The notes beneath the pieces were generated by a model. The model worked only from the letters and a program-made list of their open reading frames with translations, had not been told where the DNA came from and did no database searches. Below, one piece after another: positions 1-64,000 of a stretch of DNA of 64,000 bases; within the stretch, counting starts at the first letter, position 1; the number at the start of each line of letters is the position of its first letter. Origin of the DNA: Rikenella sp. (GTDB lineage Bacteria > Bacteroidota > Bacteroidia > Bacteroidales > Rikenellaceae); the NCBI GenBank assembly GCA_031551865.1, contig JAVBMY010000012.1, positions 8,753-72,752 on the forward strand, in the 5' to 3' direction. Position numbers and translations under genes: made by a program.

Positions 1-2
1 AA

Positions 3-1220
3 CGCGACAGTGTAGGTTTCACCCCGCTGAACTTCACGCTGTTCCCCGTGGTGGGTTTCGCCACCACCTACTGCGCCAACAGCCGGATCACCGACTCGGC
101 CGCCAGCGGCACCGCCCTGGCCACCGGCACCAAGACCACCTTCAGCACCATGGGCATGGACACCAGCCGCACCGTCGCGCTGACCAGCATCGCCGCCGAT
201 GCCAAAAACGCCGGACTCAGGGTCGGCATCATCACCAGCGTGAGCATCGACCACGCCACCCCGGCCGCCTTCTACGCCCACCAGCCCACCCGCAGCATGT
301 ACTACCCGATCGCCGTCGATGCCGTGACCGCCGGTTTCGACCTCTACGGCGGCGCCGGCCTGCTCGACCCCGATCCGGACTATGTGCCCGCACCTGTGAA
401 GACCAAGCCCTCCAAAGCACTTACCGCGCCGAGGAACATCTACGACCGCTTCGACGCCGCCGGATACACCCTTGTGCGCGGCAACGACCCGATCCCCGCC
501 ACGGCGAAACGCGCCGTGCTGACCCAGACCGACAACTACCCCGCCGACGCCCTGCCGCTGGCCATCGACGCCCGCCACGATCCCGAGGCGCTCACCCTGC
601 CCGCTTTGACCCGCAAGGCCGTCGAATTCCTGATGCGCGAGCCCGATAAAGGCTTCTTCCTGATGGCCGAAGGCGGCCAGATCGACTGGTGCGGACACGC
701 CAACGACGGCGCCGCCATGGTACACGAAGTGATGGATTTCAGCCGCGCCATTGCCGTGGCCCTCGAATTCTACACCAAGTATCCCGACCAGACACTGATC
801 GTAATCACCGCCGACCACGAAACGGGCGGTCTCGGGCTCGGCAACGCCTCGCGCGGCTACGACTCCGACTTCGGACTGCTGGCCACCCAGCGCATCTCGA
901 AAAACGCACTGACCAGGCTCGTCGAACAGCAGGCCAACACCTGGGAACGCGCCCGCAAACTCATCGGGGCCAACATAGCCTGCGGCTTCAGCGACGACGA
1001 GTGGGCGCGTATCGAAGAAGATTACGCCAAGTCGGTCGGGAAAGGTGTGGCGACGGCTGTTGCCCTGCTGGCCCGCAAAGCCGGCATCGGTTGGACGACC
1101 GGAGCGCATACCGCCGCCTACGTGCCCGTATTCGCCATCGGCGCGGGAGCCGAACTGTTCGGCGGCCGCACCGACAACGCCGCCATCGCCCGCACCCTTC
1201 GTGGACTGATCGTGCAGTAA
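3..1220 (+). CDS. Alkaline phosphatase (5'-truncated by window edge)
   Basis: Motifs TDSAASGTA (catalytic Ser), HATPAAF, EGGQIDWCGH, TADHETGG, HT. The frame is open back to position 3. Confidence 0.93.
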   Translation, partial: RDSVGFTPLNFTLFPVVGFATTYCANSRITDSAASGTALATGTKTTFSTMGMDTSRTVALTSIAADAKNAGLRVGIITSVSIDHATPAAFYAHQPTRSMYYPIAVDAVTAGFDLYGGAGLLDPDPDYVPAPVKTKPSKALTAPRNIYDRFDAAGYTLVRGNDPIPATAKRAVLTQTDNYPADALPLAIDARHDPEALTLPALTRKAVEFLMREPDKGFFLMAEGGQIDWCGHANDGAAMVHEVMDFSRAIAVALEFYTKYPDQTLIVITADHETGGLGLGNASRGYDSDFGLLATQRISKNALTRLVEQQANTWERARKLIGANIACGFSDDEWARIEEDYAKSVGKGVATAVALLARKAGIGWTTGAHTAAYVPVFAIGAGAELFGGRTDNAAIARTLRGLIVQ

Positions 1221-1275
1221 CAGAAAAAGCATCCTCAACATGTCATCCCGCTCTATCCCTATGGCAACCCAGGGG

Positions 1276-1437
1276 CCGGCGGGGAAGACGGCTCAAAAAA
1301 GGACCCGGCGCGGTGCGAGAGCCTGAGGCTCGGGCAGCATCGCTGCTTTTTTGAGCCGTCTTCCCCGCCGGACTGTTTCCTCAAACCAAACTATCCACAG
1401 GGCCATAAAATCGTCGTTACGATTTTATGGCCCTGTG
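1276..1437 (+). repeat. L-element copy 1: 26-bp perfect stem with conserved loop, followed by 19-bp 'S' hairpin
   Basis: 1276-1301 pairs with 1346-1371, and 1396-1414 with 1419-1437. The loop is homologous to 13120-13150 (minus) and 59119-59163. Confidence 0.9.
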
Positions 1438-1563
1438 ATTTTAAATCTTATCTTGTTTTAGAAACCAAACAAAAACCCGGCACCGATTTTGTTTTGACAG
1501 AAATAATCTGTTACTTTATAGTGGATTTTACTAACCACCCCCTTCTAACACCCTTCAATCGCC

Positions 1564-1812
1564 ATGAACACAATCACATTCAACGAGTTGCGCCGCATCA
1601 AGGATGCGCTTCCCAGTGGCAGCATGAGCCGTATCGCCCAAGAACTCGGCATCGAAGAAGACACCGTACGCAACTACTTCGGCGGTACGCATTATAAAAC
1701 GGGCGAAGGAATGCCCTCCGGATTCCATATCGAACAAGGTCCCGACGGCGGCATCGTCACGCTTGACGACACGACCATCCTTGAGAAAGCCAAAGAGATA
1801 CTCGCTGAATAG
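1564..1812 (+). CDS. Small conserved Bacteroidales HTH-type DNA-binding protein
   Basis: TITFNELRRIKDALPSGSMSRIAQELG..VRNYFGG; helix-turn-helix-like pattern. Confidence 0.8.
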   Translation: MNTITFNELRRIKDALPSGSMSRIAQELGIEEDTVRNYFGGTHYKTGEGMPSGFHIEQGPDGGIVTLDDTTILEKAKEILAE

Positions 1813-1974
1813 CCATCCCCGCACACATTAAAAACACCCCCCCGGGCCCTGCGTCCGGAAACCAGGCCGGGCCCGAGCCCGCCGGAAGCATATCCGGAAA
1901 GCCCCGTACCGAAGGCGACCGCCCGAGGCACGGGGTTTCGCATTTGAAGCCCCGCCCGCAACAGCGGCAGATTA

Positions 1975-1990
1975 TGGCACCGTTCTTGCA
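1975..1990 (+). promoter_or_regulatory. Sigma54 (-24/-12) promoter
   Basis: TGGCACCGTTCTTGCA fits GG-N10-GC, about 50 nt upstream of ATG 2042. Confidence 0.8.
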
Positions 1991-2041
1991 GCATTATCTT
2001 GCGGAAACCGTAACCCTACACACATTTACACACGCACAACC

Positions 2042-2512
2042 ATGAGAATCAAGACTATGCTCTACTCGCTCGCCGCCGTGGCGCTGACCTCGGCAGCGAC
2101 AACCACCACCGCCTGCGCACAACAGGCCAACCTCCCGGCCCCCGTCAAATCATTCATCGAAAAAAACTTCCCAGCCCCCAAATACCGCGAAGTCGAAGTA
2201 GACAGGGCACACAGCGGACGCATCATGTACGACATCGAGCTCAAGGGCGGCACCGAGATCAAGATCGACGACCAGGGCAACTGGCACAAGATCGACTGCG
2301 GCCGCGACGCGATCCCCGTACAAGTCGTCCCGGCCAAGATCCGGGAATACGTAACGGCCAACTACACCGACAAAGTGATCTCCGAGATCGAAACCGACCG
2401 GGGAGGGTACTCCGTCGAACTCTCTCCCTCGAACAAACTCGACGTAGTGACCAAAGAGATCAAACTGCTGTTCGACAGCGCCGGGAATTTCCAGGCCGCC
2501 GGACACGACTAA
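2042..2512 (+). CDS. PepSY-like / BLIP-like periplasmic protein
   Basis: Signal peptide; LPAPVKSFIEKNFP, YDIELKGGTEIKIDDQGNW, VPAKIREYV repeats. Confidence 0.85.
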   Translation: MRIKTMLYSLAAVALTSAATTTTACAQQANLPAPVKSFIEKNFPAPKYREVEVDRAHSGRIMYDIELKGGTEIKIDDQGNWHKIDCGRDAIPVQVVPAKIREYVTANYTDKVISEIETDRGGYSVELSPSNKLDVVTKEIKLLFDSAGNFQAAGHD

Positions 2513-2647
2513 ACCCCGGCAAGCGGAAGCAGCCTACAGCACGGCTAAACCCCGCGCCGGAACACGACCGAGTCCGGCGCATCCGGAACTTCCGGTTCCG
2601 CCCGGAATACGGCCACCAACCGCGGCAACCGCCCCTCACAACCAGCA

Positions 2648-2683
2648 CACGCCGGACAGTACCCCAACGTACTGTCCGGCGTG
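2648..2683. other. Perfect inverted repeat (possible terminator or enhancer-binding site)
   Basis: cacgccggacagtac/gtactgtccggcgtg immediately upstream of the second sigma54 site. Confidence 0.5.
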
Positions 2684-2696
2684 TGGTTTAGAGGGA

Positions 2697-2712
2697 TGGC
2701 ACCATTCTTGCT
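2697..2712 (+). promoter_or_regulatory. Sigma54 (-24/-12) promoter
   Basis: TGGCACCATTCTTGCT, nearly identical to 1975-1990. Confidence 0.8.
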
Positions 2713-2780
2713 TTTTTGCCTGTACAACGGCCATTCCCCGCCGACGGCCAAAGCAAGTCTAACCTTAAACACCTGACCGT

Positions 2781-3224
2781 ATGAAACACCGCAAACTTTT
2801 GGGCCTGGCCGCTCTGGCCGCCGGGATCCTACTCACCGCATGCACCGGTGACCGTAAAGCCGACATCGAACTTCCCGCCGAAACGCGGACCTTCGTCGAC
2901 AACCTGTTCAACGAGCCGGAATACCGGGCCATCGAGATCGACAACCGCTACGACGACGGTACGTGGTACTACATCGCCCTGAAAGACGGCTCGGAGATCA
3001 CCGTAAATTCCGACGGCGACTGGAGGCAGGTATATTGCAGCAAAGGCGACGTTCCGACGCAGATCGTCCCGCTCGAAATCCAGCAATACATCGTGGCCAA
3101 CTACGCCCCCTCGTTGGTGATCACCGGTATCGAGCGCACCGCTGGCGGCGACTACATGGTCGACATCACAGAACGGCAACGGTTGCTGTTCGACAAGGCC
3201 GGAAACCCGAGGCCGGCCCGATAA
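2781..3224 (+). CDS. PepSY-like / BLIP-like lipoprotein, paralogue of 2042-2512
   Basis: Lipobox LLTAC; LPAETRTFV, LKDGSEITVNSDGDW, VPLEIQQYI. Confidence 0.82.
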   Translation: MKHRKLLGLAALAAGILLTACTGDRKADIELPAETRTFVDNLFNEPEYRAIEIDNRYDDGTWYYIALKDGSEITVNSDGDWRQVYCSKGDVPTQIVPLEIQQYIVANYAPSLVITGIERTAGGDYMVDITERQRLLFDKAGNPRPAR

Positions 3225-3250
3225 TCCGAGACCAGCAACCTGAAAACACA

Positions 3251-3285
3251 GCGGCCCGTTACTCATTGCATGAGTAACGGGCCGC
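3251..3285. terminator. Hairpin between convergent genes (likely bidirectional terminator)
   Basis: 16-bp perfect stem gcggcccgttactcat/atgagtaacgggccgc. Confidence 0.55.
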
Positions 3286-3305
3286 CGCATCTGTATGGGG
3301 AACGA

Positions 3306-4313
3306 TCACTCTTCGCACCGTTTGGCCATCCGCTGGGCGATGACGCTGACGATCACCAACTGCAGGGCGTGGTAGACCATCGTAGGCAACAGCAGCAAGC
3401 CCACCGCCGAATGTTCGCGCACCAGCACCTTCGACATCACCGTGCCGTGGACAAGCGATTTTTTCGAACCGCAGAACAAGGCCGTGATGCGGTCGCCGCG
3501 GTCGAAACCCAGCCAGCGCGAGGCCACCGACACCGAACCGTAGACCACCCCGAATACCACCGCCAGTCCGGCGATCAGCACCAGCAGCGTCCACCACGAC
3601 ACGCTTTCGAACATCCCGCCGAGAAAGGATTCGCAAAACGACGTGTAGACAATGGCCACGATCACCGCCTTGTCGAAAAACGAGAGCATCCCGGCATGCC
3701 GCACGGCCCATTCGCCGAGCCTGCGGTTCAGCAGCATCCCCAGCCCGATGGGCAGCACTACTTGCAACAGCAGGTCGAGCAACACCTTGTCGAGCGTGCT
3801 GGCCCCGCCGCCTGACGTCAGGAAAATCGACATCCAGAGGGGCGTGAGCACCACCCCCAGCAAGCTCGACAGCGAAGCGTTGAACACCGCCGCCGGGACA
3901 TTGCCCTTAGCCAGCGACACCATCACCACCGCCGACGAAACGGTCGAAGGCAGGGCGGCCATGAAGAACACGCCGAGCCAGAGGTTCTCGCCGGTGGAAT
4001 AACTGCCGCCCAGGCCGGGCGTTACGCCAAAGGCCCACATTGCCCCGAGGATCAGCAGCGGGAAGAACACGAAGGTAACCAGATGGATTGTAGTGTGGAG
4101 CTTCACGTTGCGCAGGCCCTCGCGGAATTTCGAGGGGCTGAGCCGCAGGCCGTAAAAGAAAAAGATGATGGTGATGCCCCACGAGGCAGCCGCCGAGGGC
4201 GAGAAATCGCCGTGCCGGCTCCCGATACCGGGGGCCAGCCAGGCGGCCAGTATAGCGAGCAGCAGGGCGACGACGAACGAGTCGAGGCCGATTTTGGCCA
4301 GTGGGTTTTTCAC
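3306..4313 (-). CDS. Bile acid:sodium symporter family protein (YfeH/SBF-like)
   Basis: About 10 TM segments; FFFYGLRLS, LPSTVSSAV, GNVPAAVFNASLS, FCGSKKSL. Confidence 0.9.
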   Translation of the reverse strand: MKNPLAKIGLDSFVVALLLAILAAWLAPGIGSRHGDFSPSAAASWGITIIFFFYGLRLSPSKFREGLRNVKLHTTIHLVTFVFFPLLILGAMWAFGVTPGLGGSYSTGENLWLGVFFMAALPSTVSSAVVMVSLAKGNVPAAVFNASLSSLLGVVLTPLWMSIFLTSGGGASTLDKVLLDLLLQVVLPIGLGMLLNRRLGEWAVRHAGMLSFFDKAVIVAIVYTSFCESFLGGMFESVSWWTLLVLIAGLAVVFGVVYGSVSVASRWLGFDRGDRITALFCGSKKSLVHGTVMSKVLVREHSAVGLLLLPTMVYHALQLVIVSVIAQRMAKRCEE

Positions 4314-4529
4314 AGTTATTCTTTACCGGGTTTTCGAAGTTCGGGCAACATCAGGTCAAAAAACGTTCCACGGTCGGGGCGGAACAGAAAGAAAAAAACA
4401 GAACCCGAAAAAGCCTGAAGACCAAGCCGAAACCGGCAGCAAGCCAGGTAGGGATTATCCCGAACAACAAAGCCATAAACCGCCCGGCAAACGATTTACG
4501 GCTTTATGATCGCGCGAGGCGACAGGCCG

Positions 4530-5450
4530 CTACTCCATCGCGATGCCCATCACGTGACGCTCGACTTTTTGTTTGTAGAGTTCGCTGATGCGGATCAGTA
4601 TCGCCGTTTCTTCGACGTCGCCGAAGTCGGGGTTGCGCGCCGTGTCGAACACCTTCATCGTCGGCGAGAGGTTCATATAGGCATTGATCAGCGGGGGGAT
4701 CGTCTCGTCGAAATTCCTGACCGAGCGGGCCAGGATACGGTAGTCTTCCTCGTAGGTGTCGCCCGTGAACAGGGCGCGCATACGGGGTTCGTCGATATCC
4801 ATTTCCACCGGGTAGCGCGAGTGCACCAGCCCTTCTTTGTCCGAGAAATGCTTTTTTAGGAAATAGATCAGCATGTTGCGCGCCTCGCGGTCGTAGTCGC
4901 CGTACATGGTCACTTTGCCGAAAAAATATTCGACATCGGGATTGCGCACGATCAGCGCGCCGAGGCCGTCCCACAGGTTATCCAGCACGAACAGCCCCTT
5001 GAAACTGTTGCGCGCCTGGAACTTAGGCTGCACAAACGAACGGCCCAGTTCGATGATCCGCGGCAGGTAGTCGCGGCGGAACGCATCGCTGAACTCGAAA
5101 TAATGCTCCGTCGAAAGGCATTCCGGGTACTCGCAGCGTGGGATAATAAAGCGGTATCCGCCCTGGATCTCCTGCTCCTCGGGATCCCAGACGATCATCT
5201 GAGTGTAGCCCTGCGGATGGGTGTCCATCTCGTCGATGTCCACGGGGAGTCCCGTTCCGCCGCCGGCATCGCGGAAGGCCACCTCGCGCAGGCGCCCTAC
5301 TTCGCGCATCAGCGCGGGGGCCTCCGCAGCGTGGAACACATAGAGCAGGTTGCCCGCCTTGTTGGTCTTGCGCCACAGCTTCGCGGGCGTGAGTTCGGCC
5401 AACAATTCGCAGCGCGGCACGGGATCAATGATAGGTTGCATTTTCGACAT
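4530..5450 (-). CDS. glsB: GNAT N-acyltransferase, glycine-lipid/commendamide synthase type (GlsB/ChoA-like)
   Basis: EVGRLREVAFRDAGGGTG..DIDE, IVWDPE..GGYRF, ELGRSFV, PPLINAYMNLS. Start moved to the ATG 8 nt after TATATTTG. Confidence 0.8.
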   Translation of the reverse strand: MSKMQPIIDPVPRCELLAELTPAKLWRKTNKAGNLLYVFHAAEAPALMREVGRLREVAFRDAGGGTGLPVDIDEMDTHPQGYTQMIVWDPEEQEIQGGYRFIIPRCEYPECLSTEHYFEFSDAFRRDYLPRIIELGRSFVQPKFQARNSFKGLFVLDNLWDGLGALIVRNPDVEYFFGKVTMYGDYDREARNMLIYFLKKHFSDKEGLVHSRYPVEMDIDEPRMRALFTGDTYEEDYRILARSVRNFDETIPPLINAYMNLSPTMKVFDTARNPDFGDVEETAILIRISELYKQKVERHVMGIAME

Positions 5451-5889
5451 AACGTCTACAAATATACCCTTTTTCAGGGATATTCCCTCCCTCGGGACGA
5501 GCAAGCCGCCGCAGGATACCCACGGGCCGATACAAGTTCGCAGCCAGCGAAGGGGTAACCTCGGAGCCGAAGGCGGCAAATTCATATACTTATCCGCAAT
5601 AATGCACCCTGCCTCTTATTCTTTGCTTTCAGGAGTTGTGGATTTACCCGGGTCGCGCGAGGCGATCCCGGCAGTCCGCCGCCGCCCCATGCGGCGGGCT
5701 GTAATACCCTCCTGCGGTTCGTTTCCGCCCGCCGCCTACGGCGGATAACAAAGGAGGGTATCATAGCGGATAAGCGTATAGATCCGGCCCTTCACCCAAA
5801 GTGGCTGCCCTCTGACGGCCTTCCCAAAGCCGATGAATAAAACTACTGCCCGGAGGGCCATGCCCGGATTTTTATATCTTTGTGACCGT

Positions 5890-6735
5890 ATGGACCCAGT
5901 AGACCTGACCAAAGTATTGGCGAGCAAATCGCCGCGGCTCGCACACCGCACCCCCCGTTTCGTGATCCGGTGGCTCGAACGCCTGGTGCACCTGCCTCAG
6001 ATCAACGAAGTGCTGACCACCTACGGCGACCAGCCTCCCATGGAGTTTATCCGCTCGACCCTCGGTTACATCGGGTTGAGTTACACTGTGCACGGGGCCG
6101 AAAATATCCCCGCCGGAGGGCGCGCGATCTTTGCGTCGAACCACCCGCTGGGCGGTCTCGACGGCATGGCGCTCGCACTCGGCGTCCACGAGTCGCTCGA
6201 AGCGCAGGGCGTCCGGTCGCCCGAGGTCAAAGTGATCGTCAACGACCTGCTGATGAACCTGCGGCCCCTGGAGCCGATCTTCGTGCCCGTGAATAAGCAC
6301 GGCGGCCAGAAAGCCGACTATGCCCGGCAAATGGCGGTCCTCTACGAGAGCGACGCCGCCATCATCACCTTTCCGGCCGGCCTGTGTTCGCGGCTCACCA
6401 AAGGCGAGATCACCGACCCGCCTTGGCACCGCAACTTCGCCGCCAAGGCCTGGGCCACCGGGCGCCCGGTGGTTCCGGTGTTCGTGAGCGGGCGCAACTC
6501 GATGCGCTTCTACCGGCTGGCCCGCTGGCGCAAACGGCTCGGCATCAGGGCCAACCTCGAAATGATCACTCTGCCCCGCGAAATGTTCGCCCAGAAAGAC
6601 AAACACCTCGACATCTGTTTCGGCCGGCCCGTCGAGATCACCAACGAACACCCGCCCCGCTGGTGGGCCTCCGGGATCCGCAAACAGGCCTACGCTCTCG
6701 ACCCGGCGGCGGGTTCGGGAAAAACGAAGAAATAA
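5890..6735 (+). CDS. glsA: Phospholipid/glycerol O-acyltransferase (GlsA/ChoB-like)
   Basis: NHPLGGLDG (HX4D) and FPAG motifs; adjacent to the glsB-like gene; TATCTTTG at 5875. Confidence 0.75.
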   Translation: MDPVDLTKVLASKSPRLAHRTPRFVIRWLERLVHLPQINEVLTTYGDQPPMEFIRSTLGYIGLSYTVHGAENIPAGGRAIFASNHPLGGLDGMALALGVHESLEAQGVRSPEVKVIVNDLLMNLRPLEPIFVPVNKHGGQKADYARQMAVLYESDAAIITFPAGLCSRLTKGEITDPPWHRNFAAKAWATGRPVVPVFVSGRNSMRFYRLARWRKRLGIRANLEMITLPREMFAQKDKHLDICFGRPVEITNEHPPRWWASGIRKQAYALDPAAGSGKTKK

Positions 6736-6749
6736 CCAAGGATATAACC

Positions 6750-7670
6750 ATGAATTGCAAATGGCTATTGCCGGTGTGTGCGTTCTTCCTGTCCACCACC
6801 GTTGCATTCTCGCAGGAAACGCGGCCCGAAAAACAGGACTTCGTATATAAAACGGTCGATGGGCATGACATTTTGGCCACAATCTACCTGCCCGAATCGG
6901 CAGAAAAGGTTCCCGTCGTGGTCTATTTCCACGGAGGCGGGTTCATCTTCGGTAACCGCGAACAAGGGCTGGAAAACGTCCTTCGGGAGAAATTGCTGGC
7001 CTCCGATATTGCTGTGGTGTCGGCGGATTACCGGCTGGCGCCGGAAACCTATCTCGACGACATACTCCGGGACACCCGAGATGCGGTGGCCTGGATAAAA
7101 GCCAACGGGAGCAGCAGGTTTAACATCGACACCAGCAGGATTGCCGTGGCGGGCGGCTCGGCGGGCGGATACCTGGCGATTGCCAGCGGATTCGATGCCC
7201 GGTCTGCCCCCGATGCGATCGTGGCCATTTCCGCGCCCACCGGATTTTCGACCGAAGGCCTCCGACCGGCGGGGGACCCGGCGTTATTGGAGTCCGTCAA
7301 ACAAGGCCCGGTCGTCTCGTACGGCGATTACGGCAGCCGGATGGAGTTGTGGCGCGGCCTTTTGAAAAACGATTTGGGGATGTACGGAGTTTTCGGCTTC
7401 GACCCCGTGGCAGCCCCCCGGAAGCTGGAGCGGTACACTCTGACGCATAATATCCAACCGGGGTATCCTCCCGTGCTGATCGTCCATGCGAAAAACGACC
7501 GCCTGGTGCGGGCAGACGATGCGCGGGCGTTTTATACTTTTTTGCAGGAAAAGGGAATAGCCTCGGAACTCTATTGGGTGGAAAACGGACACGACTCGGA
7601 GTTAATCCGTCAGCATCCCGAGGCGGTGGATGAGATCGTCGCTTTCCTGAGCAGGCAATTCAACCGATGA
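6750..7670 (+). CDS. Secreted alpha/beta hydrolase (HSL-type esterase)
   Basis: Signal peptide; HGGGF, DYRLAPE, GGSAGG nucleophile elbow, D..H triad. Confidence 0.9.
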   Translation: MNCKWLLPVCAFFLSTTVAFSQETRPEKQDFVYKTVDGHDILATIYLPESAEKVPVVVYFHGGGFIFGNREQGLENVLREKLLASDIAVVSADYRLAPETYLDDILRDTRDAVAWIKANGSSRFNIDTSRIAVAGGSAGGYLAIASGFDARSAPDAIVAISAPTGFSTEGLRPAGDPALLESVKQGPVVSYGDYGSRMELWRGLLKNDLGMYGVFGFDPVAAPRKLERYTLTHNIQPGYPPVLIVHAKNDRLVRADDARAFYTFLQEKGIASELYWVENGHDSELIRQHPEAVDEIVAFLSRQFNR

Positions 7671-7721
7671 ATTGTATAACACGACAAAACCGGACAATGG
7701 GCTGACCCCGGAAGCCTACGC

Positions 7722-7998
7722 TGAGAAAAGAGCGGCCACCCCCACGAGGCGGCTTTGCCGCCTGGGGTGGCCGCGGCATAAACTTCGCAATCTTCGCGGA
7801 TGAAAGAAGCGCCACCCTCCGCCCCTTCAGGGCGGGCTCCCTCCTTCGCTACGGATGCCCTTGAGGCATCCTGCGCTCAGTCGATACGGCCCCGGAGCCT
7901 GCCCTGGGCGAAGCCGAACGCGGGGGCCGTTGAGCTGCTCACTCTGCGCCCGCGGCCGCAAAGTTCGGAGAAATTCGGCCGCCTGACGGCGGCCTCCC
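7722..7998 (+). repeat. Modular intergenic mosaic repeat (modules A-B-C-D, with an E-like insert in the C loop)
   Basis: gcggccaccc..ggggtggccgcggcataaac; aaagaagcgcc; ctcagtcgatacggcccc..ggggccg; ggagaaa..ggcc. Confidence 0.85.
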
Positions 7999-8008
7999 CT
8001 TAAAAACC

Positions 8009-8911
8009 ATGACCGACGACTACCACATACCCGTATTGCTTGAGCGCAGCGTCGACGGGCTCGGCATGCAGCCCGGCGGCACTTACGTCGACGTCACTTT
8101 CGGCGGCGGCGGACACTCGCGCGAGATCTTGCGGCGGCTCGGCCGTAACGGACGGCTCATCTCGCTCGACCAGGACGCCGACGCGCTGGCCAACGCCCCG
8201 CAAGACAAGCGGCTGACCCTCGTGCACGGCAACTTCAGGTTCCTGCGCGGCTACGTGCGCGCCGCCGGTTGCGAACAGGCCGACGGCATTTTGGCCGACC
8301 TCGGCGTGTCGTCGCACCACTTCGACACCGCCGGACGCGGTTTCTCGTTCCGGTTCGAGGGGCCCCTCGACATGCGCATGAACCAGCGCGGAGGCCCCAC
8401 CGCCGCCGACATCGTGAACAACTACGAGCCCCAGGCACTGGCCACCCTCTTCGGCCGCTACGGCGAACTCGACAAGCCCTTCCGCATCGCCAACGCTATC
8501 GAGAAAGCCCGCCTCGAACACCCCATCCGCACCATCGAAGAACTGCTGGCCGCCGTGGAGCATTGCACGCCCCGGGGCGCCGAGTCGAAATTCCGCGCCA
8601 AGCTGTTCCAGGCCCTGCGCATCGAAGTGAACGGCGAAATGACCGCCCTCGAAATGATGCTTTCGCAAGCCATCCGGCTGCTTAAACCCGGCGGGCGGCT
8701 GTCGGTAATCACCTACCACTCGCTCGAAGACCGCATGGTCAAAAACTTCATCCGCAGCGGCAACGCCGCCGGGAACATAGAGAAAGACTTCTTCGGCAAC
8801 GCCAGTGCCCCGCTCAGAGCCATCGGCAAAGCCGGAGAACCCACCGCCGCCGAGATCGCCGACAACCCCCGGGCCCGGAGCGCCCGGCTGCGGGTGGCCG
8901 AGAAACTATAG
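8009..8911 (+). CDS. rsmH: 16S rRNA m4C1402 methyltransferase
   Basis: HIPVLL, DVTFGGGGHS, DLGVSS, PLDMRM, FQALRIEVN, HSLEDR, NPRARSARLR. Confidence 0.97.
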   Translation: MTDDYHIPVLLERSVDGLGMQPGGTYVDVTFGGGGHSREILRRLGRNGRLISLDQDADALANAPQDKRLTLVHGNFRFLRGYVRAAGCEQADGILADLGVSSHHFDTAGRGFSFRFEGPLDMRMNQRGGPTAADIVNNYEPQALATLFGRYGELDKPFRIANAIEKARLEHPIRTIEELLAAVEHCTPRGAESKFRAKLFQALRIEVNGEMTALEMMLSQAIRLLKPGGRLSVITYHSLEDRMVKNFIRSGNAAGNIEKDFFGNASAPLRAIGKAGEPTAAEIADNPRARSARLRVAEKL

Positions 8912-9047
8912 CAACAGCGGCGCCTGACTGACGAGCGATAAAGGCAGGCAGGCTGCCGAAAGAACCCGGGAGTGCGCAAACGCACCCGCCCGGCGGGCAG
9001 GCCGCTCCCAAACTCCCGGCTGCAGCACGACATTCCACATCCCGACC

Positions 9048-9680
9048 ATGCGCAACAAACACCGACATACCCCGTTCGAAACCGACGATTTCCTCGAAGA
9101 GACTGCTACAGGCCGTGAGTCCGGAGACGCCCGTTACGCGACCGGAAAAGAAGCCGGGCCATGGGCAGCGTCCGGCGACTACCCGGCCGAAGATGAGACC
9201 TACGCCCCCGAAGCCTACGACGACCCCTTCACCCTGCCCCGCCCCGGGGGTCCCCGGCGCCCGCGCCGCAAAATGAACATCGGGCAATTCTTCACCGGCA
9301 GCGTCATCGAGCGCAAAGGCTTCACCCGCCTGCTACCCGTGGTGGTATTTGTGGTTGTACTGATGCTGCTCTACATCGGCAACGGTTTCCGGGTGCAGGA
9401 AAAACACAGCCGCATCGACCAGCTCGACAACGAACTGAAGCGCCTCAAAACCCTCTCGGCCACCACCACCGCCGCCCGCATGAGCCTCACGCGGCAGGGG
9501 CGGATCGAAGAGCTCATCCGACAGCGCAACATCCCGCTCACTTTCGGCAAAAACCCCGTCCACATCATCGACCCACGGCCACCCGGGCTGGCCCCCTCGT
9601 CCGCTACCCCACAACCGCCCGTTTCAAACCCGGCCCCCGACGAATCCGGGACCAACACCGGCGCCGATATCCATGAATAG
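9048..9680 (+). CDS. ftsL: FtsL-like cell division protein (start uncertain, possibly 9273)
   Basis: Single TM followed by a coiled coil (LLYIGN..IDQLDNELKRLK); lies directly after rsmH. Confidence 0.7.
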   Translation: MRNKHRHTPFETDDFLEETATGRESGDARYATGKEAGPWAASGDYPAEDETYAPEAYDDPFTLPRPGGPRRPRRKMNIGQFFTGSVIERKGFTRLLPVVVFVVVLMLLYIGNGFRVQEKHSRIDQLDNELKRLKTLSATTTAARMSLTRQGRIEELIRQRNIPLTFGKNPVHIIDPRPPGLAPSSATPQPPVSNPAPDESGTNTGADIHE

Positions 9681-10650
9681 CCCGGCGACATACCCGTGGG
9701 GCGACGGGCGGCGCTACAACAGCTACTCGCGCCACTTCCGCGAACTGTTCGGGACCCGCCTGCAAAAAGTCGCCGTCGACGCCGGATTCACCTGTCCCAA
9801 CCGCGACGGCACCGTCGGCACCGGAGGCTGCACCTTCTGCAACAACGCCGCCTTCACCCCCTCGTACTGCGCGGCGGCGCTGAGCGTCGGAGAGCAGATC
9901 GAGACCGGGATCGCTTTCCACGCCCGCCGCTACCGCAAAGCCGGAGGCTATCTGGTCTACTTCCAGAGTTTTTCGAACACCCATAAACCTTTGGCCGAAT
10001 TGCGCGTCATATACGACGAAGCGGCCGCCCATCCCGACGTGCGCGGCATCGTGGTCGGCACCCGCCCCGACTGCGTCGACGCCGCGAAACTCGACTATTT
10101 CGCCACGCTCGCTGCCCGCAGCGGGCGCCACATTGTGCTGGAATACGGCATCGAATCGGTCTACGACGACACCCTGCGCGCCATTAACCGCGGACACGAC
10201 TTCGCCGCAGCGGAGCGGGCCGTTGCGATGACCGCCGAGCGCGGCCTCCCGTGCGGTGCCCACTTCATCGTGGGACTACCCGGTGAAACCGACGAGATGA
10301 TCCGCGCCTCGGCCACGGCGATCAACGCCTTACCGCTCGACAGCGTGAAATTCCACCAGTTGCAGATCCACCGCGGCACAGCCATGGCCGCCAGTTTCGC
10401 CGCCGATCCGTCGCGATACCGTTTTTTCGGGTTGTCAGCATACCTCGACCTGATGGCCGACCTGCTCGAACGGCTGCGGCCCACGCTGATCGTCGAGCGA
10501 TTCGCAGGCGAGGCCCCGCCGCGCTTCCTGGCCGAAGGAAGCGGCAACACCTGGCACGGCGTGCGCAACGAACGCTTCGTGCAACTGCTCGAACAGCGCC
10601 TCGAAGCGCGCGACGCCTGGCAGGGGCGGCTGGTGCCACAGGGCTACTGA
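9673..10650 (+). CDS. TIGR01212/YhcC-family radical SAM protein
   Basis: DAGFTCPNRDG..GGCTFC, YFQSFSNT, GTRPDC, VKFHQLQI. Confidence 0.92.
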   Translation: MNSPATYPWGDGRRYNSYSRHFRELFGTRLQKVAVDAGFTCPNRDGTVGTGGCTFCNNAAFTPSYCAAALSVGEQIETGIAFHARRYRKAGGYLVYFQSFSNTHKPLAELRVIYDEAAAHPDVRGIVVGTRPDCVDAAKLDYFATLAARSGRHIVLEYGIESVYDDTLRAINRGHDFAAAERAVAMTAERGLPCGAHFIVGLPGETDEMIRASATAINALPLDSVKFHQLQIHRGTAMAASFAADPSRYRFFGLSAYLDLMADLLERLRPTLIVERFAGEAPPRFLAEGSGNTWHGVRNERFVQLLEQRLEARDAWQGRLVPQGY

Positions 10651-10860
10651 GAAAAATCGGGGCTCCCCACCCCGCGAGCGGGCTTCGCCGCCGGGAAAAC
10701 CCGATGGACTAAAGCGGCCCGCGCCAGCCACCGAAGCGCGCCATCGCGCGTTTGGTGCGGATCGCGGAGTTTATCCTGAGCAACCTGCGCGGCAGGCGCC
10801 CGAAGGACTCGCTACACTGTGCCGACACAGAGAAAGGCAGGCCTGCTCCGCAGGCCGCCC
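10651..10860 (+). repeat. Mosaic repeat (expanded E module plus D module)
   Basis: cggagtttatcctgagc..ccgaagg and gagaaaggcaggcctgctccgcaggccgcc. Confidence 0.75.
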
Positions 10861-10938
10861 CGCCATACAAAGCCGCCACCCGGCAAACGCAGCCCTGCCC
10901 CCCCCAACAACCCACCGAAAATCCCTATCTTTGACCCG

Positions 10939-12942
10939 ATGAAAAAACTACTGGCGACCCTCCTGTTCGGCATCACCCTGGTGACCGGCCTTGCCGAAAG
11001 CGCCCGGGCGCAGCTCAACAAACCCTATTTCTTCTACCTCGGCCGCGAATACATCATCGCCGGCCGCTACCGCGAAGCCATCGATGCCCTGAACATGCTC
11101 CTGCGTACCGAAACCAAAGAGTACGAAGGCTACTTCCTGCGCGGCGTCGCCAAATACAACCTCGACGACCTGCTCGGCGCCGAGGCCGATTTCACGCGCG
11201 CCGTCGAAGAGAACCCCGTCTACACGCTCGCCTACCAATACCGCGCCATCACCCGCTCGCGGATGGGCAACTACGAAGAAGGGCTGCAAGACTACAACGC
11301 CGCCCTCGAACTGCGTCCCTCATTGTCGCCCGTCTATTTCAGCCGGGGGGTGACCTACTTCCTCAACCAGCAATTCGAAGCCGCCGCCGCCGACTTCACC
11401 CAATACCTCAAGAATGAGCCCACCGACGTCAACGCCCTCACCAACCGCGGCACCTGCTACCTCTACCTCAAAGACACCGTGCGGGCCTACGCCGACTTCA
11501 ACCGCGCCGTGGCCGTCAACCCCCGCAACGCCGAAGGCTACTTCCGCCGCGGCATCCTCGAAGTGTCGCAGCACAACTACGACCAGGGCATCGCCGACCT
11601 CGACCGCGCCGCCCAGCTCAACGACCGGTGGAGCCCCGTATTCTTCTACCGCGCCCGCGCCAAAGCCGCACAAAACAAAGTCATCGAAGCCCTCGCCGAC
11701 ATGAACCGCGCCATCGATTGCGACACCACCAACTCCGTGGCCTACTTCAACCGCGCCCTGCTGCTCGGCGAGATCGGCGACTACTCGGGCGCCATCGCCG
11801 ACTACGACCGCGTAGCCCTCTACAACCCCGGCAACGTGCTCGTCGTCTTCAACCGCGCTTCGGTCAAGGCCCGTATCGGCGACCTGCGCGGCGCCATCGC
11901 CGACTACACGCGCGCCATCGAACTCTACCCCGACTTCGCGAACGCCTACCTGCGCCGTGCCGACCTCAAAGCCCAACTGCGCGACACGCGCGGCGCCGAA
12001 ACCGACCGCCGCACCGCCAAAACCAAGATCGAGGCCTACCGCAACCAACTGGCCGACCGCTCGTTCTCGGAGTTCGCCGACACCAGCCGCCAGATGAACC
12101 AGATGCTCTCGTTCGACGCCGATTTCGGCGACAATCCCCTGCAAGCCATGACCAGCGACGCCCGCCGCGACGCCCGCCTGCTCCCCTTGTTCCGGGTAAC
12201 CATCGTGCCGCAGGACACCGTCGCCCTATATACCCAGCGCAACTATTACAACGAGCGCCAGGTCCGGCTCCTCGGGTCGCTTGCCGGGCCCGCAGGCTAC
12301 ACCTTCGCCCTCGGGACCCCGGCTTCCGGTTCGGTGCCCACCGACAGCATCGCCGCGTGGGACACCGCCAACGACAAGCCCGAGACCTGGGAAGCCTATT
12401 TCCGCAAAGGGCTGACCCAAAGCGCCCTGACCCAGTACACCTCGGCGATGAGCTACTACACCCGCTCGCTGCACGAAAAGGGCGACAACCCCTACACCTA
12501 CCTCAACCGCGCTGTGACGCAAGCCGAGATGATCGAATTCATCTCGTCGCTCGCCGGTAAATCGGCCCTGCAGACCATCGCCATCGGCGAAAACAATGAC
12601 CCCGCCGCCCGCCTGCTGCAAGGCGAATCGCGCCCCACCTACGACTACAGCGAAGCGATCCGCGACCTGCGCCGCGCCGCCGACCTGATGCCCGAACTGC
12701 CCTACGTATACTACAACCTGGCCAACCTCTACTGCCTGAGCGGCGACCTGCCGGGGGCCATCGACCTCTACACGCAGGCCATCGAGCGCTGGCCCGAATT
12801 CGCCGAAGCCTACTACAACCGGGGCCTGGTGCAGATCTTCCTGCGCGACGTGCAGAAAGGCTGCATGGACATCAGCAAAGCCGGCGAGCTCGGCCTGCAG
12901 GACGCCTACCGCACCCTGCGCGTCTACTGCATCAAGAAATAA
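10939..12942 (+). CDS. Secreted multi-TPR protein
   Basis: Signal peptide; many AY.NRG/A..DY..AI TPR units; TATCTTTG 5 nt before the ATG. Confidence 0.9.
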   Translation: MKKLLATLLFGITLVTGLAESARAQLNKPYFFYLGREYIIAGRYREAIDALNMLLRTETKEYEGYFLRGVAKYNLDDLLGAEADFTRAVEENPVYTLAYQYRAITRSRMGNYEEGLQDYNAALELRPSLSPVYFSRGVTYFLNQQFEAAAADFTQYLKNEPTDVNALTNRGTCYLYLKDTVRAYADFNRAVAVNPRNAEGYFRRGILEVSQHNYDQGIADLDRAAQLNDRWSPVFFYRARAKAAQNKVIEALADMNRAIDCDTTNSVAYFNRALLLGEIGDYSGAIADYDRVALYNPGNVLVVFNRASVKARIGDLRGAIADYTRAIELYPDFANAYLRRADLKAQLRDTRGAETDRRTAKTKIEAYRNQLADRSFSEFADTSRQMNQMLSFDADFGDNPLQAMTSDARRDARLLPLFRVTIVPQDTVALYTQRNYYNERQVRLLGSLAGPAGYTFALGTPASGSVPTDSIAAWDTANDKPETWEAYFRKGLTQSALTQYTSAMSYYTRSLHEKGDNPYTYLNRAVTQAEMIEFISSLAGKSALQTIAIGENNDPAARLLQGESRPTYDYSEAIRDLRRAADLMPELPYVYYNLANLYCLSGDLPGAIDLYTQAIERWPEFAEAYYNRGLVQIFLRDVQKGCMDISKAGELGLQDAYRTLRVYCIKK

Positions 12943-12947
12943 GGCCG

Positions 12948-13180
12948 AGCCGTAAATCGTTCGTTAAACGATTTACGGCTTTGAATCCGCTCTGCGGCTT
13001 CCTCCTCCTTGCGCCTCGGCAATCTGCAAATAAATTTGCATTGCACTCGGCTACTGCGCCGGGTCTTAATGCTTGAGGTTCGAGGGAGCGGGATTTCGGG
13101 GTAGTGGCTTCAAAAAAAGCATCGACGCTACCCTCGCGCCACGCCGGGTCCTTTTTTTGAAGCCACTACCCCGAAATCCC
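12948..13180 (-). repeat. L-element copy 2 (30-bp perfect stem) plus T module plus S hairpin
   Basis: 13090-13119 pairs with 13151-13180; T module at 12981-13066; S hairpin at 12948-12980. Confidence 0.9.
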
Positions 13181-13262
13181 TTGAGAACAAAACAACCCGG
13201 TGGAGGGAGTGGAAAAAAGGAAAAGAAGAAAAACAATAATGAAATTATATTAACCCACCCTT

Positions 13263-14651
13263 ATGGTAGAAAAAATCAAACGAAAACTGGCCCATTCGCC
13301 CTCGGCGCGCTGGATTGTGCTGGCCATGGTCTCGCTCACCATGTTCGCCGGCTACTTCCTGTGCGACGTGATGGCGCCCCTGAAAAACGCCATGACCGAA
13401 CTCTTCGGCTGGGACAACACCGACTTCGGCATCTTCAACAGCGGCTACGGCTGGCTGAACGTATTCCTGCTGATGCTCATCTTCGGCGGTATCCTGCTCG
13501 ACCGCTGGGGCCCGCGCCGCACCGGCGTGCTGGCCGTAGGAGTGATGGTGATCGGCATCGCCGTTAAATACTATGCCGTCGCCTTCATGGACGGCCACGA
13601 AATGAGCCACTTCTGGTTCTTCGGCGAGCGTGCCGTCCGAACCCAGGTGTTGCTGGCCGCCGCCGGCTTCGCCATCTTCGCCCTGGGCTACGAAGTCGTG
13701 GGGATCACCGCCACCAAGATCATCGTCCGCTGGTTCAAAGGCCGGGAAACCGCCCTCGCCCTGGGGCTGAACGTATCGCTGGCGCGCCTGGGCAGCGCCC
13801 TGGCCATGATCGCCCCCGTGCCGCTGTACAAGTGGTCGGGTTCGATCGGTTTTCCCATCCTGTTCGGTTTGGTATTACTGGCCATCGGTTTTGTGGGCTT
13901 TATGGTCTACGTGGTGATAGAACGCGACGCCACGGCCGCCGACACCAAGTCCGCCGAAGCCGAGCGCTTTCACCTGCGCGACGTATTCACGATCTTCGCG
14001 ATGCGCGGATTCTGGTACGTGGCCATGCTCTGCCTGCTCTTCTACTCGGCCATCTTCCCGTTCCTGAAATACGCCCCGGACATCATGATGCAGAAGTTCG
14101 GCATCAGCGAATCGTGGTCGGGATTCGTGCCGTCGTTGCTGCCCTTCGGAGCCATACTGCTTACGCCTCTGTTCGGCAACATCTACGACCGGCGCGGAAA
14201 AGGAGCCACGATGATGATCCTCGGGTCGCTGATGCTGGTCTTCATATATTCGATCTTTGCAATCCCGGCCGCCAGCCACTGGCTGATTGCCGCCGGGCTC
14301 GTCATCGCCATGGGAATCGCCTTCTCGCTGGTGCCCTCGGCCATGTGGCCCTCGGTGCCGAAGATGATCCCCGAGCGCAAACTCGGCACCGCCTACGCCC
14401 TGATCTTCTGGATCCAGAACGTTGGGCTTTCGTGCGTTCCGCTGCTGATCGGATGGATGCTCGACCGCTGGGGAACACTGCCCCCGGCCGTGGTCGACGG
14501 GAAAGCAGTCGCCCAATACGACTACACCCTGCCCATGCTCGCTTTTCTGTGCATCAGTGGCCTGGCCGTACTCTTCGGCCTGCTGCTCAAACGCGAAGAC
14601 CGCCTGCGCGGCTACGGTCTCGAAAAACCGAACATCACTACTGCAGCGTAA
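13263..14651 (+). CDS. MFS transporter
   Basis: About 12 TM segments; GGILLDRWGPRR motif A. Confidence 0.92.
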   Translation: MVEKIKRKLAHSPSARWIVLAMVSLTMFAGYFLCDVMAPLKNAMTELFGWDNTDFGIFNSGYGWLNVFLLMLIFGGILLDRWGPRRTGVLAVGVMVIGIAVKYYAVAFMDGHEMSHFWFFGERAVRTQVLLAAAGFAIFALGYEVVGITATKIIVRWFKGRETALALGLNVSLARLGSALAMIAPVPLYKWSGSIGFPILFGLVLLAIGFVGFMVYVVIERDATAADTKSAEAERFHLRDVFTIFAMRGFWYVAMLCLLFYSAIFPFLKYAPDIMMQKFGISESWSGFVPSLLPFGAILLTPLFGNIYDRRGKGATMMILGSLMLVFIYSIFAIPAASHWLIAAGLVIAMGIAFSLVPSAMWPSVPKMIPERKLGTAYALIFWIQNVGLSCVPLLIGWMLDRWGTLPPAVVDGKAVAQYDYTLPMLAFLCISGLAVLFGLLLKREDRLRGYGLEKPNITTAA

Positions 14652-14671
14652 AACGAAAAGTTTCTCTGAAC

Positions 14672-14822
14672 AAAGAGCGGCCAGCCCACCGGGTTGGCCG
14701 CTGTCATAAGCATGGCACCCTTCACCGAGAAAGAAGCGCCCGGCCTTGCTAAGCACACCCTCCGGTGCGCCGCTCGGCCACAAAGTCCGGAGAAAAGCAG
14801 GCCTGCCTTACGGCAAGCCGCA
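14672..14822 (+). repeat. Mosaic repeat (A, partial B, D)
   Basis: aaagagcggccagccc..gggttggccgc; gagaaagaagcgcc; ggagaaaagcaggcctgcc. Confidence 0.8.
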
Positions 14823-14890
14823 CAATAGACGCGAAAAGCCTTCCGAACACCCTTGCCAGCGTGGGGCAAAATGCGTAGCTTTGCAGGCAT

Positions 14891-16474
14891 ATGGGGAAAC
14901 GGCTGCACCTAAATATTCTCAGGGGTGACAAGGCGCTATGGATCATAGTCAGCCTGTTGTTGCTCGTGTCGCTGCTGATCGCCTATTCCGCCACCACCTC
15001 GGTCGCCTACCGTGTCTACGGCGGCGACTACACCTTTTACCTCTTCCGGCAAATCCGGTTCATCATGATCGGCTTTTTCGTCATCATCCTGTTCCACAGC
15101 CTCAACTACAAAGGATACGCGAAAATCCCCAAAAGCCTGTTCTGGGTGAGCCTTGCGCTCGTGGCCCTGGTCTACTTCATCGGGCTGAGCAAAAACGAGG
15201 CCTCGCGTTGGATGGGCATCCCGGGGCTGATCGCATCGTTCCAGCCTTCGGAAATCCTCAAAGTCGCTTTAATTATCCTGCTCGCCCAGCAACTCGGTGC
15301 CCGGCAGCACTACATCGGGCGCGCCCCGCTGCTTCCCCCGCTCACCTCGGGCGGCTGGAAGGCCAATCCCCAGCGCAGCCGCAACATCTACCACAACATC
15401 AGCAAGCCCCTGCTGCTCCCGCTGCTGCTGAGCTGCGCCCTGGTCATGCCCTCGAACCTCTCGACCGCCCTGATCATCTTCGGGGCCTGCACTGTGATGA
15501 TGTCCGCGGGTGGCGTCCGGGCGCGCCAGCTGACCAAATTCGTTTTCCTCACCCTTCTGGCCGGACTGCTCATGCTGAGCGCCATGAAACTGGCCGGCGT
15601 GGGACGGGCGCAAACCCAGTTCAACCGCATCGTGCAATTTGTGACCCCGGCGGCCGGCGAGAACGGCGGCGAAGAGTCGAACGCCAACAAATTCCAGGTC
15701 GAACAAGCCAACATCGCCATCGCCTCGGGCGGCATCTTCGGCAAAGGCCCCGGCAACAGTACCCAGCGCTCGCAACTCCCCCACGCCTACGACGACTTCG
15801 TGTACGCCTTCATCGTCGAAGAATACGGCCTCGTGGGCGGCATTATCATCTTCGTACTCTACCTGTGGCTCTTCTACCGGTCGGGACTGATCGCCAGCCA
15901 GACCCGGCACCCCGCCAAAGCGCTGATCGTGATCGGGCTGAGCACCATGATCACCATGCAGGCCTTCGTGAACATGTGCGTGTCGGTGGGGCTGATGCCC
16001 GTCACCGGGCAGCCGCTGCCCCTGATCAGCATGGGAGGCAGTTCGGTAATGATGACCTGTGTGGCCATCGGACTGATCCTGGGCGTGAGCCGCGAGAACG
16101 AAAAAGAACGCCTGGCCGAAGAGAAGGCTTTGGCTGCCGAAGCCGCCGAAGAAGAAGCATCGCCCGCTGCTGCAGGGGTTGCCGCTTTGCCGCGCGCCGC
16201 GGACGATAACAAAGTTCTTGCAAGCTCTAAAACAGAGGCTACCGGACCTCCTGACCACAGCCATTCGGCACCCGTCAGTAAAGCGAATAAAAAGACCTCG
16301 CTCTTTGCCCGACAAGAAGCCCCTTCTTCGCCAGTTCCGGTTGTTGCAGGCGAAGACGACGATGAACTTCGGCTCGTGGATCGCAGCGCGCCCGGCACCA
16401 CTGCCACCGGTACCGGACACCGCGAAGTGATCAACCTCGAAGACGACGACTGGGATGATGAAGCGCCGTTCTAA
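14891..16474 (+). CDS. ftsW: SEDS peptidoglycan polymerase FtsW, with long acidic C-tail
   Basis: SFQPSEILK, GKGPGNS, DFVYAFIVEEYG, PVTGQPLPLISMGGSS. Confidence 0.93.
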   Translation: MGKRLHLNILRGDKALWIIVSLLLLVSLLIAYSATTSVAYRVYGGDYTFYLFRQIRFIMIGFFVIILFHSLNYKGYAKIPKSLFWVSLALVALVYFIGLSKNEASRWMGIPGLIASFQPSEILKVALIILLAQQLGARQHYIGRAPLLPPLTSGGWKANPQRSRNIYHNISKPLLLPLLLSCALVMPSNLSTALIIFGACTVMMSAGGVRARQLTKFVFLTLLAGLLMLSAMKLAGVGRAQTQFNRIVQFVTPAAGENGGEESNANKFQVEQANIAIASGGIFGKGPGNSTQRSQLPHAYDDFVYAFIVEEYGLVGGIIIFVLYLWLFYRSGLIASQTRHPAKALIVIGLSTMITMQAFVNMCVSVGLMPVTGQPLPLISMGGSSVMMTCVAIGLILGVSRENEKERLAEEKALAAEAAEEEASPAAAGVAALPRAADDNKVLASSKTEATGPPDHSHSAPVSKANKKTSLFARQEAPSSPVPVVAGEDDDELRLVDRSAPGTTATGTGHREVINLEDDDWDDEAPF

Positions 16475-16507
16475 GTGCGCACCCGCACTGGGGATTATTC
16501 TTTCGTA

Positions 16508-16794
16508 GAGAAAAGAGCGGCCAGCCCGGCCCCCCGGTCGGCTCGCAAAGAAAAAAACGCCCGCCCGCACCCGGCGAGGTACGAGGTCGCGCCAACAATT
16601 ACTTACCCGTTGGCAGGCCAGTTAACTTTTACGAATTGTGGTTGACAGGATGTCCCTGATGCCTGCGGTTGGCCGGTTGCCGACGCAGGAGGAATTCGCG
16701 CCCGCCCCGGCCCCCTTTAGGGCGGGCGCACTCCTTTACCGGAATCGTATGCACAATTCCGTTTCAGTCGGTACGGCCCCCTTACGGGGCCGCC
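16508..16794 (+). repeat. Mosaic repeat (partial A, B, C)
   Basis: gagaaaagagcggccagccc; gcgcccgccc..gggcgggcgc; tcagtcggtacggccccc..ggggccgcc. Confidence 0.8.
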
Positions 16795-16844
16795 AAAAGC
16801 ACCCTCCGACCAACCCCTGCCTGCCCCGCAACCACTCTCCATAC

Positions 16845-18236
16845 ATGACCTACAAAAACATATACTTCATCGGCATCGGCGGCATTGGCATGAGCGCCCT
16901 GGCCCGCTACTTTCGCCACGAAGGCTGCGCCGTGAGCGGCTACGACCGCACCCCGAGCCCCCTGACCGCCGAACTCGAAGCCGAAGGCATCGCCGTACAC
17001 TACGACGACAACACCGGGCTCATACCCGATGACATACGGCAAAGCCCCCCCGCGGAAACCCTCGTCGTCTACACCCCCGCCGTGCCCGCCGACCACAGCG
17101 AGTTGCAATGGTTCCGGGCTAACGGCTACGAAGTGCTGAAACGCTCGCGCACCCTCGGCATCATCGGCGCCCATAAACGCGTAATGGCCGTGGCCGGTAC
17201 CCACGGCAAGACCTCGACCACCACCATGGCCGCCTGGTTCAATACCCGCGGCGCAGGCCAGGGGAGCGCCTTCCTGGGCGGCATCTCGAAGAACTTCGGC
17301 AGCAACCTCGTGCTCGGCCCCGGCGAACGGCTGGCCGTTGAAGCCGACGAATTCGACCGCTCGTTCCTGCAACTCGAACCGCAGGCCGCCGTCATCACCT
17401 CGACCGACGCCGACCACCTCGACATCTACGGCAACGCCGAAGCCTTTGCCGAAGCCTTCGAAGCCTTTGCCCGACAAATCAAACCCGGCGGCACCCTGAT
17501 CACCAAAGAAGGGATCGGCCTCTCCGCCGGCCGCATCGACATCGGGCGCTACACCTACTCGCTCGACGACAAAAACAGCGACTTCCACGCCGAAAACCTC
17601 ACCGTCGACACCACCGGGCACTACACCTTCGACCTCGTGCTGCCCGACCACCGCATCGACGACTGCCGGCTCGGCATCCCCGGCGCCGTGAACGTCGAGA
17701 ACTGCGTGGCCGCCGCCGCCCTCTGCTGGACCGAAGGCTTCACGTCGGACGACAATCTTAAAGAAGCCATCGCCACTTTCAGCGGCGTACGCCGCCGGTT
17801 CGACTTCCACGTCAACACCCCGCAGGTGGTCTACATGGACGACTACGCCCACCACCCGACCGAGCTGGCCGCCATGCTGACCTCGGTGCGCGGCATGTTC
17901 CCCGGCCGGAGCGTAACCCTCGTGTTCCAGCCCCACCTCTATACCCGCACGCGCGATTTCGCCCCCGCGTTCACCGAAGCGCTGAGCCTGGCCGACCACC
18001 TGCTGCTGCTGCCCATCTACCCTGCCCGCGAAGAGCCCATCGAAGGCGTCAGCTCCGAAATGCTGCTGCGCGGAATCCACGTGCCGGGAAGCAGCGAGAT
18101 CGTGCAGAAAGAGGAGCTGATCGCGCGGCTGTCCGCACTCGACTTCGACATCCTGGTCACCGCCGGTGCGGGCGACATCGACCGCTTCTGCGAGCCGATC
18201 GCAGCGTTGGTTCGGCAAAGGGTAGCGGAAAAATAA
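16845..18236 (+). CDS. murC: UDP-N-acetylmuramate--L-alanine ligase
   Basis: GIGGIGMSALA, AGTHGKTST, EADEFDRSF, DDYAHHPTE, FQPHLYTRTRD. Confidence 0.97.
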   Translation: MTYKNIYFIGIGGIGMSALARYFRHEGCAVSGYDRTPSPLTAELEAEGIAVHYDDNTGLIPDDIRQSPPAETLVVYTPAVPADHSELQWFRANGYEVLKRSRTLGIIGAHKRVMAVAGTHGKTSTTTMAAWFNTRGAGQGSAFLGGISKNFGSNLVLGPGERLAVEADEFDRSFLQLEPQAAVITSTDADHLDIYGNAEAFAEAFEAFARQIKPGGTLITKEGIGLSAGRIDIGRYTYSLDDKNSDFHAENLTVDTTGHYTFDLVLPDHRIDDCRLGIPGAVNVENCVAAAALCWTEGFTSDDNLKEAIATFSGVRRRFDFHVNTPQVVYMDDYAHHPTELAAMLTSVRGMFPGRSVTLVFQPHLYTRTRDFAPAFTEALSLADHLLLLPIYPAREEPIEGVSSEMLLRGIHVPGSSEIVQKEELIARLSALDFDILVTAGAGDIDRFCEPIAALVRQRVAEK

Positions 18237-18309
18237 AGGCATTTACCCGTCCCCGAGTGACTCCGGCGCCGGGTATCGCCGCTACTACTGGCATTGCCAC
18301 CTTTGCCGG

Positions 18310-18572
18310 AAAAAAGCGGCGGCCCCCAGCCTCCTCCCGACGGCCCACCGACGACCATAGCGAGGGTGACCGAATTTATTCAGATCGCCGAGCAAGTAGG
18401 AGAAAGAGGCCACAACGTGGACTCAAAGGCCGTGGGGCTGGGCACTCGGCTGATGCACGAGAAAAGGCGGCCACCCCACCCCCGTGAGCGACCTTTGTCC
18501 GCTGGGGTGGCCGCGGCATAAACACTACAACCTTCGCGGAGAAAAGCAGGCCTCGCTGCGCGAGGCCTGCCA
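18310..18572 (+). repeat. Mosaic repeat (hairpin with nested T module, then A and D)
   Basis: T-like 18350-18426 (reverse orientation) inside cccagcc..acggcc/ggccgt..ggctggg; A at 18467-18545; D at 18539-18572. Confidence 0.8.
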
Positions 18573-18621
18573 CAAACACGGCACAGAAATTGTGCAGAAC
18601 CTGACAAACGCAAACCATCCG

Positions 18622-19776
18622 ATGAGTAACCCGACCCCCGACACACCTTCGCAAGCGCGCCCGATCCGCGTGATCCTGAGCGGCGGCGGCACCGCAGGAC
18701 ACATCCACCCTGCGCTCGCCACGGCCGACGCCCTGCGCTCCCAATGCGGCGGCGGCGTCAAAATCCTCTTCGTGGGCGCCCTCGGAAAAATGGAGATGGA
18801 GCGCGTACCCAAAGCCGGTTACGACATCGAAGGGCTCCCTGTGGCCGGGCTGCAACGCCGCCTCTTATCCCTCGAAAACTTCGCGCTGCCGTTCAAAATC
18901 ATGAACAGCATCCGCCGCGCCCGCGCCATCATCCGCAAATTCAAGCCCGACGTCGTGGCCGGTTTCGGCGGCTATGCCAGTGCCCCCGTGCTCTTCGCCG
19001 CCCAACGGGCCGGCATCCCCACCCTGATCCAGGAACAAAACTCATTTGCCGGGCTGACCAACAAACTGCTCGCCCGCCGGGCGCGCCGCATCTGCACCGC
19101 CTACGACGGCATGGAACGCTTCTTCCCCCGCGAGCGCATCGTACCGACCGGCAACCCCCTGCGCGGTTGCTTCGACGGCATCGACGGCAAACGCGGCGAA
19201 GCCATCGCCCACTATTGCTTCAAACCCGAACGCAAAACCATCCTCGTGCTCGGCGGCAGCCTCGGCACCCGCACCCTCAACCGCAGCATGATGCGCTGGC
19301 TCGACACACTGGCCGGGCGCGATGACGTGCAGGTGATCTGGCAAAGCGGCCGCTACTACGAAGCCTCTCTCGAACAGGAGATCGCCGCGCGTCCCGGCGG
19401 ACAACCCGCCCACATCTGGCGCAGCGCCTTCATCGAACGGATGGACATGGCCTATGCCGCCGCAGACGTGGTGATCTCACGCGCCGGGGCCAGCACCGTT
19501 TCCGAATTGGAACTGGTGGGGAGGGCCGTGATCTTCGTACCGTCGCCCAACGTGGCCGAAGACCACCAGACCCACAACGCCCGCTCGCTCGTCGAACGAG
19601 GCGCCGCCCTGATGGTGACCGACGCCGAAGCCGAAGAGAAAGCCATCCCGCTGGCGCTCAAACTACTCGGCGACGACACCCGGCGCGAAGCGATGGCCTT
19701 GAAAATCAAAACACTCGGCCGCCCCGCCGCAGCAAGCGACGTGGCGCGGGAGATCATTGGGCTGGCGGAGCGATAA
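18622..19776 (+). CDS. murG: Lipid II GlcNAc transferase
   Basis: SGGGTAGHIHP, GFGGYAS, EQNS, GNPLR, GGSLG, SRAGA, DHQTHNA. Confidence 0.97.
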   Translation: MSNPTPDTPSQARPIRVILSGGGTAGHIHPALATADALRSQCGGGVKILFVGALGKMEMERVPKAGYDIEGLPVAGLQRRLLSLENFALPFKIMNSIRRARAIIRKFKPDVVAGFGGYASAPVLFAAQRAGIPTLIQEQNSFAGLTNKLLARRARRICTAYDGMERFFPRERIVPTGNPLRGCFDGIDGKRGEAIAHYCFKPERKTILVLGGSLGTRTLNRSMMRWLDTLAGRDDVQVIWQSGRYYEASLEQEIAARPGGQPAHIWRSAFIERMDMAYAAADVVISRAGASTVSELELVGRAVIFVPSPNVAEDHQTHNARSLVERGAALMVTDAEAEEKAIPLALKLLGDDTRREAMALKIKTLGRPAAASDVAREIIGLAER

Positions 19777-19786
19777 AGTTGCCACC

Positions 19787-20035
19787 AGAGAAAAAACGTC
19801 CCGCACCAGCCGCCGAAACAGAGAAACTCGCGCCCACTCCGCAAGATGCAAAGCGTCTGGGTCTGTCGGTTACCATAAGCACTACACCCTTCGCGGAGAA
19901 AGAAGCGCCCACCCGCACCTGGCGAGTTCGCGAAGCGAACTGCGGGTGGGCCCCGGCCTCGCTAAGCATGGCTCTGCGCGTGCAGCCCGGCCGCCAAGCC
20001 CGGAGAAAGGCAGGCCTGCCTCACGGCAGGCCGCC
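19787..20035 (+). repeat. Mosaic repeat (A tail, B, D)
   Basis: cataagcactacacccttcgcggagaaagaagcgcccacccgca..tgcgggtgggc; ggagaaaggcaggcctgcc. Confidence 0.8.
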
Positions 20036-20118
20036 AAAAGAAACGGGGTACACAGACGCACCCCGACGACAAACCGCGACTCCGGCCCCACGACCGAAGA
20101 CCGTCCGAACCACACCGA

Positions 20119-20928
20119 ATGAAAACCTTCTGGAAGATACTCAACCTCACCCTGCTGCTGGCCGTGGCCGCCTACGCCGTGATCGCTATGCGCCACTGTT
20201 CGCAGCAAGCGCGCGCGCTCACGCTGGGCCGGTTGGAAATCGAAGTCGCCGACAGCGGCCAGGCCCGTTTCGTCACCCCCGAAGCCATCCGCCGCCACCT
20301 GGCCGACAGCCACCTCGCCAAACCCGGCACCTCCCTACAGTCCGTCGACACCTACGCGGTCGAACGCAGCCTGAGCGAGTGGCCCTACATCAGCGAAGCC
20401 GAAGCCTGGAAGACCCTCGACGGCATCCTCCGCATCCGGGTCAGCCAACGCCGCCCCGTGCTGCGCATCGTCAGCAGCAGCGGACACGACTTCTACATCG
20501 ACACCACCTACACCCGCCTCGAACCACAATCCCATTACACTCCCGGCGTGCCCGTAATCAGCGGCGACCCTGCGCTCGGTTTCCCGCCCGGCGAGTACGG
20601 CCCCCTCGACGAAAAAAAGTTCCCCGGCGAACGGGAAATGTTATATAAACTCACTAACTTTGCCGATAGGGTAAATTATGACCCGCTATTACGCGACCTC
20701 GTAGTACAAATCCACATCGACAGCGGCGGCGAGATACGCCTTCTGCCACGCGTCGGAACACAAATCATACTTTTCGGACCCTTGGGCAACGTTCAGGAGA
20801 ACGACGCCCGGCTCGAAAAGTTATCGCGTTTTTATAGCCGCAGCTTCGGCGACCAGTGGTGGCGCACCGCCCGGACCATCGACCTGCGCTATCAGGGACA
20901 AGTCGTCTGTTCGGCAACCGCCCCTTAG
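20119..20928 (+). CDS. ftsQ: Cell division protein FtsQ
   Basis: N-terminal TM, POTRA-like region (VSQRRPVLRI), IDLRYQGQVVC; precedes ftsA. Confidence 0.88.
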   Translation: MKTFWKILNLTLLLAVAAYAVIAMRHCSQQARALTLGRLEIEVADSGQARFVTPEAIRRHLADSHLAKPGTSLQSVDTYAVERSLSEWPYISEAEAWKTLDGILRIRVSQRRPVLRIVSSSGHDFYIDTTYTRLEPQSHYTPGVPVISGDPALGFPPGEYGPLDEKKFPGEREMLYKLTNFADRVNYDPLLRDLVVQIHIDSGGEIRLLPRVGTQIILFGPLGNVQENDARLEKLSRFYSRSFGDQWWRTARTIDLRYQGQVVCSATAP

Positions 20929-20997
20929 CCCCGGGCCGGTATGACCCGGCCGACCACAAAACCACACCCCCAGAGTCCTAAACACCCTCTCCGCCCC

Positions 20998-22527
20998 ATG
21001 GAAGAAAACAACGGATACGTAGCCGCAGTCGACCTCGGAACCACCAAAGTAGTGATGGCCGTAGGCCGCAAAGCCGACAAAAATAAAATCGAAGTGATCG
21101 CCATCAAGGAAGTCCCCTCGGTGGGCATCATGAAAGGCGACCTGCGCAACATCGAACAAACCTCGCAAGCTCTGCGCGAAGTGAAACAAAAGCTCGAAGC
21201 CGAGCACAACATCATCCTGCACGAAGCCTACGTGGGCGTGAGCGGCCAGCATATCCGCTGCAACCGCACCCAGGGCTACGTGTCGGTGCAGAGCGTCACC
21301 CCCAGCGGCGTGAGCGAAGTGCGCCAGCAAGACGTTCAGCGCCTGATCGACGACCAGCGCAACGCCTCGATCCCCGTGGGTCAGACCATCATCAGCATCC
21401 TGCCCCAATCCTTCATCCTCGACGGCGAAGACGACATCACCGAACCCGTGGGCATGGAAGGGCGCAAACTCGAAGCCAAATTCAACGTCATCATCGGCGA
21501 AGAGGCTTCGATCGAGCGTATCCACCGTTGTTTCCAGCGCGCCGGCCTGAAACTCTCAGGCATCGTGCTGCAACCCCTCGCCTCGGCCGAAGCCGTGCTG
21601 AGCGACGACGAAAAAGAACTTGGCGTGGCCGTCGTCGACATCGGAGGCGGCACCACCGACCTGTGCATCTACTACGACAAAGTGATCCGCCACATCGCCG
21701 TGATCCCCGTCGGAGGCAACATCATCAACAAAGACATCCACTCGTACGGCATCCTCAAGCGCTACATCGAGAAACTCAAGGTGAACTACGGCGAAGCAGT
21801 GCCCGAGCGCGCCACGGCCGACAAATACATCACCATTCCCAGCGTCGGCGGACAGGCCCCCAAAGAGATCGCCGTGCGCACGCTGGCCGGGATCATCGAA
21901 GCCCGCATGTACGACATCATCGAATACGTGAAACTCGAAATCGAGAAATGCGGCTACAAGAACAAACTCGGCGCCGGGATCGTGCTGACCGGGGGCGGAG
22001 CTAACCTCAAGAACCTCGACCTGCTGTTCAAAAGCAACACCGACATGGACGTGCGCGTGGGGCAGCCCACCGTTTACGTGACCCCCGAGAGCGCCGACCT
22101 GGTAGGCTCGCCCAAATACGCCACCCTCACGGGCATCATCCTCGACACCCTGCGCCAGGGCAAGACCACCGACATCGAAGCCCGGCCCGAAGGCTACATC
22201 GACTACAACGACATGCAGAGCGCCGAGAACTTCGACACCGGCAGCTCGGCGACCACGTCGGGCCCGACCGGCGCCGGCCCTGTTCCTTCGGCATCCACGG
22301 CCGCTACGGGCAATACCCCGCCTTTGGGGACCTCGCTGCCCCAGGGCGGTTACCGCCCCGACGGCCAGCCGGTGAACAACCAGTGGGAGCCCGAAGAACC
22401 CGAGTTCCCCGAAGGAGAGCCTAAAGTCAAGCGCCGCAGCCTGGGCCAACGCCTCAAGAAGACCTTCGACAGTATGTTCTCCGAACCCGAAGTCGACGAC
22501 GGCGAAGAGTACGACGGACGATATTAG
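20998..22527 (+). CDS. ftsA: Cell division protein FtsA
   Basis: DLGTTKVV, VDIGGGTTD, GIVLTGGGA; long P/S/T-rich linker before the C-terminal amphipathic helix. Confidence 0.95.
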   Translation: MEENNGYVAAVDLGTTKVVMAVGRKADKNKIEVIAIKEVPSVGIMKGDLRNIEQTSQALREVKQKLEAEHNIILHEAYVGVSGQHIRCNRTQGYVSVQSVTPSGVSEVRQQDVQRLIDDQRNASIPVGQTIISILPQSFILDGEDDITEPVGMEGRKLEAKFNVIIGEEASIERIHRCFQRAGLKLSGIVLQPLASAEAVLSDDEKELGVAVVDIGGGTTDLCIYYDKVIRHIAVIPVGGNIINKDIHSYGILKRYIEKLKVNYGEAVPERATADKYITIPSVGGQAPKEIAVRTLAGIIEARMYDIIEYVKLEIEKCGYKNKLGAGIVLTGGGANLKNLDLLFKSNTDMDVRVGQPTVYVTPESADLVGSPKYATLTGIILDTLRQGKTTDIEARPEGYIDYNDMQSAENFDTGSSATTSGPTGAGPVPSASTAATGNTPPLGTSLPQGGYRPDGQPVNNQWEPEEPEFPEGEPKVKRRSLGQRLKKTFDSMFSEPEVDDGEEYDGRY

Positions 22528-22536
22528 TCTGCGCAT

Positions 22537-22812
22537 AGAAGCGCCCACACCCACACACCCGAGGCACTGCGTGCCTGGGTGTGGCCGCTAAACATTTTTG
22601 ATGCAATCTCCGTTGAGAAAGAATCGGGCGCCCCTGCCCCGATCGCACAAAGCGCGAGGGGCGCCCGATAAGCTGCCGCCGGAGAAAGAAGCGCCCATCC
22701 GCAGGCGCCCAAGGTGCCTGCGGGTGGGCGTTCGGCCTCGCTGAGCACGCTCCGTGCATGCCGCTCGACCGCTAAGAAAGGCAGGCCTGCGTGCCTGCGG
22801 CACGCAGGCCAC
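22537..22812 (+). repeat. Mosaic repeat (A variant, B, D)
   Basis: ggagaaagaagcgcccatccgcagg..cctgcgggtgggcg; aagaaaggcaggcctgcgtgcc..ggcacgcaggcc. Confidence 0.8.
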
Positions 22813-22904
22813 CGCACACAAAATCCGCCCATCCCGGCACAGCTATTGCATACACCCTTTCCGGCTCCAACAACCTCCATACGACCAACGACTACCAGAA
22901 CCCC

Positions 22905-24446
22905 ATGAGCATCCATTTCGACGACATAGAACCCTACGACTCCTCGATCATCATGGTGATCGGCGTGGGCGGCGGCGGCGGCAACGCCGTGAACCACATG
23001 TACAAACTCGGCATCGCCGACGTATCGTTCATGGTCTGCAACACCGACCGCCAGGCGCTTGAACGCAGCCCCATCACCAACAAAGTCCGCTTGGGCGACC
23101 AGGAGCTCGGCGCCGGCAACGACCCCGAAGCCGGACGCCTCGCCGCCGAAGCCAGCATTGAAGAAGTCAAAGAGATCCTCCGCGACAAGAACATCCGGAT
23201 GGTCTTCATCACCGCCGGCATGGGTGGCGGCACCGGTACCGGCGCCGCCCCCGTCATTGCCCGCGCCGCCAAAGAGATGGGTATCCTGACCGTCGCCATC
23301 GTCACCATCCCCTTTAAAACCGAAGGCCCCCGCCGCGTCGAACAGGCCATCGAAGGCATCACCGCCATCAGCCGGAACGTCGACTCGCTGCTCGTGGTCG
23401 ACAACGAAAACATCCTCGAAATCTACGGCGACCTGGCCATGTCCAAAGCCTTCGGCATGGCCGACGACATCCTGGCCAGCGCCGCCAAAGGTATCGCCGA
23501 AATCATCACCAAAGACTACCTGGTGAACGTCGACTTTGCCGACGTGCGGACCATCATGACCGACAGCGGCATCGCCCTGATGGGCTCGGCCCGCGGCAAC
23601 GGCCCCGAGCGCGTCGAACAAGTCGCCCGGCAGGCCATGGCCTCGCCCCTGCTCAACCACAAAGAGATCAAAGGCGCCCACAAAGTACTGCTGAACATCA
23701 CTTCGGGCCCCGGCAACGAAGTCACCATGTCCGAAGCCTACCGGATCACCGAACTCGTGCAACAACTCACCGGCAACAACGACGCCACCAACATCATCTG
23801 GGGCGGCGGCGTCGACGACTCGCTGGGCGAAGACCTCTGCATTACCGTCGTGGCCACCGGATTCGAACTCGAAGACAGCATTTCCGACTCGATCAAAAAA
23901 CGCTACCCCAACGTTCTCAAGCCCGTCCACCCGACCATCACCCAGCCCGCCCCCCGTCCGCAACGCGAGACCGTGTCGCTCGAAGACGACGATGACGCCG
24001 GGAAAAAGCCCGTACAGGCACCGCCCGCACCCGACGAACTCGGCGTGGTGACCCACAGTAGCAGCGGCAGCCCCTCCGGCGACGACGGCTGGGACGATCC
24101 CCAACCCGCCCCGGTACCCCCCGTCCGCCAACGCATCGGCGAAGACGGCCCGGCCCCACACACTGCCCCGCACGCGGAACAACCCATTTCCGTACAGGTT
24201 CCCCAAACCGAACCCGTACCCGCACAAGCCGGATATACCCCCGAGCCCCCGGTAGCCCCATCCGGCGGATCGCCCGAACCCGCGCGCTACATCAACCTGA
24301 CCGAAGAGGAACTCGATATTCCCGCCTACATCCGCCGCCAGCGCAAGATCGAAAGCGAGGCCCCGGCCGGCAAGGTATCGCGTGAGAAACTCGAAGGCGA
24401 GGCCGCCGACAAAAGCACCGTCAAACCCGACAACGAGTTGTTCTAA
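22905..24446 (+). CDS. ftsZ: Cell division protein FtsZ
   Basis: GVGGGGGNAV, GMGGGTGTG, NVDFADV, C-terminal LDIPAYIRR. Confidence 0.98.
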   Translation: MSIHFDDIEPYDSSIIMVIGVGGGGGNAVNHMYKLGIADVSFMVCNTDRQALERSPITNKVRLGDQELGAGNDPEAGRLAAEASIEEVKEILRDKNIRMVFITAGMGGGTGTGAAPVIARAAKEMGILTVAIVTIPFKTEGPRRVEQAIEGITAISRNVDSLLVVDNENILEIYGDLAMSKAFGMADDILASAAKGIAEIITKDYLVNVDFADVRTIMTDSGIALMGSARGNGPERVEQVARQAMASPLLNHKEIKGAHKVLLNITSGPGNEVTMSEAYRITELVQQLTGNNDATNIIWGGGVDDSLGEDLCITVVATGFELEDSISDSIKKRYPNVLKPVHPTITQPAPRPQRETVSLEDDDDAGKKPVQAPPAPDELGVVTHSSSGSPSGDDGWDDPQPAPVPPVRQRIGEDGPAPHTAPHAEQPISVQVPQTEPVPAQAGYTPEPPVAPSGGSPEPARYINLTEEELDIPAYIRRQRKIESEAPAGKVSREKLEGEAADKSTVKPDNELF

Positions 24447-24453
24447 TTTTTTA

Positions 24454-24559
24454 ATGCCATCCCGAGCGAAGCCGAGGGAACTTTCCAATAACAGGTGTAG
24501 ACCACAGGTACGGGTCTGCCTCTTATTGGAAAGTTCCCTCGGCTTCGCTCGGGATGACG
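24454..24559. repeat. REP-like inverted dimer (GTCA/CGTC-type), 34-bp perfect arms
   Basis: 24458-24491 is the exact reverse complement of 24523-24556. Confidence 0.9.
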
Positions 24560-24618
24560 TATTTGAAGTCGGGAAGTTTCTCCCCATTCCGTCCATTTTT
24601 ATTACCTTTGGGGTCGCC

Positions 24619-25203
24619 ATGTTTCGGACCACCATCACCAACGACGAGATCAATCAAATGCCCGTGGAGCAATTCCGCGGCCGTATCCTCGTGGTCGATG
24701 ACGAAAAGTCTATGCACAAGGCCGGGCAAATCCTGCAAGGCGAGACCCTGCTCGGTTTCGACACCGAAACCCGTCCCGCCTTCACCAAAGGCGTACAGCA
24801 CGACACCGCCCTGGTGCAAATCTCAACCGCCGACACCGCCCTGCTCTTCCGGCTCAAACACATCCGTTTTTCGGACGACGTGCGCCGCGTGCTCGAATCG
24901 CCCCGCGTGCTGAAGATCGGCGCCGCGATCCGCGACGACATCAAAGGCATGCAGAAGATGAGCCACCTGCGGCCGGGCGGCTTCGTCGATCTGCAATCCA
25001 TCGTCGGCCGCTGGGGCATCAACGAGCTGAGTGTCAAAAAGATGGCCGCTATCGTGCTGGGCATCAAAGTTTCCAAAGCACAGCGCCTGACCAACTGGGA
25101 GGCTGCCTCGCTCACCCCGGCCCAGCAAAGTTACGCCGCCACCGACGCCTGGGTCTGCCGCGAGATCTACCTCAGGCTTCAGCAGGCCCCCCCGCTGAAA
25201 TAA
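24619..25203 (+). CDS. 3'-5' exonuclease (DEDDy, WRN/RNase D-like)
   Basis: GFDTETRP, DLQ, YAATDAW. Confidence 0.9.
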   Translation: MFRTTITNDEINQMPVEQFRGRILVVDDEKSMHKAGQILQGETLLGFDTETRPAFTKGVQHDTALVQISTADTALLFRLKHIRFSDDVRRVLESPRVLKIGAAIRDDIKGMQKMSHLRPGGFVDLQSIVGRWGINELSVKKMAAIVLGIKVSKAQRLTNWEAASLTPAQQSYAATDAWVCREIYLRLQQAPPLK

Positions 25204-25499
25204 TTTCCCCGCTGCCGGAATCCCTCCACCGAACCCAACACCTTCACTACTCTCCGACCGACCCAAGGGGTTCTGGCCCCGCCGCTGAAATAATTTCCCG
25301 GACAACCGGAGTGCTGCGCTCTCAAACCAGGCAACGAACAATTTTCGGGACAATAACAGTCCGCTCTTCGGACACCTCATCAATACGTTCCGGCAAGCCT
25401 CTACGCTTGCCGGAACGTGTTTTATTCTATGCAATGGACAAGGCCCCGGAAAATTCCCTACCTTTGGAAAATCCAAAACCATTCACACGAAACACTCCG

Positions 25500-26789
25500 A
25501 TGGAAACATCCCGACACCTTAGCCTGCTGACCTTTGTCGCCGCGTTGCTTTGCGCCGGGTCGGCTGCTTGTGAAACCGCTTATGCGGCCCCGGCGCCGAA
25601 AAAAGCAAAGAAACAACCCGCCGCCGAAACCGTAACCCCGCGACTGACCGTGATTGTCGAAAACGCCGGCGACAGCCTCTACGTCGAACCAGTGAACGTC
25701 CGCACCGAAGACCGCTCGCAAGGCTCAAAACTTGTCAAATACGCGGATTGCATTATTTCGTCCGGTGGCCGCTGGACAGTCGACGTGCCCGATGACGGCG
25801 ACCTCTACCGTATGACCGTCGTGGCGTTCAAAAACGACACCCTTTTTCACGACAAGCTCCGCGAGCGGCTACAAAACGCCAAATTCTACATCGCTCCCGG
25901 CGAACACCTCACCCTGCGCGGCACACTGACCGACTCGGTGTTCTATTACGAGATCTCCGGTTCGCCCGCCTATGAGACCTTCGGTAAACTGCGCCGCGAG
26001 GGATGGGTGGGCTACGAGATCGAACAACAACAAATCTACAAGCAAATGAGTGCCGCGCGACAAGCGAACGATGCAACCAAATACTACGCCCTGCGCCCCA
26101 CATACGACCGCCTCGACAGCCTGCTCAAAGCCGCGCAGGTATCCGCCTTCGAAGCCCACCGCACCGAACCCGTGGCCGCCCTGTTGTTTTTAGAAATATA
26201 CTCCGGCGACAGCATCAGCCTGTCCCGCTACCACGCCATGTCCGAAGCCGTGCGCAACGGCCCCTACCGGCAGACACTCGACGCCGGGATGGAGTTCATC
26301 TCCGAACGCCTCGAAAGCAAAGACAGCTACACCCGGATACAACCCGGCGCTCTGGCCCCCGACTTTACAGGCATCGGGCTCGACAGCACCCTGTTCAACC
26401 TGCACTCGCTGTTCGGCAAGGGCAAATACACCCTGCTCGACTTCGGGTTCCTGGCTTGCGCCGGCTGCCACGCCATCGTCCCCGAGCTCAAAGCGGTCTA
26501 CGAACGCCGGAAAGAGATCCTCGAGATCGTCTATGTCAACATCGACGGCGATGACATCTGGTTTGAAAAACAGTTGTGGCATTACTTCCGGCACCCGTGG
26601 ATCAGCGTGAGCAACCATCCCTCGCGCGACGCCGTGAACGTGAACATCGCCTACGGCCTGCAAGCCTATCCGACCCTCATCCTGATCGACCCTCAAGGTA
26701 AGATCGTATGGCGCGGCATCACGAACGTCGGCGAGATGGAAGCGACCCTCGACAAGTTGACCCGCACGGGGGACACCGCATCGAAATAA
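25500..26789 (+). CDS. TlpA-family thioredoxin-like protein with N-terminal extracytoplasmic domain
   Basis: Signal peptide; APDF..LLDF..CAGC; AYPTLILIDPQGKIV. Confidence 0.82.
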   Translation: METSRHLSLLTFVAALLCAGSAACETAYAAPAPKKAKKQPAAETVTPRLTVIVENAGDSLYVEPVNVRTEDRSQGSKLVKYADCIISSGGRWTVDVPDDGDLYRMTVVAFKNDTLFHDKLRERLQNAKFYIAPGEHLTLRGTLTDSVFYYEISGSPAYETFGKLRREGWVGYEIEQQQIYKQMSAARQANDATKYYALRPTYDRLDSLLKAAQVSAFEAHRTEPVAALLFLEIYSGDSISLSRYHAMSEAVRNGPYRQTLDAGMEFISERLESKDSYTRIQPGALAPDFTGIGLDSTLFNLHSLFGKGKYTLLDFGFLACAGCHAIVPELKAVYERRKEILEIVYVNIDGDDIWFEKQLWHYFRHPWISVSNHPSRDAVNVNIAYGLQAYPTLILIDPQGKIVWRGITNVGEMEATLDKLTRTGDTASK

Positions 26790-26936
26790 TGCTTACCTTC
26801 GGGCTTTCAAAAAAAGCGGCCTTTTCATACCAAAAAAGAGTCGCCCGAAAAAGCCCAATACAAACCCTTGCGCCTTCGGAGAACCGCTCGGAACGAATGA
26901 GAAACTCCCCGAGGCCGATCAAGCTAACCCAACGCC

Positions 26937-28370
<1,434 letters not shown>

Positions 28371-28420
28371 GGTTCTGCTCTGACCGCGGGATAGCATCGT
28401 TCTTCTTTTTCAAAAGACGG

Positions 28421-28500
28421 GCTGACGCTGGCAGTGAGTGCAATCAAGTTTGCTTGCATTGCCGAGCGCCGAGGAGGAAAAGGCCACGCAGTGGACTTAA
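28421..28500 (-). repeat. T module copy
   Basis: Reverse complement ttaagtccactgcgtggccttttcctcctcggcgctcggcaatgcaagc..attgcactc matches 12981, 30146 and 49397. Confidence 0.85.
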
Positions 28501-28768
28501 CCAAGAAAACTTTTCTGAATGCTCCGCATTCCTCTTTTCAGCATTGCGGCGAAGAGGTGCGTAGCGCCTCGTGAATCTGATTACGAAAACCCATCTTGAA
28601 AGCAAGCTTTCGAAGTGATCTTTCGTAATCAAATTCATAATTCAATGCCTTCGGCATTTTTGCCACAATGAGAAATAGGCAGGAAACGTAATTTCCAAAA
28701 AAGTTCTTTTAATTCTTTTCTTTCAAGAAAAGAATGCCCGCCCGGCGAGGGCGTCAAATTATAAGCGC

Positions 28769-30109
28769 ATGGCAGACAGGAAATTCATTGTGGTGATCGG
28801 AGGCGGCGAGAGCGGCTACGGTTCGGCGGTCTTGGCGCAGGAACAGGGCTTTGAGGTGTTGGTGAGCGATAGCGGGGCCATTAAGGAGCCTTACCGTTCG
28901 CAGTTGGCCGAACGCGGGATAGCCTTCGAGGAAGGTGGGCACAGCGAAGAGAAGATACTCGGCGCCGCCGAGATCATCAAAAGTCCCGGCGTGCCCGATA
29001 GCGCACCCTTGATCGTGAGAGCAAGGGAGCGAGGGATTCCCATCATCTCCGAGATCGAATTCGCCGGTCGCTATACCGGCGGCGCAAAGACCATCTGCAT
29101 CACCGGCAGCAACGGTAAAACCACCACCACCTCGCTGATATATGAGATCCTGCGCGGGGCGGGTTTCGACGCCGAGTGCTGCGGCAACATCGGGCGGAGC
29201 TTCGCCCAGGTTGTCGCCGAGCGCGGCGAGCGGCAACCCCGGTGGTACGTGCTTGAGATCAGCAGTTTCCAGCTCGACGGCATGTACGATTTCCGCGCCG
29301 ACATCGCCCTGCTGCTCAACATCACCCCCGACCATCTCGACCGCTACGACCACCGCATGGCGCTGTACTCCTCCAGCAAATTCCGTGTGGCGCGTAACCA
29401 GCGCCCTGGCGACACGTTCGTCTACTGCGCCGACGACCCCGAGATAGGGAGCGGTTTAGCTGACGCCCCCGGTGCAGCCGTACGGGTTCCCTTTTCGGTG
29501 ACGCGTCCCGTGGCCGGCGCCTGGTTCGACGGCACCCTGCTCCACTTCGAAGACTTTTCCTTTCCAGCCCCGGCGCTGAAAATCAAAGGGCTGCATAACA
29601 TCCTCAACGCACTGGCCGCCATCGTGGCCACCCTGCGGGCCGGCGCCGCCCCCGAAGCCGTGGCCAGCGGACTCGAAACCTTCGCAGGCGTCGAGCACCG
29701 CCTCGAACACGTGCGCTATGTAGGCAACGTCGAATACATCAACGACTCGAAAGCCACCAACGTCGCCTCGGTGCGCTACGCCCTCCAATCCATGACCCGC
29801 CCCACCGTCTGGATCGCCGGGGGCACCGACAAAGGCAACGACTACAAAGAGATCGAGTCCCTCGTGCGCGAACACGTCAAAGCCCTCGTCTGCCTGGGCG
29901 CCGACAACGCCAAACTCGTCAAAGCCTTCACCGGCGTGGTGCCCGAAATCTACGACACTCATTCGTTGGAAGAGGCCATTGCCGCCTGCCGCCGCGCTGC
30001 CGCGAGCGGCGACATCGTACTGCTCTCGCCCGCCTGCGCAAGCTTCGACCTGTTCCGGAACTACGAAGATCGCGGCCGGCAGTTCAAGGCCGCCGTGAAG
30101 GCGCTGTAA
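28769..30109 (+). CDS. murD: UDP-MurNAc-L-Ala--D-Glu ligase
   Basis: GGGESG, ITGSNGKTTT, LEISSFQL, PDHLDRY, NDSKATN, SPACASFD. Confidence 0.97.
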   Translation: MADRKFIVVIGGGESGYGSAVLAQEQGFEVLVSDSGAIKEPYRSQLAERGIAFEEGGHSEEKILGAAEIIKSPGVPDSAPLIVRARERGIPIISEIEFAGRYTGGAKTICITGSNGKTTTTSLIYEILRGAGFDAECCGNIGRSFAQVVAERGERQPRWYVLEISSFQLDGMYDFRADIALLLNITPDHLDRYDHRMALYSSSKFRVARNQRPGDTFVYCADDPEIGSGLADAPGAAVRVPFSVTRPVAGAWFDGTLLHFEDFSFPAPALKIKGLHNILNALAAIVATLRAGAAPEAVASGLETFAGVEHRLEHVRYVGNVEYINDSKATNVASVRYALQSMTRPTVWIAGGTDKGNDYKEIESLVREHVKALVCLGADNAKLVKAFTGVVPEIYDTHSLEEAIAACRRAAASGDIVLLSPACASFDLFRNYEDRGRQFKAAVKAL

Positions 30110-30111
30110 GC

Positions 30112-30480
30112 AAAAGGCGGCCACCCCACCCCCGCGAGCGGCCTTTGAGTCCTTCGGTCTCCTGCTCCTTGTGCCTCAGCAATTCAAGCAAGCTTGATTG
30201 CACTCGGCTACTGCGTCGCTCGTGCGCTGGGGTGGCCGCGGTATAAGCATTGCACCCTTCGCGGAGAAATTCGCGCCCACCCCCCTCGGGGGGGGCGCGC
30301 TCCCTCGCCGACAAATGCCTGACGGCATTCGCGGCTCAGTCGATACGGCCCCTACGGGGCCGCCGAGCCGCGCACTTCGCGACTAAAGTCGCTCCGTGAC
30401 GCGGCCGCTACGGCCTCGCGGAGTTTACCCGGCCGAAGCTGCGAGGAACGAAGCAGGCAGCCGAATGGGCGAGGCCTCCA
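30112..30480 (+). repeat. Most complete mosaic repeat: A[T nested]-B-C-D[Z nested]
   Basis: A 30116-30268 with T at about 30146-30218; C 30333-30365 identical to 60419-60451; Z 30421-30468. Confidence 0.9.
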
Positions 30481-30553
30481 TCGACACCGAGAGTCTCCGG
30501 ATGCCGCCTACAACCCGAAAACCCCGAACCATTAGCTATCAACCTACACGCCG

Positions 30554-31804
30554 ATGTTCTACCACTTAGCAGACTACCTCCGTTCCAATTTCGACACCCC
30601 CGGCGCCGGGATGTTCGCCTACATCTCGTTCCGCTCGGCGGGCGCCATCGTACTAGCCCTTGTCATAGGGCTGATCTTCGGCAAAAGGATCATCAAGTTC
30701 CTGCAACGCAAACAGATCGGCGAAGACATCCGCGACCTCGGCCTCGACGGCCAGATGCAAAAGAAAGGTACCCCCACCATGGGCGGCCTGATCATTCTGG
30801 GCGCCATCCTGATCCCCGTGCTGCTGCTCGCCGACCTGACCAATACCTACGTCTGGCTTATGCTTGCCGCCACCGTGTGGCTCGGCTTCATCGGCTTCAT
30901 CGATGACTACATCAAGGTTTTCAAAAAACGTAAAGAAGGCCTCAAGGGCCGTGTCAAGATCCTCGGGCAAGTGGTGCTCGGCGTGCTTGTGGGTACCACC
31001 GTCTGGCTCAGCGGCGACATCACCGTGCGCGAACCCGTGCCCCGCAACACCCACGGCGTCGAGCGCGTCGAAGCCGAAGACCTCGTGAACCAGCGCAAAG
31101 TGGTCTACCTTTCGGCCCCCGAGAAGTCGACCGCGACTACCGTCCCCTTCTTCAAGAACAGCGAACTCGACTACCGCGACCTGGTGCCCGCCGAAGGCAA
31201 GCTGGGCGACACGCTGGGCTGGCTGCTCTACATACTGGTGGCGATCATCGTCATCACAGCCGTGTCGAACGGCACCAACCTGACCGACGGCCTCGACGGG
31301 CTGGCGGCCGGAACGTCGGCCATCATCATCCTGGTGCTCGGCTTTTTGGCCTACCTGTCGGGCAACGTGATCTACTCCGACTACCTGAGCATCATGAACA
31401 TTCCGGGCAGCGGCGAACTGATGATCTTCGCGGCGGCCTGCCTCGGGGCCCTGCTGGGGTTCCTGTGGTACAACGGCTATCCGGCGCAAGTGTTTATGGG
31501 CGACACGGGGAGCCTCGCCATCGGCGGTATCATCGCCACGTTCGCTTTGCTGATCCGCAAGGAGCTGCTGTTGCCGATCCTGTGCGGTATCTTCCTCGTG
31601 GAAAGCTGTTCGGTGATGATCCAGGTGTCGTGGTTCAAATACACCAAAAAGAAGTACGGCGAAGGCCGCCGCGTGTTCCTGATGACGCCCCTGCACCACC
31701 ACTACCAGAAGAAAAACTACCACGAGAATAAGATCGTGTTGCGCTTCTGGATCGTCCAGCTCATGCTCGCCGCCATCACCCTGATGACCCTCAAGATCCG
31801 GTAG
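30554..31804 (+). CDS. mraY: Phospho-MurNAc-pentapeptide transferase
   Basis: [37 protein letters not shown]. Confidence 0.97.
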
Positions 31805-31851
31805 CCACGCGCCCCCTTTCTCTACGAACGGCCCTTATTAACTCCGTCATT

Positions 31852-31956
31852 CCCCGTCATTGCGGGGAGCATAAAACGCGACGAAGCAATCTTCCTATTC
31901 AATGAACGGGAAGATTGCTTCGTCGGCTTTTACAAAGCCTTCTCGCAATGACGGGG
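31852..31956. repeat. CGTC-type REP inverted dimer between convergent mraY and murE
   Basis: ccccgtcattgcg..gcgacgaagcaatcttcc / ggaagattgcttcgtcg..cgcaatgacgggg. Confidence 0.85.
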
Positions 31957-32057
31957 TCAGAGACCCCTTTATTAACCAAAACCTCAGGAACTCCTAGGCG
32001 GTTCAAGGGCAAAAACACCAGAGTATGCAGACATACCGCGACGAGCGCGACACCGTA

Positions 32058-33587
32058 CTATGCGAGTGCAGCAGCTACCTCCTCGCGGTCGTCGAAGTGG
32101 TGCCGGACACCGGCGACCTCCTGATAGGGCTCGTGCCCCTTGCCCGCGATAAGGATGATGTCGCCGGGGCGGGCGAGGGCGGCCGCCGTGCGGATCGCCT
32201 CGCGGCGGTCGGCGATCACCAGCGTGTTTTGGGCCTCGTCGGGCGAGAGGCCCGCGCGCATTTGTGCCAATATCTCCGAAGGGTCTTCGAAACGTGGGTT
32301 GTCCGAGGTCAGGATCGCCCGGGCGCTGCCGGCCGAAGCGATGCGCGCCATCACCGGGCGCTTGGTCGCGTCGCGGTTGCCGCCGCAGCCCACCACCGTG
32401 ATCAGCGACGAGCCCGCAGGACGCAAATCGTTGATGGTCTCGATGACATTCTGGAGTGCATCCGGCGTATGGGCGTAATCGACCACCGCCAAGCGGCCGT
32501 CTGAAGAGCGGATACACTCGAAGCGGCCGCTGACTGACGTCAGGAGGCTCATCTGCGGCAACAGCAGCCCGTCGGACACGCCCAGTTCGCGCGCCGCGCC
32601 GTAAACCGCCGTCAGGTTGTAGGCATTGAACCGCCCGATGAACTGCACCCAAAGTTCCGTACCGTTCAGCGACAAGAGCATCCCGTCGAGGTGCGATTCG
32701 ACGATACGACAGGCATAGTCGGCCACATTGCGTAGCGAATACGACAGGCGGCGCGCCCGCGAGTTCTGGAGCATCACCTCGCCGTTGCGGTCGTCGATGT
32801 TCGTCAGCGCGAATGCCGCGGAGGGCAGAGCGTCGAAAAAGCGCTGCTTGGCCCGGATGTACTCGGCGAACGTGCCGTGGTAGTCGAGGTGGTCATGGGT
32901 GATGTTCGTGAACAGGCCGCCCGCGAACTGCAAGCCTGCGATGCGTTGCTGCACGATGCTGTGCGAGCTCACCTCCATGAAACAATATTCGCACCCGGCA
33001 TCGACCATGTCACGCATCAGGGCGTTCAGCACCAGCGGGTCGGGCGTGGTGTGGGTCGAAGGACGTTCGCCGGCGCCCACACGGTAGACCACCGTCGAGA
33101 TTAGCCCCGACTTGTGCCCCAGTGCGGTGAACAGGTCGTAGAGCAGCGTGGCGATCGTCGTTTTGCCGTTCGTCCCCGTGACCCCCACCAGCTTCAGGCG
33201 GCGGCTCGGGTGGCCGTAGAACGCCGATGCGGCAAGGGCGAGCGCCTGAGCCGAATCGGGTACCCGGACAAAAATAGTCCCTTCCGCCGCCGTTCCGGGC
33301 GCCGTGGAACCGGACGATGTAGCGTCAATCGTGGCGGCCCCGTCCGGGAACTCGGAAGGGAACGCTTCACAGAGCACCGCCACGGCTCCGGCCCGTATGG
33401 CAGCCCCGATGAAATCGTGACCATCGGACTGTGTACCGCGCACGGCCACGAACAGGTCGCCGGGCCCCACGAGACGCGAGTCGAACCGGATGTTCGCGAT
33501 GTCGGGATCGCTGTTGGCAGTAGCGGTTACAGCGCCGCCGGCAGAGGGTTTCGGTTGGACATCACTGAGTATCTGCGACAGTTTCAT
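32058..33587 (-). CDS. murE: UDP-MurNAc-tripeptide synthetase (mDAP ligase)
   Basis: GVTGTNGKTT, HTTPD, MEVSSH, DYAHTPDAL, DNPR, GKGHE. Confidence 0.97.
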   Translation of the reverse strand: MKLSQILSDVQPKPSAGGAVTATANSDPDIANIRFDSRLVGPGDLFVAVRGTQSDGHDFIGAAIRAGAVAVLCEAFPSEFPDGAATIDATSSGSTAPGTAAEGTIFVRVPDSAQALALAASAFYGHPSRRLKLVGVTGTNGKTTIATLLYDLFTALGHKSGLISTVVYRVGAGERPSTHTTPDPLVLNALMRDMVDAGCEYCFMEVSSHSIVQQRIAGLQFAGGLFTNITHDHLDYHGTFAEYIRAKQRFFDALPSAAFALTNIDDRNGEVMLQNSRARRLSYSLRNVADYACRIVESHLDGMLLSLNGTELWVQFIGRFNAYNLTAVYGAARELGVSDGLLLPQMSLLTSVSGRFECIRSSDGRLAVVDYAHTPDALQNVIETINDLRPAGSSLITVVGCGGNRDATKRPVMARIASAGSARAILTSDNPRFEDPSEILAQMRAGLSPDEAQNTLVIADRREAIRTAAALARPGDIILIAGKGHEPYQEVAGVRHHFDDREEVAAALA

Positions 33588-33776
33588 GATATTGAGTTTA
33601 TTAGGGATCACGCTATGCGGCACATTTCGGCCCAAAGCACAGCCCGCGAGGCCGCCTGAGTCCGCTTCGCGGCTTCCTGTTCCGCGACCTGCCCGGGGCA
33701 CCGACCCCTGCTGTCGTTTCGGGCGTCCCTTCGCACCCGGGATACCCGGTGCGCGGGTTGCAGGCAAGTCGTGGTC

Positions 33777-36029
33777 TTACAAAGCTTCCTGGGGTAATCC
33801 CGTATTAATTTTCTGATTTACGGACAGTTGGACCGTGATACGGTCGCCGGGGTCGTAGGGTGTACCGGGCTCAAGCGACTGAGAGACCACCGTGCCCATG
33901 CCTTCGAACACGGGGCGCAGACCGACCTCTTCCGATAAGCGTAAAGCCTGCGGCAGGGTCATGCCGCGCAGGTCGGGGACCCCACCCGCCCCGGCCACCA
34001 TCGGGGACAGCGTCACCACGCGGCCGCTGTCGAGCGCCACCTGGACGTCGGCCATAGCGCCGACGGCTGCGGGAACTCCGCCCACCCCGAGCATCCGCAT
34101 CAGTTCGGAAAGCTGAGACGACGGCCCGGGCAGCGCCCGCAGGGCTGGAGCATAGGCCTGCCGGCGGGTAGCGACCGGTTGCTGGAAGTTGTTGTTCAGC
34201 AGGTAGATATAATCGGCCATCTTCCGGAAAATCGGTCCAGAAAGGTCGGCGCCGTAATACGGTTTCTTCGACCCTTCGTAGTAGTGGGTCTGGAGCACCA
34301 CGATCAGGCTGTAGCGCGGCTTGTCGGCAGGCATGTAGCCCGCCAGCGACGCCAGGTAATGGACGCTCTTGTCGGGTTGCTCGTAGCGGCCGCCGATGGC
34401 CACACGGGCCGTGCCCGTTTTGGCGGCTATCGTATACGGGGCGCCCTGAAACAGGCGCATCGCCGTGCCGTGGGTCACCACGCCTTCGAGGGCGCGGCGT
34501 ACGTAGGCCAGCGCGGTCGACGAACAGACGGCCGAGTCGAGGATTTCGGTCTCGTAACGCTCGATGACCCTGTCTTTGTTACGGAGTTCGCGCACGATCA
34601 TCGGTTTCACCTTGCGGCCGCCGTTGGCGACGGCGTTGTAGAGGGCCAGCGTCTGGATGGGGGAGACTTCGACGGCATAGCCGCGGGTCATCGTGTTGGT
34701 GGTCGATCCCGTCCAGCTCCGGGGATTGTCGGGGTTGGCGTGCGTGGGCGGTTTTTCACCGATGAGTTGCAGGCCGAGCGGTTCGAGGATGCTCGTCCGT
34801 TCGAGCGCTTTCAGGAAGCGGTGCCTTTGGGCGTAGGGATAGACTTCGAGGGCTGCTTTGGCCATACCGATGTTCGACGACACTTCGAACACCTCTTCGA
34901 GCGGGATTATCCCGTAGCCCCCGTGGTGCGAGTCCGAGACTTCGACGCCGTCCGTAGTGGTGGCTTTGCCGTCTTCGGTGTTGATCATTTTGGCGGGCGA
35001 CAGGCGGGCGTCGTCGTAGAAGGCCATCAGCACGGGGAGCTTGAAGGTCGAGCCGGGCTCCATGCGCTGGCCGATGGCATAGTTGTAAATCTCGGGCAGT
35101 ATCTCTCCGGTCGCCGAGCGGGTGACGTTCGATATGGCTTTTATGTCGCCGGTGGCCACTTCCATCACGATGGCGCAGCCCCATTCGGCGCGGGCTTCGG
35201 ACACCCATTGCTGGAGCGCTCCCTGCACCATGTCCTGGAGTTCGACGTTGATGGTGGTCATCAGGTCGTAGCCGTGCACGGGGTCGATGTTGTTCTCGTC
35301 GAACACCGGCAGGTTTTTGCGCCCGGCGCCCCTTTGGCGGACGACGAGACCGGGACTCCCCCTGAGGATCTCTTCGAAACTGAGTTCGATCCCGGTGCGC
35401 CCTTTCGACTCGCCGTCGGTTTCTCCGAGCGAACGCCGGGCCAGCGACCCGTAGGGGTGTTCGCGCTCGTAGCGTTCGGTGGGTGTAAGGCCGCTTTTGT
35501 AGCGCCCGAGGCGGAACAGGGGGAATTGCTTGACTTTCTGCAGGTCGATGTAGTTGACCCGGATGGGGGTCACCAGGTGGGAGCGGGCCTGAGCGGCCCG
35601 GGCGGCGATGAGTTCTTGTGTGTACTGTGCGGCGCTTTTGTCGCCGAAGAATGCGGCGAGTGCCTGTCCTAGCTCCGCGAAAGCCTGTGCGGTGAAGATG
35701 GTGTCGGCTTTGGGGTCGATCTCGACGCGGCGGCTGGTGGGGCCGCACTCGGGGCAGAGGTCCATCCGCAGTTCGTAGTAGGGGATCGAGGTGGCCATCA
35801 GGCGGCCGTCGTCGGAATAGACGTTGCCGCGCTGGGCGGTCAGCACGTCGTTGAACTGGGTCTCTTCGGAGTTCTGGAGCTGCTGGCTCAGCGGGCCGTA
35901 TTGCAGCCACACGATCCGGCACAGCACACCGATCCCGATCAGGAGGAAGACCAGGTAGAGCGCTCTGATCTTGTTCACCCGGGCTTTGGCGATCTGGTCG
36001 GGAGTGGGGGTCTGCGGTTTTTTCGGCAC
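33777..36029 (-). CDS. ftsI: Class B PBP (PBP3) with C-terminal PASTA domain
   Basis: EPGSTFK (SxxK), SSN, KTGT; PASTA-like tail; upstream of murE. Confidence 0.9.
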   Translation of the reverse strand: MPKKPQTPTPDQIAKARVNKIRALYLVFLLIGIGVLCRIVWLQYGPLSQQLQNSEETQFNDVLTAQRGNVYSDDGRLMATSIPYYELRMDLCPECGPTSRRVEIDPKADTIFTAQAFAELGQALAAFFGDKSAAQYTQELIAARAAQARSHLVTPIRVNYIDLQKVKQFPLFRLGRYKSGLTPTERYEREHPYGSLARRSLGETDGESKGRTGIELSFEEILRGSPGLVVRQRGAGRKNLPVFDENNIDPVHGYDLMTTINVELQDMVQGALQQWVSEARAEWGCAIVMEVATGDIKAISNVTRSATGEILPEIYNYAIGQRMEPGSTFKLPVLMAFYDDARLSPAKMINTEDGKATTTDGVEVSDSHHGGYGIIPLEEVFEVSSNIGMAKAALEVYPYAQRHRFLKALERTSILEPLGLQLIGEKPPTHANPDNPRSWTGSTTNTMTRGYAVEVSPIQTLALYNAVANGGRKVKPMIVRELRNKDRVIERYETEILDSAVCSSTALAYVRRALEGVVTHGTAMRLFQGAPYTIAAKTGTARVAIGGRYEQPDKSVHYLASLAGYMPADKPRYSLIVVLQTHYYEGSKKPYYGADLSGPIFRKMADYIYLLNNNFQQPVATRRQAYAPALRALPGPSSQLSELMRMLGVGGVPAAVGAMADVQVALDSGRVVTLSPMVAGAGGVPDLRGMTLPQALRLSEEVGLRPVFEGMGTVVSQSLEPGTPYDPGDRITVQLSVNQKINTGLPQEAL

Positions 36030-36081
36030 GGCGGAGAGAGAGAAGACGACGGATTAGGGGGGCTTCGGGGCGGAGGGTTCG

Positions 36082-36918
36082 CTATTGGATTCCTGCAGCG
36101 GCCAGCAGCCCGTCCATCTCGGCGGCCACGGCGGCGGCTTCGCGACCGGCGGCCTCGGCGAAATCGGTTCCGGACGAGGCATAGATGATGGCGCGCGAGG
36201 AGTTCACAAGCAGGCCGCAACGGCGGTTCATGCCGTAGCGGGCCACATCGGCCAGGCTGCCGCCCTGGGCCCCTATGCCGGGTACGAGCAGGAAATGTTC
36301 GGGCACGATGCGGCGCACGGCGGTGAGTTCGGTAGCCTGCGTGGCACCCACGACGTACATGATATTGTCGGTAGTGCCCCATGACGAAGAGGTGCGGAGC
36401 ACGCGCTCGTAGAGGCGCTCGGCAAAGCCGTCGGCCAGCGGAAGGGTCTCGAAGTCGGCGGCCGAGGGATTCGAAGTGAGGGCCAGGATCACAGCCCATT
36501 TACCTTCGTATTCGAGAAACGGCGCCACAGTGTCGAGCCCCATGTATGGGGCGAGGGTCACGGCGTCGAAATTCATCTGTGAGAAAAAGGTGCGGGCATA
36601 CATCTGCGAGGTATTCCCGATGTCGCCGCGTTTGGCGTCAGCTATGAGGAGTTGTTCGGGGTAGCGTTCGCGCAGGTAGCGCACGGTTTTGGCCAGCGCT
36701 TCCCATCCTTTGACGCCTTCGGATTCGTAGAACGCGAGGTTGGGTTTGTAGCACACGGCATGGAGAGCTGTGGCATCGATAATCGCACGGTTGAACTCGA
36801 AAATCGGATCTTCGGCGTCCTGCAGGTGGGCTGGGATTTTTCGGATGTCGGTATCGAGGCCCACGCAGAGGAAGGAGCGTTTGGCGCGGATCTGTTCGAA
36901 CAGTTGTTGTGCGTTCAT
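36082..36918 (-). CDS. pyrF: Orotidine-5'-phosphate decarboxylase
   Basis: [24 protein letters not shown]. Confidence 0.96.
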
Positions 36919-36993
36919 CGGGGGTGTTTTCGGGGGAAAATTGATCTATTCTACAAATATACAGAAAAAAGAGGTGTCCACGCACGACGATTC

Positions 36994-37138
36994 TTCGCCC
37001 GGGATGACATAGCTAGGGACGTCATTGAGAGGCTTAAAAAGCCGAAGCAACCTCTTTTCTTGATAAGATAAGGGGTTGCTTCGTCGCCTGCGGCTCCTCG
37101 CGATGACGGGAAAAATCACCGGGGTGCGCGGATGCACC
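36994..37138. repeat. CGTC-type REP cluster
   Basis: cgtcattgagagg..gaagcaac / gttgcttcgtcg..ctcgcgatgacg; shares gcaccccggtgatttt with 62090-62105. Confidence 0.8.
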
Positions 37139-37140
37139 GT

Positions 37141-38232
37141 CTATGACACTTCGCCGGCGGCCTGCAGGCGTTCGGCGTTCTCGGCGAACTGGAGTTTGTC
37201 GATCACCTCCTGGATGTCGCCGTCCATCACGGCGCCCAGATTGTACGACGTGTAGTTGATGCGGTGGTCGGTCATGCGCCCCTGCGGGTAATTGTAGGTG
37301 CGGATCTTGGCCGAGCGGTCGCCCGTCGAGACCATCGTTTTGCGTTTGGAGGCGATCTCGTCGAGGTATTTTTGGTATTCGAGGTTGTAGATGCGGGTGC
37401 GGAGTTCTTCGAGGGCTTTGTCGTAGTTCTTGAGTTGCGATTTCTGGTCCTGGCACTGCACGACGATGCCCGTGGGGATGTGGGTCAGGCGGATGGCCGA
37501 GTAGGTGGTGTTCACCGACTGGCCGCCGGGACCGCTGGCGCAGAAGGTGTCTTTGCGGATGTCTTCGGTTTTGAGCTCGATGTCGAACTCTTCGGCTTCG
37601 GGCAGCACGGCCACCGAGGCGGCCGAGGTGTGGACGCGCCCCTGGGTTTCGGTCTGGGGCACGCGTTGCACGCGGTGCACGCCCGATTCGTATTTCAGCA
37701 CGCCATAGACGCCTTCGCCGATGACTTTCAGGACGACTTCCTTGTAGCCGCCGGCGGTGCCTTCGCTTTCGCTGTTGATTTCGTATTTCCAGCCGCGGCG
37801 CTCGAAAAATTTGAGGTACATGCGCATCAGGTCGCCGGCGAAAATGGCGGCTTCGTCGCCACCGGCGCCACCGCGGATCTCCATGATGGCGTTCTTGGAA
37901 TCCTGGGGGTCGGCGGGGATGAGCATCAGTTTGATGTCCTCTTCAAGTTGGGAGATGCGCGGTTCGAGCTCTTCGATCTCGGCGCGGGCCATCTCTTTCA
38001 TCTCTTCGTCTTTCTCGTTGGCGAATACGTCTTTGGCTTCGGCCAGGTTGGCCACGGCGGTGCGGTAGCGTTCGCTGGCCTCGACCACGGGGCCGAGTTC
38101 TTTGTATTCGCGGTTGAGCTGGATGTAACGTTTCATGTCGGCCATCACGTCGGGGTCGACGATCTGCTCGGCGATGCGTGCGTATTTTTCTTTGATCCCG
38201 TCGAGGCGGGCGAGTATCGTGTTTTCTGCCAT
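37141..38232 (-). CDS. prfA: Peptide chain release factor 1
   Basis: GVHRVQRVPQTE (PxT), GGQ, IRTYNYPQ. Confidence 0.98.
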   Translation of the reverse strand: MAENTILARLDGIKEKYARIAEQIVDPDVMADMKRYIQLNREYKELGPVVEASERYRTAVANLAEAKDVFANEKDEEMKEMARAEIEELEPRISQLEEDIKLMLIPADPQDSKNAIMEIRGGAGGDEAAIFAGDLMRMYLKFFERRGWKYEINSESEGTAGGYKEVVLKVIGEGVYGVLKYESGVHRVQRVPQTETQGRVHTSAASVAVLPEAEEFDIELKTEDIRKDTFCASGPGGQSVNTTYSAIRLTHIPTGIVVQCQDQKSQLKNYDKALEELRTRIYNLEYQKYLDEIASKRKTMVSTGDRSAKIRTYNYPQGRMTDHRINYTSYNLGAVMDGDIQEVIDKLQFAENAERLQAAGEVS

Positions 38233-38245
38233 AAGTGGCGCGAAG

Positions 38246-39343
38246 TTACGGTTTTTTTACGGTAAATTTTTTATTGGCCCCCACCGTAACGCCCGACATG
38301 GTGCCGTCGGGTTGCGAGCGGATAAGGTAGGCTCCCAGTCCGGGGTGCGATTCGACCAGCAGGATGGCTTCGTCGTAGCCCACGACCATGCAGGCGGTGG
38401 CATAGGCATCGGCAGTGGCGCAATCGTCGGCGATGATGGTAGCCGAAAGCAGGGTATGGGTGGCGGGGTATCCGGTTCTGGGGTCGATGGTGTGGACGAT
38501 ACGTTGGCCGGTAAGGCTGTCGACGGCATAGTTCCGGTAGTTGCCCGAGGTGGCCAGGGCACAGTCGCGGAGTTCGATCACGGCCTCAAGCATAGCACCC
38601 GGGAAGACGTTACCGTCGACCGGACGGTCGACGCCGACGAGCCACGGACTCCTCGAAGGGTTGACGCCCTTGCAACGCACCTCGCCTCCGATCTCGACCA
38701 GGTAGTCGGTGATGCCGAGCTGTCCTTCGAGCATCCGGGCGACCAGGTCGACCGAATAGCCTTTGGCGATAGCGTTGAAATCAAGCCGGATGCGGGGGTC
38801 GTCTTTTTCGACGCGGACACATTGCGGATAGGGCGAGGCGCTGTCGGGGTATTCGGCGAGGCGTGCTTTGGTATAGCCCACGAATTGCATCACGGAATCG
38901 CGCACGGAATCGGCAATGGGGCGGGGATGGCGGTCGGAACCGATGCGGTAGGCTTCAATCAGCGGACGTACGGTGATGTCGAAGGCGCCGCCGGTTTCGG
39001 CGCTGATCTGTTGGGCGAGCCGGAAGCCTCTGATAAAGTCGGGACAGAGGTCGACTACCTCTCCGCGGTTTACACGGCTGACGCACGAGGTGCTGTCGTA
39101 CACCGAGAATTTACGCTCGAAATCGGCGAGCAACGCGGCCACGCCGCGTTCGACGATCTGTCCGAACACGGTATCGCTTTGGGCGCCGACGGGCACACAG
39201 TAGCTGATGTGGTAGGAGGTTCCTTCGGCAAATCCGTCGATGGTACGGTATTCGTGGTGATCGGTGCCGCAAGAGGTGAGAACGAGCAGGAGTGCAGCCG
39301 GCACGAGGGCTCGCAGGGGCTTGGGGGTGATGGGATTTTTCAC
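38246..39343 (-). CDS. apbE: FAD:protein FMN transferase lipoprotein
   Basis: Lipobox LTSC; FDITV, AIAKGY, ATSGNY, DPRTG, ADAYAT. Confidence 0.93.
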   Translation of the reverse strand: MKNPITPKPLRALVPAALLLVLTSCGTDHHEYRTIDGFAEGTSYHISYCVPVGAQSDTVFGQIVERGVAALLADFERKFSVYDSTSCVSRVNRGEVVDLCPDFIRGFRLAQQISAETGGAFDITVRPLIEAYRIGSDRHPRPIADSVRDSVMQFVGYTKARLAEYPDSASPYPQCVRVEKDDPRIRLDFNAIAKGYSVDLVARMLEGQLGITDYLVEIGGEVRCKGVNPSRSPWLVGVDRPVDGNVFPGAMLEAVIELRDCALATSGNYRNYAVDSLTGQRIVHTIDPRTGYPATHTLLSATIIADDCATADAYATACMVVGYDEAILLVESHPGLGAYLIRSQPDGTMSGVTVGANKKFTVKKP

Positions 39344-39525
39344 GTGTAGTGTTTGACTCCCGTAGGCGGGTATACTAAATTCAGGGTGTATTCCGGACGG
39401 TACCGGGTCGGAGGAGTGGTGCAGAGGCCGCCGGACGGGGCCCGGCGGCAGGGTTCCGGGATGCGGGTTTTGCCCGGTTCCGGATGGGGGGCTTGCAGGT
39501 TTTTCCGGTCGCAGAGGGCGGTCGG

Positions 39526-40629
39526 TTACAGGTTCCCTTCGCCGAATTTGTAGCGTACGTCTTCGACGTAATTACGGATGTTTTGCTCGTTCTCAAGCCG
39601 GCAGATGAGCAACGTGTCGTCGTTGGCTACCACCAGATAGCCGTCCAGCCCTTCGACCACGCCGATCTTACCCTGCGGAAGGCTGATGATCGAGTTGCGG
39701 GTGTTGTAGGCCAATACGCGTTGGCTGCCGGTGATGGCGTTGTGGTCGTCTGGGGTTTTGTCGGCGTTCTGGTAGAGCGAACCCCAGGTACCGATGTCGC
39801 TCCAGCCGAAATCGCCGCAACGTACGTAGACCGAGGATGACTTTTCCATCACGCCGTAGTCGATCGAGATGTTGTCGCACTCGGGGTAGATCTGATCGAT
39901 GAATGCTTGTTCGGAAGGGGTACCGTAGCGCCCGATACCGCCACGGAACTGGGCGTTGACCTCGGGCAGGTGGGCTTCGAGGGCGCCAAGGATGGCACCG
40001 ACCGACCACACGAAGATGCCGGAGTTCCAAAAGAACTCGCCGCTGTCTACAAAAACACGGGCCATCTCGATGCCGGGTTTCTCGGTGAAGGTTTTGACTT
40101 TGTGGATCGTGGTGCCGAAGGTTTCGGGATACGGCAGGGTGTCGATCTGGATGTAGCCGTAGCCGGTCTCGGGGCGCGAGGGGGTGATGCCGATGGTGAG
40201 CAGGTTTTGGTTGTCTCGGACGAAATCGACACCTTCGGCAATTATCTTCTGGAACTCGGCCTCGCCGGTGATCAGGTGGTCGGAGGGGGTGACGACCATC
40301 GTGGCGTCGGGGTTGGCCGACGCGATGCGGTAGGCGGCATAGGCGATGCAGGGAGCGGTGTTGCGGCGCACGGGTTCGAGCAACACCTGTTCCGGCCTGA
40401 GTTCGGGCAGGTGTTCGAGCACGAGGTCCCTGTAGGCGGCACTGGTGACCACCAGGAAATTTTCGGCGGGCACGAGCGGCAAGAAACGTTCGAAGGTCGA
40501 CCGGATGAAACTCTTGCCGGTGCCGAGCACGTCGAGGAACTGCTTGGGCAGCCGGGTGCGGCTCAGGGGCCAGAAACGGCTACCTATACCGCCAGCCATG
40601 ATTACGCAGTAGTTGTCTTTCTTTGCCAT
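39526..40629 (-). CDS. manC: Mannose-1-phosphate guanylyltransferase
   Basis: AGGIGSRFWPLSR..PKQF, NTAP, TGYGYI, FTEKP, WSDIGTW. Confidence 0.93.
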   Translation of the reverse strand: MAKKDNYCVIMAGGIGSRFWPLSRTRLPKQFLDVLGTGKSFIRSTFERFLPLVPAENFLVVTSAAYRDLVLEHLPELRPEQVLLEPVRRNTAPCIAYAAYRIASANPDATMVVTPSDHLITGEAEFQKIIAEGVDFVRDNQNLLTIGITPSRPETGYGYIQIDTLPYPETFGTTIHKVKTFTEKPGIEMARVFVDSGEFFWNSGIFVWSVGAILGALEAHLPEVNAQFRGGIGRYGTPSEQAFIDQIYPECDNISIDYGVMEKSSSVYVRCGDFGWSDIGTWGSLYQNADKTPDDHNAITGSQRVLAYNTRNSIISLPQGKIGVVEGLDGYLVVANDDTLLICRLENEQNIRNYVEDVRYKFGEGNL

Positions 40630-40705
40630 AGTTTCGGGCGAGGGCGGTTGATTATCGGGCGCTCCCTACAAAGATAGCGATTATTAGCTGATGCGGGCCG
40701 GAGCG

Positions 40706-40757
40706 AATAAAAAAATACGCTGCGGGGTCTCCCGAATCCAGGGACACCCGCAGCGTA
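40706..40757 (-). terminator. Rho-independent terminator after the collagen-like gene pair
   Basis: tacgctgcggg..cccgcagcgta stem followed by a T-run on the minus strand. Confidence 0.7.
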
Positions 40758-40784
40758 AGGCAAGGTCTAAATATTGATAGTCAA

Positions 40785-41009
40785 TCACATTCTTGTCAAC
40801 TCGCCGTTCTCAAGGGTATAACCATCGAGTTCGGAGGGAAGCGTGCCGGGATCTGCCACGAGCCACTTTCCGGGCCCGTAGAACTGGTCGTAGACCCGGG
40901 CATAGAGTTCGCAATGTGCCACTACGGCATGCCCTTCGCGGGTGCCGCCGTCTGTCAGGCACCCTTCGAAGGGCGACAGGTAGAGTATTTTTACGGTAGG
41001 TATCATCAT
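40785..41009 (-). CDS. Small hypothetical protein (possible fibre chaperone/assembly protein)
   Basis: 74-aa ORF starting 9 nt after the collagen gene stop and followed by a terminator. Confidence 0.55.
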   Translation of the reverse strand: MMIPTVKILYLSPFEGCLTDGGTREGHAVVAHCELYARVYDQFYGPGKWLVADPGTLPSELDGYTLENGELTRM

Positions 41010-41018
41010 AAATGGGGA

Positions 41019-42074
41019 TTATCGTGTGTATTTAAGGAATATGGTGTAGGGCGAACCGGCGGACGGCAGCGATTCGAGGAGCTTGCCCGAGAATACCACA
41101 TAAAGCAACTGGGTGTTGCTATACTGGTCGATCTCATAGACCTGTCCCGACCAGACGTTGCAGTTTTGGTTCAGCGCATAGGTGACATTGTGGCCGACCA
41201 GCTCGGATGCCGGATGGGGGGAGAGGATATTTTGGTAGTATATCGTACCCCGGGCATCGGAAAAAGTGTGCTGGGTATATTGCCCCAGCGTGCCGCGGAG
41301 TTGCAGGGCATAAACGTCGCGCACCACGCCGTCGCGGCAGAGGTATTTCTCGCCTGTGGCTACTTCCGATTGGATGTAGACCGGCAGCGGGGGAGTGGCT
41401 CCGGGATCGCCTTTGTCGCCTTTCAGGCCCTGAGGCCCCTGCGCCCCGGGATCGCCTTTGTCGCCCTTCGGGCCGGATTCACCCCGGTCGCCTTTCGGGC
41501 CTTGTAAACCGGCAGCGCCTTGCGGACCGGTGTCGCCCTTCGGGCCCTGAAGGCCCTGTAGACCTTGCAGACCCGGCTCGCCCTGCGGACCCGGAGCGCC
41601 GGTATCGCCCGTATCGCCTTTGGGGCCGGGTTCGCCATTGGGGCCGCAAAACCCTTCGACGAGCACGGTTTCGAGGATGATGGTTTCCTGCCCCGGCGGC
41701 ACTTCGAGGGTGCCGACCGGGCTACCGGCGGGAAGCAGGGGATCGGGCAACTCCTCGACGATGAGGATGGGGAGGTCGATAGTTTCGATGATGTTGCGTT
41801 CGCCGTCGGGATACGAGGGGTCGCCGAAAGCGATGTCGCGGCGTACGCACAATTGTCCGGTGGTGAAGCGGGTACGTTCGAACGAGACTTCGACGCCCCC
41901 GCCTTCCGCCGGCCGGCAGTGAGTGAAGTTTTCGCCGTCCCACGCCGCGGTGTAGGTGAATCCCAACGGGGTGGAATAGTCGAAACGGAAGCGTTTGGGT
42001 TTGAGCGACCGGCCGCTCGTGTCGATAAACTGCACGAGGGTCTTAAAGTCGCTCCGGTAGAGCACTTTTTGCAT
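41019..42074 (-). CDS. Collagen-like protein, phage tail-fibre-like architecture
   Basis: 29 uninterrupted Gly-X-Y triplets (41394-41654) between two globular domains; no signal peptide; TATCTTTG at 42141-42148. Confidence 0.8.
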
Positions 42075-42202
42075 CGGTTGATAGGTTTTTGGATAGGTTT
42101 ATAAATATAAAACGCCGGCCGCACGGGGCAGGCACTCATACAAAGATACGAAATCCGGAGCGCATTTGCAACCGGAGAAATATCAGCCGAGGGAGCACTT
42201 CT

Positions 42203-42276
42203 CGTCATTACGAGAAGCCTGAAATGCGAGCGAAGCAATCCTCCTGTATGGGAAGATTGCTTCGCTCGCAACGACG
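42203..42276. repeat. CGTC-type REP inverted dimer
   Basis: cgtcattacgag..gcgaagcaatc / gattgcttcgctcgcaacgacg. Confidence 0.75.
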
Positions 42277-42356
42277 GAGTCATAGACCCTCTATAGGCAT
42301 GACTACACGGGGAAACCGATACGATTAAGGGCTAATCGCCGCTGTACATAAATACC

Positions 42357-43517
42357 CTACGACAGGAACCCGAGCAGGACACCGGCCGCCACAGCCGAGC
42401 CGATCACCCCGGCCACATTGGGGCCCATGGCGTGCATGAGCAGGTAGTTCGTTTTGTCGTATTTGATGCCGACGTCCTGCGACACGCGGGCCGCGGCGGG
42501 CACGGCCGACACTCCGGCATTGCCGATCAGGGGATTGATCTTATTACCCTCTTTGAGGAAGAGGTTGAAGAACTTGACGAAAAGCACCCCGCTGAACGTG
42601 GCCACGAAGAACGAGGCCGCGCCGAGGAAGAATATCCCGAGTGATTTGTAGGTGATAAACGTGGTGGCTTGCGTCGAGGCGCCCACGGTCAGGCCGATCA
42701 GGATGGTCACGATGTCGATCATCGGGCCGCTGGCAGTGGTGGCCAGACGTTTGGTGACGCCGCTCTCTTTAAGCAGGTTGCCCAGGAAGAGCATCCCGAG
42801 CAACGGCAGGGCGGCCGGCACGATGAAGGTAGTCAGCAACATCCCGATCACAGGGAACATGATCTTTTCGCGTTGCGACACCTGGCGTGGGGCCTTCATC
42901 TTGATCAGGCGCTCTTTCTGCGTAGTGAGCAGGCGCATCACGGGCGGTTGGATCACCGGCACGAGGGCCATGTAGGAGTAGGCCGCGATGGCAATGGCAC
43001 CGAGCAGATCGGGCGCGAGTTTCGAAGTCAGGAAGATGGCGGTCGGGCCGTCGGCGCCGCCGATGATCCCGATGGCTCCGGCTTCGGCTCCTGTAAAGCC
43101 GAGGCCGAGGGCGGCCATATAGGCTCCGAAGATGCCGAACTGGGCCGACGCACCCACGAGCATCAGCTTGGGGTTGGAGATCAGCGCCGAGAAGTCGGTC
43201 ATCGCCCCGATCCCGAGAAAGATCAGCGGTGGGTAGATCCCGTGCAGCACCCCGAAATAGAGGTAGTTAAGCACCGACCCGCTTTCGTACACGCCGATCT
43301 CGAAACCCGGGGGGAAGGGAATGTTCCCCATGATGACCCCGAACCCGATGGGGAGCAGGAGCATCGGTTCGAATTTCTTGGCGATGGCGAGGTAGATCAG
43401 CAGGATCCCCGCGGCGATCATGGCGATATGCCCCCAGGTGACGTGGGCAAAGCCGGTATCGGTGAGGAACTGGAGGATGTTGTTGCCTATGAATGAAAAG
43501 AAGTTGCTTTGTTCCAT
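42357..43517 (-). CDS. mmdB: Na+-translocating decarboxylase beta subunit
   Basis: EPMLLLPIGFG, GIIGGADGPT, GVSAVP, HAMGPNVAGVIGS. Confidence 0.93.
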   Translation of the reverse strand: MEQSNFFSFIGNNILQFLTDTGFAHVTWGHIAMIAAGILLIYLAIAKKFEPMLLLPIGFGVIMGNIPFPPGFEIGVYESGSVLNYLYFGVLHGIYPPLIFLGIGAMTDFSALISNPKLMLVGASAQFGIFGAYMAALGLGFTGAEAGAIGIIGGADGPTAIFLTSKLAPDLLGAIAIAAYSYMALVPVIQPPVMRLLTTQKERLIKMKAPRQVSQREKIMFPVIGMLLTTFIVPAALPLLGMLFLGNLLKESGVTKRLATTASGPMIDIVTILIGLTVGASTQATTFITYKSLGIFFLGAASFFVATFSGVLFVKFFNLFLKEGNKINPLIGNAGVSAVPAAARVSQDVGIKYDKTNYLLMHAMGPNVAGVIGSAVAAGVLLGFLS

Positions 43518-43523
43518 CGTATG

Positions 43524-43976
43524 CTACCCTATCGTGATTAAGGTATCGCCTTCGAGCACGGTACTGCCTTTCTGGGCGTTGATTTCGCGCACTACGCCGT
43601 CGCGGTCGGAGTCGATGCTGTTTTCCATTTTCATGGCTTCGAGCACCATGATTTTCTGTCCGGCCTTGACAGTGTCGCCGGGTTTGACGAACACTTCGAT
43701 GATCACTCCGGGCAGCGGGGCTTTGATGTGGCCTGCGGCGGCCGAAGCGGTCGAGGCGGGACTCGACGTGCGGGCAACGGCGGGATGGGTGTCGGTCGAA
43801 GAGACGGTGGTGGATTGCTGCACGATCTTGGGGGTTTTGGGCTGGTGCGACACCATGCCTTCGACTTCGACTTCGTATTCGGTGCCGTTGACGTTCACGA
43901 AGGCGGTGTTGTCTTCGACGCTGGAGATCGTGACGGCGTAGTCGTTACCGTTGATTTTTATCTTGTATTCTTTCAT
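43524..43976 (-). CDS. mmdC: Biotin carboxyl carrier (gamma) subunit
   Basis: EAMKM biotinylation motif. Confidence 0.93.
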   Translation of the reverse strand: MKEYKIKINGNDYAVTISSVEDNTAFVNVNGTEYEVEVEGMVSHQPKTPKIVQQSTTVSSTDTHPAVARTSSPASTASAAAGHIKAPLPGVIIEVFVKPGDTVKAGQKIMVLEAMKMENSIDSDRDGVVREINAQKGSTVLEGDTLITIG

Positions 43977-44107
43977 GGCTGTGTGGTTCGATGGAGAGTT
44001 CCGGGAGGACCGGACGTCGGGCCGGGAATCGTGTGGCCCGGAACGGTTTTAGTATTTCACGCGGGCGTAAATCGCGGGTGTTTTCGGCAAGGGCAAACGG
44101 CCCCGGG

Positions 44108-45031
44108 TTATTTTTTGGACAGGCGGTTGGTGAGTCCGTAGATTTTGGAGCTCCACGGAGAGTAAGCCTTGGCGATGCGGTTGATGGTAAGCACGTGGGT
44201 TTCGATGTCGTGCATATCGTCGTCGTAGCGGCGCAGGGCGATGGCAATGGCTGCAATCTCTTCGCCGATGATGTCGTCGGGTTTCATCAGCGGCTTCTCG
44301 GCGACGGGTGCGGCGGCGATAGCCTTCTTCTCCTTGCGGAGCGTGGCGCGCACCATAACCTTGCCGAGCATCTTGAAGATCAAGTACAGCAATACGAGGG
44401 CCACGAATACAACGCTCATGGCGGTGATGGCCATCACGATGCCGGAGGGGTCCCGCTGGCGGAATTTTTCGTGGGGCAGGACGGCCTCTTCAAGGTTGTT
44501 GGTCTGCATGGGGGTGATACCGGGCAGCACGCCGAATTTCGACTCGCGGGTGTCGGGGTCGTAGATCCAGCCGATCGACACGTCGGGTTGCTGGGCAGCC
44601 AGGTCGTATTCGAGCGAGTCGAGGGGAGTGCGGCCCTGGTCGAGCAGGTAGAGGCGCCCGGTCTGGTCGAGGGTGAAGTTGGTGTGCAGGGTGCCGCGGT
44701 TCGATTCGCCGTTGGCGAAAAAAATCACGTAGCCCTGCGGGGCGATGAGCGTGCGGGCGTCGTTCTTGGGGATACGGTAGGTGCGCGAACGGTCGGCCGG
44801 GTCGATGCTCAGGAAAGCGCCTCCCACGTCGACATAGGAGTATCCGGTGTTGTAAAGTTCGATCCAGCTGCTGTGGTTGGCGTGGTCGTCGGCGTAGCTG
44901 GTCTCGTTGATCACGAGCACTTCGTTGATCCGGATGTCCTTGAGTCCCTCGGCAGCGGCGGCAAAGGGGAACATTCCGGCCGCGAGCAGCAGGGCGGCGC
45001 GCCACGTTTTACGTTTCGGTAGTTGTAGCAT
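44108..45031 (-). CDS. OadG/MmdD-type subunit fused to an N-terminal lamin-tail-like domain
   Basis: Signal peptide; IRINEV..SWIELYN (LTD-like); TM AMSVVFVALVLL; AAIAIAL..SPWSSK. Confidence 0.8.
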   Translation of the reverse strand: MLQLPKRKTWRAALLLAAGMFPFAAAAEGLKDIRINEVLVINETSYADDHANHSSWIELYNTGYSYVDVGGAFLSIDPADRSRTYRIPKNDARTLIAPQGYVIFFANGESNRGTLHTNFTLDQTGRLYLLDQGRTPLDSLEYDLAAQQPDVSIGWIYDPDTRESKFGVLPGITPMQTNNLEEAVLPHEKFRQRDPSGIVMAITAMSVVFVALVLLYLIFKMLGKVMVRATLRKEKKAIAAAPVAEKPLMKPDDIIGEEIAAIAIALRRYDDDMHDIETHVLTINRIAKAYSPWSSKIYGLTNRLSKK

Positions 45032-45040
45032 GGGCAGCGG

Positions 45041-46603
45041 TTAGAGGGGAATGTTGGTGTGCTTCTTGAGCGGATTGACCACTTTTTTGGTAGCCAGCGA
45101 CTGCAGGGCGCGGATGATCCGGAAGCGGGTGTTCATCGGCTCGATCACGTCGTCGATGTAGCCGTATTTGGCGGCCACGTAGGGATTGGCGAATTTCGCG
45201 GTGTACTCTTGCTCTTTTTCGGCCAGGAATTCGGCACGTTTGGTTTCGTCGGCGATGGCGCCGGCCTCTTTGGCCATAAGCACTTCGACGGCACCCGAGG
45301 CTCCCATCACGGCGATCTCGCCGGTGGGCCAGCTGTAGTTGATGTCGCCGCGCAGGTGTTTGCTGCTCATGACGCAGTAGGCTCCGCCGTAGGCTTTGCG
45401 CAGGATGACGGTGATCTTGGGCACGGTGGCTTCGCCGTAGGCGAACAGGAGCTTGGCGCCGTGGGTGATGATGCCGCCGTATTCCTGGGCGGTACCGGGC
45501 AGGAAACCGGGCACGTCGACCAGGGTCACGATGGGGATATTGAAAGCGTCGCAGAAGCGCACGAAGCGGGCGGCCTTGCGCGAGGCGTTGATGTCGAGCA
45601 CGCCGGCGTAGTATTTGGGCTGGTTGGCGATGATACCGACGCTCTGGCCGTTGAAACGGGCGAACCCGGTGACGATGTTGGGGGCGAAGGTCTTTTGCGA
45701 TTCGAGGAATTCGCCGCTGTCTACGATGGCTTTGATCACGTCGAGCACGTCGTAGGGTTTGTTGGGGTTGTCGGGGATGAGCTCGTTGAGCGACTCTTCG
45801 AGGCGGTTGGCGTCGTCGGCCGAGGCTACGAGCGGGGCGTCTTCGAGGTTGTTCTGGGGCAGGTAGCTGAGCAGCTTGCGGATCATCGAGATGCCTTCCT
45901 GTTCGGTCTCGCTCACGAAGTGGGCCACGCCGCTTTTGGTGGAGTGCATCGAGGCGCCGCCGAGTTGTTCCTGGGTCACTTCTTCACCGGTGACGGTTTT
46001 GACGACTTTGGGGCCGGTGACGAACATATAGCTGGTGCCTTTGTTCATCAGGATGAAGTCGGTCAGGGCCGGTGAATAGACGGCTCCGCCCGCGCAGGGG
46101 CCGAAGATGGCCGAAATCTGGGGAATCACGCCGCTGGCCATGATATTGCGCTGGAAGATTTCGGTATATCCGCTCAGGGCGTTGACAGCCTCCTGGATGC
46201 GGGCCCCGCCGGAGTCGTTGATGCCGATTACCGGAGCGCCGTTCTTCATGGCCATGTCCATCACTTTGCAGATTTTCTGGGCGAAGGTTTCGGACAACGA
46301 ACCGCCGAAGACGGTGAAATCCTGCGAGAACACATACACCAGGCGGCCGTCGATGGTGCCGTAGCCGGTCACGACGCCGTCGCCGTAGTAGGACTCTTTT
46401 TCGATCCCGAAGTTGGTGCAGCGGTGGGTGACGAACATGTCGAACTCTTCGAACGAGCCTTCGTCGAGCAGCAGGTCGATGCGCTCGCGGGCGGTGAGCT
46501 TGCCTTTGGCATGCTGGGCGTCGATGCGTTTCCGGCCGCCGCCGAGCTTGGCTTTTTCGCGCAGTTCGACGAGTTCCTTGATTTTGGTCTGATTGGCACT
46601 CAT
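45041..46603 (-). CDS. mmdA: Methylmalonyl-CoA decarboxylase carboxyltransferase (alpha) subunit
   Basis: [36 protein letters not shown]. Confidence 0.93.
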
Positions 46604-46716
46604 GGTGTGGTGTGTTTTTGGCTTCTTTAAACGGATGGCTTCGGCTGCCGTTCTCTCACAAGAAAACGGCTATAGGCCCGGTGCGGCACAACCAATGAGC
46701 CGCCGCCGGACATTAT

Positions 46717-47136
46717 TTATTTGCAGTCGCAGTTTTTGTCTTCGCAGAGTTCGGTGAGCACGCCCTGGGTAGACTTGGGGTGCAGGAAGGCGATGGAGAG
46801 CCCTTCGGCGCCGCCGCGGGGTTCTTTATCGAGCAATTGGAGCCCGGCGGCATCGGCATCAACCAAAGCACCTTCGAGGCCTTCGACGGCGAACGCGAGG
46901 TGATGGAATCCTTCGCCGCGTTTCTCGATGAATTTGGCAATGGTGCTCTCTTCCGAGGTAGGTTCGAGCAGTTCGATCTTGGTCTGGCCCACTTTGAAGA
47001 ACGCCGTTTTGACTTTTTGGTCGGCCACCTCTTCGATGTTGTAGCACTTCAAGCCAAGTACCTGTTCGTAGTAAGGAATAGCCTGTTCGAGATTCTTGAC
47101 GGCGATGCCGATATGCTCGATGTGTGTAACTTTCAT
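46717..47136 (-). CDS. mce: Methylmalonyl-CoA epimerase
   Basis: HIGIAV, IELLEP, GFHHLAF, FLHPKST..LTELC. Confidence 0.95.
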
Positions 47137-47233
47137 AATATTAGGATTTTATGCTTTGAAATCAAAAATTAAGTCACAAAGTTACTAAATCAAACCGTAA
47201 CCCCCAAGCGGTTTTGCGGTGATTTTACGGGGT

Positions 47234-47635
47234 TCAGGGATTATTTTTCACCACCCTTCCGCGAATCGTCGCTTCAATGGGCTGCGGCGCGGGGGGCGAG
47301 GTCTCGAAACGGAGGCTCTTGTAGAAACCGCCCGTATCGGTGGGCGTGAAAACCACGGTGACGACCGTGCTGTCGCCCGGCATCAGCGGTTTGCGCGACC
47401 ACGTGGGTTTGGTGCACTTGCAATCGACCGCGATGTCGCGGATCACGAGCGGCGCCGTGCCTTCGTTGCGGCACACCAGCCGGATGGTATTTTTGGATTT
47501 GACGGTCACGTCGCCGAGCTCGACGGCGCGGGGGGTCACGGTCAGGCTTTGCGCCGAGGCATCGCCTGAAACAAAGCACAACGAAAAGAGTAGCAGCGCA
47601 AAAACACAGCACACGATTTTCCGACCCTGTTTTAT
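47234..47635 (-). CDS. DUF1573-like Ig-fold protein (start codon uncertain)
   Basis: N.GTAPLVI....CKCT..W...L.PG motif after a signal-peptide-like stretch. Confidence 0.75.
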   Translation of the reverse strand: MKQGRKIVCCVFALLLFSLCFVSGDASAQSLTVTPRAVELGDVTVKSKNTIRLVCRNEGTAPLVIRDIAVDCKCTKPTWSRKPLMPGDSTVVTVVFTPTDTGGFYKSLRFETSPPAPQPIEATIRGRVVKNNP

Positions 47636-47960
47636 AGGATGCGGCCCGGCACCCACCCCCTCAGCGTCTCGTTTTAGATTTCGACCCGGCTCCCACTCCC
47701 CGAGGCCGCAAAGCGGCCTGGGCGCACAGGTCGCGGGCTGTGAACAGCCCGGCGCTGCCAACGTACGAAGCCTGGCAACTTTTTTAATTTCTGAAATTTC
47801 GGGGAAACAGGGATGAGGTTTGCGGGCCATCGGCAGGTCGGTGTTACGAAAGAAAATAATCGCAGCAAATTTAATACCTTTGTTTGGTTAATACCGTCCG
47901 CCAGCTCTGAAAAATGGGCCCGACACCAACAATCCGGCAACAATATCAACACATACATCC

Positions 47961-49166
47961 ATGAAAAAGACCCTCTCCCTGCTCTGCCTGGCCGTGCTGA
48001 CGGCTACCGCCGGGCCCGCCGCCGCCAAGAAATCCCCCTTCAAAGGCATCGACCCCGCAATCGCCGCCGCCGCTCAAAAAAACATCGAAGCCGCCGGTGC
48101 CAACGGCCCCGAACTGCTGAAAGCCATCACCGAATCCCCCAAAAAGCAGCGCGAAGGCATGGCCTTCGTAGTGGCTTATATGCCCGCCGGCGACCGCGAC
48201 ACGCTGACCGCCGCCTTCCTGCTCGAAGAAGTAAGCTGGGCTTACAAAGCCCGCGAGACCTTCCCGTGGGTCAAGGGCCTTCCAGACTCGATCTTCTACA
48301 ACGAAGTGCTGCCCTACGCCTCGTTCAACGAAACCCGTGAACCGTGGCGCGCCATGTTTTGGGAGATGCTCTACCCCGTGGTCAAGGACATCAAGGACGA
48401 ACGCGCGGCCCTCGATACCATCAACAAAGCCATCGCCAAGCTCACCGGCGTGGAATACAACACCAAGCGCCGCAAAGCCAACCAGTCGCCCTCGGAGTCT
48501 ATCAGCCAGGGCATGGCCTCGTGCACCGGCCTGTCGATCCTGTTGACCGACGCCCTGCGCACCGTGGGCATCCCCTCGCGCGTGGCCGGAACCCCCATGT
48601 GGGTGACGATGGAAGGTAACCACAACTGGAGCGAAGTATGGCTCGACGGCCAATGGCACTTCATCGAATACTACCCCACCCCGGCGCTCGACCGCAGCTG
48701 GTTCCTCGAACGCGCGGGCAAAGCCGACAAAACCAAACCGATGCACTGGATCTACGCCATGTCGTGGAAAACTACCGGACTCGACTTCCCCTGGGGATGG
48801 GGCCGCGGCCGCGGTGGCAATAGCCTTCCCGCCCACGATGTGACCGACCGCTACATCTCGCTCTACAACGCCCAGATGGCTGAATCGGCCAAGGGTGTCC
48901 GCACCGCGATCCGCGCCTACAGCGCCGGCGCGGCCGACCGTTCGAGCGCTTCGCGGGCCGCTGTCGACATTCGCGTGGTGGACGACGCGAACAAGATGGT
49001 TGCCGCCGGAACCACCGCCGGGCCCACCGCCGATATGAACGACTATCTGGTGCTCTACCTGCCCGAAGGCAAAACGCTGACCCTTTTATATAAGGACAGC
49101 GCCGGCGCCGACCAGAGCGTGAGCGTGAACACCGCCGCTGCGCAGGACATCGAGTTGGTGTACTAA
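47961..49166 (+). CDS. Secreted transglutaminase-like domain protein
   Basis: Signal peptide; ASCTGLS..ALRTVGIPSR, NHNWSEVW. Confidence 0.85.
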   Translation: MKKTLSLLCLAVLTATAGPAAAKKSPFKGIDPAIAAAAQKNIEAAGANGPELLKAITESPKKQREGMAFVVAYMPAGDRDTLTAAFLLEEVSWAYKARETFPWVKGLPDSIFYNEVLPYASFNETREPWRAMFWEMLYPVVKDIKDERAALDTINKAIAKLTGVEYNTKRRKANQSPSESISQGMASCTGLSILLTDALRTVGIPSRVAGTPMWVTMEGNHNWSEVWLDGQWHFIEYYPTPALDRSWFLERAGKADKTKPMHWIYAMSWKTTGLDFPWGWGRGRGGNSLPAHDVTDRYISLYNAQMAESAKGVRTAIRAYSAGAADRSSASRAAVDIRVVDDANKMVAAGTTAGPTADMNDYLVLYLPEGKTLTLLYKDSAGADQSVSVNTAAAQDIELVY

Positions 49167-49197
49167 TTTCCAGAAACGACTTCGTACGCTCATAGTG

Positions 49198-49536
49198 AAT
49201 CGCCCGCGGCCAGGGGCCGAAACTCGCAAAGCGAGTTTGGCCGCGGACGATTGGCTGACGCAAAAGAAATTCGCAGCCGTTCCGCCGTCCGAAAAGAAGC
49301 GCCCGGCCCGTAGCCCCCTCGCGCAAAGCGCTACGGGCCGGGCGCTCTCCTTTACCAGAACCGTTTGCACGGTTCCGGCTCAGTCGGTACGGCCCCTTAA
49401 GTCTGCTACGCAGCCTTTTCCTCCTCGACGCTCGGCAATTTGCAAACGAATTTGCATTGCTCTCGCTCCAGCGTCGGTTGCGGGGCCGCCATTCGGCTTC
49501 CTTCTTCGTTCCTCGCAGCTTCGGCAGGGTAAACTC
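49198..49536 (+). repeat. Mosaic repeat: B, C[T nested], inverted Z
   Basis: gaagcgcccggcccgtagc..gctacgggccgggcgc; ctcagtcggtacggcccc[T 49397-49478]ggggccgcc; Z at 49489-49536. Confidence 0.88.
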
Positions 49537-49562
49537 TGCCGCACGGACAATTATTTAGCCTT

Positions 49563-50633
49563 ATGATAAATACCCAAGAATACACCGAACTCCTCCGGGA
49601 GTTGATCCGCACCCCCTCGCCCAGCGGCGGCGAGGAAAACACCGCTGCCATCCTCGAAAACTTTTTGAAGAAACGGGGCGTCGACGCGTGCCGCTACCGC
49701 CACAACGTGTGGGCCGTGAACCGCGCCTTCGACCTCGCGAAGCCCACCGTGCTGCTCAATTCGCACCACGACACCGTGTTGCCCAACGGCGCTTATACCC
49801 GCGACCCCTACGCACCCGACATCGAGGACGGCATCCTCTTCGGGCTCGGGAGCAACGACGCCGGGGCCAGCGTCGTTTCGCTCACCGCCGCCTTCCTGCA
49901 CTTTTGGCCCGCCGATGCCGACGCGCTGAAATACAACCTCTGCCTGGCCATCACCGCCGAGGAGGAGAACTCCGGCCCCAACGGCCTCGAATGCCTGCTG
50001 CCCGTGCTCGAAGAGCACGGTGTGCACACCGAATTCGCCATCGTGGGCGAACCGACCCAGATGCAACTGGCCATCGCCGAGCGTGGCCTGATGGTGGTGG
50101 ATTGCACCGCGCACGGCCGCGCCGGGCACGCCGCCCGCAACGAAGGCGAGAACGCCATCTACAAAGCCCTCAAAGACATCGAATGGTTCCGGGACTATAA
50201 GTTCCCGCTCGAATCCGGCCTGTTCGGCGCCGTAAAGATGAGCGTCACCATGATCCAGGCCGGCACGCAGCACAATGTGGTGCCCGACACCTGCCGCTTC
50301 ACGGTGGACGTGCGCGTGACCGACCGTTACACCAACGAGCAGGTATTGGACGTAATCAAGAACAGCGTATCGTGCGACGTGCAGGAACGGTCGCTGCGGC
50401 TGCGCCCCTCGTACATCTCGCCCGAACACCCCATCGTGCAGGCCGGGCTGCGGCTCGGGCGCACGACCTACGGCTCGCCGACCACCTCGGACCAGGCACT
50501 GCTGTCGGTACCCTCGCTCAAGATGGGCCCCGGCGACTCGGCCCGCAGCCACACCGCCGACGAATACATCCGCCTCGGCGAGATCGAACAGGGTATCGGC
50601 CAGTACATCGAAATGCTCGGGGCCGTGATCTAA
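49563..50633 (+). CDS. M20-family metallohydrolase (ArgE/DapE-like deacylase)
   Basis: NSHHDTV, GSNDAGAS, EEE, GEPT, SHTADE. Confidence 0.9.
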   Translation: MINTQEYTELLRELIRTPSPSGGEENTAAILENFLKKRGVDACRYRHNVWAVNRAFDLAKPTVLLNSHHDTVLPNGAYTRDPYAPDIEDGILFGLGSNDAGASVVSLTAAFLHFWPADADALKYNLCLAITAEEENSGPNGLECLLPVLEEHGVHTEFAIVGEPTQMQLAIAERGLMVVDCTAHGRAGHAARNEGENAIYKALKDIEWFRDYKFPLESGLFGAVKMSVTMIQAGTQHNVVPDTCRFTVDVRVTDRYTNEQVLDVIKNSVSCDVQERSLRLRPSYISPEHPIVQAGLRLGRTTYGSPTTSDQALLSVPSLKMGPGDSARSHTADEYIRLGEIEQGIGQYIEMLGAVI

Positions 50634-50715
50634 ACAGAGAAAAGGGACCCTGCAAAACGGCGTAAAGCAGCCCGGGCTGGCCGCGGCATCCACACGGCAA
50701 CCATCGCAAAACAGG

Positions 50716-50750
50716 AGCGGCCCCGCACGGTTAAGTGCGGGGCCGCTTTA
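50716..50750. terminator. Bidirectional terminator hairpin
   Basis: agcggccccgcac/gtgcggggccgct between convergent genes. Confidence 0.7.
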
Positions 50751-50780
50751 TTATTCAGCACCTTCAAAAGGGAAACCGGC

Positions 50781-51749
50781 TCAGCAGCAATCCGTCATCG
50801 GGCAATCGTGGCCCTCGCCCTCAAGTTCGATGGTGGTGTGCCCGACCCCGTGCGAGGCACAGACCATGCGGATTTCGGACTTCAGTTCGGCCAGCCGGTC
50901 GCGGCTAACGGTAAGCGGCACTACTACATGGAGCGACATGACGTTGTTTTCGCCGTCGAGGCTCCAGATATGTTCGTCGTGGAGCGACACCACATCGGGC
51001 AAGGCCAGCAGTTCGGCCCTGAGCGCAGCCGCATCGACTCCCTCGGGCACGTGCTGCATCAGTACCTTGAGCGTGTCGCGCAGGTTGCGGAACACGTTCC
51101 ACAGCACCCACAGCGAAATGGCCACCGACAGGATCGGATCGAGAATCGGAAGCTCGACGAACAGCATCACCGTGCTGACCACCAGCACTGCCAGCCATCC
51201 GAACACATCTTCGAGCATGTGCAGCATCACGGCGCGCTCACTCAGCGATCGCCCCTTGCCGAGCCTCAGGGCAGCGACCAGGTTGACGGCCACGCCGATC
51301 ACCGCCAGCCAAAGCATCCCCTGGGCATTGGGCTCGTGGGTGGGGGGCGTGCCCTGCACATAGTCGCCGATGACCGAGAAGCATTTGGTCAGAATAAAGA
51401 CCGATCCCGCGAGCAGCACTACCGAGATGAAGAGCGCCCCGAGCAGCGAAAACCGCTTATAGCCGTAGGAATACTTGCTGTCGGCCTTGCGTTCCGACAC
51501 CTTCTGAAGGCGCCATGCCACGGCCAGCGACAGGCTGTCGCCGAAATCGTGCAGGGCATCGGAAATGATGGCGATACTCCCGGTGAAGAAGCCACCGATC
51601 GCCTCGAAGATCGAAAACCCGAAGTTCAGGAAAAAAGCCAGGGCGATGTTCCCTGTGGCGGCATGGGAGTGATCGTGGCTATGGGAAGCACCGGGTTCAG
51701 TACCCGGAGAAGAGGTTTGGCGGACAGGGGAATCGGTATGCAGGCTCAT
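50781..51749 (-). CDS. Cation diffusion facilitator (CzcD/ZitB-like)
   Basis: HSHDHSH, SDALHDFGD, HMLED, HIWSLDG, HTTIE. Confidence 0.93.
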   Translation of the reverse strand: MSLHTDSPVRQTSSPGTEPGASHSHDHSHAATGNIALAFFLNFGFSIFEAIGGFFTGSIAIISDALHDFGDSLSLAVAWRLQKVSERKADSKYSYGYKRFSLLGALFISVVLLAGSVFILTKCFSVIGDYVQGTPPTHEPNAQGMLWLAVIGVAVNLVAALRLGKGRSLSERAVMLHMLEDVFGWLAVLVVSTVMLFVELPILDPILSVAISLWVLWNVFRNLRDTLKVLMQHVPEGVDAAALRAELLALPDVVSLHDEHIWSLDGENNVMSLHVVVPLTVSRDRLAELKSEIRMVCASHGVGHTTIELEGEGHDCPMTDCC

Positions 51750-52166
51750 AAAGGGATTCAAAAGAGGCGAATTAAGATACACACGGGCAAGAACCGTGCC
51801 GGGCACTAACCGCAGCACGGGCGGTTGCGCAATCTTCAGCAAAGAAACTCTCCCCCGCCCCGACGCCCGAAGCGGCGATCACAACAGGTACGGAGAAGCT
51901 GCCCGCAAATATGCCCTGTCAGCAGGAAAGAAAAGCCGCGAAGCGGATCTAAGCAAGGGCGAAAGCCTTGCGGAGCTGCCGGGCAAGTGGGAGGAAGAGG
52001 CTCCGCAACGGACGCGGTGCGCCCGGGATGAGCACGGCGCCTGTCCTGAACAAACTGAACAAAGCCAAAGCCCGCCGCCCGCCGGAACGGTATAACCCGT
52101 TCGCGGAGCGTATAGAAAGGCTGGCTTTACGCAAGGCCGCTGCGGAGAGGAGAACCCCGGGAGGAG

Positions 52167-53195
52167 CTATTTCAACTTATCGAGGATCTTGCGGATCTCG
52201 GTGCCGGGTGAGCCCTTTTCGTACAGGATGCGGTACATCGCCTCGGTGATCGGCATATCGACACTGAACTTTTCGCGCATGTGGTGGATGCAGCCCGTCG
52301 AGTAGTAACCCTCGGCGATCATGTTCATCTCGATCTGGGCCGCTTTCACGGAATAACCCTTGCCGACCATCACGCCGAAATTGCGGTTGCGGCTGAACTG
52401 CGAGTAGCAGGTCACCAGCAGGTCGCCCAGGTAGGCCGAATCGCAGATGTCGCGGGGGAAGCCGAAGGTCTCGTTCAGGAAGCGCTCCATCTCTTTGGCC
52501 GCGTTGCAGATCAGCAGCGCCGCGAAATTGTCGCCGTAGCCCAGAGCGTGGCAGATGCCTACCGCAATGGCATAGATATTCTTGAGTACCGCCGCATACT
52601 CGGCTCCGTAGATGTCGGTCGAGGTGCTGACGCGCGTGTATTCGGTGGTAAACTTCGTGGCCAGAAAACGGGCCACCTCTTCGTTCTTGCAGACCATGGT
52701 CAGGTACGACAACCGTTCGAGGGCCACCTCTTCGGCGTGGCAGGGCCCCGTAAGGATGCCGATGCGTTCGAACGAAATGCCGTGACGCTGGTTGAGCCAT
52801 TCGGCCACCGTCAGGTAGCCGTCGGGCACGATCCCTTTGATGGCCGACACGATGAAACGGCCGTTCAGGGTCTCGGTCAGCGGTGCGAGGGTGTCGGCGA
52901 TAAACGCCGAAGGAGTGGCCAGGATCACCACCTGGGCGTGACGTACGGCCTCGTTAATGTCGCCCGTCACGGTGAGGCGGGGCGTATCGAAATGCACCTG
53001 CCCCAGGTAACGCGGATTGGTGTGGTGAGAGCGCAGGTGCTCGCGCACCTCGGAGTTGCGGACATACCATACGACACGGTAGTCGTGGGCATGGCAGTTT
53101 TCGAGGAGTATTTTGACGATTGCCGTGGCCCAGCTTCCGTGTCCGATGATCGCGGCGCAGAGGTCTTTGGGCGGGCTTTTGGTTTCGGAGGCCAT
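52167..53195 (-). CDS. gpsA: NAD(P)H-dependent glycerol-3-phosphate dehydrogenase
   Basis: GHGSWATA, GPCHAEE, LKNIYAI, GDLLVTC..SRNR. Confidence 0.95.
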   Translation of the reverse strand: MASETKSPPKDLCAAIIGHGSWATAIVKILLENCHAHDYRVVWYVRNSEVREHLRSHHTNPRYLGQVHFDTPRLTVTGDINEAVRHAQVVILATPSAFIADTLAPLTETLNGRFIVSAIKGIVPDGYLTVAEWLNQRHGISFERIGILTGPCHAEEVALERLSYLTMVCKNEEVARFLATKFTTEYTRVSTSTDIYGAEYAAVLKNIYAIAVGICHALGYGDNFAALLICNAAKEMERFLNETFGFPRDICDSAYLGDLLVTCYSQFSRNRNFGVMVGKGYSVKAAQIEMNMIAEGYYSTGCIHHMREKFSVDMPITEAMYRILYEKGSPGTEIRKILDKLK

Positions 53196-53493
53196 AGGGT
53201 CTTTCGCAAGGGTTTGTACGGAAGGTAAAGGTACGAATTTAGTTGGGAAGCAAAAAACGACGGAAAACAGGAGAACGGCCGGTTGACGCCGCAACTTTCA
53301 CAGAGAAAAAGCGTTCGCCCCCCGACGGGCTACAGGCCCGGGACTATTTCACAGCCTCCTGCCCGCCCGGTACAGATCGCAAACAATCTATACCTTCGAC
53401 ACGGGTGTCGCCCCGCTAAGCGCGCTCATCGCGGCGGCGCCCGGAGCCGCCATTCGCGGAGAAGGGGAGGCTGCGCTCTGGGCGGGGCCGGCC

Positions 53494-54945
53494 CTACAGC
53501 AACCGCCGCCCGGCTTCATCGTACTGCGAGCTGTCGAGCCGAAGCGCCACGAACAGCAGGATCGAGAAGGCCAGCAACGACGACCCGCCGTAGCTGAAGA
53601 ACGGCAGCGGAATCCCCGCCACGGGGAAAATTCCCAGCACCATCGCGATATTGATGGCGAAGTGCATGAACAGGATCGACGCCACACAATAGCAATATAT
53701 CCGGGAGAAAGGCTCCTTCTGGCGTTCGCCCATCGCGACCAGACGCCACACCAGCAGGCAGTAGAGAATCACCACGAAAGCCGATCCGGCAAAGCCCCAC
53801 TCTTCGCCCACGGTACAGAATATGAAGTCGGTGCTCTGTTCGGGGACGAAGTTGAACCGGGTCTGGGTGCCGTTCAGGAAACCCTTGCCGACGGCACCGC
53901 CCGAGCCGATGGCGATCTTCGACTGGATCACGTTGTAACTCCAGCCGTGCGGGTCTTTTTCGATACCCAGCATATCGTAGATGCGTTTCTGTTGGTGGGG
54001 CTGGAGGATATGGTCGAAAGCGAAGTCCACCGAAGCTGTGAACAGCAACGAACCCGCGAAGATTCCCAGAAAGATCCAGATATTCCGCAGATGGCGGCGG
54101 ACCGCATAGGCGATCACCACCGGAAGCGAAAGCACTATCCCCGCCGCCACCGAAGTCAACAGCGGGAGCGGGTAACCGGCCAGAGGGGCGAACATGTGGA
54201 CAAGGCTCGCCAGGAGCAGCACCAGCGCCAGGTAACGCACCGTGTCGCGCCAATTACGGTTCACCATCCCCTGCGCCGCCAGGCAGAGCAGGAAGAGCCC
54301 GGCCAGCAGAACCAACGGATGCAAGAGGAACGAAGCCAAGAACAGGAGTGCGAAGGCGATGGTCAGGTAAAGCGGGGTGGCGCATCCCTCGCGGTAGAGC
54401 ATGATGAAAAAGGCGGCGAAGACCATGGCCGACCCGGTGTCGTTCTGCAACAGGATCAGCGCGATGGGGATGGCGGTAATCAGCCCTACGTAATACAGCG
54501 ACCTGAGCGATTTGATGTTGAAGGTATAGGCGCTCATGTAGCGCGCCAGGGCGAGGGCTGTGACGAATTTCATGAATTCGACGGGCTGGATCCTCACCCG
54601 GCCGAGCGATATCCACGCCCTGGCGCCGTTCACTTCGGTACCGAACAGCAGCACGGCGAGCATCACCACTAACCCGAAAAAGTAGAGGGGATAGGAGAAC
54701 ATGTGCCAATACTTGGCGTCGAACAGCAAGACCGAGATGCCGGCAAAGATGCTGATCCCCACCCACAGCAGTTGCATCCCGGCGCGGGTCGAGAGGTCGA
54801 ACATGCCGGGGTGGTCTTCGTCGAACACGGCGGCGTAGACGTTCAGCCAGCCGAACAGCACGAGCAACAAGTAGATGCCGATGACGGTCCAGTCGACGTC
54901 GGCGGCAAACAGGCGGTTGCGGCTATATTGGGGTTCTTGGGGCAT
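53494..54945 (-). CDS. rodA: Rod shape-determining SEDS protein
   Basis: IQPVEFMK, QSKIAIGSGG..GKG, TDFIF..GEEWGF, GIPLPFFSYGGSS; follows mrdA. Confidence 0.95.
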   Translation of the reverse strand: MPQEPQYSRNRLFAADVDWTVIGIYLLLVLFGWLNVYAAVFDEDHPGMFDLSTRAGMQLLWVGISIFAGISVLLFDAKYWHMFSYPLYFFGLVVMLAVLLFGTEVNGARAWISLGRVRIQPVEFMKFVTALALARYMSAYTFNIKSLRSLYYVGLITAIPIALILLQNDTGSAMVFAAFFIMLYREGCATPLYLTIAFALLFLASFLLHPLVLLAGLFLLCLAAQGMVNRNWRDTVRYLALVLLLASLVHMFAPLAGYPLPLLTSVAAGIVLSLPVVIAYAVRRHLRNIWIFLGIFAGSLLFTASVDFAFDHILQPHQQKRIYDMLGIEKDPHGWSYNVIQSKIAIGSGGAVGKGFLNGTQTRFNFVPEQSTDFIFCTVGEEWGFAGSAFVVILYCLLVWRLVAMGERQKEPFSRIYCYCVASILFMHFAINIAMVLGIFPVAGIPLPFFSYGGSSLLAFSILLFVALRLDSSQYDEAGRRLL

Positions 54946-55253
54946 TTTATTAATTTGTCGACGATTGTTATTCACGGCCCTTGCTACGCGGGGGAGGGGT
55001 AATGAGGGGAGGTGGCATAACCCCTGCAACCATTCAGCGTTTAGGTCGGCTAATGTGGCTCTGCTCACGCACAACAAAAGTAGAAGCAGCGCCCTGAAGC
55101 GGGGGTTGGCCAAGGGGGCTGCCGCCCCCTTGTATTCGCTTTTGGCTACTTTTGTCGAATAACAAAAGTAGCTGCGGTCCGCGGCACACGCGGGTCGGAG
55201 AGAAGACCTAAAGGAACGTTCAAACGATAAGAAGACATCTTGCTACGACAAAA

Positions 55254-55316
55254 GAGATTGCTTCCCACCGGAGTTTATCCTGAGCGAAGCCGAAGGAGCT
55301 CTCCGCAATAACGAAA
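55254..55316 (+). repeat. REP arm with nested E module; inverted partner of 58731-58790
   Basis: 55268-55301 is the exact reverse complement of 58746-58779. Confidence 0.9.
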
Positions 55317-55338
55317 GAATCCGCCGTGTGCGGTCACA

Positions 55339-57168
55339 CTACCTATACGTCCTCCCGTAGTCGATCTTCATCCACTCCATTTCGCGCACCAGGTCGGGAC
55401 GGCTGATGGTGCCCGTGAGGTACTTCTCGACGATCAGGCTGGCGATCGGGGCGGCCGCCGTGGCCCCCCACTGGCCGTGCTCCACGTAGACCGACACCAC
55501 AATCTTCGGGTTGTCGCGCGGTGCGAAGCACAGGAACGTCGAGTGGTCGCGTCCCTGCGGATTCTGGGCCGTACCCGTTTTGCCGCAGATGTCGAGGCCC
55601 GGTACGCGGGCGCGCAGGTAACCCGTTCCGGCCACGTTCACCCCCTGCCACATCCCCTCGATGATCGGCTCGAAGTGCCTGGACTCGACTTTCGTATAGT
55701 GTTTCTGGTAGAAGCGGGCGTCTATCGAGTCGCGTCCTTCGATCTTTTTGACCACGTGCGGCGGATAGTAGAAGCCGCGGTTGGCGATGATGGCGCCGAG
55801 GTTGGCCAGCTGGAGCGGCGTGGTGCCCAACTCGCCCTGCCCGATGGCCAGAGAAATGACCGTGAGCGAATTCCAGCGGCCGTTGTATTTGCGTTTGTAG
55901 TAGTCCGAGGTGGGCACGCTACCGTTGAGCTCGTCGAGAAAATCGGAGCCTAGGTTGCGGCCGAAGCCGAAACTCTCCACGTAGTCGTACCAGACGTCGA
56001 ACCCGCCTTTCATGGCCGAGCCTCCGGCCGCAGGGTTGTCCATCACGTCGCGCATCACGTAACAGAAATAGGCATTGCACGACTGCGCAGTGGCGTCGAT
56101 CAGGTTCAGCGGCGAGTAGTGGCTGTGGCAGCCCACGTTCCGCCCCACGGCCACTTCGTAGCCGCCGTGACAGGGGTGTTTGTCGGTCGGTTTGAGCACG
56201 CCCTCCTGCAGGCCGATCAGGCCGGTCACAAGTTTGAACACCGACCCCGGCGGGTAGCGCGACATCACGGCCCGGTTGAACAGGGGTTTGCCGGGCTCGT
56301 AGAGCATTTTCATATAATTGTTTCCGCGGTCGCGCCCGGTGAGCAGGTCGGGGTCGTACGAAGGCGAGCTGGCCATCACGAGGATCTCACCGGTCGCGGG
56401 CTCGATGGCCACCACGCTACCGATCTTGCCGGCCATCAGGCTTTCGGCGAATTCCTGGAGCGAGGCGTCGATGGTCGAGGTGATCGCCAACCCGGGTTCG
56501 GGCAGGGTGTCGTGCGCCCCGTTCTCGTAGGAGCCCTGGGGGACGCCGTAGACGTCGACCAGTTCGACTCTCACGCCTTTGCGGCCGCGCAGGTACTCTT
56601 CGTAGGAGCGCTCGATGCCGCTCTTTCCGATGTAGTCTCCGGAGCGGTAATAGTCGTTGCGTTCGATGTCGCGATCGTCCACCTCGCCGACGTATCCCAG
56701 CAGGTTACCCGCGATCTTGCGCGGGTAGGTACGGGAAGTACGGTATTGGGTATAGAAGCCGGCGATGGGCTGTTCGTCGAGCCTGAGTTTGACCTCTTTG
56801 GGCAGTTGCTTGAAGATCACCGAGGGTTTGCGGCGGGAGTAGACGCGGGCCTTGTCGAGCTCGCGGCGGATGTCCTCGACCTGAACGCCCAAGGTGGCGG
56901 CCAGCCTCAGGGTATCGAAGGGCTCGACGTCGCGCGGGATCACGAGCAGGTCGTAGGAGTCTTTGCTCTGCACCAGAAACTCGCCGTTGCGGTCGTAAAC
57001 CACGCCGCGCGGCGGGTATTGCACCATGTAGCGCATGGCATTGTCGCGGGCCCCCCGCTTGGTGTCGCTGTCGATGATCTGCAACCAGAACAGCCGCCCG
57101 ATGAGTACGAGGCTCACCACGGCGAACGACAGTTGTATGATGCGGGCGCGGTTGCGTTCGTTTCGCAT
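55339..57168 (-). CDS. mrdA: Penicillin-binding protein 2
   Basis: YPPGSVFK, SCN, KTGTAQN. Confidence 0.95.
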   Translation of the reverse strand: MRNERNRARIIQLSFAVVSLVLIGRLFWLQIIDSDTKRGARDNAMRYMVQYPPRGVVYDRNGEFLVQSKDSYDLLVIPRDVEPFDTLRLAATLGVQVEDIRRELDKARVYSRRKPSVIFKQLPKEVKLRLDEQPIAGFYTQYRTSRTYPRKIAGNLLGYVGEVDDRDIERNDYYRSGDYIGKSGIERSYEEYLRGRKGVRVELVDVYGVPQGSYENGAHDTLPEPGLAITSTIDASLQEFAESLMAGKIGSVVAIEPATGEILVMASSPSYDPDLLTGRDRGNNYMKMLYEPGKPLFNRAVMSRYPPGSVFKLVTGLIGLQEGVLKPTDKHPCHGGYEVAVGRNVGCHSHYSPLNLIDATAQSCNAYFCYVMRDVMDNPAAGGSAMKGGFDVWYDYVESFGFGRNLGSDFLDELNGSVPTSDYYKRKYNGRWNSLTVISLAIGQGELGTTPLQLANLGAIIANRGFYYPPHVVKKIEGRDSIDARFYQKHYTKVESRHFEPIIEGMWQGVNVAGTGYLRARVPGLDICGKTGTAQNPQGRDHSTFLCFAPRDNPKIVVSVYVEHGQWGATAAAPIASLIVEKYLTGTISRPDLVREMEWMKIDYGRTYR

Positions 57169-57171
57169 AGG

Positions 57172-57693
57172 TTAGGCCTTTCTGTAGGTGGCTTTCGTAT
57201 GGTTAAACGGCAGGTGCAGGAAATATATTACGGCGGTGACCAGGACAGTGCTGAAAATAATGCGCATCAGGATTACCCAGAAGGCGCCGTTGGGGTCTTC
57301 GAGCAGGAAGAAGGGGACATTGAACAGCAAGGTCATCACGGCCACGTAGCGAATGAACCTCCAGGTGCCCACGCGCCCCGCCACAGGCAGCCCGCCATCG
57401 GAGACGATCTCTTTGCCGAGCATGAAGTTGGCCGTAGCGGGCCGGACGAAGGCCAGCCATGTCGCTACCATGGCGTGCAGGCCAGGGGTACCGGCCAGCA
57501 GGTCCATCACCAGGCCGGTGGCGAATCCGAGCACGAGCAGCAGCCAGCCTTCGGTGGCCAGCGGCAGCATGATGATGAACATGATGTAGATGTACGGGCT
57601 GGTCAGCACGCCGAAGTTGATGTTGTCGAACACGAACTCCTGCAACGCGACAAGCAGCACGAAAGCCAGCAGGTATTGTAGGAAACTGCGCAT
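57172..57693 (-). CDS. mreD: Rod shape-determining protein MreD
   Basis: Hydrophobic; GLVMDL..TPGLHA; synteny. Confidence 0.85.
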   Translation of the reverse strand: MRSFLQYLLAFVLLVALQEFVFDNINFGVLTSPYIYIMFIIMLPLATEGWLLLVLGFATGLVMDLLAGTPGLHAMVATWLAFVRPATANFMLGKEIVSDGGLPVAGRVGTWRFIRYVAVMTLLFNVPFFLLEDPNGAFWVILMRIIFSTVLVTAVIYFLHLPFNHTKATYRKA

Positions 57694-57705
57694 ATCGGGG
57701 AACTG

Positions 57706-58725
57706 TTATATTCCGGGGGTTCCGGTGTTTTCCGGGGTAGTCTCGCCGCCGGACGTTTCGCTTGCGGCGCCGGAGTCGGCGTCGCGCCCGGGTTGGTCGG
57801 GAGCGGCGGCTTCGCGGTTCACGGGCTGGGGGACGGGACGGTTGGGGTCGAACGAGCGGTCGCCCTGCCCGGGACGGGTGTAGGGGGCGGGCTCGGCGGT
57901 TTCGTTATAGTAGGCATTCTCAAGCAGGCGGCGCTCCTGTTCGTCGTAGTATTTCACGGCGTAGACGTTGCGCACCTGTGCGAGGTCGGCGAAGAGCCGC
58001 ACGCGGAGTTTGTAGAAGGTGCCGTTGATGAGTTCGTAATCGGCGATGGTGCCGATGGGCACGCCGGGCGGGAAGATGCCGGAGTGTTCGGTGGTGACGA
58101 TGGTGTCGCCGGGAGCCATCGAGGCGTATTTGGGAATCTCGTCGAGGATCACCTCGCGGAAACTCATGCCGTCCCAGTAGATCGAGCCGTAAAAATCGCT
58201 GCCCTGGATGCGGCCGCTGGTGCGGAATTTGGTGTTGAGCACCGACATGGCCACCGAATAGTTGTCGGAACATTGCACGACGTAACCCACGATGCCGCCG
58301 GGACTGACGAGGGCCATGTTGGGCTGCATTCCCTGCAGGGCTCCCTGGTCGAGGATGATGTAGTTCTCACGCTTGGTGATGCGGTTTCGAATGATCCGCA
58401 CGGGCTGGTACTGGTAGTATTGCAACAGGCCGGACACGGGAAGCGTGTCAGCAGCCAGCGCGGCGGCGTGGCGGCAAGTTTCGAGTTCGGTACGCAGGAC
58501 GGCGATCTCGCTGCGGAGCTGTTCGTTGTCGGTGCGCAGGCCGAAATAGTTTCCGACGGCGGCGGCACGGGCATAGAAGAAGTTGGTGACTTTGCCCGAA
58601 AGACTGAGCCAGCGGGCCTCGTACTGGACGTTGCTGTGCACGAAAACACTGACCGCTATCGCTTCGAGCACGATAAACAGCAGTACGAAGTGTATTTTCC
58701 TAAGGAATAATAGGAACCGGATCAT
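57706..58725 (-). CDS. mreC: Rod shape-determining protein MreC
   Basis: TM plus coiled coil; GIVG, GDTIVT..SGIFPPGVPIG. Confidence 0.92.
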   Translation of the reverse strand: MIRFLLFLRKIHFVLLFIVLEAIAVSVFVHSNVQYEARWLSLSGKVTNFFYARAAAVGNYFGLRTDNEQLRSEIAVLRTELETCRHAAALAADTLPVSGLLQYYQYQPVRIIRNRITKRENYIILDQGALQGMQPNMALVSPGGIVGYVVQCSDNYSVAMSVLNTKFRTSGRIQGSDFYGSIYWDGMSFREVILDEIPKYASMAPGDTIVTTEHSGIFPPGVPIGTIADYELINGTFYKLRVRLFADLAQVRNVYAVKYYDEQERRLLENAYYNETAEPAPYTRPGQGDRSFDPNRPVPQPVNREAAAPDQPGRDADSGAASETSGGETTPENTGTPGI

Positions 58726-58730
58726 TATAT

Positions 58731-59050
58731 TTTCGTCATTGCGAGGAGCTCCTTCGGCTTCGCTCAGGATAAACTCCGGCGACGAAGCATCCTTATGCGG
58801 CTTCTTTGCCGCCCGGGTGTTTTTTACTGTCTCCCCTCTCTGATCCGCGTATGTCGCGGACTGCGTGGCGGCCGCGCGCAGAGCGCGGCCAGATTTTCGG
58901 CCTCGGCGCAGCAAAGCGGGTATAGCGGCCACCCGCGACGCGTAAAACGCGCTCGCCGGGTGCGGGTGCCCGATTCTTTTCGGAGGCGCGGTTCCCGGTT
59001 GCGGAGCCTGTGCCGAGCTCAGTCGAGGAATCTCCTCGCAGTAACAGGCG
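58731..59050 (-). repeat. REP arm with nested E module plus reverse-oriented mosaic fragments
   Basis: cgtcattgcgaggagc[..]gcgacgaagca; the reverse complement of 58965-58985 resembles 22610-22634. Confidence 0.75.
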
Positions 59051-59091
59051 CCTCCGCCCCACTCCCTTCAGCTTCACTTTCTTGTTTTCAA

Positions 59092-59244
59092 GGGTTGCGA
59101 GGTAGGGGTTTCAAAAAAGGACCCGACGCGGTGCGAGGACATGAGCGCGGGTAGCGTCGCTGTTTTTTTGAGTTCCCTCCCCGCCAACCCGTACTTCCCC
59201 AACAAGAAAGCATAAAAAATCGTTTCCCGATTTTTTATGCTTTC
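59092..59244 (+). repeat. L-element copy 3 plus S hairpin
   Basis: Imperfect stem 59092-59118/59164-59190 around the conserved loop; 17-bp S hairpin 59206-59244. Confidence 0.85.
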
Positions 59245-59252
59245 CCTCCTTT

Positions 59253-60275
59253 CTACCGCATCAGGAACGAGAAACGGTCGATGTTCTTGAGGGCGATGCC
59301 GGTGCCTCGGGCCACGGCGCGCAGCGGGTCTTCCGACACGTGGAACTTGATGCGGGTCTTCTGGTAGAGGCGCTTGTCGAGCCCGCGCAGGAGCGCGCCG
59401 CCGCCGGCCAGATAGACGCCGTTCTTCACGATGTCGGAATAGAGTTCCGGCGGGATCTTTTCGAGCACCTTCATGATGGCGGTGTCCATCTTCATGAGCG
59501 ACTTGTCGAGCGCTCGGGCGATCTCCTTGTACGAGATGGGCACTTCGAGCGGCAGCGCCGTGATGATGTTCGGGCCGCGCACGATGTAGTCTTCGGGCGG
59601 GGTATCGAGGTTATCGATCGCCGCGCCGACTTCGATCTTGATCTCTTCGGCGGTGCGTTCGCCGATCTTGATGTTGTGCTGCTGTCGCATGTAGGCCTGG
59701 ATATCTTCGGTGAAGACGTCGCCCGCCACGTTGATGCTCTCGTTGCAGACGATACCGCCGAGCGAGATCACGGCCACTTCGGTCGTGCCCCCCCCGATGT
59801 CGACTACCATGTGGCCCTGCGGGGCCTCGACGTCGAGGCCCATCCCGAGGGCGGCGGCCATCGGTTCGAAGATCATGTAGACTTCGCGCCCCCCGGCGTG
59901 TTCGGCCGAGTCGCGCACGGCGCGGATCTCGACGTTGGTCGAGCCGCTGGGGATGCAGACCACCATGCGGAGCGAGGGGCTGAACATGGTGTTGCGCGAT
60001 TTGATCATCTTGATCATGCCGCGGATCATGAGTTCGGCGGCCGTGAAGTCGGCGATCACGCCGTCGCGCAGCGGGCGGATGGTCTTGATGTTCTGGTGCG
60101 TTTTGCCGTGCATGCGGCGGGCTTCGTTGCCGATGGCCACGAGCTTGTTGGTGTGCTGGTCTATGGCGACGATCGAGGGTTCATCGACCACGATCTTGTC
60201 GTTGTAGATGATCACCGTGTTGGCGGTACCGAGGTCCATGGCCAACTCCTGCGTCAGGAATGAAAATAGTCCCAT
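59253..60275 (-). CDS. mreB: Actin-like MreB
   Basis: DLGTANT, EPS, PLRDGVIADF, DIGGGTTE, GGGALL. Confidence 0.97.
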   Translation of the reverse strand: MGLFSFLTQELAMDLGTANTVIIYNDKIVVDEPSIVAIDQHTNKLVAIGNEARRMHGKTHQNIKTIRPLRDGVIADFTAAELMIRGMIKMIKSRNTMFSPSLRMVVCIPSGSTNVEIRAVRDSAEHAGGREVYMIFEPMAAALGMGLDVEAPQGHMVVDIGGGTTEVAVISLGGIVCNESINVAGDVFTEDIQAYMRQQHNIKIGERTAEEIKIEVGAAIDNLDTPPEDYIVRGPNIITALPLEVPISYKEIARALDKSLMKMDTAIMKVLEKIPPELYSDIVKNGVYLAGGGALLRGLDKRLYQKTRIKFHVSEDPLRAVARGTGIALKNIDRFSFLMR

Positions 60276-60350
60276 TGTGTTTTTGGTGTTTTTAGGTATT
60301 CAGGATTCGGAACCGGCGCGTTCCGGCGTTCGGTTATTGTTTTGTATGCC

Positions 60351-60482
60351 GAGAATTTCGCACCCGCCCCCCTTTAGGGCGGGCGCGCTCCTTCGCCTCA
60401 GCCGCTTACGCGACTAAAGGCTCAGTCGATACGGCCCCTACGGGGCCGCCGTGCCGCTCGCTCAACGCTCGCGGCCGCTAAG
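60351..60482 (+). repeat. Mosaic repeat (B, C)
   Basis: cccgccccctttagggcgggcgcg; 33-bp C module identical to 30333-30365. Confidence 0.88.
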
Positions 60483-60486
60483 CCCC

Positions 60487-62025
60487 TTAGTGTTTGAAGT
60501 GGCGCAGGCCCGTGAAGAGCATCGCCATGCCGTTGGCGTCGCAGTATTCGATGGTGTCGGCGTCGCGCACCGATCCGCCGGGCTGGATCAGCGTGTCGAT
60601 TCCTTCGGCGTGGGCAATTTCGGCGCAGTCGGCGAAGGGGAAGAAAGCGTCGGAGGCAAGCACCGCGCCGCGCAGGTCGAACCCGAACGCGTGCGCCTTG
60701 GCGATGGCCTGCTTGAGTGCGTCCACACGCGAGGTTTGTCCGATACCACTGGCCAGCATCTGGCCGCCCTTGGCCAGCACGATGGCGTTCGACTTGGAGT
60801 GTTTCACGATCTTGTTGGCGAAGATCAGGTCGCGCAACTGCCCGTCACTCACGCCCTTTTGAGTAACCTGTTGCGGCTCGGAATCCTGGCCCCCGACTTT
60901 GTCGTCGGGTTGCTGGACGGCCACTCCGCCGAGCAGCGAACGGAACCTGGGCGCCGCCGAAGGCTTGAGGGCTTCGAGGGTAAGTTCGAGGATGATGCGG
61001 TTCTTTTTGGATTGCAGGATTTCCTGGGCTTCGGGCGCATAGTCCGGCGCGAGGATCACCTCGAAGAAGAGTTCGTTGATGCGTTCGGCGGTCGCCTTGT
61101 CGACGGGGCGGTTGGCGATCAGCACGCCGCCGAAGGCCGACACGGGGTCGCCCGCCAGCGCCTCGGTCCACGCTTCGAGCAGCGTGGGGCGCACGGCCAC
61201 CCCGCAGGCATTGTTGTGCTTGAGGATGGCGAACGCTGGGTCGCCGGCGGCGAATTCTGACATCAGGGCGATGGCCGCGTCGATGTCGAGCATGTTGTTG
61301 TACGAAATTTCCTTGCCCCACACCTGCACGAACATTTTGTCCAACGAGCCGTAGAAGGTGGCCGCCTGGTGGGGGTTCTCGCCGTAGCGCAGGGGCATGG
61401 CGGTGGTTTCGCTGGATTTGAAGGCCGGAAGGGCCTCGGCGCGGTTGAAATAGTTGAAAATCGCGCTGTCGTAGTGCGAGCTGACGTTGAACGCATGGGC
61501 GGCGAAGCGGCGGCGCTGTTCGAGGGTGGTGGCTCCTCCCTGCGCTTTCAGCAGTCCGAGGAGTTCGGCGTATTGCGCAACGCTCGGAACGATGACCACG
61601 TCTTTGAAGTTTTTGGCGGCGGCGCGGATGAGCGAGATACCACCGATGTCGATCTTCTCGATGATCTGCTGCTCGGTGGCGCCGGGCGTGGCCACGGTCT
61701 GCTCGAAGGGGTAGAGGTCGACGATCACCAGGTCGATCTCGGGGATCTCGTACTGGCCGAGCGAGGCGATGTCCTCGGGATTTTCGCGGCGGGCCAGGAT
61801 GCCGCCGAACACTTTGGGATGCAGGGTCTTGACCCTTCCGCCGAGGATCGACGGGTAGCCGGTCAGGCCTTCGACGGGATGGGCCTTCACGCCGAGGCTT
61901 TCGATGAAAGTCTGCGTGCCTCCGGTGGAATATATAGCGACCCCGTTTTTGTCGAGTTCGCGGATGATTTCGTCGAGTCCGTCTTTGTAAAATACCGAAA
62001 TGAGTGCGCCTTTGATCTTTTTCAT
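60487..62025 (-). CDS. purH: Bifunctional AICAR transformylase/IMP cyclohydrolase
   Basis: GGRVKTLHP, IDIGG, LRYGENPHQ, SDAFFPF, RHFKH. Confidence 0.97.
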   Translation of the reverse strand: MKKIKGALISVFYKDGLDEIIRELDKNGVAIYSTGGTQTFIESLGVKAHPVEGLTGYPSILGGRVKTLHPKVFGGILARRENPEDIASLGQYEIPEIDLVIVDLYPFEQTVATPGATEQQIIEKIDIGGISLIRAAAKNFKDVVIVPSVAQYAELLGLLKAQGGATTLEQRRRFAAHAFNVSSHYDSAIFNYFNRAEALPAFKSSETTAMPLRYGENPHQAATFYGSLDKMFVQVWGKEISYNNMLDIDAAIALMSEFAAGDPAFAILKHNNACGVAVRPTLLEAWTEALAGDPVSAFGGVLIANRPVDKATAERINELFFEVILAPDYAPEAQEILQSKKNRIILELTLEALKPSAAPRFRSLLGGVAVQQPDDKVGGQDSEPQQVTQKGVSDGQLRDLIFANKIVKHSKSNAIVLAKGGQMLASGIGQTSRVDALKQAIAKAHAFGFDLRGAVLASDAFFPFADCAEIAHAEGIDTLIQPGGSVRDADTIEYCDANGMAMLFTGLRHFKH

Positions 62026-62064
62026 GGTTATCGTTTGGAGGGGTAGGTATGCGTGACTTTTTTC

Positions 62065-62193
62065 ATGTCATCCCGAGCGGTGCGTCCGAGCACCCCGGTG
62101 ATTTTCTCATGTCACCCCGAGCGTAGCCGAGGGAACTTTTCAATGAGTAAAAGGAAAACGTCGATGACGCCCCGGCTTCGCTCGGGATGACAT
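62065..62193. repeat. GTCA-type REP cluster in the purH leader
   Basis: atgtcatcccgagcg; atgtcaccccgagcgtagccgaggg; cggcttcgctcgggatgacat (compare 24454). Confidence 0.85.
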
Positions 62194-62241
62194 TTGGAAT
62201 GGCGACTGCGCTTCAAAATGGCGCTTTTCCAGCCTAATGGG

Positions 62242-62270
62242 CAAAGATACGTATTTTGTGCCTATATTTG
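62242..62270. promoter_or_regulatory. Back-to-back Bacteroidetes -7 elements (purH and mqnC)
   Basis: TATCTTTG on minus (62242-62249) and TATATTTG on plus (62263-62270). Confidence 0.65.
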
Positions 62271-62291
62271 AGATTCCGTAAGGACTATTTT

Positions 62292-63419
62292 ATGCACGAT
62301 TTGGATTCCCTCCTGAGCAAAGCCGTAAATGGCGAAAATCTGACCGCCGGCGAGGCGTTTCGGCTCTACACCGGCGTCCCGTTGAACGGACTGATGGCCG
62401 CGGCCGACGCCGTGCGCCGCCGGCTGCACCCATCTCGCACGGTCACCTGGCAGATCGACCGCAACGTGAACATCACCAACGTGTGCGTGTCGGGCTGCCG
62501 CTTCTGCAATTTTCACTGCCGGCTGGCCGACACCGCCCGGGCCTACGTCACCACACCGGACGAATACCGGCGCAAGATCGGGGGAATGCTCGAACTCGGC
62601 GGCGACCAACTGCTCCTGCAGGGCGGCCTGCATCCTTCACTGGGCATCGAATTCTACGAAGAACTGTTCCGCTCGCTCAAACAGGCCTACCCCACCGTGA
62701 AACTGCACGCCCTCGGACCACCCGAAATAGCACACATCACGCGGCTGGCCGGTTTTGAGGCCAGCGGCACAGGTTACCGCCGCACGCTCGAACGGCTCAT
62801 GGCTGCGGGGCTCGACTCGCTGCCCGGCGCCGGGGCCGAGATCCTCGACAACGACATCCGCCGCCGCATCTCGCCCGGCAAATGTTCGGCCGACACGTGG
62901 CTGGCCGTGATGCGCGAGGCGCACGCACTAGGGCTGCTCACCTCGGCCACCATGATGTACGGCCACATCGAAGAGCCCCGCCACCGCATCGAACACCTGC
63001 TGAAAATCCGCGACCTGCAAGCCGAACGGCCCGCCGGAGCGACAGGATTCATTTCGTTCATCGCATGGCCCTTCCGGGGTACCGGCACCCTGTTGTGCGA
63101 CAAAGACGGCATTGACGACGCTGCGGCGCACGACACCCCGGAATTCTTGCGGATGATCGCCCTGGCGCGGCTGGTGCTGCATAACGTGCCGAACATCCAG
63201 GCCTCGTGGCTGACGGCGGGCTTTCCGGCGGCCCAGCTGGCGCTCCACGGCGGCGCCAACGACATGGGCTCGATCATGATCGAAGAGAACGTGGTGTCGG
63301 CGGCCTCATCGCCGGGGCAGGCCACCGTGATGGACGCCGCGGCGATGCAGGCCGCCATTCGCGCCGCCGGGTTCGTACCCGTGCTGCGCGATGCACGCTA
63401 CCGGCCGCGGCATATATAA
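62292..63419 (+). CDS. mqnC: Cyclic dehypoxanthinyl futalosine synthase (CofH/MqnC radical SAM)
   Basis: [49 protein letters not shown]. Confidence 0.85.
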
Positions 63420-63454
63420 CCGCAAAAAGCCGGAAAATTCCTACCTTTGTATTT

Positions 63455-64000
63455 ATGGCAAAAGCAGTCGACATTACCAAAGTACAGGCCGAAGAAGGGC
63501 AAAAATACGTCCTGACGCCCCTGATGAAACAATACTACGGCATCAAGGCTCAGCACCCCGACGCCATCCTGCTTTTCCGGGCCGGCGACTTCTACGAAAC
63601 CTTCGGCGAAGACGCCATCGTGGCCAGCAAAATCCTCGGCATCACCCTTACCAAACGGGCCAACGGCGCCGCGTCGAGCGTCGAACTGGCCGGATTCCCC
63701 CACCACGCCATCGACGTCTACCTTCCGAAACTCGTGCGGGCCGGGCAGCGGGTGGCCGTGTGCGAACAACTCGAAGACCCCAAGACCGCCAAAGGCATCG
63801 TCAAGCGCGGCGTCACAGAGCTCGTCACCCCCGGCATCACCTTCCACGACAACATCCTCGACCACCGCGAGAACACCTACCTGGCCGCCGTGAGCATCGA
63901 CCCATCGCCCAAAGGCAGCTACGGCGCGGCCTTCATCGACATCTCGACCGGCGAGTTCTTCGCCGCCGAGGGCGACAGCGGCTACATCGACAAGCTGCTC
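63455..64000 (+). CDS. mutS: DNA mismatch repair protein MutS (3'-truncated; absent from the ORF track)
   Basis: Manual translation gives [42 protein letters not shown]. Confidence 0.96.

Follow-up and report, generated by a model that had tools for sequence, protein, structure and literature searches.

Ordered hairpin modules form an intergenic repeat family in a Rikenellaceae-like gut genome

Introduction

The gaps between genes in the stretch of 64,000 nucleotides analysed here (the window) are filled at eleven sites with G+C-rich palindromes that recur in the same order. The window belongs to the 1.94-Mb genome of a Rikenellaceae-like, uncultured bacterium of an invertebrate gut, and several of the filled gaps lie between division and cell wall (dcw) genes. 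What kind of element are these palindromes, how did they come to lie there, and do they serve the genes next to them? An earlier note, made from the sequence of the window, had described four modules, A, B, C and D, and had read them as a REP/BIME-like or MITE-like family or as a repeated structured RNA.

Results

Module structure of the window arrays

Modules as described were present at all eleven sites (Table 1), and their motifs were far more frequent than expected by chance. The D head GAGAAARGCAGGCCT and the C head CTCAGTCGRTACGGCCCC each occur five times in the window against 0.00 expected from dinucleotide-preserving shuffles, and the linker CYTTCGCGGAGAAA, with up to two mismatches, occurs 12 times against 1.59 expected from such shuffles. 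The 33-base identity reported between 30333 and 60419 is exact. The four-module scheme describes real modules but is incomplete, since it lacks the hairpins h2 and E and the nested element I.

A, B and D are versions of a single kind of unit, in which the head CGGAGAAA is followed by 2–4 bases and a G+C-rich hairpin. An extra variable hairpin, h2, preceded by a conserved CTCCTT, lies between B and C, and a further long hairpin, E (GCCGCG..CGCGGCCGC), is often present 3' of C. Element I, of about 80 bases, is nested in the A loop of one array and in the C loop of another. Together, the modules define a master form of about 280–330 bases whose five to seven G+C-rich hairpins succeed one another in a set order (A, B, h2, C, E, D) and are joined by the conserved single-stranded linkers CCTTCGCGGAGAAA, GCTCCTTCG, GCTCAGTCGRTAC and AAGYCCGGAGAAA. 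The array at 7719..8000 folded as RNA at −147 kcal/mol (z = −4.27).

Table 1. Hairpin arrays of the window, with the matches of the B-h2-C structure model
Position (strand)	Setting	Modules	Structure-model match
7719..8000 (+)	3' of esterase gene, before rsmH	Near full-length: head GAGAAA 7723; A hairpin ~7732-7775; A tail; B unit ~7807-7850; h2 7853-7871; C head CTCAGTCGATAC 7876-7887 and hairpin; E-like hairpin 7923-7959; D-type unit (head 7968, hairpin 7977-7994)	7829-7904
10649..10866 (+)	After mnmL; head overlaps stop codon (TGAGAAAAA)	Diverged A-like hairpin; Z motif GGAGTTTATCC at 10766; D unit (head 10830, hairpin 10836-10859)	
14664..14826 (+)	Between MFS gene and ftsW	A hairpin 14676-14702; A tail; fused B/E unit (head 14727); D unit (head 14790, hairpin 14797-14821)	
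16506..16796 (+)	Between ftsW and murC	Head 16508; truncated A hairpin 16517-16546; B-like hairpin 16559-16580; other hairpins; B 16698-16729; CTCCTT; h2 16740-16761; C head; h3 16774-16792	16719-16796, 78.5 bits
18458..18575 (+)	Between murC and murG	A (head 18459); D (head 18539, hairpin 18546-18570) follows immediately via shared CCTTCGCGGAGAAA linker	
19787..20040 (+)	Between murG and ftsQ	Degenerate heads 19788, 19821; A tail ATAAGCACTACACCCTTCGCGGAGAAA; long-stem B 19901-19950; E hairpin; D unit (head 20003, hairpin 20009-20035)	
22537..22815 (+)	Between ftsA and ftsZ	A-like hairpin 22554-22583; unit with head 22615; B with 19-pair stem 22691-22731; E; D (head 22774, hairpin 22784-22810)	
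30108..30445 (+)	Between murD and mraY	A split by nested element I (30147-30225); A tail; B 30272-30299; h2 30307-30335; C and h3 30335-30362; E hairpin; Z motif 30420	30288-30366, 84.3 bits
49285..49500 (+)	After transglutaminase-like gene	Long-stem B; CTCCTT; h2 49355-49378; C head 49379; h3 loop broken by element I (49398-49478)	
58912..58979 (−)	Upstream of mreC	Single A-like unit in reverse orientation	
60351..60482 (+)	Between mreB and purH, both minus strand (array antisense to its neighbours)	B 60359-60387; CTCCTT; h2; C and h3 60421-60448; E hairpin	60376-60452, 90.7 bits (best)

Most copies lack some of the units. The observed cluster forms are AD, BC, AB, ABC, AABC, ABD, AAD and BD, with the internal modules variably present, and the order A, B, C, D is kept in 18 of the 19 multi-module clusters of single orientation, which bears out the description of a dispersed non-coding hairpin family with ordered modules. 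The junctions of short arrays sit inside the shared head CGGAGAAA, for example at 18531-18553 where A runs directly into D, and from this position we infer that units were lost through slippage or recombination between heads. Such head-to-head loss would delete modules without permuting their order. All modules point the same way in 69 of the 74 clusters of the genome, and the other five are mixed. The start of A matches the D end in inverted form only over GGCGGCC, and we found no empty site, no target duplication and no terminal inverted repeat of more than about 7 bases that would mark the end of an element.

Distribution in the genome

The A–D modules form 74 clusters on most contigs and are thus not confined to the region of the window, and a structure-model search detected 46 copies of the B-h2-C core in the genome. 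Repeated sequence makes up 18% of the intergenic DNA, and contig C13 is nothing special in this respect. The link to essential genes that had been proposed is an effect of the window, because copies lie across most contigs about as densely as on C13.

The head CGGAGAAA was counted 98 times in intergenic DNA, which is 21% of the genome, and 69 times in coding DNA. A strong hairpin follows it in 37% of the intergenic cases, as compared with 12–13% in the controls. This longer head was taken as the hairpin tag in place of plain GAGAAA, whose short length makes it unspecific (a hairpin follows 13% of its occurrences and 6–9% of control hexamers). No two copies are identical beyond a few tens of bases, and therefore there is no sign of recent activity of the family.

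An assembly artefact was also considered and rejected. Unitigs from a DNA run cross the ftsW-murC, murC-murG, murG-ftsQ and ftsA-ftsZ gaps with no mismatch, although this run may itself be the source of the assembly. The repeats do affect annotation, as they artificially extend the ORF calls of murC, murG, ftsZ, mreC and a TPR gene. For example, the reverse unit upstream of mreC sits within an over-long ORF call (57706-58932), in which the match to the MreC family starts at residue 70.

Covariation of stems and conservation of linkers

In an alignment of 41 copies, 87.4% of the cells pair, as compared with 67.6% in shuffles, and none of 500 shuffles reached the observed value. Double changes were found in all 13 pairs, and compensated cells numbered 95 against 29.8 expected. 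When the partners were slid by 1–3 columns as a control, pairing was found in only 26–40% of cells. The linkers are conserved while the stems vary, as had been described for the purine-rich linkers: the share of the commonest base is 0.87 in linker columns and 0.72 in stem columns.

It is known that hairpins can be created and maintained by template switching (PMC8794818). The complementarity of the drifting stems may be kept either by selection for the hairpin or by arm-to-arm template switching during replication. Strong covariation together with conserved linkers is also expected of a functional RNA or a protein-binding site.

Orientation, terminator likeness and transcription

The clusters are oriented sense to their flanking genes in 39 cases and antisense in 15 (about 2.6:1; p = 0.0015), a moderate bias based on our own crude gene calls. 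About a quarter to a third of the copies are antisense to both neighbours. The two strands differ in their likeness to a terminator. On the GAGAAA strand, GAGAAA precedes a hairpin that has no U tail, while on the opposite strand TTTCTCC follows each hairpin and resembles an intrinsic terminator. The minus strand of the dcw arrays gave a terminator-like score at nine module sites, and the layout of an intrinsic terminator, a G+C-rich hairpin with a U-rich tail, is absent from the transcribed strand of the sense copies, which are the majority. Selection may have purged copies whose terminator-like strand was transcribed in operons, and this would leave the excess of sense copies. Polycistronic mRNAs probably carry the sense copies as stable stem-loops, which could change mRNA decay or attenuation, like REP and BOX elements.

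The read data were contigs of three runs from one study. One metatranscriptome contig (22141-22636) passes the ftsA stop codon and enters the array, but as a single contig it is weak evidence of transcription. Contig joints and indels at module sites were considered as signs of module gain or loss, but they arise where other copies, at 90% likeness, cross-map to these sites. They are thus no evidence of gain or loss, and they carry no usable signal of transcript ends.

These properties could be those of a domesticated cis-acting RNA device, a kind of operon punctuation, in which the hairpins and linkers in the mRNA set the stability, processing or translation of the cistrons, or the opposite strand terminates antisense transcription into essential operons. 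The strongly covarying stems, the conserved linkers, the excess of sense copies, the terminator-like opposite strand and the RNA contig that runs into the array past ftsA all agree with such a role. The arrays at 10649, 19787, 22537 and 30108 start 0–20 bases past stop codons, and an A/C-rich leader of 30–100 bases separates the ends of arrays from the next start. However, the copies antisense to both neighbours, a module content that varies from gap to gap without relation to the genes, and the interruption of copies by element I without apparent harm do not fit this role. Furthermore, the family is absent from all relatives searched, whose same operons work with junctions of a few bases. We therefore regard a dedicated RNA device as unlikely.

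Restriction to the lineage and gene order of the dcw cluster

A DNA query with the repeat gave no match in 40 relatives, and a search of 60 relatives with the B-h2-C structure model was likewise negative. In addition, 300 genomes of the same family lack the B core. Scanning JGI metagenome contigs with the B-core pattern gave 0 matches. Two matches to the C head in these contigs were ascribed to chance, since both lie in coding DNA of unrelated contigs of high G+C content. An exact-protein look-up with MreB for a second strain returned no match, and no close relative of FtsQ turned up among 5.8 billion proteins; the databases contain no second strain.

In the congeners G002 and G010, the ftsW|murG|murC junctions are at most 15 bases long, while the gaps here measure 160–400 bases and are filled with modules. 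In this lineage, the elements have entered intergenic space, including dcw junctions that span no more than a few bases in congeners. The order of the dcw genes is scrambled here: ftsW, murC and murG follow one another, murD is next to mraY, and murE and ftsI are inverted.

The scrambled order could mean that the palindromic units are DNA recombination sites, similar to attC or to the ends of invertible segments, at which excision, inversion and reordering of genes took place. Arrays lie at 8 of the 11 junctions of the rearranged cluster, and the gene order departs from that of congeners exactly at module-filled gaps; this comparison of junctions with relatives covers the smaller part of the 74 clusters. 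Palindromic copies repeat one another in direct and in inverted orientation alike, and the genome encodes four tyrosine recombinases; none of these genes lies in the window, and no recombinase is near the arrays. The ftsA|ftsZ gap has an array with no rearrangement, the stems have just 7–12 base pairs and differ between neighbouring arrays, and the arrays of the cluster are all in plus orientation, which simple inversions between arrays would not leave. This explanation is very unlikely in our judgement. Another conceivable reading is a punctuation system peculiar to the lineage, in which hairpins with a common head are read by a putative protein, as DNA or as RNA, and insulate genes of the former operon, giving breakpoints for gene-by-gene reordering of the dcw cluster without loss of function. 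If true, essential genes would here be organised like cassettes with no integron involved, and we consider this reading highly improbable.

Search for a mobiliser and for known families

A scan of 50 window ORFs with NCBIfam or Pfam revealed no transposase, in line with the earlier note. It had also proposed a search for a RAYT, GIY-YIG or reverse transcriptase gene beside the best-conserved copies, and this lead gave no mobiliser. No match to TnpB, IS110, rve or reverse transcriptase was found in the genome, and GIY-YIG is present only in one ORF of 646 residues. Y1_Tnp (PF01797), the RAYT domain, is absent from the genome and from 13 congeners; 7 of these 14 genomes are at least 90% complete. 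No mobilising gene was thus found in an assembly that is 82.5% complete. Repeats are often missing from assemblies of such incompleteness.

An origin from the ends of an IS, plasmid or phage, from a tRNA or from a known RNA family was considered and found no support. The only DDE transposase region, at the start of contig C14, has nothing in common with the repeats, and the repeats have no match in plasmids or phages. The C head resembles the D-arm of a tRNA, but ARAGORN found no tRNA in the window and there was no Rfam tRNA match, and a tRNA-derived origin was rejected. No Rfam 15 family matched the window or the arrays tested at gathering scores, in agreement with the view that this is not a described family. 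The matches in two arrays were at chance level, with 15.9–19.5 bits against thresholds of 37–64.

A classical REP/REPIN family could have been mobilised by a RAYT (HUH Y1 transposase) encoded in the unassembled 17% of the genome. As in REPs (PMC3733652), the units are short palindromes rich in G+C, have one end marked by an unpaired tag, and fall into stem subtypes that covary. The assembly is also incomplete. However, Y1_Tnp is absent, as given above, from every congener as well; the conserved unpaired flank is CGGAGAAA plus 2–4 bases, and no GTAG or CGTC adjoins the A, B, C or D stems; and the units are direct and not arranged as inverted pairs. From these three observations we conclude that the repeats are not a REP/RAYT system. 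The mobilising enzyme is not a RAYT, and a classical RAYT-driven family is extremely improbable.

Discussion

The intergenic repeats of the window are probably a lineage-specific, non-coding and non-autonomous composite repeat of the BOX/BIME kind, and would by the same judgement be placed among the small interspersed repeats, the class that also holds BOX, BIME and BrickBuilt. The family adds one more member to a class of bacterial repeats that is already familiar; it represents neither a novel type of system nor a new mechanism.

The BOX elements of Streptococcus pneumoniae and S. suis (Croucher et al. 2011, PMC3049150) are likewise non-coding, small interspersed composites of distinct modules in fixed order, in which internal modules can be absent or repeated. 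They are species-specific, their mobiliser is uncertain, they are predicted to form stem-loops on transcription, and they are often co-transcribed with neighbouring genes. As the BOX-type elements of streptococci reach seven modules in fixed permutations (PMC3049150), the richness of the module grammar seen here is not unprecedented. The present family belongs to another phylum and shares no apparent sequence with BOX, as compared without alignment to BOX sequences. In BOX, the boundary modules boxA and boxC pair together, whereas here there is no terminal pairing or inverted end beyond GGCGGCC, and each module is its own hairpin with the shared purine-rich head.

REP/BIME elements of Proteobacteria (PMC2817692, PMC3733652, PMC3116915) are also extragenic G+C-rich palindromes of 20–40 bases with unpaired motif tags at one end. 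They form mosaics with conserved linkers, have stem subtypes with compensatory changes, and are sited after stop codons and inside operons. In contrast to the REPs of a BIME, which alternate in orientation (PMC2817692), the units here are direct; the tag is GGAGAAA and not GTAG or CGTC (PMC3733652); and no RAYT gene was found in the genome or its genus. The BrickBuilt MITE of Porphyromonas gingivalis (Klein et al. 2015, PMC4596501) is, like the present family, a species-limited, strictly intergenic modular repeat of the Bacteroidales with leader and tail subunits and a few tens of copies per genome. However, BrickBuilt consists of a single 23-base unit repeated in tandem without gaps, and has small inverted ends (PMC4596501), while the modules here are different hairpins, separated by linkers and in fixed order.

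The family adds a well-characterised example from a Rikenellaceae-like gut bacterium to the small interspersed repeats, with a structure model, a copy census, a grammar, a polarity and covariation. Its strong covariation within one genome makes it a useful test case for hairpin selection against the template-switch "self-correction" of palindromes. The case also shows that such repeats can colonise junctions even of the dcw operon, which is normally compact, and that they are accompanied here by a shuffled order of genes.

Modules and their order

All eleven sites in the window at which the earlier note had placed an ordered A-B-C-D mosaic of palindromic modules hold the modules described, and the 33-base identity between 30333 and 60419 is exact. 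The heads of C and D each occur five times in the window, against 0.00 expected from dinucleotide-preserving shuffles, and the CYTTCGCGGAGAAA linker occurs 12 times (1.59 expected). The four-module scheme was incomplete, since two more hairpins belong to it: a variable hairpin, h2, which together with a conserved CTCCTT separates B from C, and a long extra hairpin, E, often present behind C. The modules A, B and D have a common plan, i.e., a CGGAGAAA-type head, 2-4 bases and a G+C-rich hairpin. The CGGAGAAA sequence was found 98 times in intergenic and 69 times in coding DNA, the latter being nearly four times larger, and had a strong hairpin behind it in 37% of the intergenic cases (12-13% in controls).

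Genome-wide, the A-D modules of this Rikenella sp. assembly (G000) form 74 clusters of neighbouring matches. The order A, B, C, D was kept in 18 of the 19 multi-module clusters with a single orientation (forms AD, BC, AB, ABC, AABC, ABD, AAD and BD), and the one exception was ADB. A covariance model of the B-h2-C core, spanning the B 3' arm, CTCCTT, h2, CTCAGTCGRTAC and the hairpin behind the C head (h3), detected 46 copies. The junctions of short arrays fall within the shared head: CCTTCGCGGAGAAA leads into B at 30256 and 19888, and straight into D at 18531. This position fits the loss of units from a longer master element by slippage or recombination between heads. About 75 kb (18%) of the intergenic DNA has at least one other copy in the genome, and the contig carrying the window is not richer in repeats than contigs C8, C12, C14 or C17.

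Features of the window, with genome-wide copy numbers of the modules
Feature	Position in window	Strand	Content or copies
Module A			13-32 copies in G000 (iterated nhmmer profiles)
Module B			37-42 copies in G000 (iterated nhmmer profiles)
Module C			9-13 copies in G000 (iterated nhmmer profiles)
Module D			24-27 copies in G000 (iterated nhmmer profiles)
Near full-length copies	7719-8000; 30108-30445
Arrays starting about 15 bases or less from a stop codon	10649; 19787; 22537; 30108
Module sites in terminator scan, dcw region	22810; 22798; 19926; 19845; 16578; 16531; 14819; 10674; 7753	-	nine sites
Element I	12982-13062 (+); 18347-18425 (-); 28423-28499 (-); 30147-30225 (+); 49398-49478 (+)
~35-base family	24457-24557; 55275-55297 with 58750-58772; 62112-62190
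~190-base element	5588-5775		one copy
GGAGTTTAYCC motif	6042; 10766; 30420; 49527 (-); 55270; 58767 (-)
Bacteroidetes-type -7 box (TAnnTTTG)	10926-10941; 14876-14893		5-7 bases upstream of ATG of TPR gene and ftsW
dcw-type cell-wall/division cluster		+	rsmH, FtsL-like gene, mnmL, TPR gene, MFS gene, ftsW, murC, murG, ftsQ, ftsA, ftsZ, thioredoxin-like gene, aspA, murD, mraY
"murE" and "ftsI"		-	MurE-like Mur ligase gene, FtsI-type PBP gene
Genes beyond murE/ftsI		-	rodA, mrdA, mreD, mreC, mreB, purH

Folding and covariation

The array at 7715-8005 folds far better than its shuffles (z = -4.27), and almost all of the 23 h2 hairpins lying between CTCCTT and CTCAGTC fold, with differing stems. 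In 41 aligned copies, standard pairs occupied 87.4% of the cells versus 67.6% in column shuffles, a level reached by none of 500 shuffles; these pairing figures are biased towards structure, as the copies were aligned to fit the model, but the margin is still large. Two-sided changes occurred at all 13 pairs, the compensated cells numbered 95 (29.8 expected), and pairing was only 26-40% once the partners were slid by 1-3 columns. The linkers are conserved and the stems variable, as noticed at first reading: the commonest base averages 0.87 of copies in linker columns and 0.72 in stem columns. Perfect stems can arise and be maintained by template switching between the arms of an inverted repeat (PMC8794818), which would offer a non-selective route to the stem covariation.

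Orientation and transcription

The clusters are mostly in the sense orientation to both neighbouring genes (39 versus 15 antisense; binomial p = 0.0015). The same excess was seen for single module hits (63 versus 21) and for the B-h2-C core (19 versus 9), of which four more copies, all co-oriented, lie within over-long ORF calls. Read on the opposite strand, each unit looks like a hairpin with TTTCTCC behind it. Intergenic hairpins of this genome generally have an A-rich flank on one side, indicating that ordinary hairpin-plus-T terminators exist in it. The simplest reading of the sense excess would be selection against copies oriented such that transcription of an operon would run through the terminator-like strand. 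A REP within an operon can stabilise the mRNA upstream of it, and one located at most about 15 bases from a stop codon can lower translation of the upstream gene.

Logan unitigs of a DNA run, which may be the MAG's own source, cross the module-filled gaps without mismatch. One metatranscriptome contig (22141-22636) begins within ftsA, passes the ftsA stop codon (22527) and reaches the first units; this single contig, in which DNA carry-over is possible, is compatible with co-transcription of ftsA and the array. The TPR gene and ftsW may be near-leaderless with promoters of their own, because the -7 box lies so close to the ATG. No such box is present at murC, murG, ftsQ and ftsZ, whose transcription probably passes through the arrays. 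For the TPR gene, murC, murG, ftsZ and mreC, the longest-ORF calls are too long, with starts extending into repeats.

Gain of the arrays in the lineage

The genome comprises 1.94 Mb in 18 contigs, with a G+C content of about 59% and an estimated completeness of 82.5%. The window DNA was found in an invertebrate-gut metagenome. The closest outside match to the window FtsZ is from an uncultured Rikenella MAG (55% identity), and within the GTDB genus the identity goes no higher than about 60%.

The dcw order is scrambled as compared with same-genus genomes (window 8009-36029), and the scrambled junctions are backed by the unitigs. The order is ftsW-murC-murG, versus ftsW-murG-murC in two congeners, G002 and G010; murD is ahead of mraY, the murE-like and ftsI-type genes are inverted past mraY, and the cluster is interspersed with the foreign genes mnmL, TPR, MFS and aspA.

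In G002 and G010, the ftsW/murG and murG/murC junctions are at most 15 bases, and the ftsA/ftsZ gap of about 70-100 bases is without modules. The matching gaps in G000, where murC and murG are swapped, are 160-400 bases long and filled with arrays. The arrays were therefore gained in the G000 lineage. The G002 murC/ftsQ gap (locus L098, 16100-17200) is about 1 kb long and filled with repeats peculiar to G002 and unrelated to this family, namely units of the AACCGTAGGTTTAAAT type bearing G+C-rich hairpins; thus, the repeat families at dcw junctions differ between species of the genus.

The B-C DNA query had no match in 40 relatives, and the covariance model had none in 60 (13 congeners, 23 genomes from the same family and 24 from the same order). 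When two mismatches were allowed, the B core was detected 12 times in G000 and not once in 300 genomes of the family. JGI metagenome contigs, scanned for exact matches, contained no B core and only two C heads, both chance matches in coding DNA. Plasmid and phage collections contained no match to the repeats, and Rfam gave no family at gathering scores, with otherwise chance-level matches only.

Search for a mobilising enzyme and other repeats

The scan of 50 ORFs in the window detected no transposase, in agreement with the first reading. Among the enzymes that the earlier note had proposed as partners, Y1_Tnp (RAYT, IS200) is absent from G000 and all 13 congeners, reverse transcriptase had no match in G000, and the only GIY-YIG match there is a 646-residue ORF. 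TnpB, IS110 and rve had no match in G000, and its four tyrosine recombinases all lie outside the window. The profile searches of G000 thus gave no positive evidence for any mobilising partner, an absence that is not proof, as MAGs tend to lose multi-copy elements. The sole DDE_Tnp_1 transposase gene (532-residue ORF, G000:C14:1-2900) was rejected as a source: its region is an A+T-rich 2.8-kb contig end sharing no sequence with the repeats. This end (~2.8 kb) has a composition unlike the rest of the genome, and may be foreign or mis-binned.

Other repeats occupy the same landscape. Element I is a structured repeat of ~80 bases (TAAGTCCACTGCGTGGCC TTTTCCTCCTCG .. GGCAAT..ATTGC .. GCGTCGGT) with about 87-117 copies in G000 and no orientation bias (52:39). 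It sits inside other repeats (the A loop, the C loop, behind CTCCT of B, and the 35-base family), lacks inverted ends and any visible target duplication, and its flanks are usually pyrimidine/T. It is similar in layout to IS200/IS605-derived miniature elements, but the Y1 transposase is absent here. The most abundant repeat of G000 is the ~35-base family (ATGTCATCCCGAGCGAAGCCGAGGGAACTTTTCAA; more than 70 BLAST partners), mostly in inverted pairs, and the mrdA-mreD-mreC block lies between the members of one diverged pair. About 50 copies of a ~190-base element, which has inverted ends (GCTTATCCGCAATAATACCCC ... GGGGTATTATTGCGGATAAGC) and the form of a classical MITE, are present in the genome. 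The motif GGAGTTTAYCC, with ..GCCGAAG.. behind it, is present within or next to several arrays and in a 34-base inverted pair around mrdA-mreC; it is a further module of this landscape.

Relation to known repeat families

The REP/BIME-like assignment of the earlier note holds in part: extragenic tagged palindromes, mosaics and covarying stems are common to both (PMC2817692, PMC3733652, PMC3116915), but the defining RAYT gene, GTAG or CGTC tag and alternating or inverted orientation are missing. The nearest in grammar are BOX-type elements, which combine distinct modules in fixed permutations and can lack internal ones (PMC3049150), although their boxA-boxC terminal pairing has no clear counterpart here. 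BrickBuilt (PMC4596501) is the described Bacteroidales analogue, but consists of a single 23-base unit repeated in tandem. The family of G000 is best read as a BOX/BIME-like composite hairpin repeat specific to its lineage, which has polarity and stems that covary strongly.

Follow-up and report, generated by a model that had tools for sequence, protein, structure and literature searches.

Probable origin by ordinary small-scale rearrangement of a scrambled, repeat-rich dcw cluster in a Rikenellaceae-like bacterium

The window analyzed here is a stretch of 64,000 nucleotides from a Rikenellaceae-like bacterium, whose draft genome (G000; 18 contigs, 82% complete) encodes all 12 dcw genes, each in a single copy over the assembly, as identified by NCBIfam and Pfam profiles. 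On the contig that holds the window (C13), these genes form ~9 pieces on two strands, with six unrelated genes interleaved. The first piece comprises rsmH, encoding the 16S rRNA m4C1402 methyltransferase (8009-8911, plus strand; TIGR00006, 293.7 bits), and a Bacteroidota-type ftsL (9048-9680, plus; PF19579 FtsL_2, E = 1e-12). It is followed on the same strand by three non-dcw genes recognized by profile matches, which encode a MnmL/YtqA radical SAM protein (9673-10650), a TPR protein (ORF 10819-12942) and an MFS transporter (13263-14651). The next plus-strand block starts with ftsW (14891-16474; TIGR02614, 254.9 bits), preceded by a TAnnTTTG promoter-like box at 14876-14883, and continues with murC (16845-18236, ORF from 16638; TIGR01082, 348 bits), murG (18484-19776; TIGR01133, 275.4 bits) and the profile-matched ftsQ (20119-20928), ftsA (20941-22527) and ftsZ (ORF 22791-24446). 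Three further non-dcw genes with profile matches occupy 24601-28370 on the plus strand, namely an RNase D-like 3'-5' exonuclease (rnd, the first of the block), a TlpA/ResA-like thioredoxin (25311-26789) and aspA (26937-28370). They are followed by murD (28769-30109, plus; TIGR01087, 392 bits), which lies upstream of mraY (30554-31804, plus; TIGR00445, 332 bits) in a reversal of the canonical order, and by the conserved pair of murE (32058 to about 33587) and ftsI (33777-36029) on the minus strand, opposite to the other dcw genes. The housekeeping genes pyrF and prfA (36082-38232, minus), which keep company with the dcw genes in every congener examined, come next. Profile matches confirmed the order, strands and identities of the dcw genes given in the original prediction, which was made from the sequence alone; its gene list had omitted the six genes that lie between ftsL and ftsW and between ftsZ and murD.

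The colinear single-strand array is not found in G000, where both the murC/murG and the murD/mraY orders are reversed. A computed reversal scenario places at least six reversals between its dcw order and the canonical one, compared with 2-3 in congeners. No mraZ lies upstream of rsmH, and a search with PF02381 detected none in G000 or in 18 genomes of the family; of 12 other families of the same order, 11 have it. Several ORFs reach too far in the 5' direction (homology starts from residue 70 in murC, about 57 in murG, 41 in ftsZ and ~61 in murE), so the true spacers are longer. Four breakpoints are free of repeats: ftsL overlaps the unrelated mnmL gene by 8 nt, the ftsI-pyrF spacer is 52 nt long and repeat-free, as had been noted, and a search for repeats at the rnd-tlpA and tlpA-aspA junctions found none. 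The ftsA-ftsZ spacer, inside the conserved ftsQ-ftsA-ftsZ sub-block, is 380 nt long and filled with repeats, as compared with 63-100 nt in congeners.

Two kinds of repeats are present, i) GC-rich hairpin modules oriented with transcription, and ii) MITE-like palindromes, some of which lie in hairpin loops. The palindromes proposed at the breakpoints do exist, every one of them directly 3' of a stop codon, although they differ in strength: the palindromes at 24454 and 31852 are very strong (dG -82.5 and -68.4, respectively), a clean 12-bp GC stem stands at 14672, and strength is moderate at 16508, 28421 and 30112 but weak at 18310 and 19787. The F3 palindrome (24454-24558), directly 3' of the ftsZ stop, has 38-nt arms that are 97% complementary and represents the most abundant family of this genome (about 100-140 BLAST matches genome-wide, zero in relatives). 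The F4 palindrome (31849-31958), between the convergent mraY and murE genes, has about 32 genome-wide matches. Inspection of F3 and F4 by eye revealed no integron attC cores (GTTRRRY/RYYYAAC). A MITE-like F2 copy upstream of murD (28424-28514, minus strand) has an inverted partner at about 30148-30220; the two are 78% complementary over 50 nt, and 92.6% in the best 27-nt stretch. As seen by alignment, this partner lies in the loop of an A-type hairpin (30110-30290, plus strand), of which uninterrupted copies occur at 7721-7810 and 18462-18550. The nesting of F2 in an otherwise intact hairpin indicates that the repeats arrive by insertion. Hairpin modules are spread over 84 loci, with 3' and 5' gene ends equally frequent, and adjoin such unrelated genes as pstB/phoU, pgm, tolQ, argS, ffh, PPDK, PFOR, mutS2, coaX and rmlA; across the genome their orientation follows that of the genes (21 of 29 in co-oriented contexts). 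An Rfam search with the repeat families gave no match, and the families appear to be undescribed.

The gene order in G000 is genuine. Two separate Logan contigs of run SRR23967709 carry esterase-rsmH-ftsL-mnmL, including the ftsL/mnmL overlap, and pyrF, the 52-nt spacer, ftsI, a 189-nt spacer and murE; since both contigs show these unusual junctions with the very spacing seen in G000, the assembly holds. Mis-joins at repeats that permuted the segments of a canonical cluster would be conceivable in a fragmented and incomplete draft with repeats at most junctions, the more so as the separate assembly breaks on either side of mraY, the only other contig with the exact MraY protein being 1618 nt long and ending within the flanking spacers. 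Such an artefact is nevertheless very improbable. The longest exact repeat is 34 nt at any dcw junction and 23 nt between junctions, which is too short to confuse modern assemblers; several odd adjacencies recur in congeners (MFS-ftsW, murD-mraY, the position of aspA-murD, pyrF-prfA); and a canonical order would not need spacers of 160-440 nt, those of relatives being 2-100 nt.

Comparison with other genomes shows that the scrambling is a property of the genus. Among 80 Bacteroidota loci around mraY, the only change of strand or order is an inverted ftsA-ftsQ pair, and two sister genera of the same family have the canonical dcw order. In all 13 other species of the genus the dcw cluster is fragmented, in a pattern that differs per species, and the four congeners with long contigs all have different permutations of the same genes. 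Approximately 19 shared genes, including those for mnmL, TPR and MFS proteins that accompany dcw genes in congeners too, are confined to one neighborhood of 40-60 kb across the genus. Within it, murD has at least six different neighbors over the 13 species, and some adjacencies are common to several species, including MFS-ftsW (G000, G002, G005 and G006) and murD-then-mraY (G000, G006 and G011). The in-place flips of single genes that had been predicted fit the geometry of congener G010, in which aspA is on the plus strand and murD, mraY, murE and ftsI on the minus strand; the window has the same genes at identical positions with murD and mraY alone flipped, which supports rearrangement at the scale of genes. 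The predicted murC/murG swap is likewise borne out, as murG precedes murC in 11 of 11 informative congeners (2-27 nt apart or overlapping) and the swapped order is found only in G000.

The dcw region is not a rearrangement hot spot. Between G005 and G002, 9 of 32 dcw adjacencies (28%) are broken, and four control regions taken together have lost 13 of 44 (30%); between G000 and G005 the conserved fraction is 47% in dcw and 0-50% in controls. Within the genus, G000 branches deeply, on a long branch, and has the most rearranged order; all congeners, being only 66-69% identical to it in MurC and MurD, are too distant to date the events specific to it.

No association was found between repeats and breakpoints when conserved and broken junctions were compared: of the 33 conserved junctions 13 carry repeats, and of the 22 broken ones 8 do (Fisher p = 1.0), so the predicted enrichment is not there. 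Dispersed repeats do occur at 7 of 11 junctions unique to G000, but they also occur at 4-5 of the 8 that are common with relatives. In this genome, 53% of the spacers longer than 200 nt contain repeats (21 of 28 on this contig); the dcw region, with repeats in 9 of 10 long spacers, is somewhat above the genome-wide level. Sixteen repeat queries returned hundreds of matches in G000 and one in about 785 kb of relatives. Repeats make up about 5.4% of sampled bases in G000, the highest load seen, versus 2.2% in G005, whose junction spacers share no more than 12 nt and whose dcw stretch has two repeated segments only, neither at a dcw breakpoint. The swapped order also occurs without repeats, as G006 shares the murD-mraY adjacency with a repeat-free spacer of 80 nt; the repeats in that junction of G000 may therefore be later arrivals.

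The original prediction went further and proposed an undescribed system in which the palindromic repeats are recombination sites that shuffle essential dcw genes as cassettes, assessed here as a programmed system with a dedicated recombinase. A palindromic element after each gene does give the region a superficial resemblance to a cassette array, and the order relative to G010 is compatible with single-gene flips, but the idea is largely refuted and hardly credible. The elements at the junctions come from several families that are unrelated and share no core, the same repeats flank phoU, ffh, argS, PFOR, PPDK and others, the four breakpoints described above have no repeat, and these families are missing from the sampled DNA of equally scrambled congeners. 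Exact matches between dcw junctions do not exceed 23 nt in direct and 14 nt in inverted orientation, and with 3 inverted and 4 direct repeat pairs around single genes across the genome, inverted brackets are not in excess. Profile searches detected no site-specific recombinase in the window or elsewhere on its contig; in the 82%-complete genome as a whole they likewise gave no Y1/RAYT (PF01797), rve transposase or serine recombinase. Its four tyrosine recombinases, one XerD and three divergent, are all encoded on other contigs, and its sole DDE transposase is a DDE_Tnp_1 gene on C14. The best match to the integron integrase profile (TIGR02249), at 162 bits, falls short of the cut-off of 265, and the protein is the XerD (335 bits, cut-off 329.6), from another contig. 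The order comparison thus upheld the scrambling and detached it from the repeats, an outcome that the original prediction had itself set against its reading.

A passive role of the repeats is less remote, though still unlikely. By homologous recombination, microhomology or template switching, they could have raised the local rate of rearrangement with no dedicated system and caused some of the events specific to G000, for instance the swap of murC and murG or the flips of murD and mraY, palindromic elements offering homology in either orientation. The three junctions of the murC/murG swap all carry hairpin modules in direct, collinear orientation, with 87-100% identity over 16-45 nt, which is also the trace expected of excision and re-insertion between direct repeats. 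The inverted F2 pair brackets murD, and G000 combines the top repeat load with the most derived dcw order, a correlation from a single long-branch genome. These three observations run counter to a history in which the repeats took no part, and past recombination may have occurred between repeats that have since diverged. Against such assistance, breakpoints are not enriched in repeats and exact identity does not exceed 23 nt. Since module orientation tracks that of the genes, a series of co-oriented junctions would have direct copies even without recombination, and the intact A-type arms around the F2 insert beside murD argue against later recombination, including inversion, through that copy. 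Furthermore, congeners with few repeats have a similar rate of rearrangement per adjacency, and G006 has the murD-mraY adjacency without repeats.

The polarity of the modules with transcription also raises the prospect of a shared cis-regulatory leader that co-regulates the dispersed dcw genes, a regulon having replaced the operon. Multi-module arrays lie upstream of rsmH, ftsW, murC, murG, ftsQ, ftsZ and mraY, and most dcw genes have no perfect TAnnTTTG box upstream. Four of the seven arrays with at least three modules are in the dcw region, a count that is biased because the motifs were defined from that region. With the modules adjoining unrelated housekeeping genes at 84 loci, and 3' ends as frequent as 5' ends, a regulatory role of this kind is very doubtful.

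The cluster was probably broken up by ordinary small-scale rearrangement in a genus freed of the constraint on dcw order, an evolutionary outcome rather than a device. One genus of a Rikenellaceae-like family would have lost the selective constraint that keeps dcw colinear in nearly all other Bacteroidota. Transposition-like moves and short inversions, many of them spanning one or two genes, would since have broken up the cluster in a way that differs from species to species, while its genes would have stayed within 40-60 kb alongside prfA, pyrF, aspA, MFS, rnd, mnmL and TPR, and species-specific hairpin and MITE-like repeats would later have colonized the gaps, conserved and rearranged alike. 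From the distribution of gene orders and repeats we infer that selection on dcw order was relaxed and that rearrangement came first and the repeats afterwards. The repeats would then be G000's own genome-wide intergenic filler and not a gene-shuffling machine, while the scrambled order itself is very unusual for Bacteroidota.

Dispersal of dcw is known from other phyla, being complete in Cyanobacteria and leaving sub-clusters in Chloroflexi and Planctomycetes, and rearranged clusters occur in non-rod species (PMC8871954; PMC10214165); for 'genomic channeling', the latter source refers to Tamames and Mingorance. Sub-clusters survive likewise in G000 (ftsQ-ftsA-ftsZ, ftsI-murE and rsmH-ftsL), which differs in that dispersal is restricted to one genus of Bacteroidota, where the 80 sampled loci and the sister genera are colinear except for one ftsA-ftsQ inversion, is species-specific, and keeps the pieces within 40-60 kb. 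In bacteria, inversions of single genes or short segments are over-represented according to studies cited in PMC7542183 (Lefebvre et al. 2003; Seoighe et al. 2000; Darling et al. 2008), and small gene neighborhoods can persist without conserved order (PMC7542183). The gene-sized flips of murD and mraY relative to G010, in a neighborhood kept without order or orientation, agree with this bias, which here reaches one of the gene clusters that are usually most stable in bacteria.

The repeats themselves are comparable with known elements. Among these are REP/BIME elements, which are associated with RAYT transposases, and MITEs, the Correia elements of Neisseria being one example. The G000 repeats are similar in being short imperfect intergenic palindromes that are multicopy, nested, species-specific, oriented with transcription and arranged in modular arrays. 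They differ from REP/BIME in that a search with PF01797 in the 82%-complete genome gave no match to a cognate Y1 (IS200/IS605-like) RAYT. As for MITEs, the F2 copy inside the A-type hairpin loop shows the insertion expected of such elements, and an alignment of four copies did not define terminal inverted repeats or target-site duplications. Invertible DNA and shufflons (Bacteroidales invertible promoters, the R64 shufflon with Rci) are superficially alike, as some segments are bracketed by inverted repeats, but in G000 the units have no matched inverted repeats, the F2 pair at murD being the sole bracket, and no recombinase is adjacent. Integron arrays (IntI with attC) share palindromes between genes, but G000 has no IntI and its junctions have no common core. 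Unlike in either system, the units here consist of essential housekeeping genes, and it is between species that the orders show fixed differences. Finally, G000 encodes the full canonical mreB-mreC-mreD-mrdA-rodA rod-shape set beside its scrambled dcw genes, and may be an exception to the association of cell shape with gene order.

Family scans of the window place rsmH (8009-8911), a Bacteroidota-type ftsL (9048-9680), a MnmL/YtqA radical-SAM gene (mnmL, 9673-10650), an ORF for a TPR protein (10819-12942), an MFS transporter gene (13263-14651), ftsW (14891-16474), the murC and murG ORFs (16638-18236 and 18484-19776), ftsQ (20119-20928), ftsA (20941-22527), the ftsZ ORF (22791-24446), a TlpA-like thioredoxin gene (tlpA, 25311-26789), aspA (26937-28370), murD (28769-30109) and mraY (30554-31804) on the plus strand, with an RNase D-like exonuclease gene (rnd, +) between ftsZ and tlpA. 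These are followed on the minus strand by murE (32058 to about 33587), ftsI (33777-36029), pyrF and prfA. The original prediction therefore gave the division/cell-wall (dcw) genes in the right order and on the right strands, but its list omitted the six unrelated genes interleaved among them. Several ORFs in the window extend too far at their 5' ends, and the apparent spacers are accordingly shorter than the real ones. Each dcw gene is single-copy in the assembly of this genome, G000 (1.94 Mb, 18 contigs, 82% complete), and a second, canonical copy of the cluster is absent from that assembly. The GC-skew switch near 32 kb tracks the strand on which the genes lie, owing to an abundance of C at third codon positions of the coding strand. 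The closest named relatives of MraY are from a "Rikenellaceae bacterium" (68%) and a "Tidjanibacter sp." (66%), and exact-protein look-ups for aspA, mnmL and murD returned no record.

The scrambled order is probably not an assembly artefact, since exact repeats are short, junctions are reproduced, the mraY contig is short and adjacencies recur in congeners. The longest exact sequence shared by any dcw junction with another site in G000 is 34 nt, and the longest exact match between two dcw junctions is 23 nt. Two odd, repeat-free junctions recur at identical spacing in separate contigs from the public run SRR23967709, one carrying an esterase gene and rsmH separated by 338 nt, ftsL 136 nt further on and mnmL overlapping ftsL by 8 nt, and another carrying pyrF, ftsI and murE in succession with spacers of 52 and 189 nt. 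The rsmH, pyrF and mraY proteins of this run are identical to those of the window. Only one other contig encodes this exact MraY sequence; it measures 1618 nt and stops within the repeat-filled flanks, and several non-canonical dcw adjacencies of G000 are also found in congeners.

[quoted passage not shown] When 80 Bacteroidota mraY loci were retrieved together with 10 kb on either side, a single one showed a change of strand or order, an inverted ftsA-ftsQ pair, and the remainder were colinear with the canonical order rsmH-ftsL-ftsI-murE-mraY-murD-ftsW-murG-murC-ftsQ-ftsA-ftsZ as far as each locus extended. Two sister genera of the same family (G016 and G018) have fully canonical clusters with short spacers. 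The arrangement in the window is a further instance of dcw fragmentation, a known type of event that is notable for Bacteroidota, and not the undescribed recombination system that had been proposed. MraZ is the usual first gene and the regulator of the dcw cluster. A PF02381 search detected it in 11 of the 12 other families of the order, and did not find it in any of the 18 genomes searched from this family, nor in one neighbouring family. Loss of mraZ was considered as the trigger of the scrambling and rejected; it cannot be sufficient, because the two sister genera with canonical clusters are also without a detected mraZ.

Gene orders obtained by tblastn on stretches fetched from congeners show scrambling throughout the genus, in a different form in each species, with at least six different murD neighbours among 13 species. 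In G010, prfA, pyrF and aspA (+) are followed by murD, mraY, murE, ftsI, ftsL and rsmH (-), then by rnd, mnmL and TPR (+), and after about 17 kb by ftsZ to ftsW (-), both dcw halves being intact. The order in G005 is murD (+); murE, ftsI, ftsL and rsmH (-); rnd, mnmL and TPR (+); mraY (+); prfA, pyrF, aspA and MFS (+); and ftsW, murG, murC, ftsQ, ftsA and ftsZ (+). G002 has murD (+); TPR (-) and, after about 30 kb, rsmH (+); rnd and mnmL (+); ftsL, ftsI, murE and mraY (+); prfA, pyrF, aspA and MFS (+); and ftsW to ftsZ. The corresponding genes in G006 are rsmH, rnd, mnmL and TPR (+); murE (-); murC, murG and ftsW (-); MFS, aspA, pyrF and prfA (-); and mraY and murD (-). The placement of murE directly after murC in this species (C3:12654-15582) is a private dcw arrangement on a repeat-free 31-kb contig, from which ftsQ, ftsA and ftsZ are missing.

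A tree of MurC plus MurD resolves three deep lineages, namely G000, G010 and a crown group of 10 species, with 66-69% mutual identity and 79-95% identity inside the crown group, where dcw order varies as well. The lower bound of the reversal distance from the canonical order is 6 for G000 and 2-3 for the others, and G000 is separated from its congeners by at least 8-11 reversals over 19 genes. The murC/murG swap is unique to G000, as murG is followed by murC, 2-27 nt apart or overlapping, in all 11 informative congeners. Tandem duplication followed by loss was rejected as its cause, since blastx of every spacer against dcw proteins from the window and from six relatives revealed no pseudogene remnants. 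Loss of mismatch repair as the source of the genus-wide fluidity was likewise rejected, MutS domain I being present in 13/13 congeners and in G000.

The dcw region is not a rearrangement hot spot, its break rates being equal to those of control regions. Between G005 and G002 (~84% identity), the dcw region has 9 broken adjacencies out of 32 versus 13 out of 44 in four control regions located via anchor genes, and between G000 and G005 conserved adjacencies amount to 47% in dcw versus 0-50% in the six control stretches compared. The roughly 35 genes that surround dcw stay on one stretch of ~47 kb, while the control neighbourhoods are scattered over several contigs. An excess of short inversions is known to yield conservation of neighbourhood without conservation of order (PMC7542183).

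Intergenic repeats of G000, grouped into families by self-comparison, include F3, a palindrome with 38-nt arms (24454-24558); F4 (31849-31958); the MITE-like F2, an element of roughly 75 nt (12981-13049, 28424-28514, 30150-30220 and 49397-49479); and A-type and related repeats, which are mosaics of short GC-hairpin modules after purine-rich runs, with copies collinear between junctions. Repeated bases make up 6% of the genome, where the median spacer is 165 nt, and a dispersed repeat of at least 20 nt is found in 53% of spacers longer than 200 nt genome-wide and in 21/28 on the window's contig. The load varies among contigs, with repeats at 0.9-2% of bases and median spacers of 100-120 nt on C1, C3 and C15, and 4-6% and about 200-220 nt on C8, C12-C14 and C17; GC content is lower on the repeat-poor contigs (about 56-58% versus 59-61%). 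The hairpin mosaics are polar with respect to transcription and occupy nearly every dcw junction in the window. Genome-wide, their orientation follows the flanking genes, with 21 of 29 intergenic copies in co-oriented contexts, and the hairpin-plus-T-run reading applies to the antisense strand only. Modules between plus-strand genes (14660-14830, 16500-16580, 19820-20070, 22680-22810 and 28737-28753) have the T-run on the minus strand, and thus score as intrinsic terminators for antisense transcription only.

At 30110-30290 an F2 copy is nested within the loop of an A-type hairpin that is intact in all other respects, the same hairpin being uninterrupted at 7721-7810 and 18462-18550; the elements therefore spread by insertion. 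RAYT-driven REP elements were rejected as an identity for the repeats, as no RAYT (Y1) transposase, and also no serine recombinase or rve transposase, was found in the 82%-complete assembly. The enzymes detected are one DDE transposase and four tyrosine recombinases (XerD and three divergent), all off the window's contig, a very small repertoire for so repeat-rich a genome. Membership in an integron or shufflon was dismissed in the absence of any detected integrase or invertase, and known RNA families in the spacers were dismissed with zero Rfam matches over the whole window. The modules were also rejected as a dcw regulon signal, their neighbours elsewhere being unrelated housekeeping genes (pstB/phoU, pgm, tolQ, argS, ffh, PPDK, PFOR, mutS2, coaX, rmlA and some M23 peptidases).

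The proposal that the repeats are recombination sites is not supported. The G000 families gave one match in total in ~785 kb sampled from six relatives, including four scrambled congeners. In G005, junction spacers of the dcw neighbourhood have at most 12 nt in common, and the 80-kb dcw stretch contains only two repeated segments, neither at a dcw breakpoint. Window junctions unique to G000 carry repeats in 7 of 11 cases, the four repeat-free ones being ftsL-mnmL, rnd-tlpA, tlpA-aspA and ftsI-pyrF, and junctions common to relatives in 4-5 of 8 (MFS-ftsW, ftsA-ftsZ, murD-mraY, pyrF-prfA and arguably mnmL-TPR). Among 55 G000 junctions classifiable from the sampled relatives, 8/22 broken versus 13/33 conserved junctions have repeats (Fisher p = 1.0), contrary to the predicted enrichment at breakpoints, with the same result after restriction to long spacers. 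Half of the long spacers of G000 hold repeats, so a repeat at a breakpoint does not count as evidence that it produced the break. Between dcw junctions, exact inverted identity reaches at most 14 nt, and brackets around single genes genome-wide comprise three inverted and four direct pairs, with no inverted excess. The murD-mraY order recurs in G011 and also in G006, whose repeat-free spacer measures 80 nt; if this adjacency is inherited and not convergent, the 444-nt, repeat-laden spacer of G000 was filled afterwards. The A-type hairpin is intact around the right-hand F2 copy beside murD, which counts against inversion via the F2 pair bracketing murD, as such an event would split the hairpin. 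The best potential inversion substrate touching the dcw region is an inverted pair of 51-nt copies (30418-30468 and 49489-49539), 92% complementary and separated by 19 kb, which brackets mraY through the methylmalonyl-CoA decarboxylase genes.

What survives of the predicted gene-scale flips is their geometry: compared with G010, the positions of aspA, murD, mraY, murE and ftsI are kept and only the orientation of murD and mraY differs, whereas a shuffling system acting at the repeats is not supported. These two single-gene flips would also suit a passive, modest role of repeats in some rearrangement events, as would the direct-orientation modules at all three junctions of the private murC/murG swap and the standing of G000, which exceeds the other sampled genomes in repeat load as well as in rearrangement. 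We nevertheless think such a role improbable, as polarity with transcription accounts for the module orientation, and the correlation of repeat load with rearrangement rests on one long branch. The scrambled order is most likely a fixed product of ordinary small-scale rearrangement in a genus that no longer protects dcw order, with species-specific hairpin and MITE-like repeats occupying the gaps.

Conserved dcw order has been linked to rod shape (PMC10214165). It is also tied to the assembly of Mur and divisome complexes during translation, or 'genomic channeling'. Here a Gram-negative genus encodes the machinery for rod shape, yet every species orders murC, murD, murE, murG and mraY differently. 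The genus therefore provides a natural test of the idea connecting order, shape and channeling: either order is irrelevant here or something compensates. There is a slim chance that the genus, keeping the full mre/mrd/rodA set, has escaped a near-universal constraint, with re-permutation ongoing between species 80-86% identical, and that the hairpin mosaics of the window insulate or process a long transcript replacing tight operon coupling, or speed gene-scale rearrangement. The rod-shape set mreB-mreC-mreD-mrdA-rodA is canonical in the window (53494-60275, -), and a 49-nt inverted repeat (94%; 55268-55316 and 58731-58779) brackets mrdA to mreC, a conserved block bearing repeats.

TAnnTTTG boxes number 28 in the window versus 11.75 expected, and those at 10926, 14876, 24603 and 36954 precede the probable true starts of TPR, ftsW, rnd and pyrF by 10-35 nt. 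No such box was found in the window upstream of murC, murG, ftsQ, ftsZ, murD, mraY and rsmH, which, judging from this motif pattern, may be transcribed by read-through from upstream. A 351-aa protein with collagen triple-helix repeats is encoded at 41019-42074 (-), between manC-like and oxaloacetate/methylmalonyl-CoA decarboxylase genes.

Follow-up and report, generated by a model that had tools for sequence, protein, structure and literature searches.

A gene-less repeat of ~79-82 nt, here called T, which occurs in a 64,000-nt stretch of Rikenella sp. DNA (the window), most probably belongs to a family of non-autonomous mobile repeats that are recognized as a folded strand by a trans-acting enzyme; for this explanation as a whole, we estimate a probability of about 70%. 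T is inserted base-precisely 3′ of the dinucleotide YT and 5′ of C/G without duplication, and composites of T and its host hairpin can then be amplified as units; an enzyme encoded elsewhere would recognize T as a folded single strand. The proposal of the initial annotation that T is a discrete and independently spreading unit was borne out by its sharp ends, the 70 distinct flank contexts of the 77 full copies in the genome, its nesting and its species-specific subfamilies.

A profile search with nhmmer recovered all five T copies that had been annotated in the window, with E-values from 4e-14 to 3e-21, together with the annotated fragment, a 5′ piece corresponding to positions 6-32 of the T model (Table 1). 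The copy of the short subfamily has the first hairpin CC-TTCG-GT and the end ...GCGTCGCTC, and the two diverged T-like units matched the profile in their 5′ halves only. The filled and short forms described for the host hairpins were likewise found: the insert of the ‘A’ hairpin sits exactly between ccttt and gt(c/g)cgctgggg, the ‘C’ hairpin occurs both with and without T in its loop, and the diverged copy, previously placed at 18350, does lie between complementary arms. Empty paralogs of the T site at 28420..28500 were found at C8:53980-54041 and elsewhere.

Table 1. T copies, T-like sequences and empty host hairpins in the window.
Feature	Position	Strand	Remarks
T copy	12981..13064	+	first two bases TT read as target; 2 nt downstream of a 13-bp hairpin foot (gccgtaaatcgtt/aacgatttacggc)
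T copy, diverged	18346..18426	-	in hairpin loop, arms ccccacggcc / ggccgtcggg
Empty ‘A’ hairpin	18462..18519	+	paralog of the filled hairpin 30111-30236; loop holds ccttt/gtcc
T copy	28420..28500	-	foot of A/T-rich hairpin (ttcttctttttcaaaagacgg), another repeat family
T copy, short subfamily	30145..30221	+	in loop of ‘A’ hairpin (30111-30236)
Empty ‘C’ hairpin	30333..30370	+	loop tac (about 30347-30361)
T 5′ fragment	33657..33683	+	first hairpin and start of pyrimidine tract
T copy	49397..49479	+	in ‘C’ hairpin loop (ggcccc / ggggcc)
Two diverged T-like units	51870..52020	-	second begins after TT within the first
Empty ‘C’ hairpin	60420..60456	+	loop tac (about 60434-60448)

The sequence of T runs from RAGTCC to GCGTCGGTT and contains no coding capacity. 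The first hairpin opens at the very first base of the element (RAR-U-CCRC / GYGG-C-YUY) and is followed by a conserved pyrimidine tract, TTCCTCCT, and then by a second hairpin, CTCGGCAAT ... ATTGC, which leads to the conserved 3′ end. The sequence pattern given in the initial annotation was correct, with the refinement that its word TTRARTCY belongs to the first hairpin, where it forms the outer part through pairing of RAR with YTY. In the aligned fold, 94% of cells were paired and 12 of 18 pairs showed compensatory changes, a result that none of 500 shuffles equalled. Compensatory changes keep both hairpins across copies, species and genera, and we therefore infer that T is recognized as a folded single strand. 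The wobble asymmetry was too weak to indicate which strand folds (G:T versus A:C was 23:15 for hairpin 1; for hairpin 2, the outer stem gave 23:10). T is not a described RNA, as no Rfam family matches it: the window gave no hit at gathering scores, and a locus carrying two T copies gave none even when matches up to E = 1 were admitted.

Alignment of the copies with their flanks, which the initial annotation had suggested as a check, showed that the ends are sharp rather than ragged and that no target-site duplication is present. The ~79-nt unit sits exactly 3′ of YT and 5′ of C/G: among the 77 full copies, position -1 is a thymine in 75, position -2 is Y in 72 and position +1 is C/G in 69. Paralogous empty sites were available for 40 of the 77 copies (37 with a stricter junction span), and the empty paralog differed from the joined T flanks by exactly 2 nt (YT) in 95 of 138 alignments. 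The left dinucleotide tracks the host (CT in the GTTCC-CT-CGGCT family) and the right end stays GGTT, and T therefore lacks a target duplication, of fixed length or otherwise. Terminal inverted repeats are missing as well, the 5′ and 3′ ends not being complementary. Since empty paralogs are not themselves the pre-insertion sites, YT as the target is the simplest reading of these junctions rather than a proven one. Copies in other species and genera follow this target rule as well and have the same end motifs.

In the whole 1.94-Mb genome (G000), the profile gave 120 matches and a covariance model, built as had been suggested, gave 108, a count far above chance. Based on crude gene calls, 101 of the 120 profile matches are intergenic, with no link between their orientation and that of the flanking genes. 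The host sites are mostly other intergenic palindromic repeats, and T is found nested in such repeats, T in T, and T2 in T. The initial annotation had further claimed that T targets hairpin loops, and this claim was only weakly supported. Of 77 reconstructed sites, 30 (39%) had the T junction within an apical loop, compared with 373 of 1500 random intergenic YT/S sites (25%; odds ratio 1.9, p = 0.007), whereas 26 copies lay in predicted stems and others at hairpin feet. The preference for apical loops is thus about two-fold.

Within the genus, 11 of 14 genomes contained T; across the family, it occurred in 33 of 81 genomes, representing 16 of 31 genera. The copy number among the 14 genus genomes ranged from 0 to >100, and the zero counts included a 2-contig genome and a 98%-complete one. 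Subfamilies are species-specific, and each copy in G000 has its closest relative in G000. Copies within the sister species G001 and G002 are 94-100% identical (98-100% in G002) and hence recent; those of G000 are fairly old, with a median identity of 83% to the nearest neighbour and no value above 93%, and activity in this genome may have ceased. The repeated unit in G001 is a composite containing T, and part of the copy number in the sister species reflects amplified composites, not T alone. G002 (GCA_000427365.1, possibly Rikenella microfusus) is an isolate genome, 98% complete, and is the most complete of the T-rich genomes. An orthologous empty site was sought for the copy at 12981, but most species have a different gene order there, and in those that retain it the spacer could not be aligned. 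In the source run, an invertebrate gut metagenome and the only run with this DNA, no contig contained a joint skipping a T; neither a filled/empty polymorphism between strains of one species nor a transposition intermediate was seen.

The genomes were searched for a gene that could move T, and neither a Y1 HUH, nor an IS110-type, nor a common DDE transposase accounts for it in the genomes searched. The domain Y1_Tnp (PF01797) was detected in 0 of the 14 genus genomes and 3 of the 81 family genomes, while the control genomes matched; for Y2_Tnp, the control genomes themselves gave no match. For the IS110 DEDD transposase, PF01548 was not found in G000 and PF02371 was not found in G001, G002, G005, G006 or G010. 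G002 carries no Y1, IS110, DDE_Tnp_1 or clear rve domain. TnpB was not found either. In a search for a master copy, with T ends around an ORF, 5′ and 3′ half-matches paired only at distances of 4-223 nt, where the intervening DNA is a nested small insert, and in one further case at 7300 nt; orphan CGTCGGTT words occurred at chance level only.

These results bear first on the possibility that T is a PATE- or REPIN-like derivative moved by a Y1 HUH transposase (IS200/IS605 or RAYT), which would cut ssDNA on the 3′ side of both the flanking YT and the terminal GGTT. The lack of terminal inverted repeats and duplication, the insertion 3′ of a short word, the conserved hairpins and the thymine preceding both cuts all agree with such a mechanism, and the Y1-positive family genomes are all T-positive (3/3, versus 33/81 overall). 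However, the domain is missing throughout the genus, including the 98%-complete isolate whose copies are 98-100% identical. In the three Y1-positive genomes (G086, G032 and G080), one match bears a stop codon, one is broken by several stops and the two matches of the third genome are weak; no T adjoins any of these loci. Moreover, the orientation of T relative to the sign of GC skew was unbiased (29/28 and 21/24, on contigs that are not closed and with replichores assigned from skew only), unlike IS608 and ISDra2, which target the lagging strand, and the first hairpin lies directly against the left cut, so that an IS608-type guide sequence would have no space there. We consider a Y1 mover unlikely, and the structure-guided ssDNA insertion put forward in the initial annotation, in the IS200/IS605 or RAYT sense, was not upheld.

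Alternatively, a small T circle could be integrated by a site-specific (serine or tyrosine) recombinase through a crossover at the TT common to the circle junction (GGTT/RAG) and the target (YT/S). TT or YT is indeed found at both junctions, as a 2-bp crossover would give, and the genus does possess small serine recombinases (8 matches in G002). However, a left CT with a right TT in one host family would need a mismatched core, the element junction and the targets share no extended identity, the five serine-recombinase loci of G002 contain neither T nor common IS-like DNA, and such recombinases occur in T-free genomes too. Integration of this kind is improbable.

About equally improbable is the view that T is not mobile by itself and either serves a conserved function, as an RNA or a protein-binding site, or is a module of a longer ancestral element, with the short forms arising by deletion or by recombination between mosaic repeats. 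Its conservation of sequence and structure across genera, the composite unit of G001 and the age of the G000 copies are compatible with this view. On the other side, identical exact boundaries recur in 70 contexts, and T occupies differing positions within one host repeat family, is nested in itself, and is found in either orientation to genes, in divergent and convergent spacers alike. It is also missing from three genus genomes and from about half of the genera sampled, and the orthologous loci of sister species have no adjacent T, either for the fumarase-like gene (window 26937-28370; 7 species) or for the murE-region genes (window 12000-14300; 12 species). Spread by way of RNA, with the group-II-intron-like reverse transcriptase of the genus copying the intermediate, is highly improbable: although retro-insertion can give precise ends without duplication and, within the genus, 9 of 11 T-positive genomes but 0 of 3 T-negative ones have the RVT_1 gene (~500 aa), the link was rejected at the family level (8 T-positive and 5 T-negative genomes with the gene, and none in the T-rich G090, G086 and G060), G000 lacks the gene, T is not consistently near it, and its own upstream RNA (RT-7, RF03028) is unlike T.

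The preferred reading, a mobile repeat recognized in folded form and moved in trans, can be set beside several known systems. REP/REPIN sequences are linked to RAYT (TnpA_REP) transposases (Bertels and Rainey 2011, PMC3116915; Quentin et al. 2018, PMC6006769), among which a Bacteroidetes subclass, 2.6, has ‘atypical secondary structures’ (Quentin et al. 2018, PMC6006769). Like T, they are short, gene-less, intergenic hairpin repeats of high copy number in lineage-specific families, and recognition is presumably structure-dependent in both; however, a REP is a single imperfect palindrome of 20-40 nt with a GTAG or CGTC tag, often in inverted doublets, and needs a cognate RAYT (Y1 HUH) gene, whereas T is an 80-nt unit of two unlike hairpins and a pyrimidine tract in a genus where no such gene was found. 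IS200/IS605 elements (IS608, ISDra2) and their miniature derivatives (PATEs) resemble T in that they lack terminal inverted repeats and duplication, insert on the 3′ side of a short word and have hairpins as essential features, whereas T has a target word of only YT, a first hairpin abutting the cut, no Y1, no TnpB and no replication-strand bias. The small dispersed repeats (SDR) of Nostoc and other cyanobacteria are reportedly tiny, have no known enzyme and, like T, are nested base-precisely in each other and in other repeats without duplication; compared by description only, they are far shorter, belong to another phylum and differ from the covarying two-hairpin architecture of T; PMC3116915 lists a study on them as ref. 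43 (Elhai et al. 2008, Genome Res 18:1484). Classical MITEs, derived from DDE transposases (Correia/NEMIS; ISL3- and IS5-derived), are likewise non-autonomous, intergenic and high-copy, but they are bounded by terminal inverted repeats and by a target duplication of fixed length, both lacking in T. Hairpin- or REP-targeting members of IS110/IS1111, which have no inverted repeats, carry a DEDD transposase gene, and none was found in the genomes searched. As cited in PMC3116915 (refs 41-42: Clement et al. 1999; Tobes and Pareja 2006), IS1397 and ISKpn1 resemble T in inserting into the loops of other palindromic repeats; they are autonomous elements of at least 1 kb with transposase genes and target duplications, in contrast to the 80-nt, gene-less T with its roughly two-fold loop preference.

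In many gut Bacteroidales, small gene-less repeats occupy much of the intergenic DNA, and we are not aware of any account of how they spread. For this question T is an unusually favourable subject, with exact ends, a simple target rule and two covarying hairpins, as well as two species with near-identical copies, one of them a cultured isolate (GCA_000427365.1), and sister species with none. With these properties, candidate movers can be sought and tested both experimentally and through phylogenetic profiling. As a tentative extension, T, T2 and variants with other 5′ hairpins might be moved by an enzyme or pathway outside the known transposase classes that reads a folded strand (terminal hairpin, TTCCTCCT, second hairpin and GCGTCGGTT) and pastes it after a thymine without duplication, conserved across many genera of one Bacteroidota family that is otherwise almost free of IS elements. 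Repeats of the T type also break metagenome assemblies and form hairpins beside essential genes, and they may drive the scrambling of gene order observed in the genus. A scan of genome contigs with the 14-base pattern CTCCTNNNNNCTCGGCAAT gave chance matches only, in unrelated phyla. As for the genome itself, SusD was not found in G000, and the nearest Atlas clusters of its MurD are from Bacteroidota.

The T profile, first made from the five window copies and rebuilt from 65 full copies, recovered every site of the initial annotation, the five main ones as alignable copies of a sequence of about 82 nt and the fragment as a 5′ piece of the element. In G000, the genome that holds the window (1.94 Mb in 18 contigs, about 59% G+C, 82.5% complete, from an invertebrate-gut metagenome), 120 profile matches and at least 108 covariance-model matches were obtained, and T makes up about 0.46% of this genome. 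Crude gene calling places 101 of the 120 profile matches between genes; T direction shows no dependence on that of the flanking genes (46 same, 37 opposite), and convergent and divergent spacers both hold T.

To define the ends of T, the two flanks of every full copy were joined and searched against G000. Paralogous uninterrupted sites were found for 40 of the 77 full copies (37 when a longer junction span was required), and in 95 of 138 alignments the empty site carried exactly two extra bases, YT, relative to the joined flanks. The base 5′ of the element is T in 75 of the 77 full copies, the base before it is C or T in 72, and C or G directly follows the element in 69. Sites of the host family GTTCC-CT-CGGCT have CT on the left whether empty or filled, and the inserted T still ends in GGTT (GGCC in one copy), which indicates that the left dinucleotide belongs to the target and that nothing is duplicated. 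What is inserted at YT|S (S, C or G) is RAGTCC...GCGTCGGTT, the element proper of about 79 nt. As the initial annotation had stated, the window holds both filled and empty sites, including an exact pair in the 'A' hairpin, a host repeat that is empty at 18462-18519 (...gagcgaccttt|gtccgctgggg...) and filled at 30111-30236 (...gagcggccttt[GAGTCC...GCGTCGCTC]gtgcgctgggg...). The YT|S rule is also valid in sister species. In one of them, G002, a host hairpin upstream of a reverse-transcriptase gene is empty (GCAGCCCTT|CGCCGGGGG); elsewhere this hairpin is filled with T at the same junction, and T variants also occur at a second point a few bases further.

From 5′ to 3′, the sequence runs TT, RAGTCC-RC..GY-GGCYTY, TTCCTCCT, 5-6 variable nt, CTCGGCAAT, an inner stem, ATTGC, NCTCG, 6-8 nt and GCGTCGGTT, with no terminal inverted repeats. 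In a structure alignment of 40 copies, two hairpins were supported by RNAalifold and pair counting. Hairpin 1 (columns 3-21) begins at the first base 3′ of TT, and its outer stem accounts for the word TTRARTCY recorded earlier; its pairs alternate between A3:U21 and G3:C21, and between G5:C19 and A5:U19. The inner stem of hairpin 2 (columns 37-75) varies by compensatory substitutions (e.g., CAAGC/GCTTG, CGAAC/GTTCG, CATGT/ACATG and TGCAAA/TTTGCA). Paired cells amounted to 94%, double changes occurred in 12 of 18 pairs, and these statistics were matched by none of 500 shuffles and by no slid register. Such covariation suggests that T may be recognised as a folded strand. No Rfam family matched T, even at E up to 1.

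The proposal that T targets hairpin loops held as a preference and not as an exclusive rule. Three of the five window copies lie in loops and two at hairpin feet. Rebuilt empty sites (35 nt + YT + 35 nt) were folded and compared with random intergenic YT|S sites. The results showed that the junction falls in an apical loop at 30 of 77 T sites versus 373 of 1500 controls (odds ratio 1.9, p=0.007), the remaining T sites lying in predicted stems (26), in internal loops or bulges (14) and between helices (7). Under a stricter geometry, a perfect stem of at least 6 bp around the junction, the shares were 32.5% versus 16.8%. Together, these tests indicate a roughly two-fold preference for loops. Loop-sited copies are cut at, or no more than 2 nt from, the 3′ edge of the loop. 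T also recurs, on either strand, at the 5′ foot of an A/T-rich hairpin (gTT|CTTTTC...), as well as within a stem (GGAAGATT|GCTTCG) and inside further T copies.

The 77 full copies occupy 70 flank contexts, so the G000 copies do not stem from duplication of one composite, and this upholds the independent mobility proposed initially, as does nesting, which is common. One T lies inside another T (junction CTCGCTT|...). Hairpin 2 of three T copies holds, after TT, a 71-nt relative, T2 (AACCGGAGTTTTCCTCCTCC...CGTTCGTCGGTT), in which a mini-hairpin AAC-CGGA-GTT is followed by TTCCTCCTCC, a central hairpin of its own and the terminal CGTTCGTCGGTT. A further repeat of about 70 nt, CC(T/C)(C/T)TGGCTT(C/T)CTCGCGCT...CTCGG(T/C)C, sits after GGCAATT in hairpin 2 of three more copies, and the reverse nesting, a T copy splitting a member of this family, was found at G000 C12:242913.

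Coordinates of T copies, nested repeats and reverse transcriptase loci (window positions unless a contig or locus is named)
Feature	Position	Strand	Remark
T copy	12981-13064	+	profile match; at hairpin foot
T copy	18346-18426	-	profile match; in hairpin loop
T copy	28420-28500	-	profile match; at hairpin foot
T copy	30145-30221	+	profile match; in hairpin loop ('A' hairpin)
T copy	49397-49479	+	profile match; in hairpin loop
T 5′ piece (fragment)	~33657		model positions 6-32
Pair of diverged T-like units	51870-52020	-	one nested in the other
T2 within T	G000 C14:137936-138131	-	
T2 within T	G000 C18:55326-55521	-	
T2 within T	G000 C14:29760-29952	-	
~70-nt repeat within T	G000 C1:197816-198010		GGCAATT site
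~70-nt repeat within T	G000 C1:265661-265851		GGCAATT site
~70-nt repeat within T	G000 C12:138185-138373	-	GGCAATT site
Reverse transcriptase	L187:2675-3662	-	G008
Reverse transcriptase	L189:2727-2878	-	G001
Reverse transcriptase	L191:318-950	+	G003

The covariance model detected T in 11 of the 14 genomes of the genus, with counts, lower bounds from 150 scored candidates, of at least 108, 107, 73, 72, 71, 60, 35, 34, 31, 11 and 2; none was found in G005 (2 contigs), G006 (98% complete) or G010. Family-wide, 33 of the 81 sampled genomes, representing 16 of 31 genera, carry T, with copy numbers from 1 to at least 54. The copies of the sister species G001 and G002 form species-specific subfamilies and the nearest relative of every G000 copy is another G000 copy, the relatives' copies compared being the best-scoring ones and biased towards few subfamilies. 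In G001, median within-species identity is 94% and nearest-neighbour identity 98-99%, and what has been amplified is a composite, a GTTCTTTTT/AAAAAGAAC hairpin whose loop holds T; in G002, an isolate assembly, copies are 98-100% identical. The G000 copies are older (nearest-neighbour identity median 83%, maximum 93%). No T was found near orthologues of two T-adjacent window genes in 7 and 12 sister species, where scrambled gene order keeps the loci from serving as clean empty sites. Cell-wall and division genes that are neighbours in the window (12000-14300 and 26937-31804) lie tens of kb apart in most sister species, and the genus as a whole shows strong scrambling of gene order despite 70-80% gene identity.

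Among candidate partners of T, a single-copy reverse transcriptase gene (about 500 aa, weakly group-II-intron-like, scoring 99 bits on TIGR04416, whose cut-off is 300) is present in 9 of the 14 genomes of the genus, all among the 11 T-positive genomes and none among the 3 T-negative ones. However, this link breaks down at family level, where 8 T-positive and 5 T-negative genomes carry the gene and the T-rich G090, G086 and G060 do not. The RT-7 RNA motif (RF03028), with all matches below the gathering score, stands in 1-3 tandem copies upstream of the gene in three of four scanned loci, the exception being G002, and the enzyme looks like a defence-type or domesticated reverse transcriptase with its own RNA.

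The ssDNA insertion suggested initially would agree with IS200/IS605- and REPIN-like features of T, namely conserved hairpins, insertion 3′ of a short word and two cuts that each follow a T, but the search for Y1_Tnp did not support it. None of the 14 genomes of the genus has this domain, which was found in only 3 of 81 in the family (G086, with one internal stop; G032, fragments with stops; G080, two weak matches), none with T beside the matches. Furthermore, TnpB is absent from G000, and T orientation shows no bias relative to GC skew. No IS110-type gene turned up in G000 or in five other genomes of the genus, and G002 has no DDE_Tnp_1, one sub-threshold rve match, and five clear serine-recombinase loci without T or any DNA in common. 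We commit only to the reading that T is a trans-mobilised element, with a putative mover elsewhere, that is probably recognised as a folded strand and is pasted after a T residue. As a separate observation, G002, G001, G005, G006, G010, G090 and G086 seem almost free of classical insertion sequences (no IS110, and in none of them more than one DDE or rve match), and several of them are full of small repeats.

We rate T as belonging to a known kind, the small non-autonomous interspersed repeats. Membership tests separate it from MITEs, REP/REPIN elements, IS110 and IS200/IS605 derivatives, the last of which it resembles in having neither inverted repeats nor duplication; its behaviour is most like that of the cyanobacterial small dispersed repeats. 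SusD was not found in G000. Of 1075 well-scoring genes, 171 have the motif TAnnTTTG in sense within their upstream 100 nt versus 91 in antisense, an approximately two-fold excess in line with Bacteroidota-type promoters. Together with the neighbours of MurD, this excess makes Bacteroidota the probable phylum. GC skew in G000 runs opposite to the usual pattern of a G-rich, gene-rich leading strand, its sign and the strand with most genes being anti-correlated (58+59 versus 12+26 windows of 30 kb, 15 kb either side).
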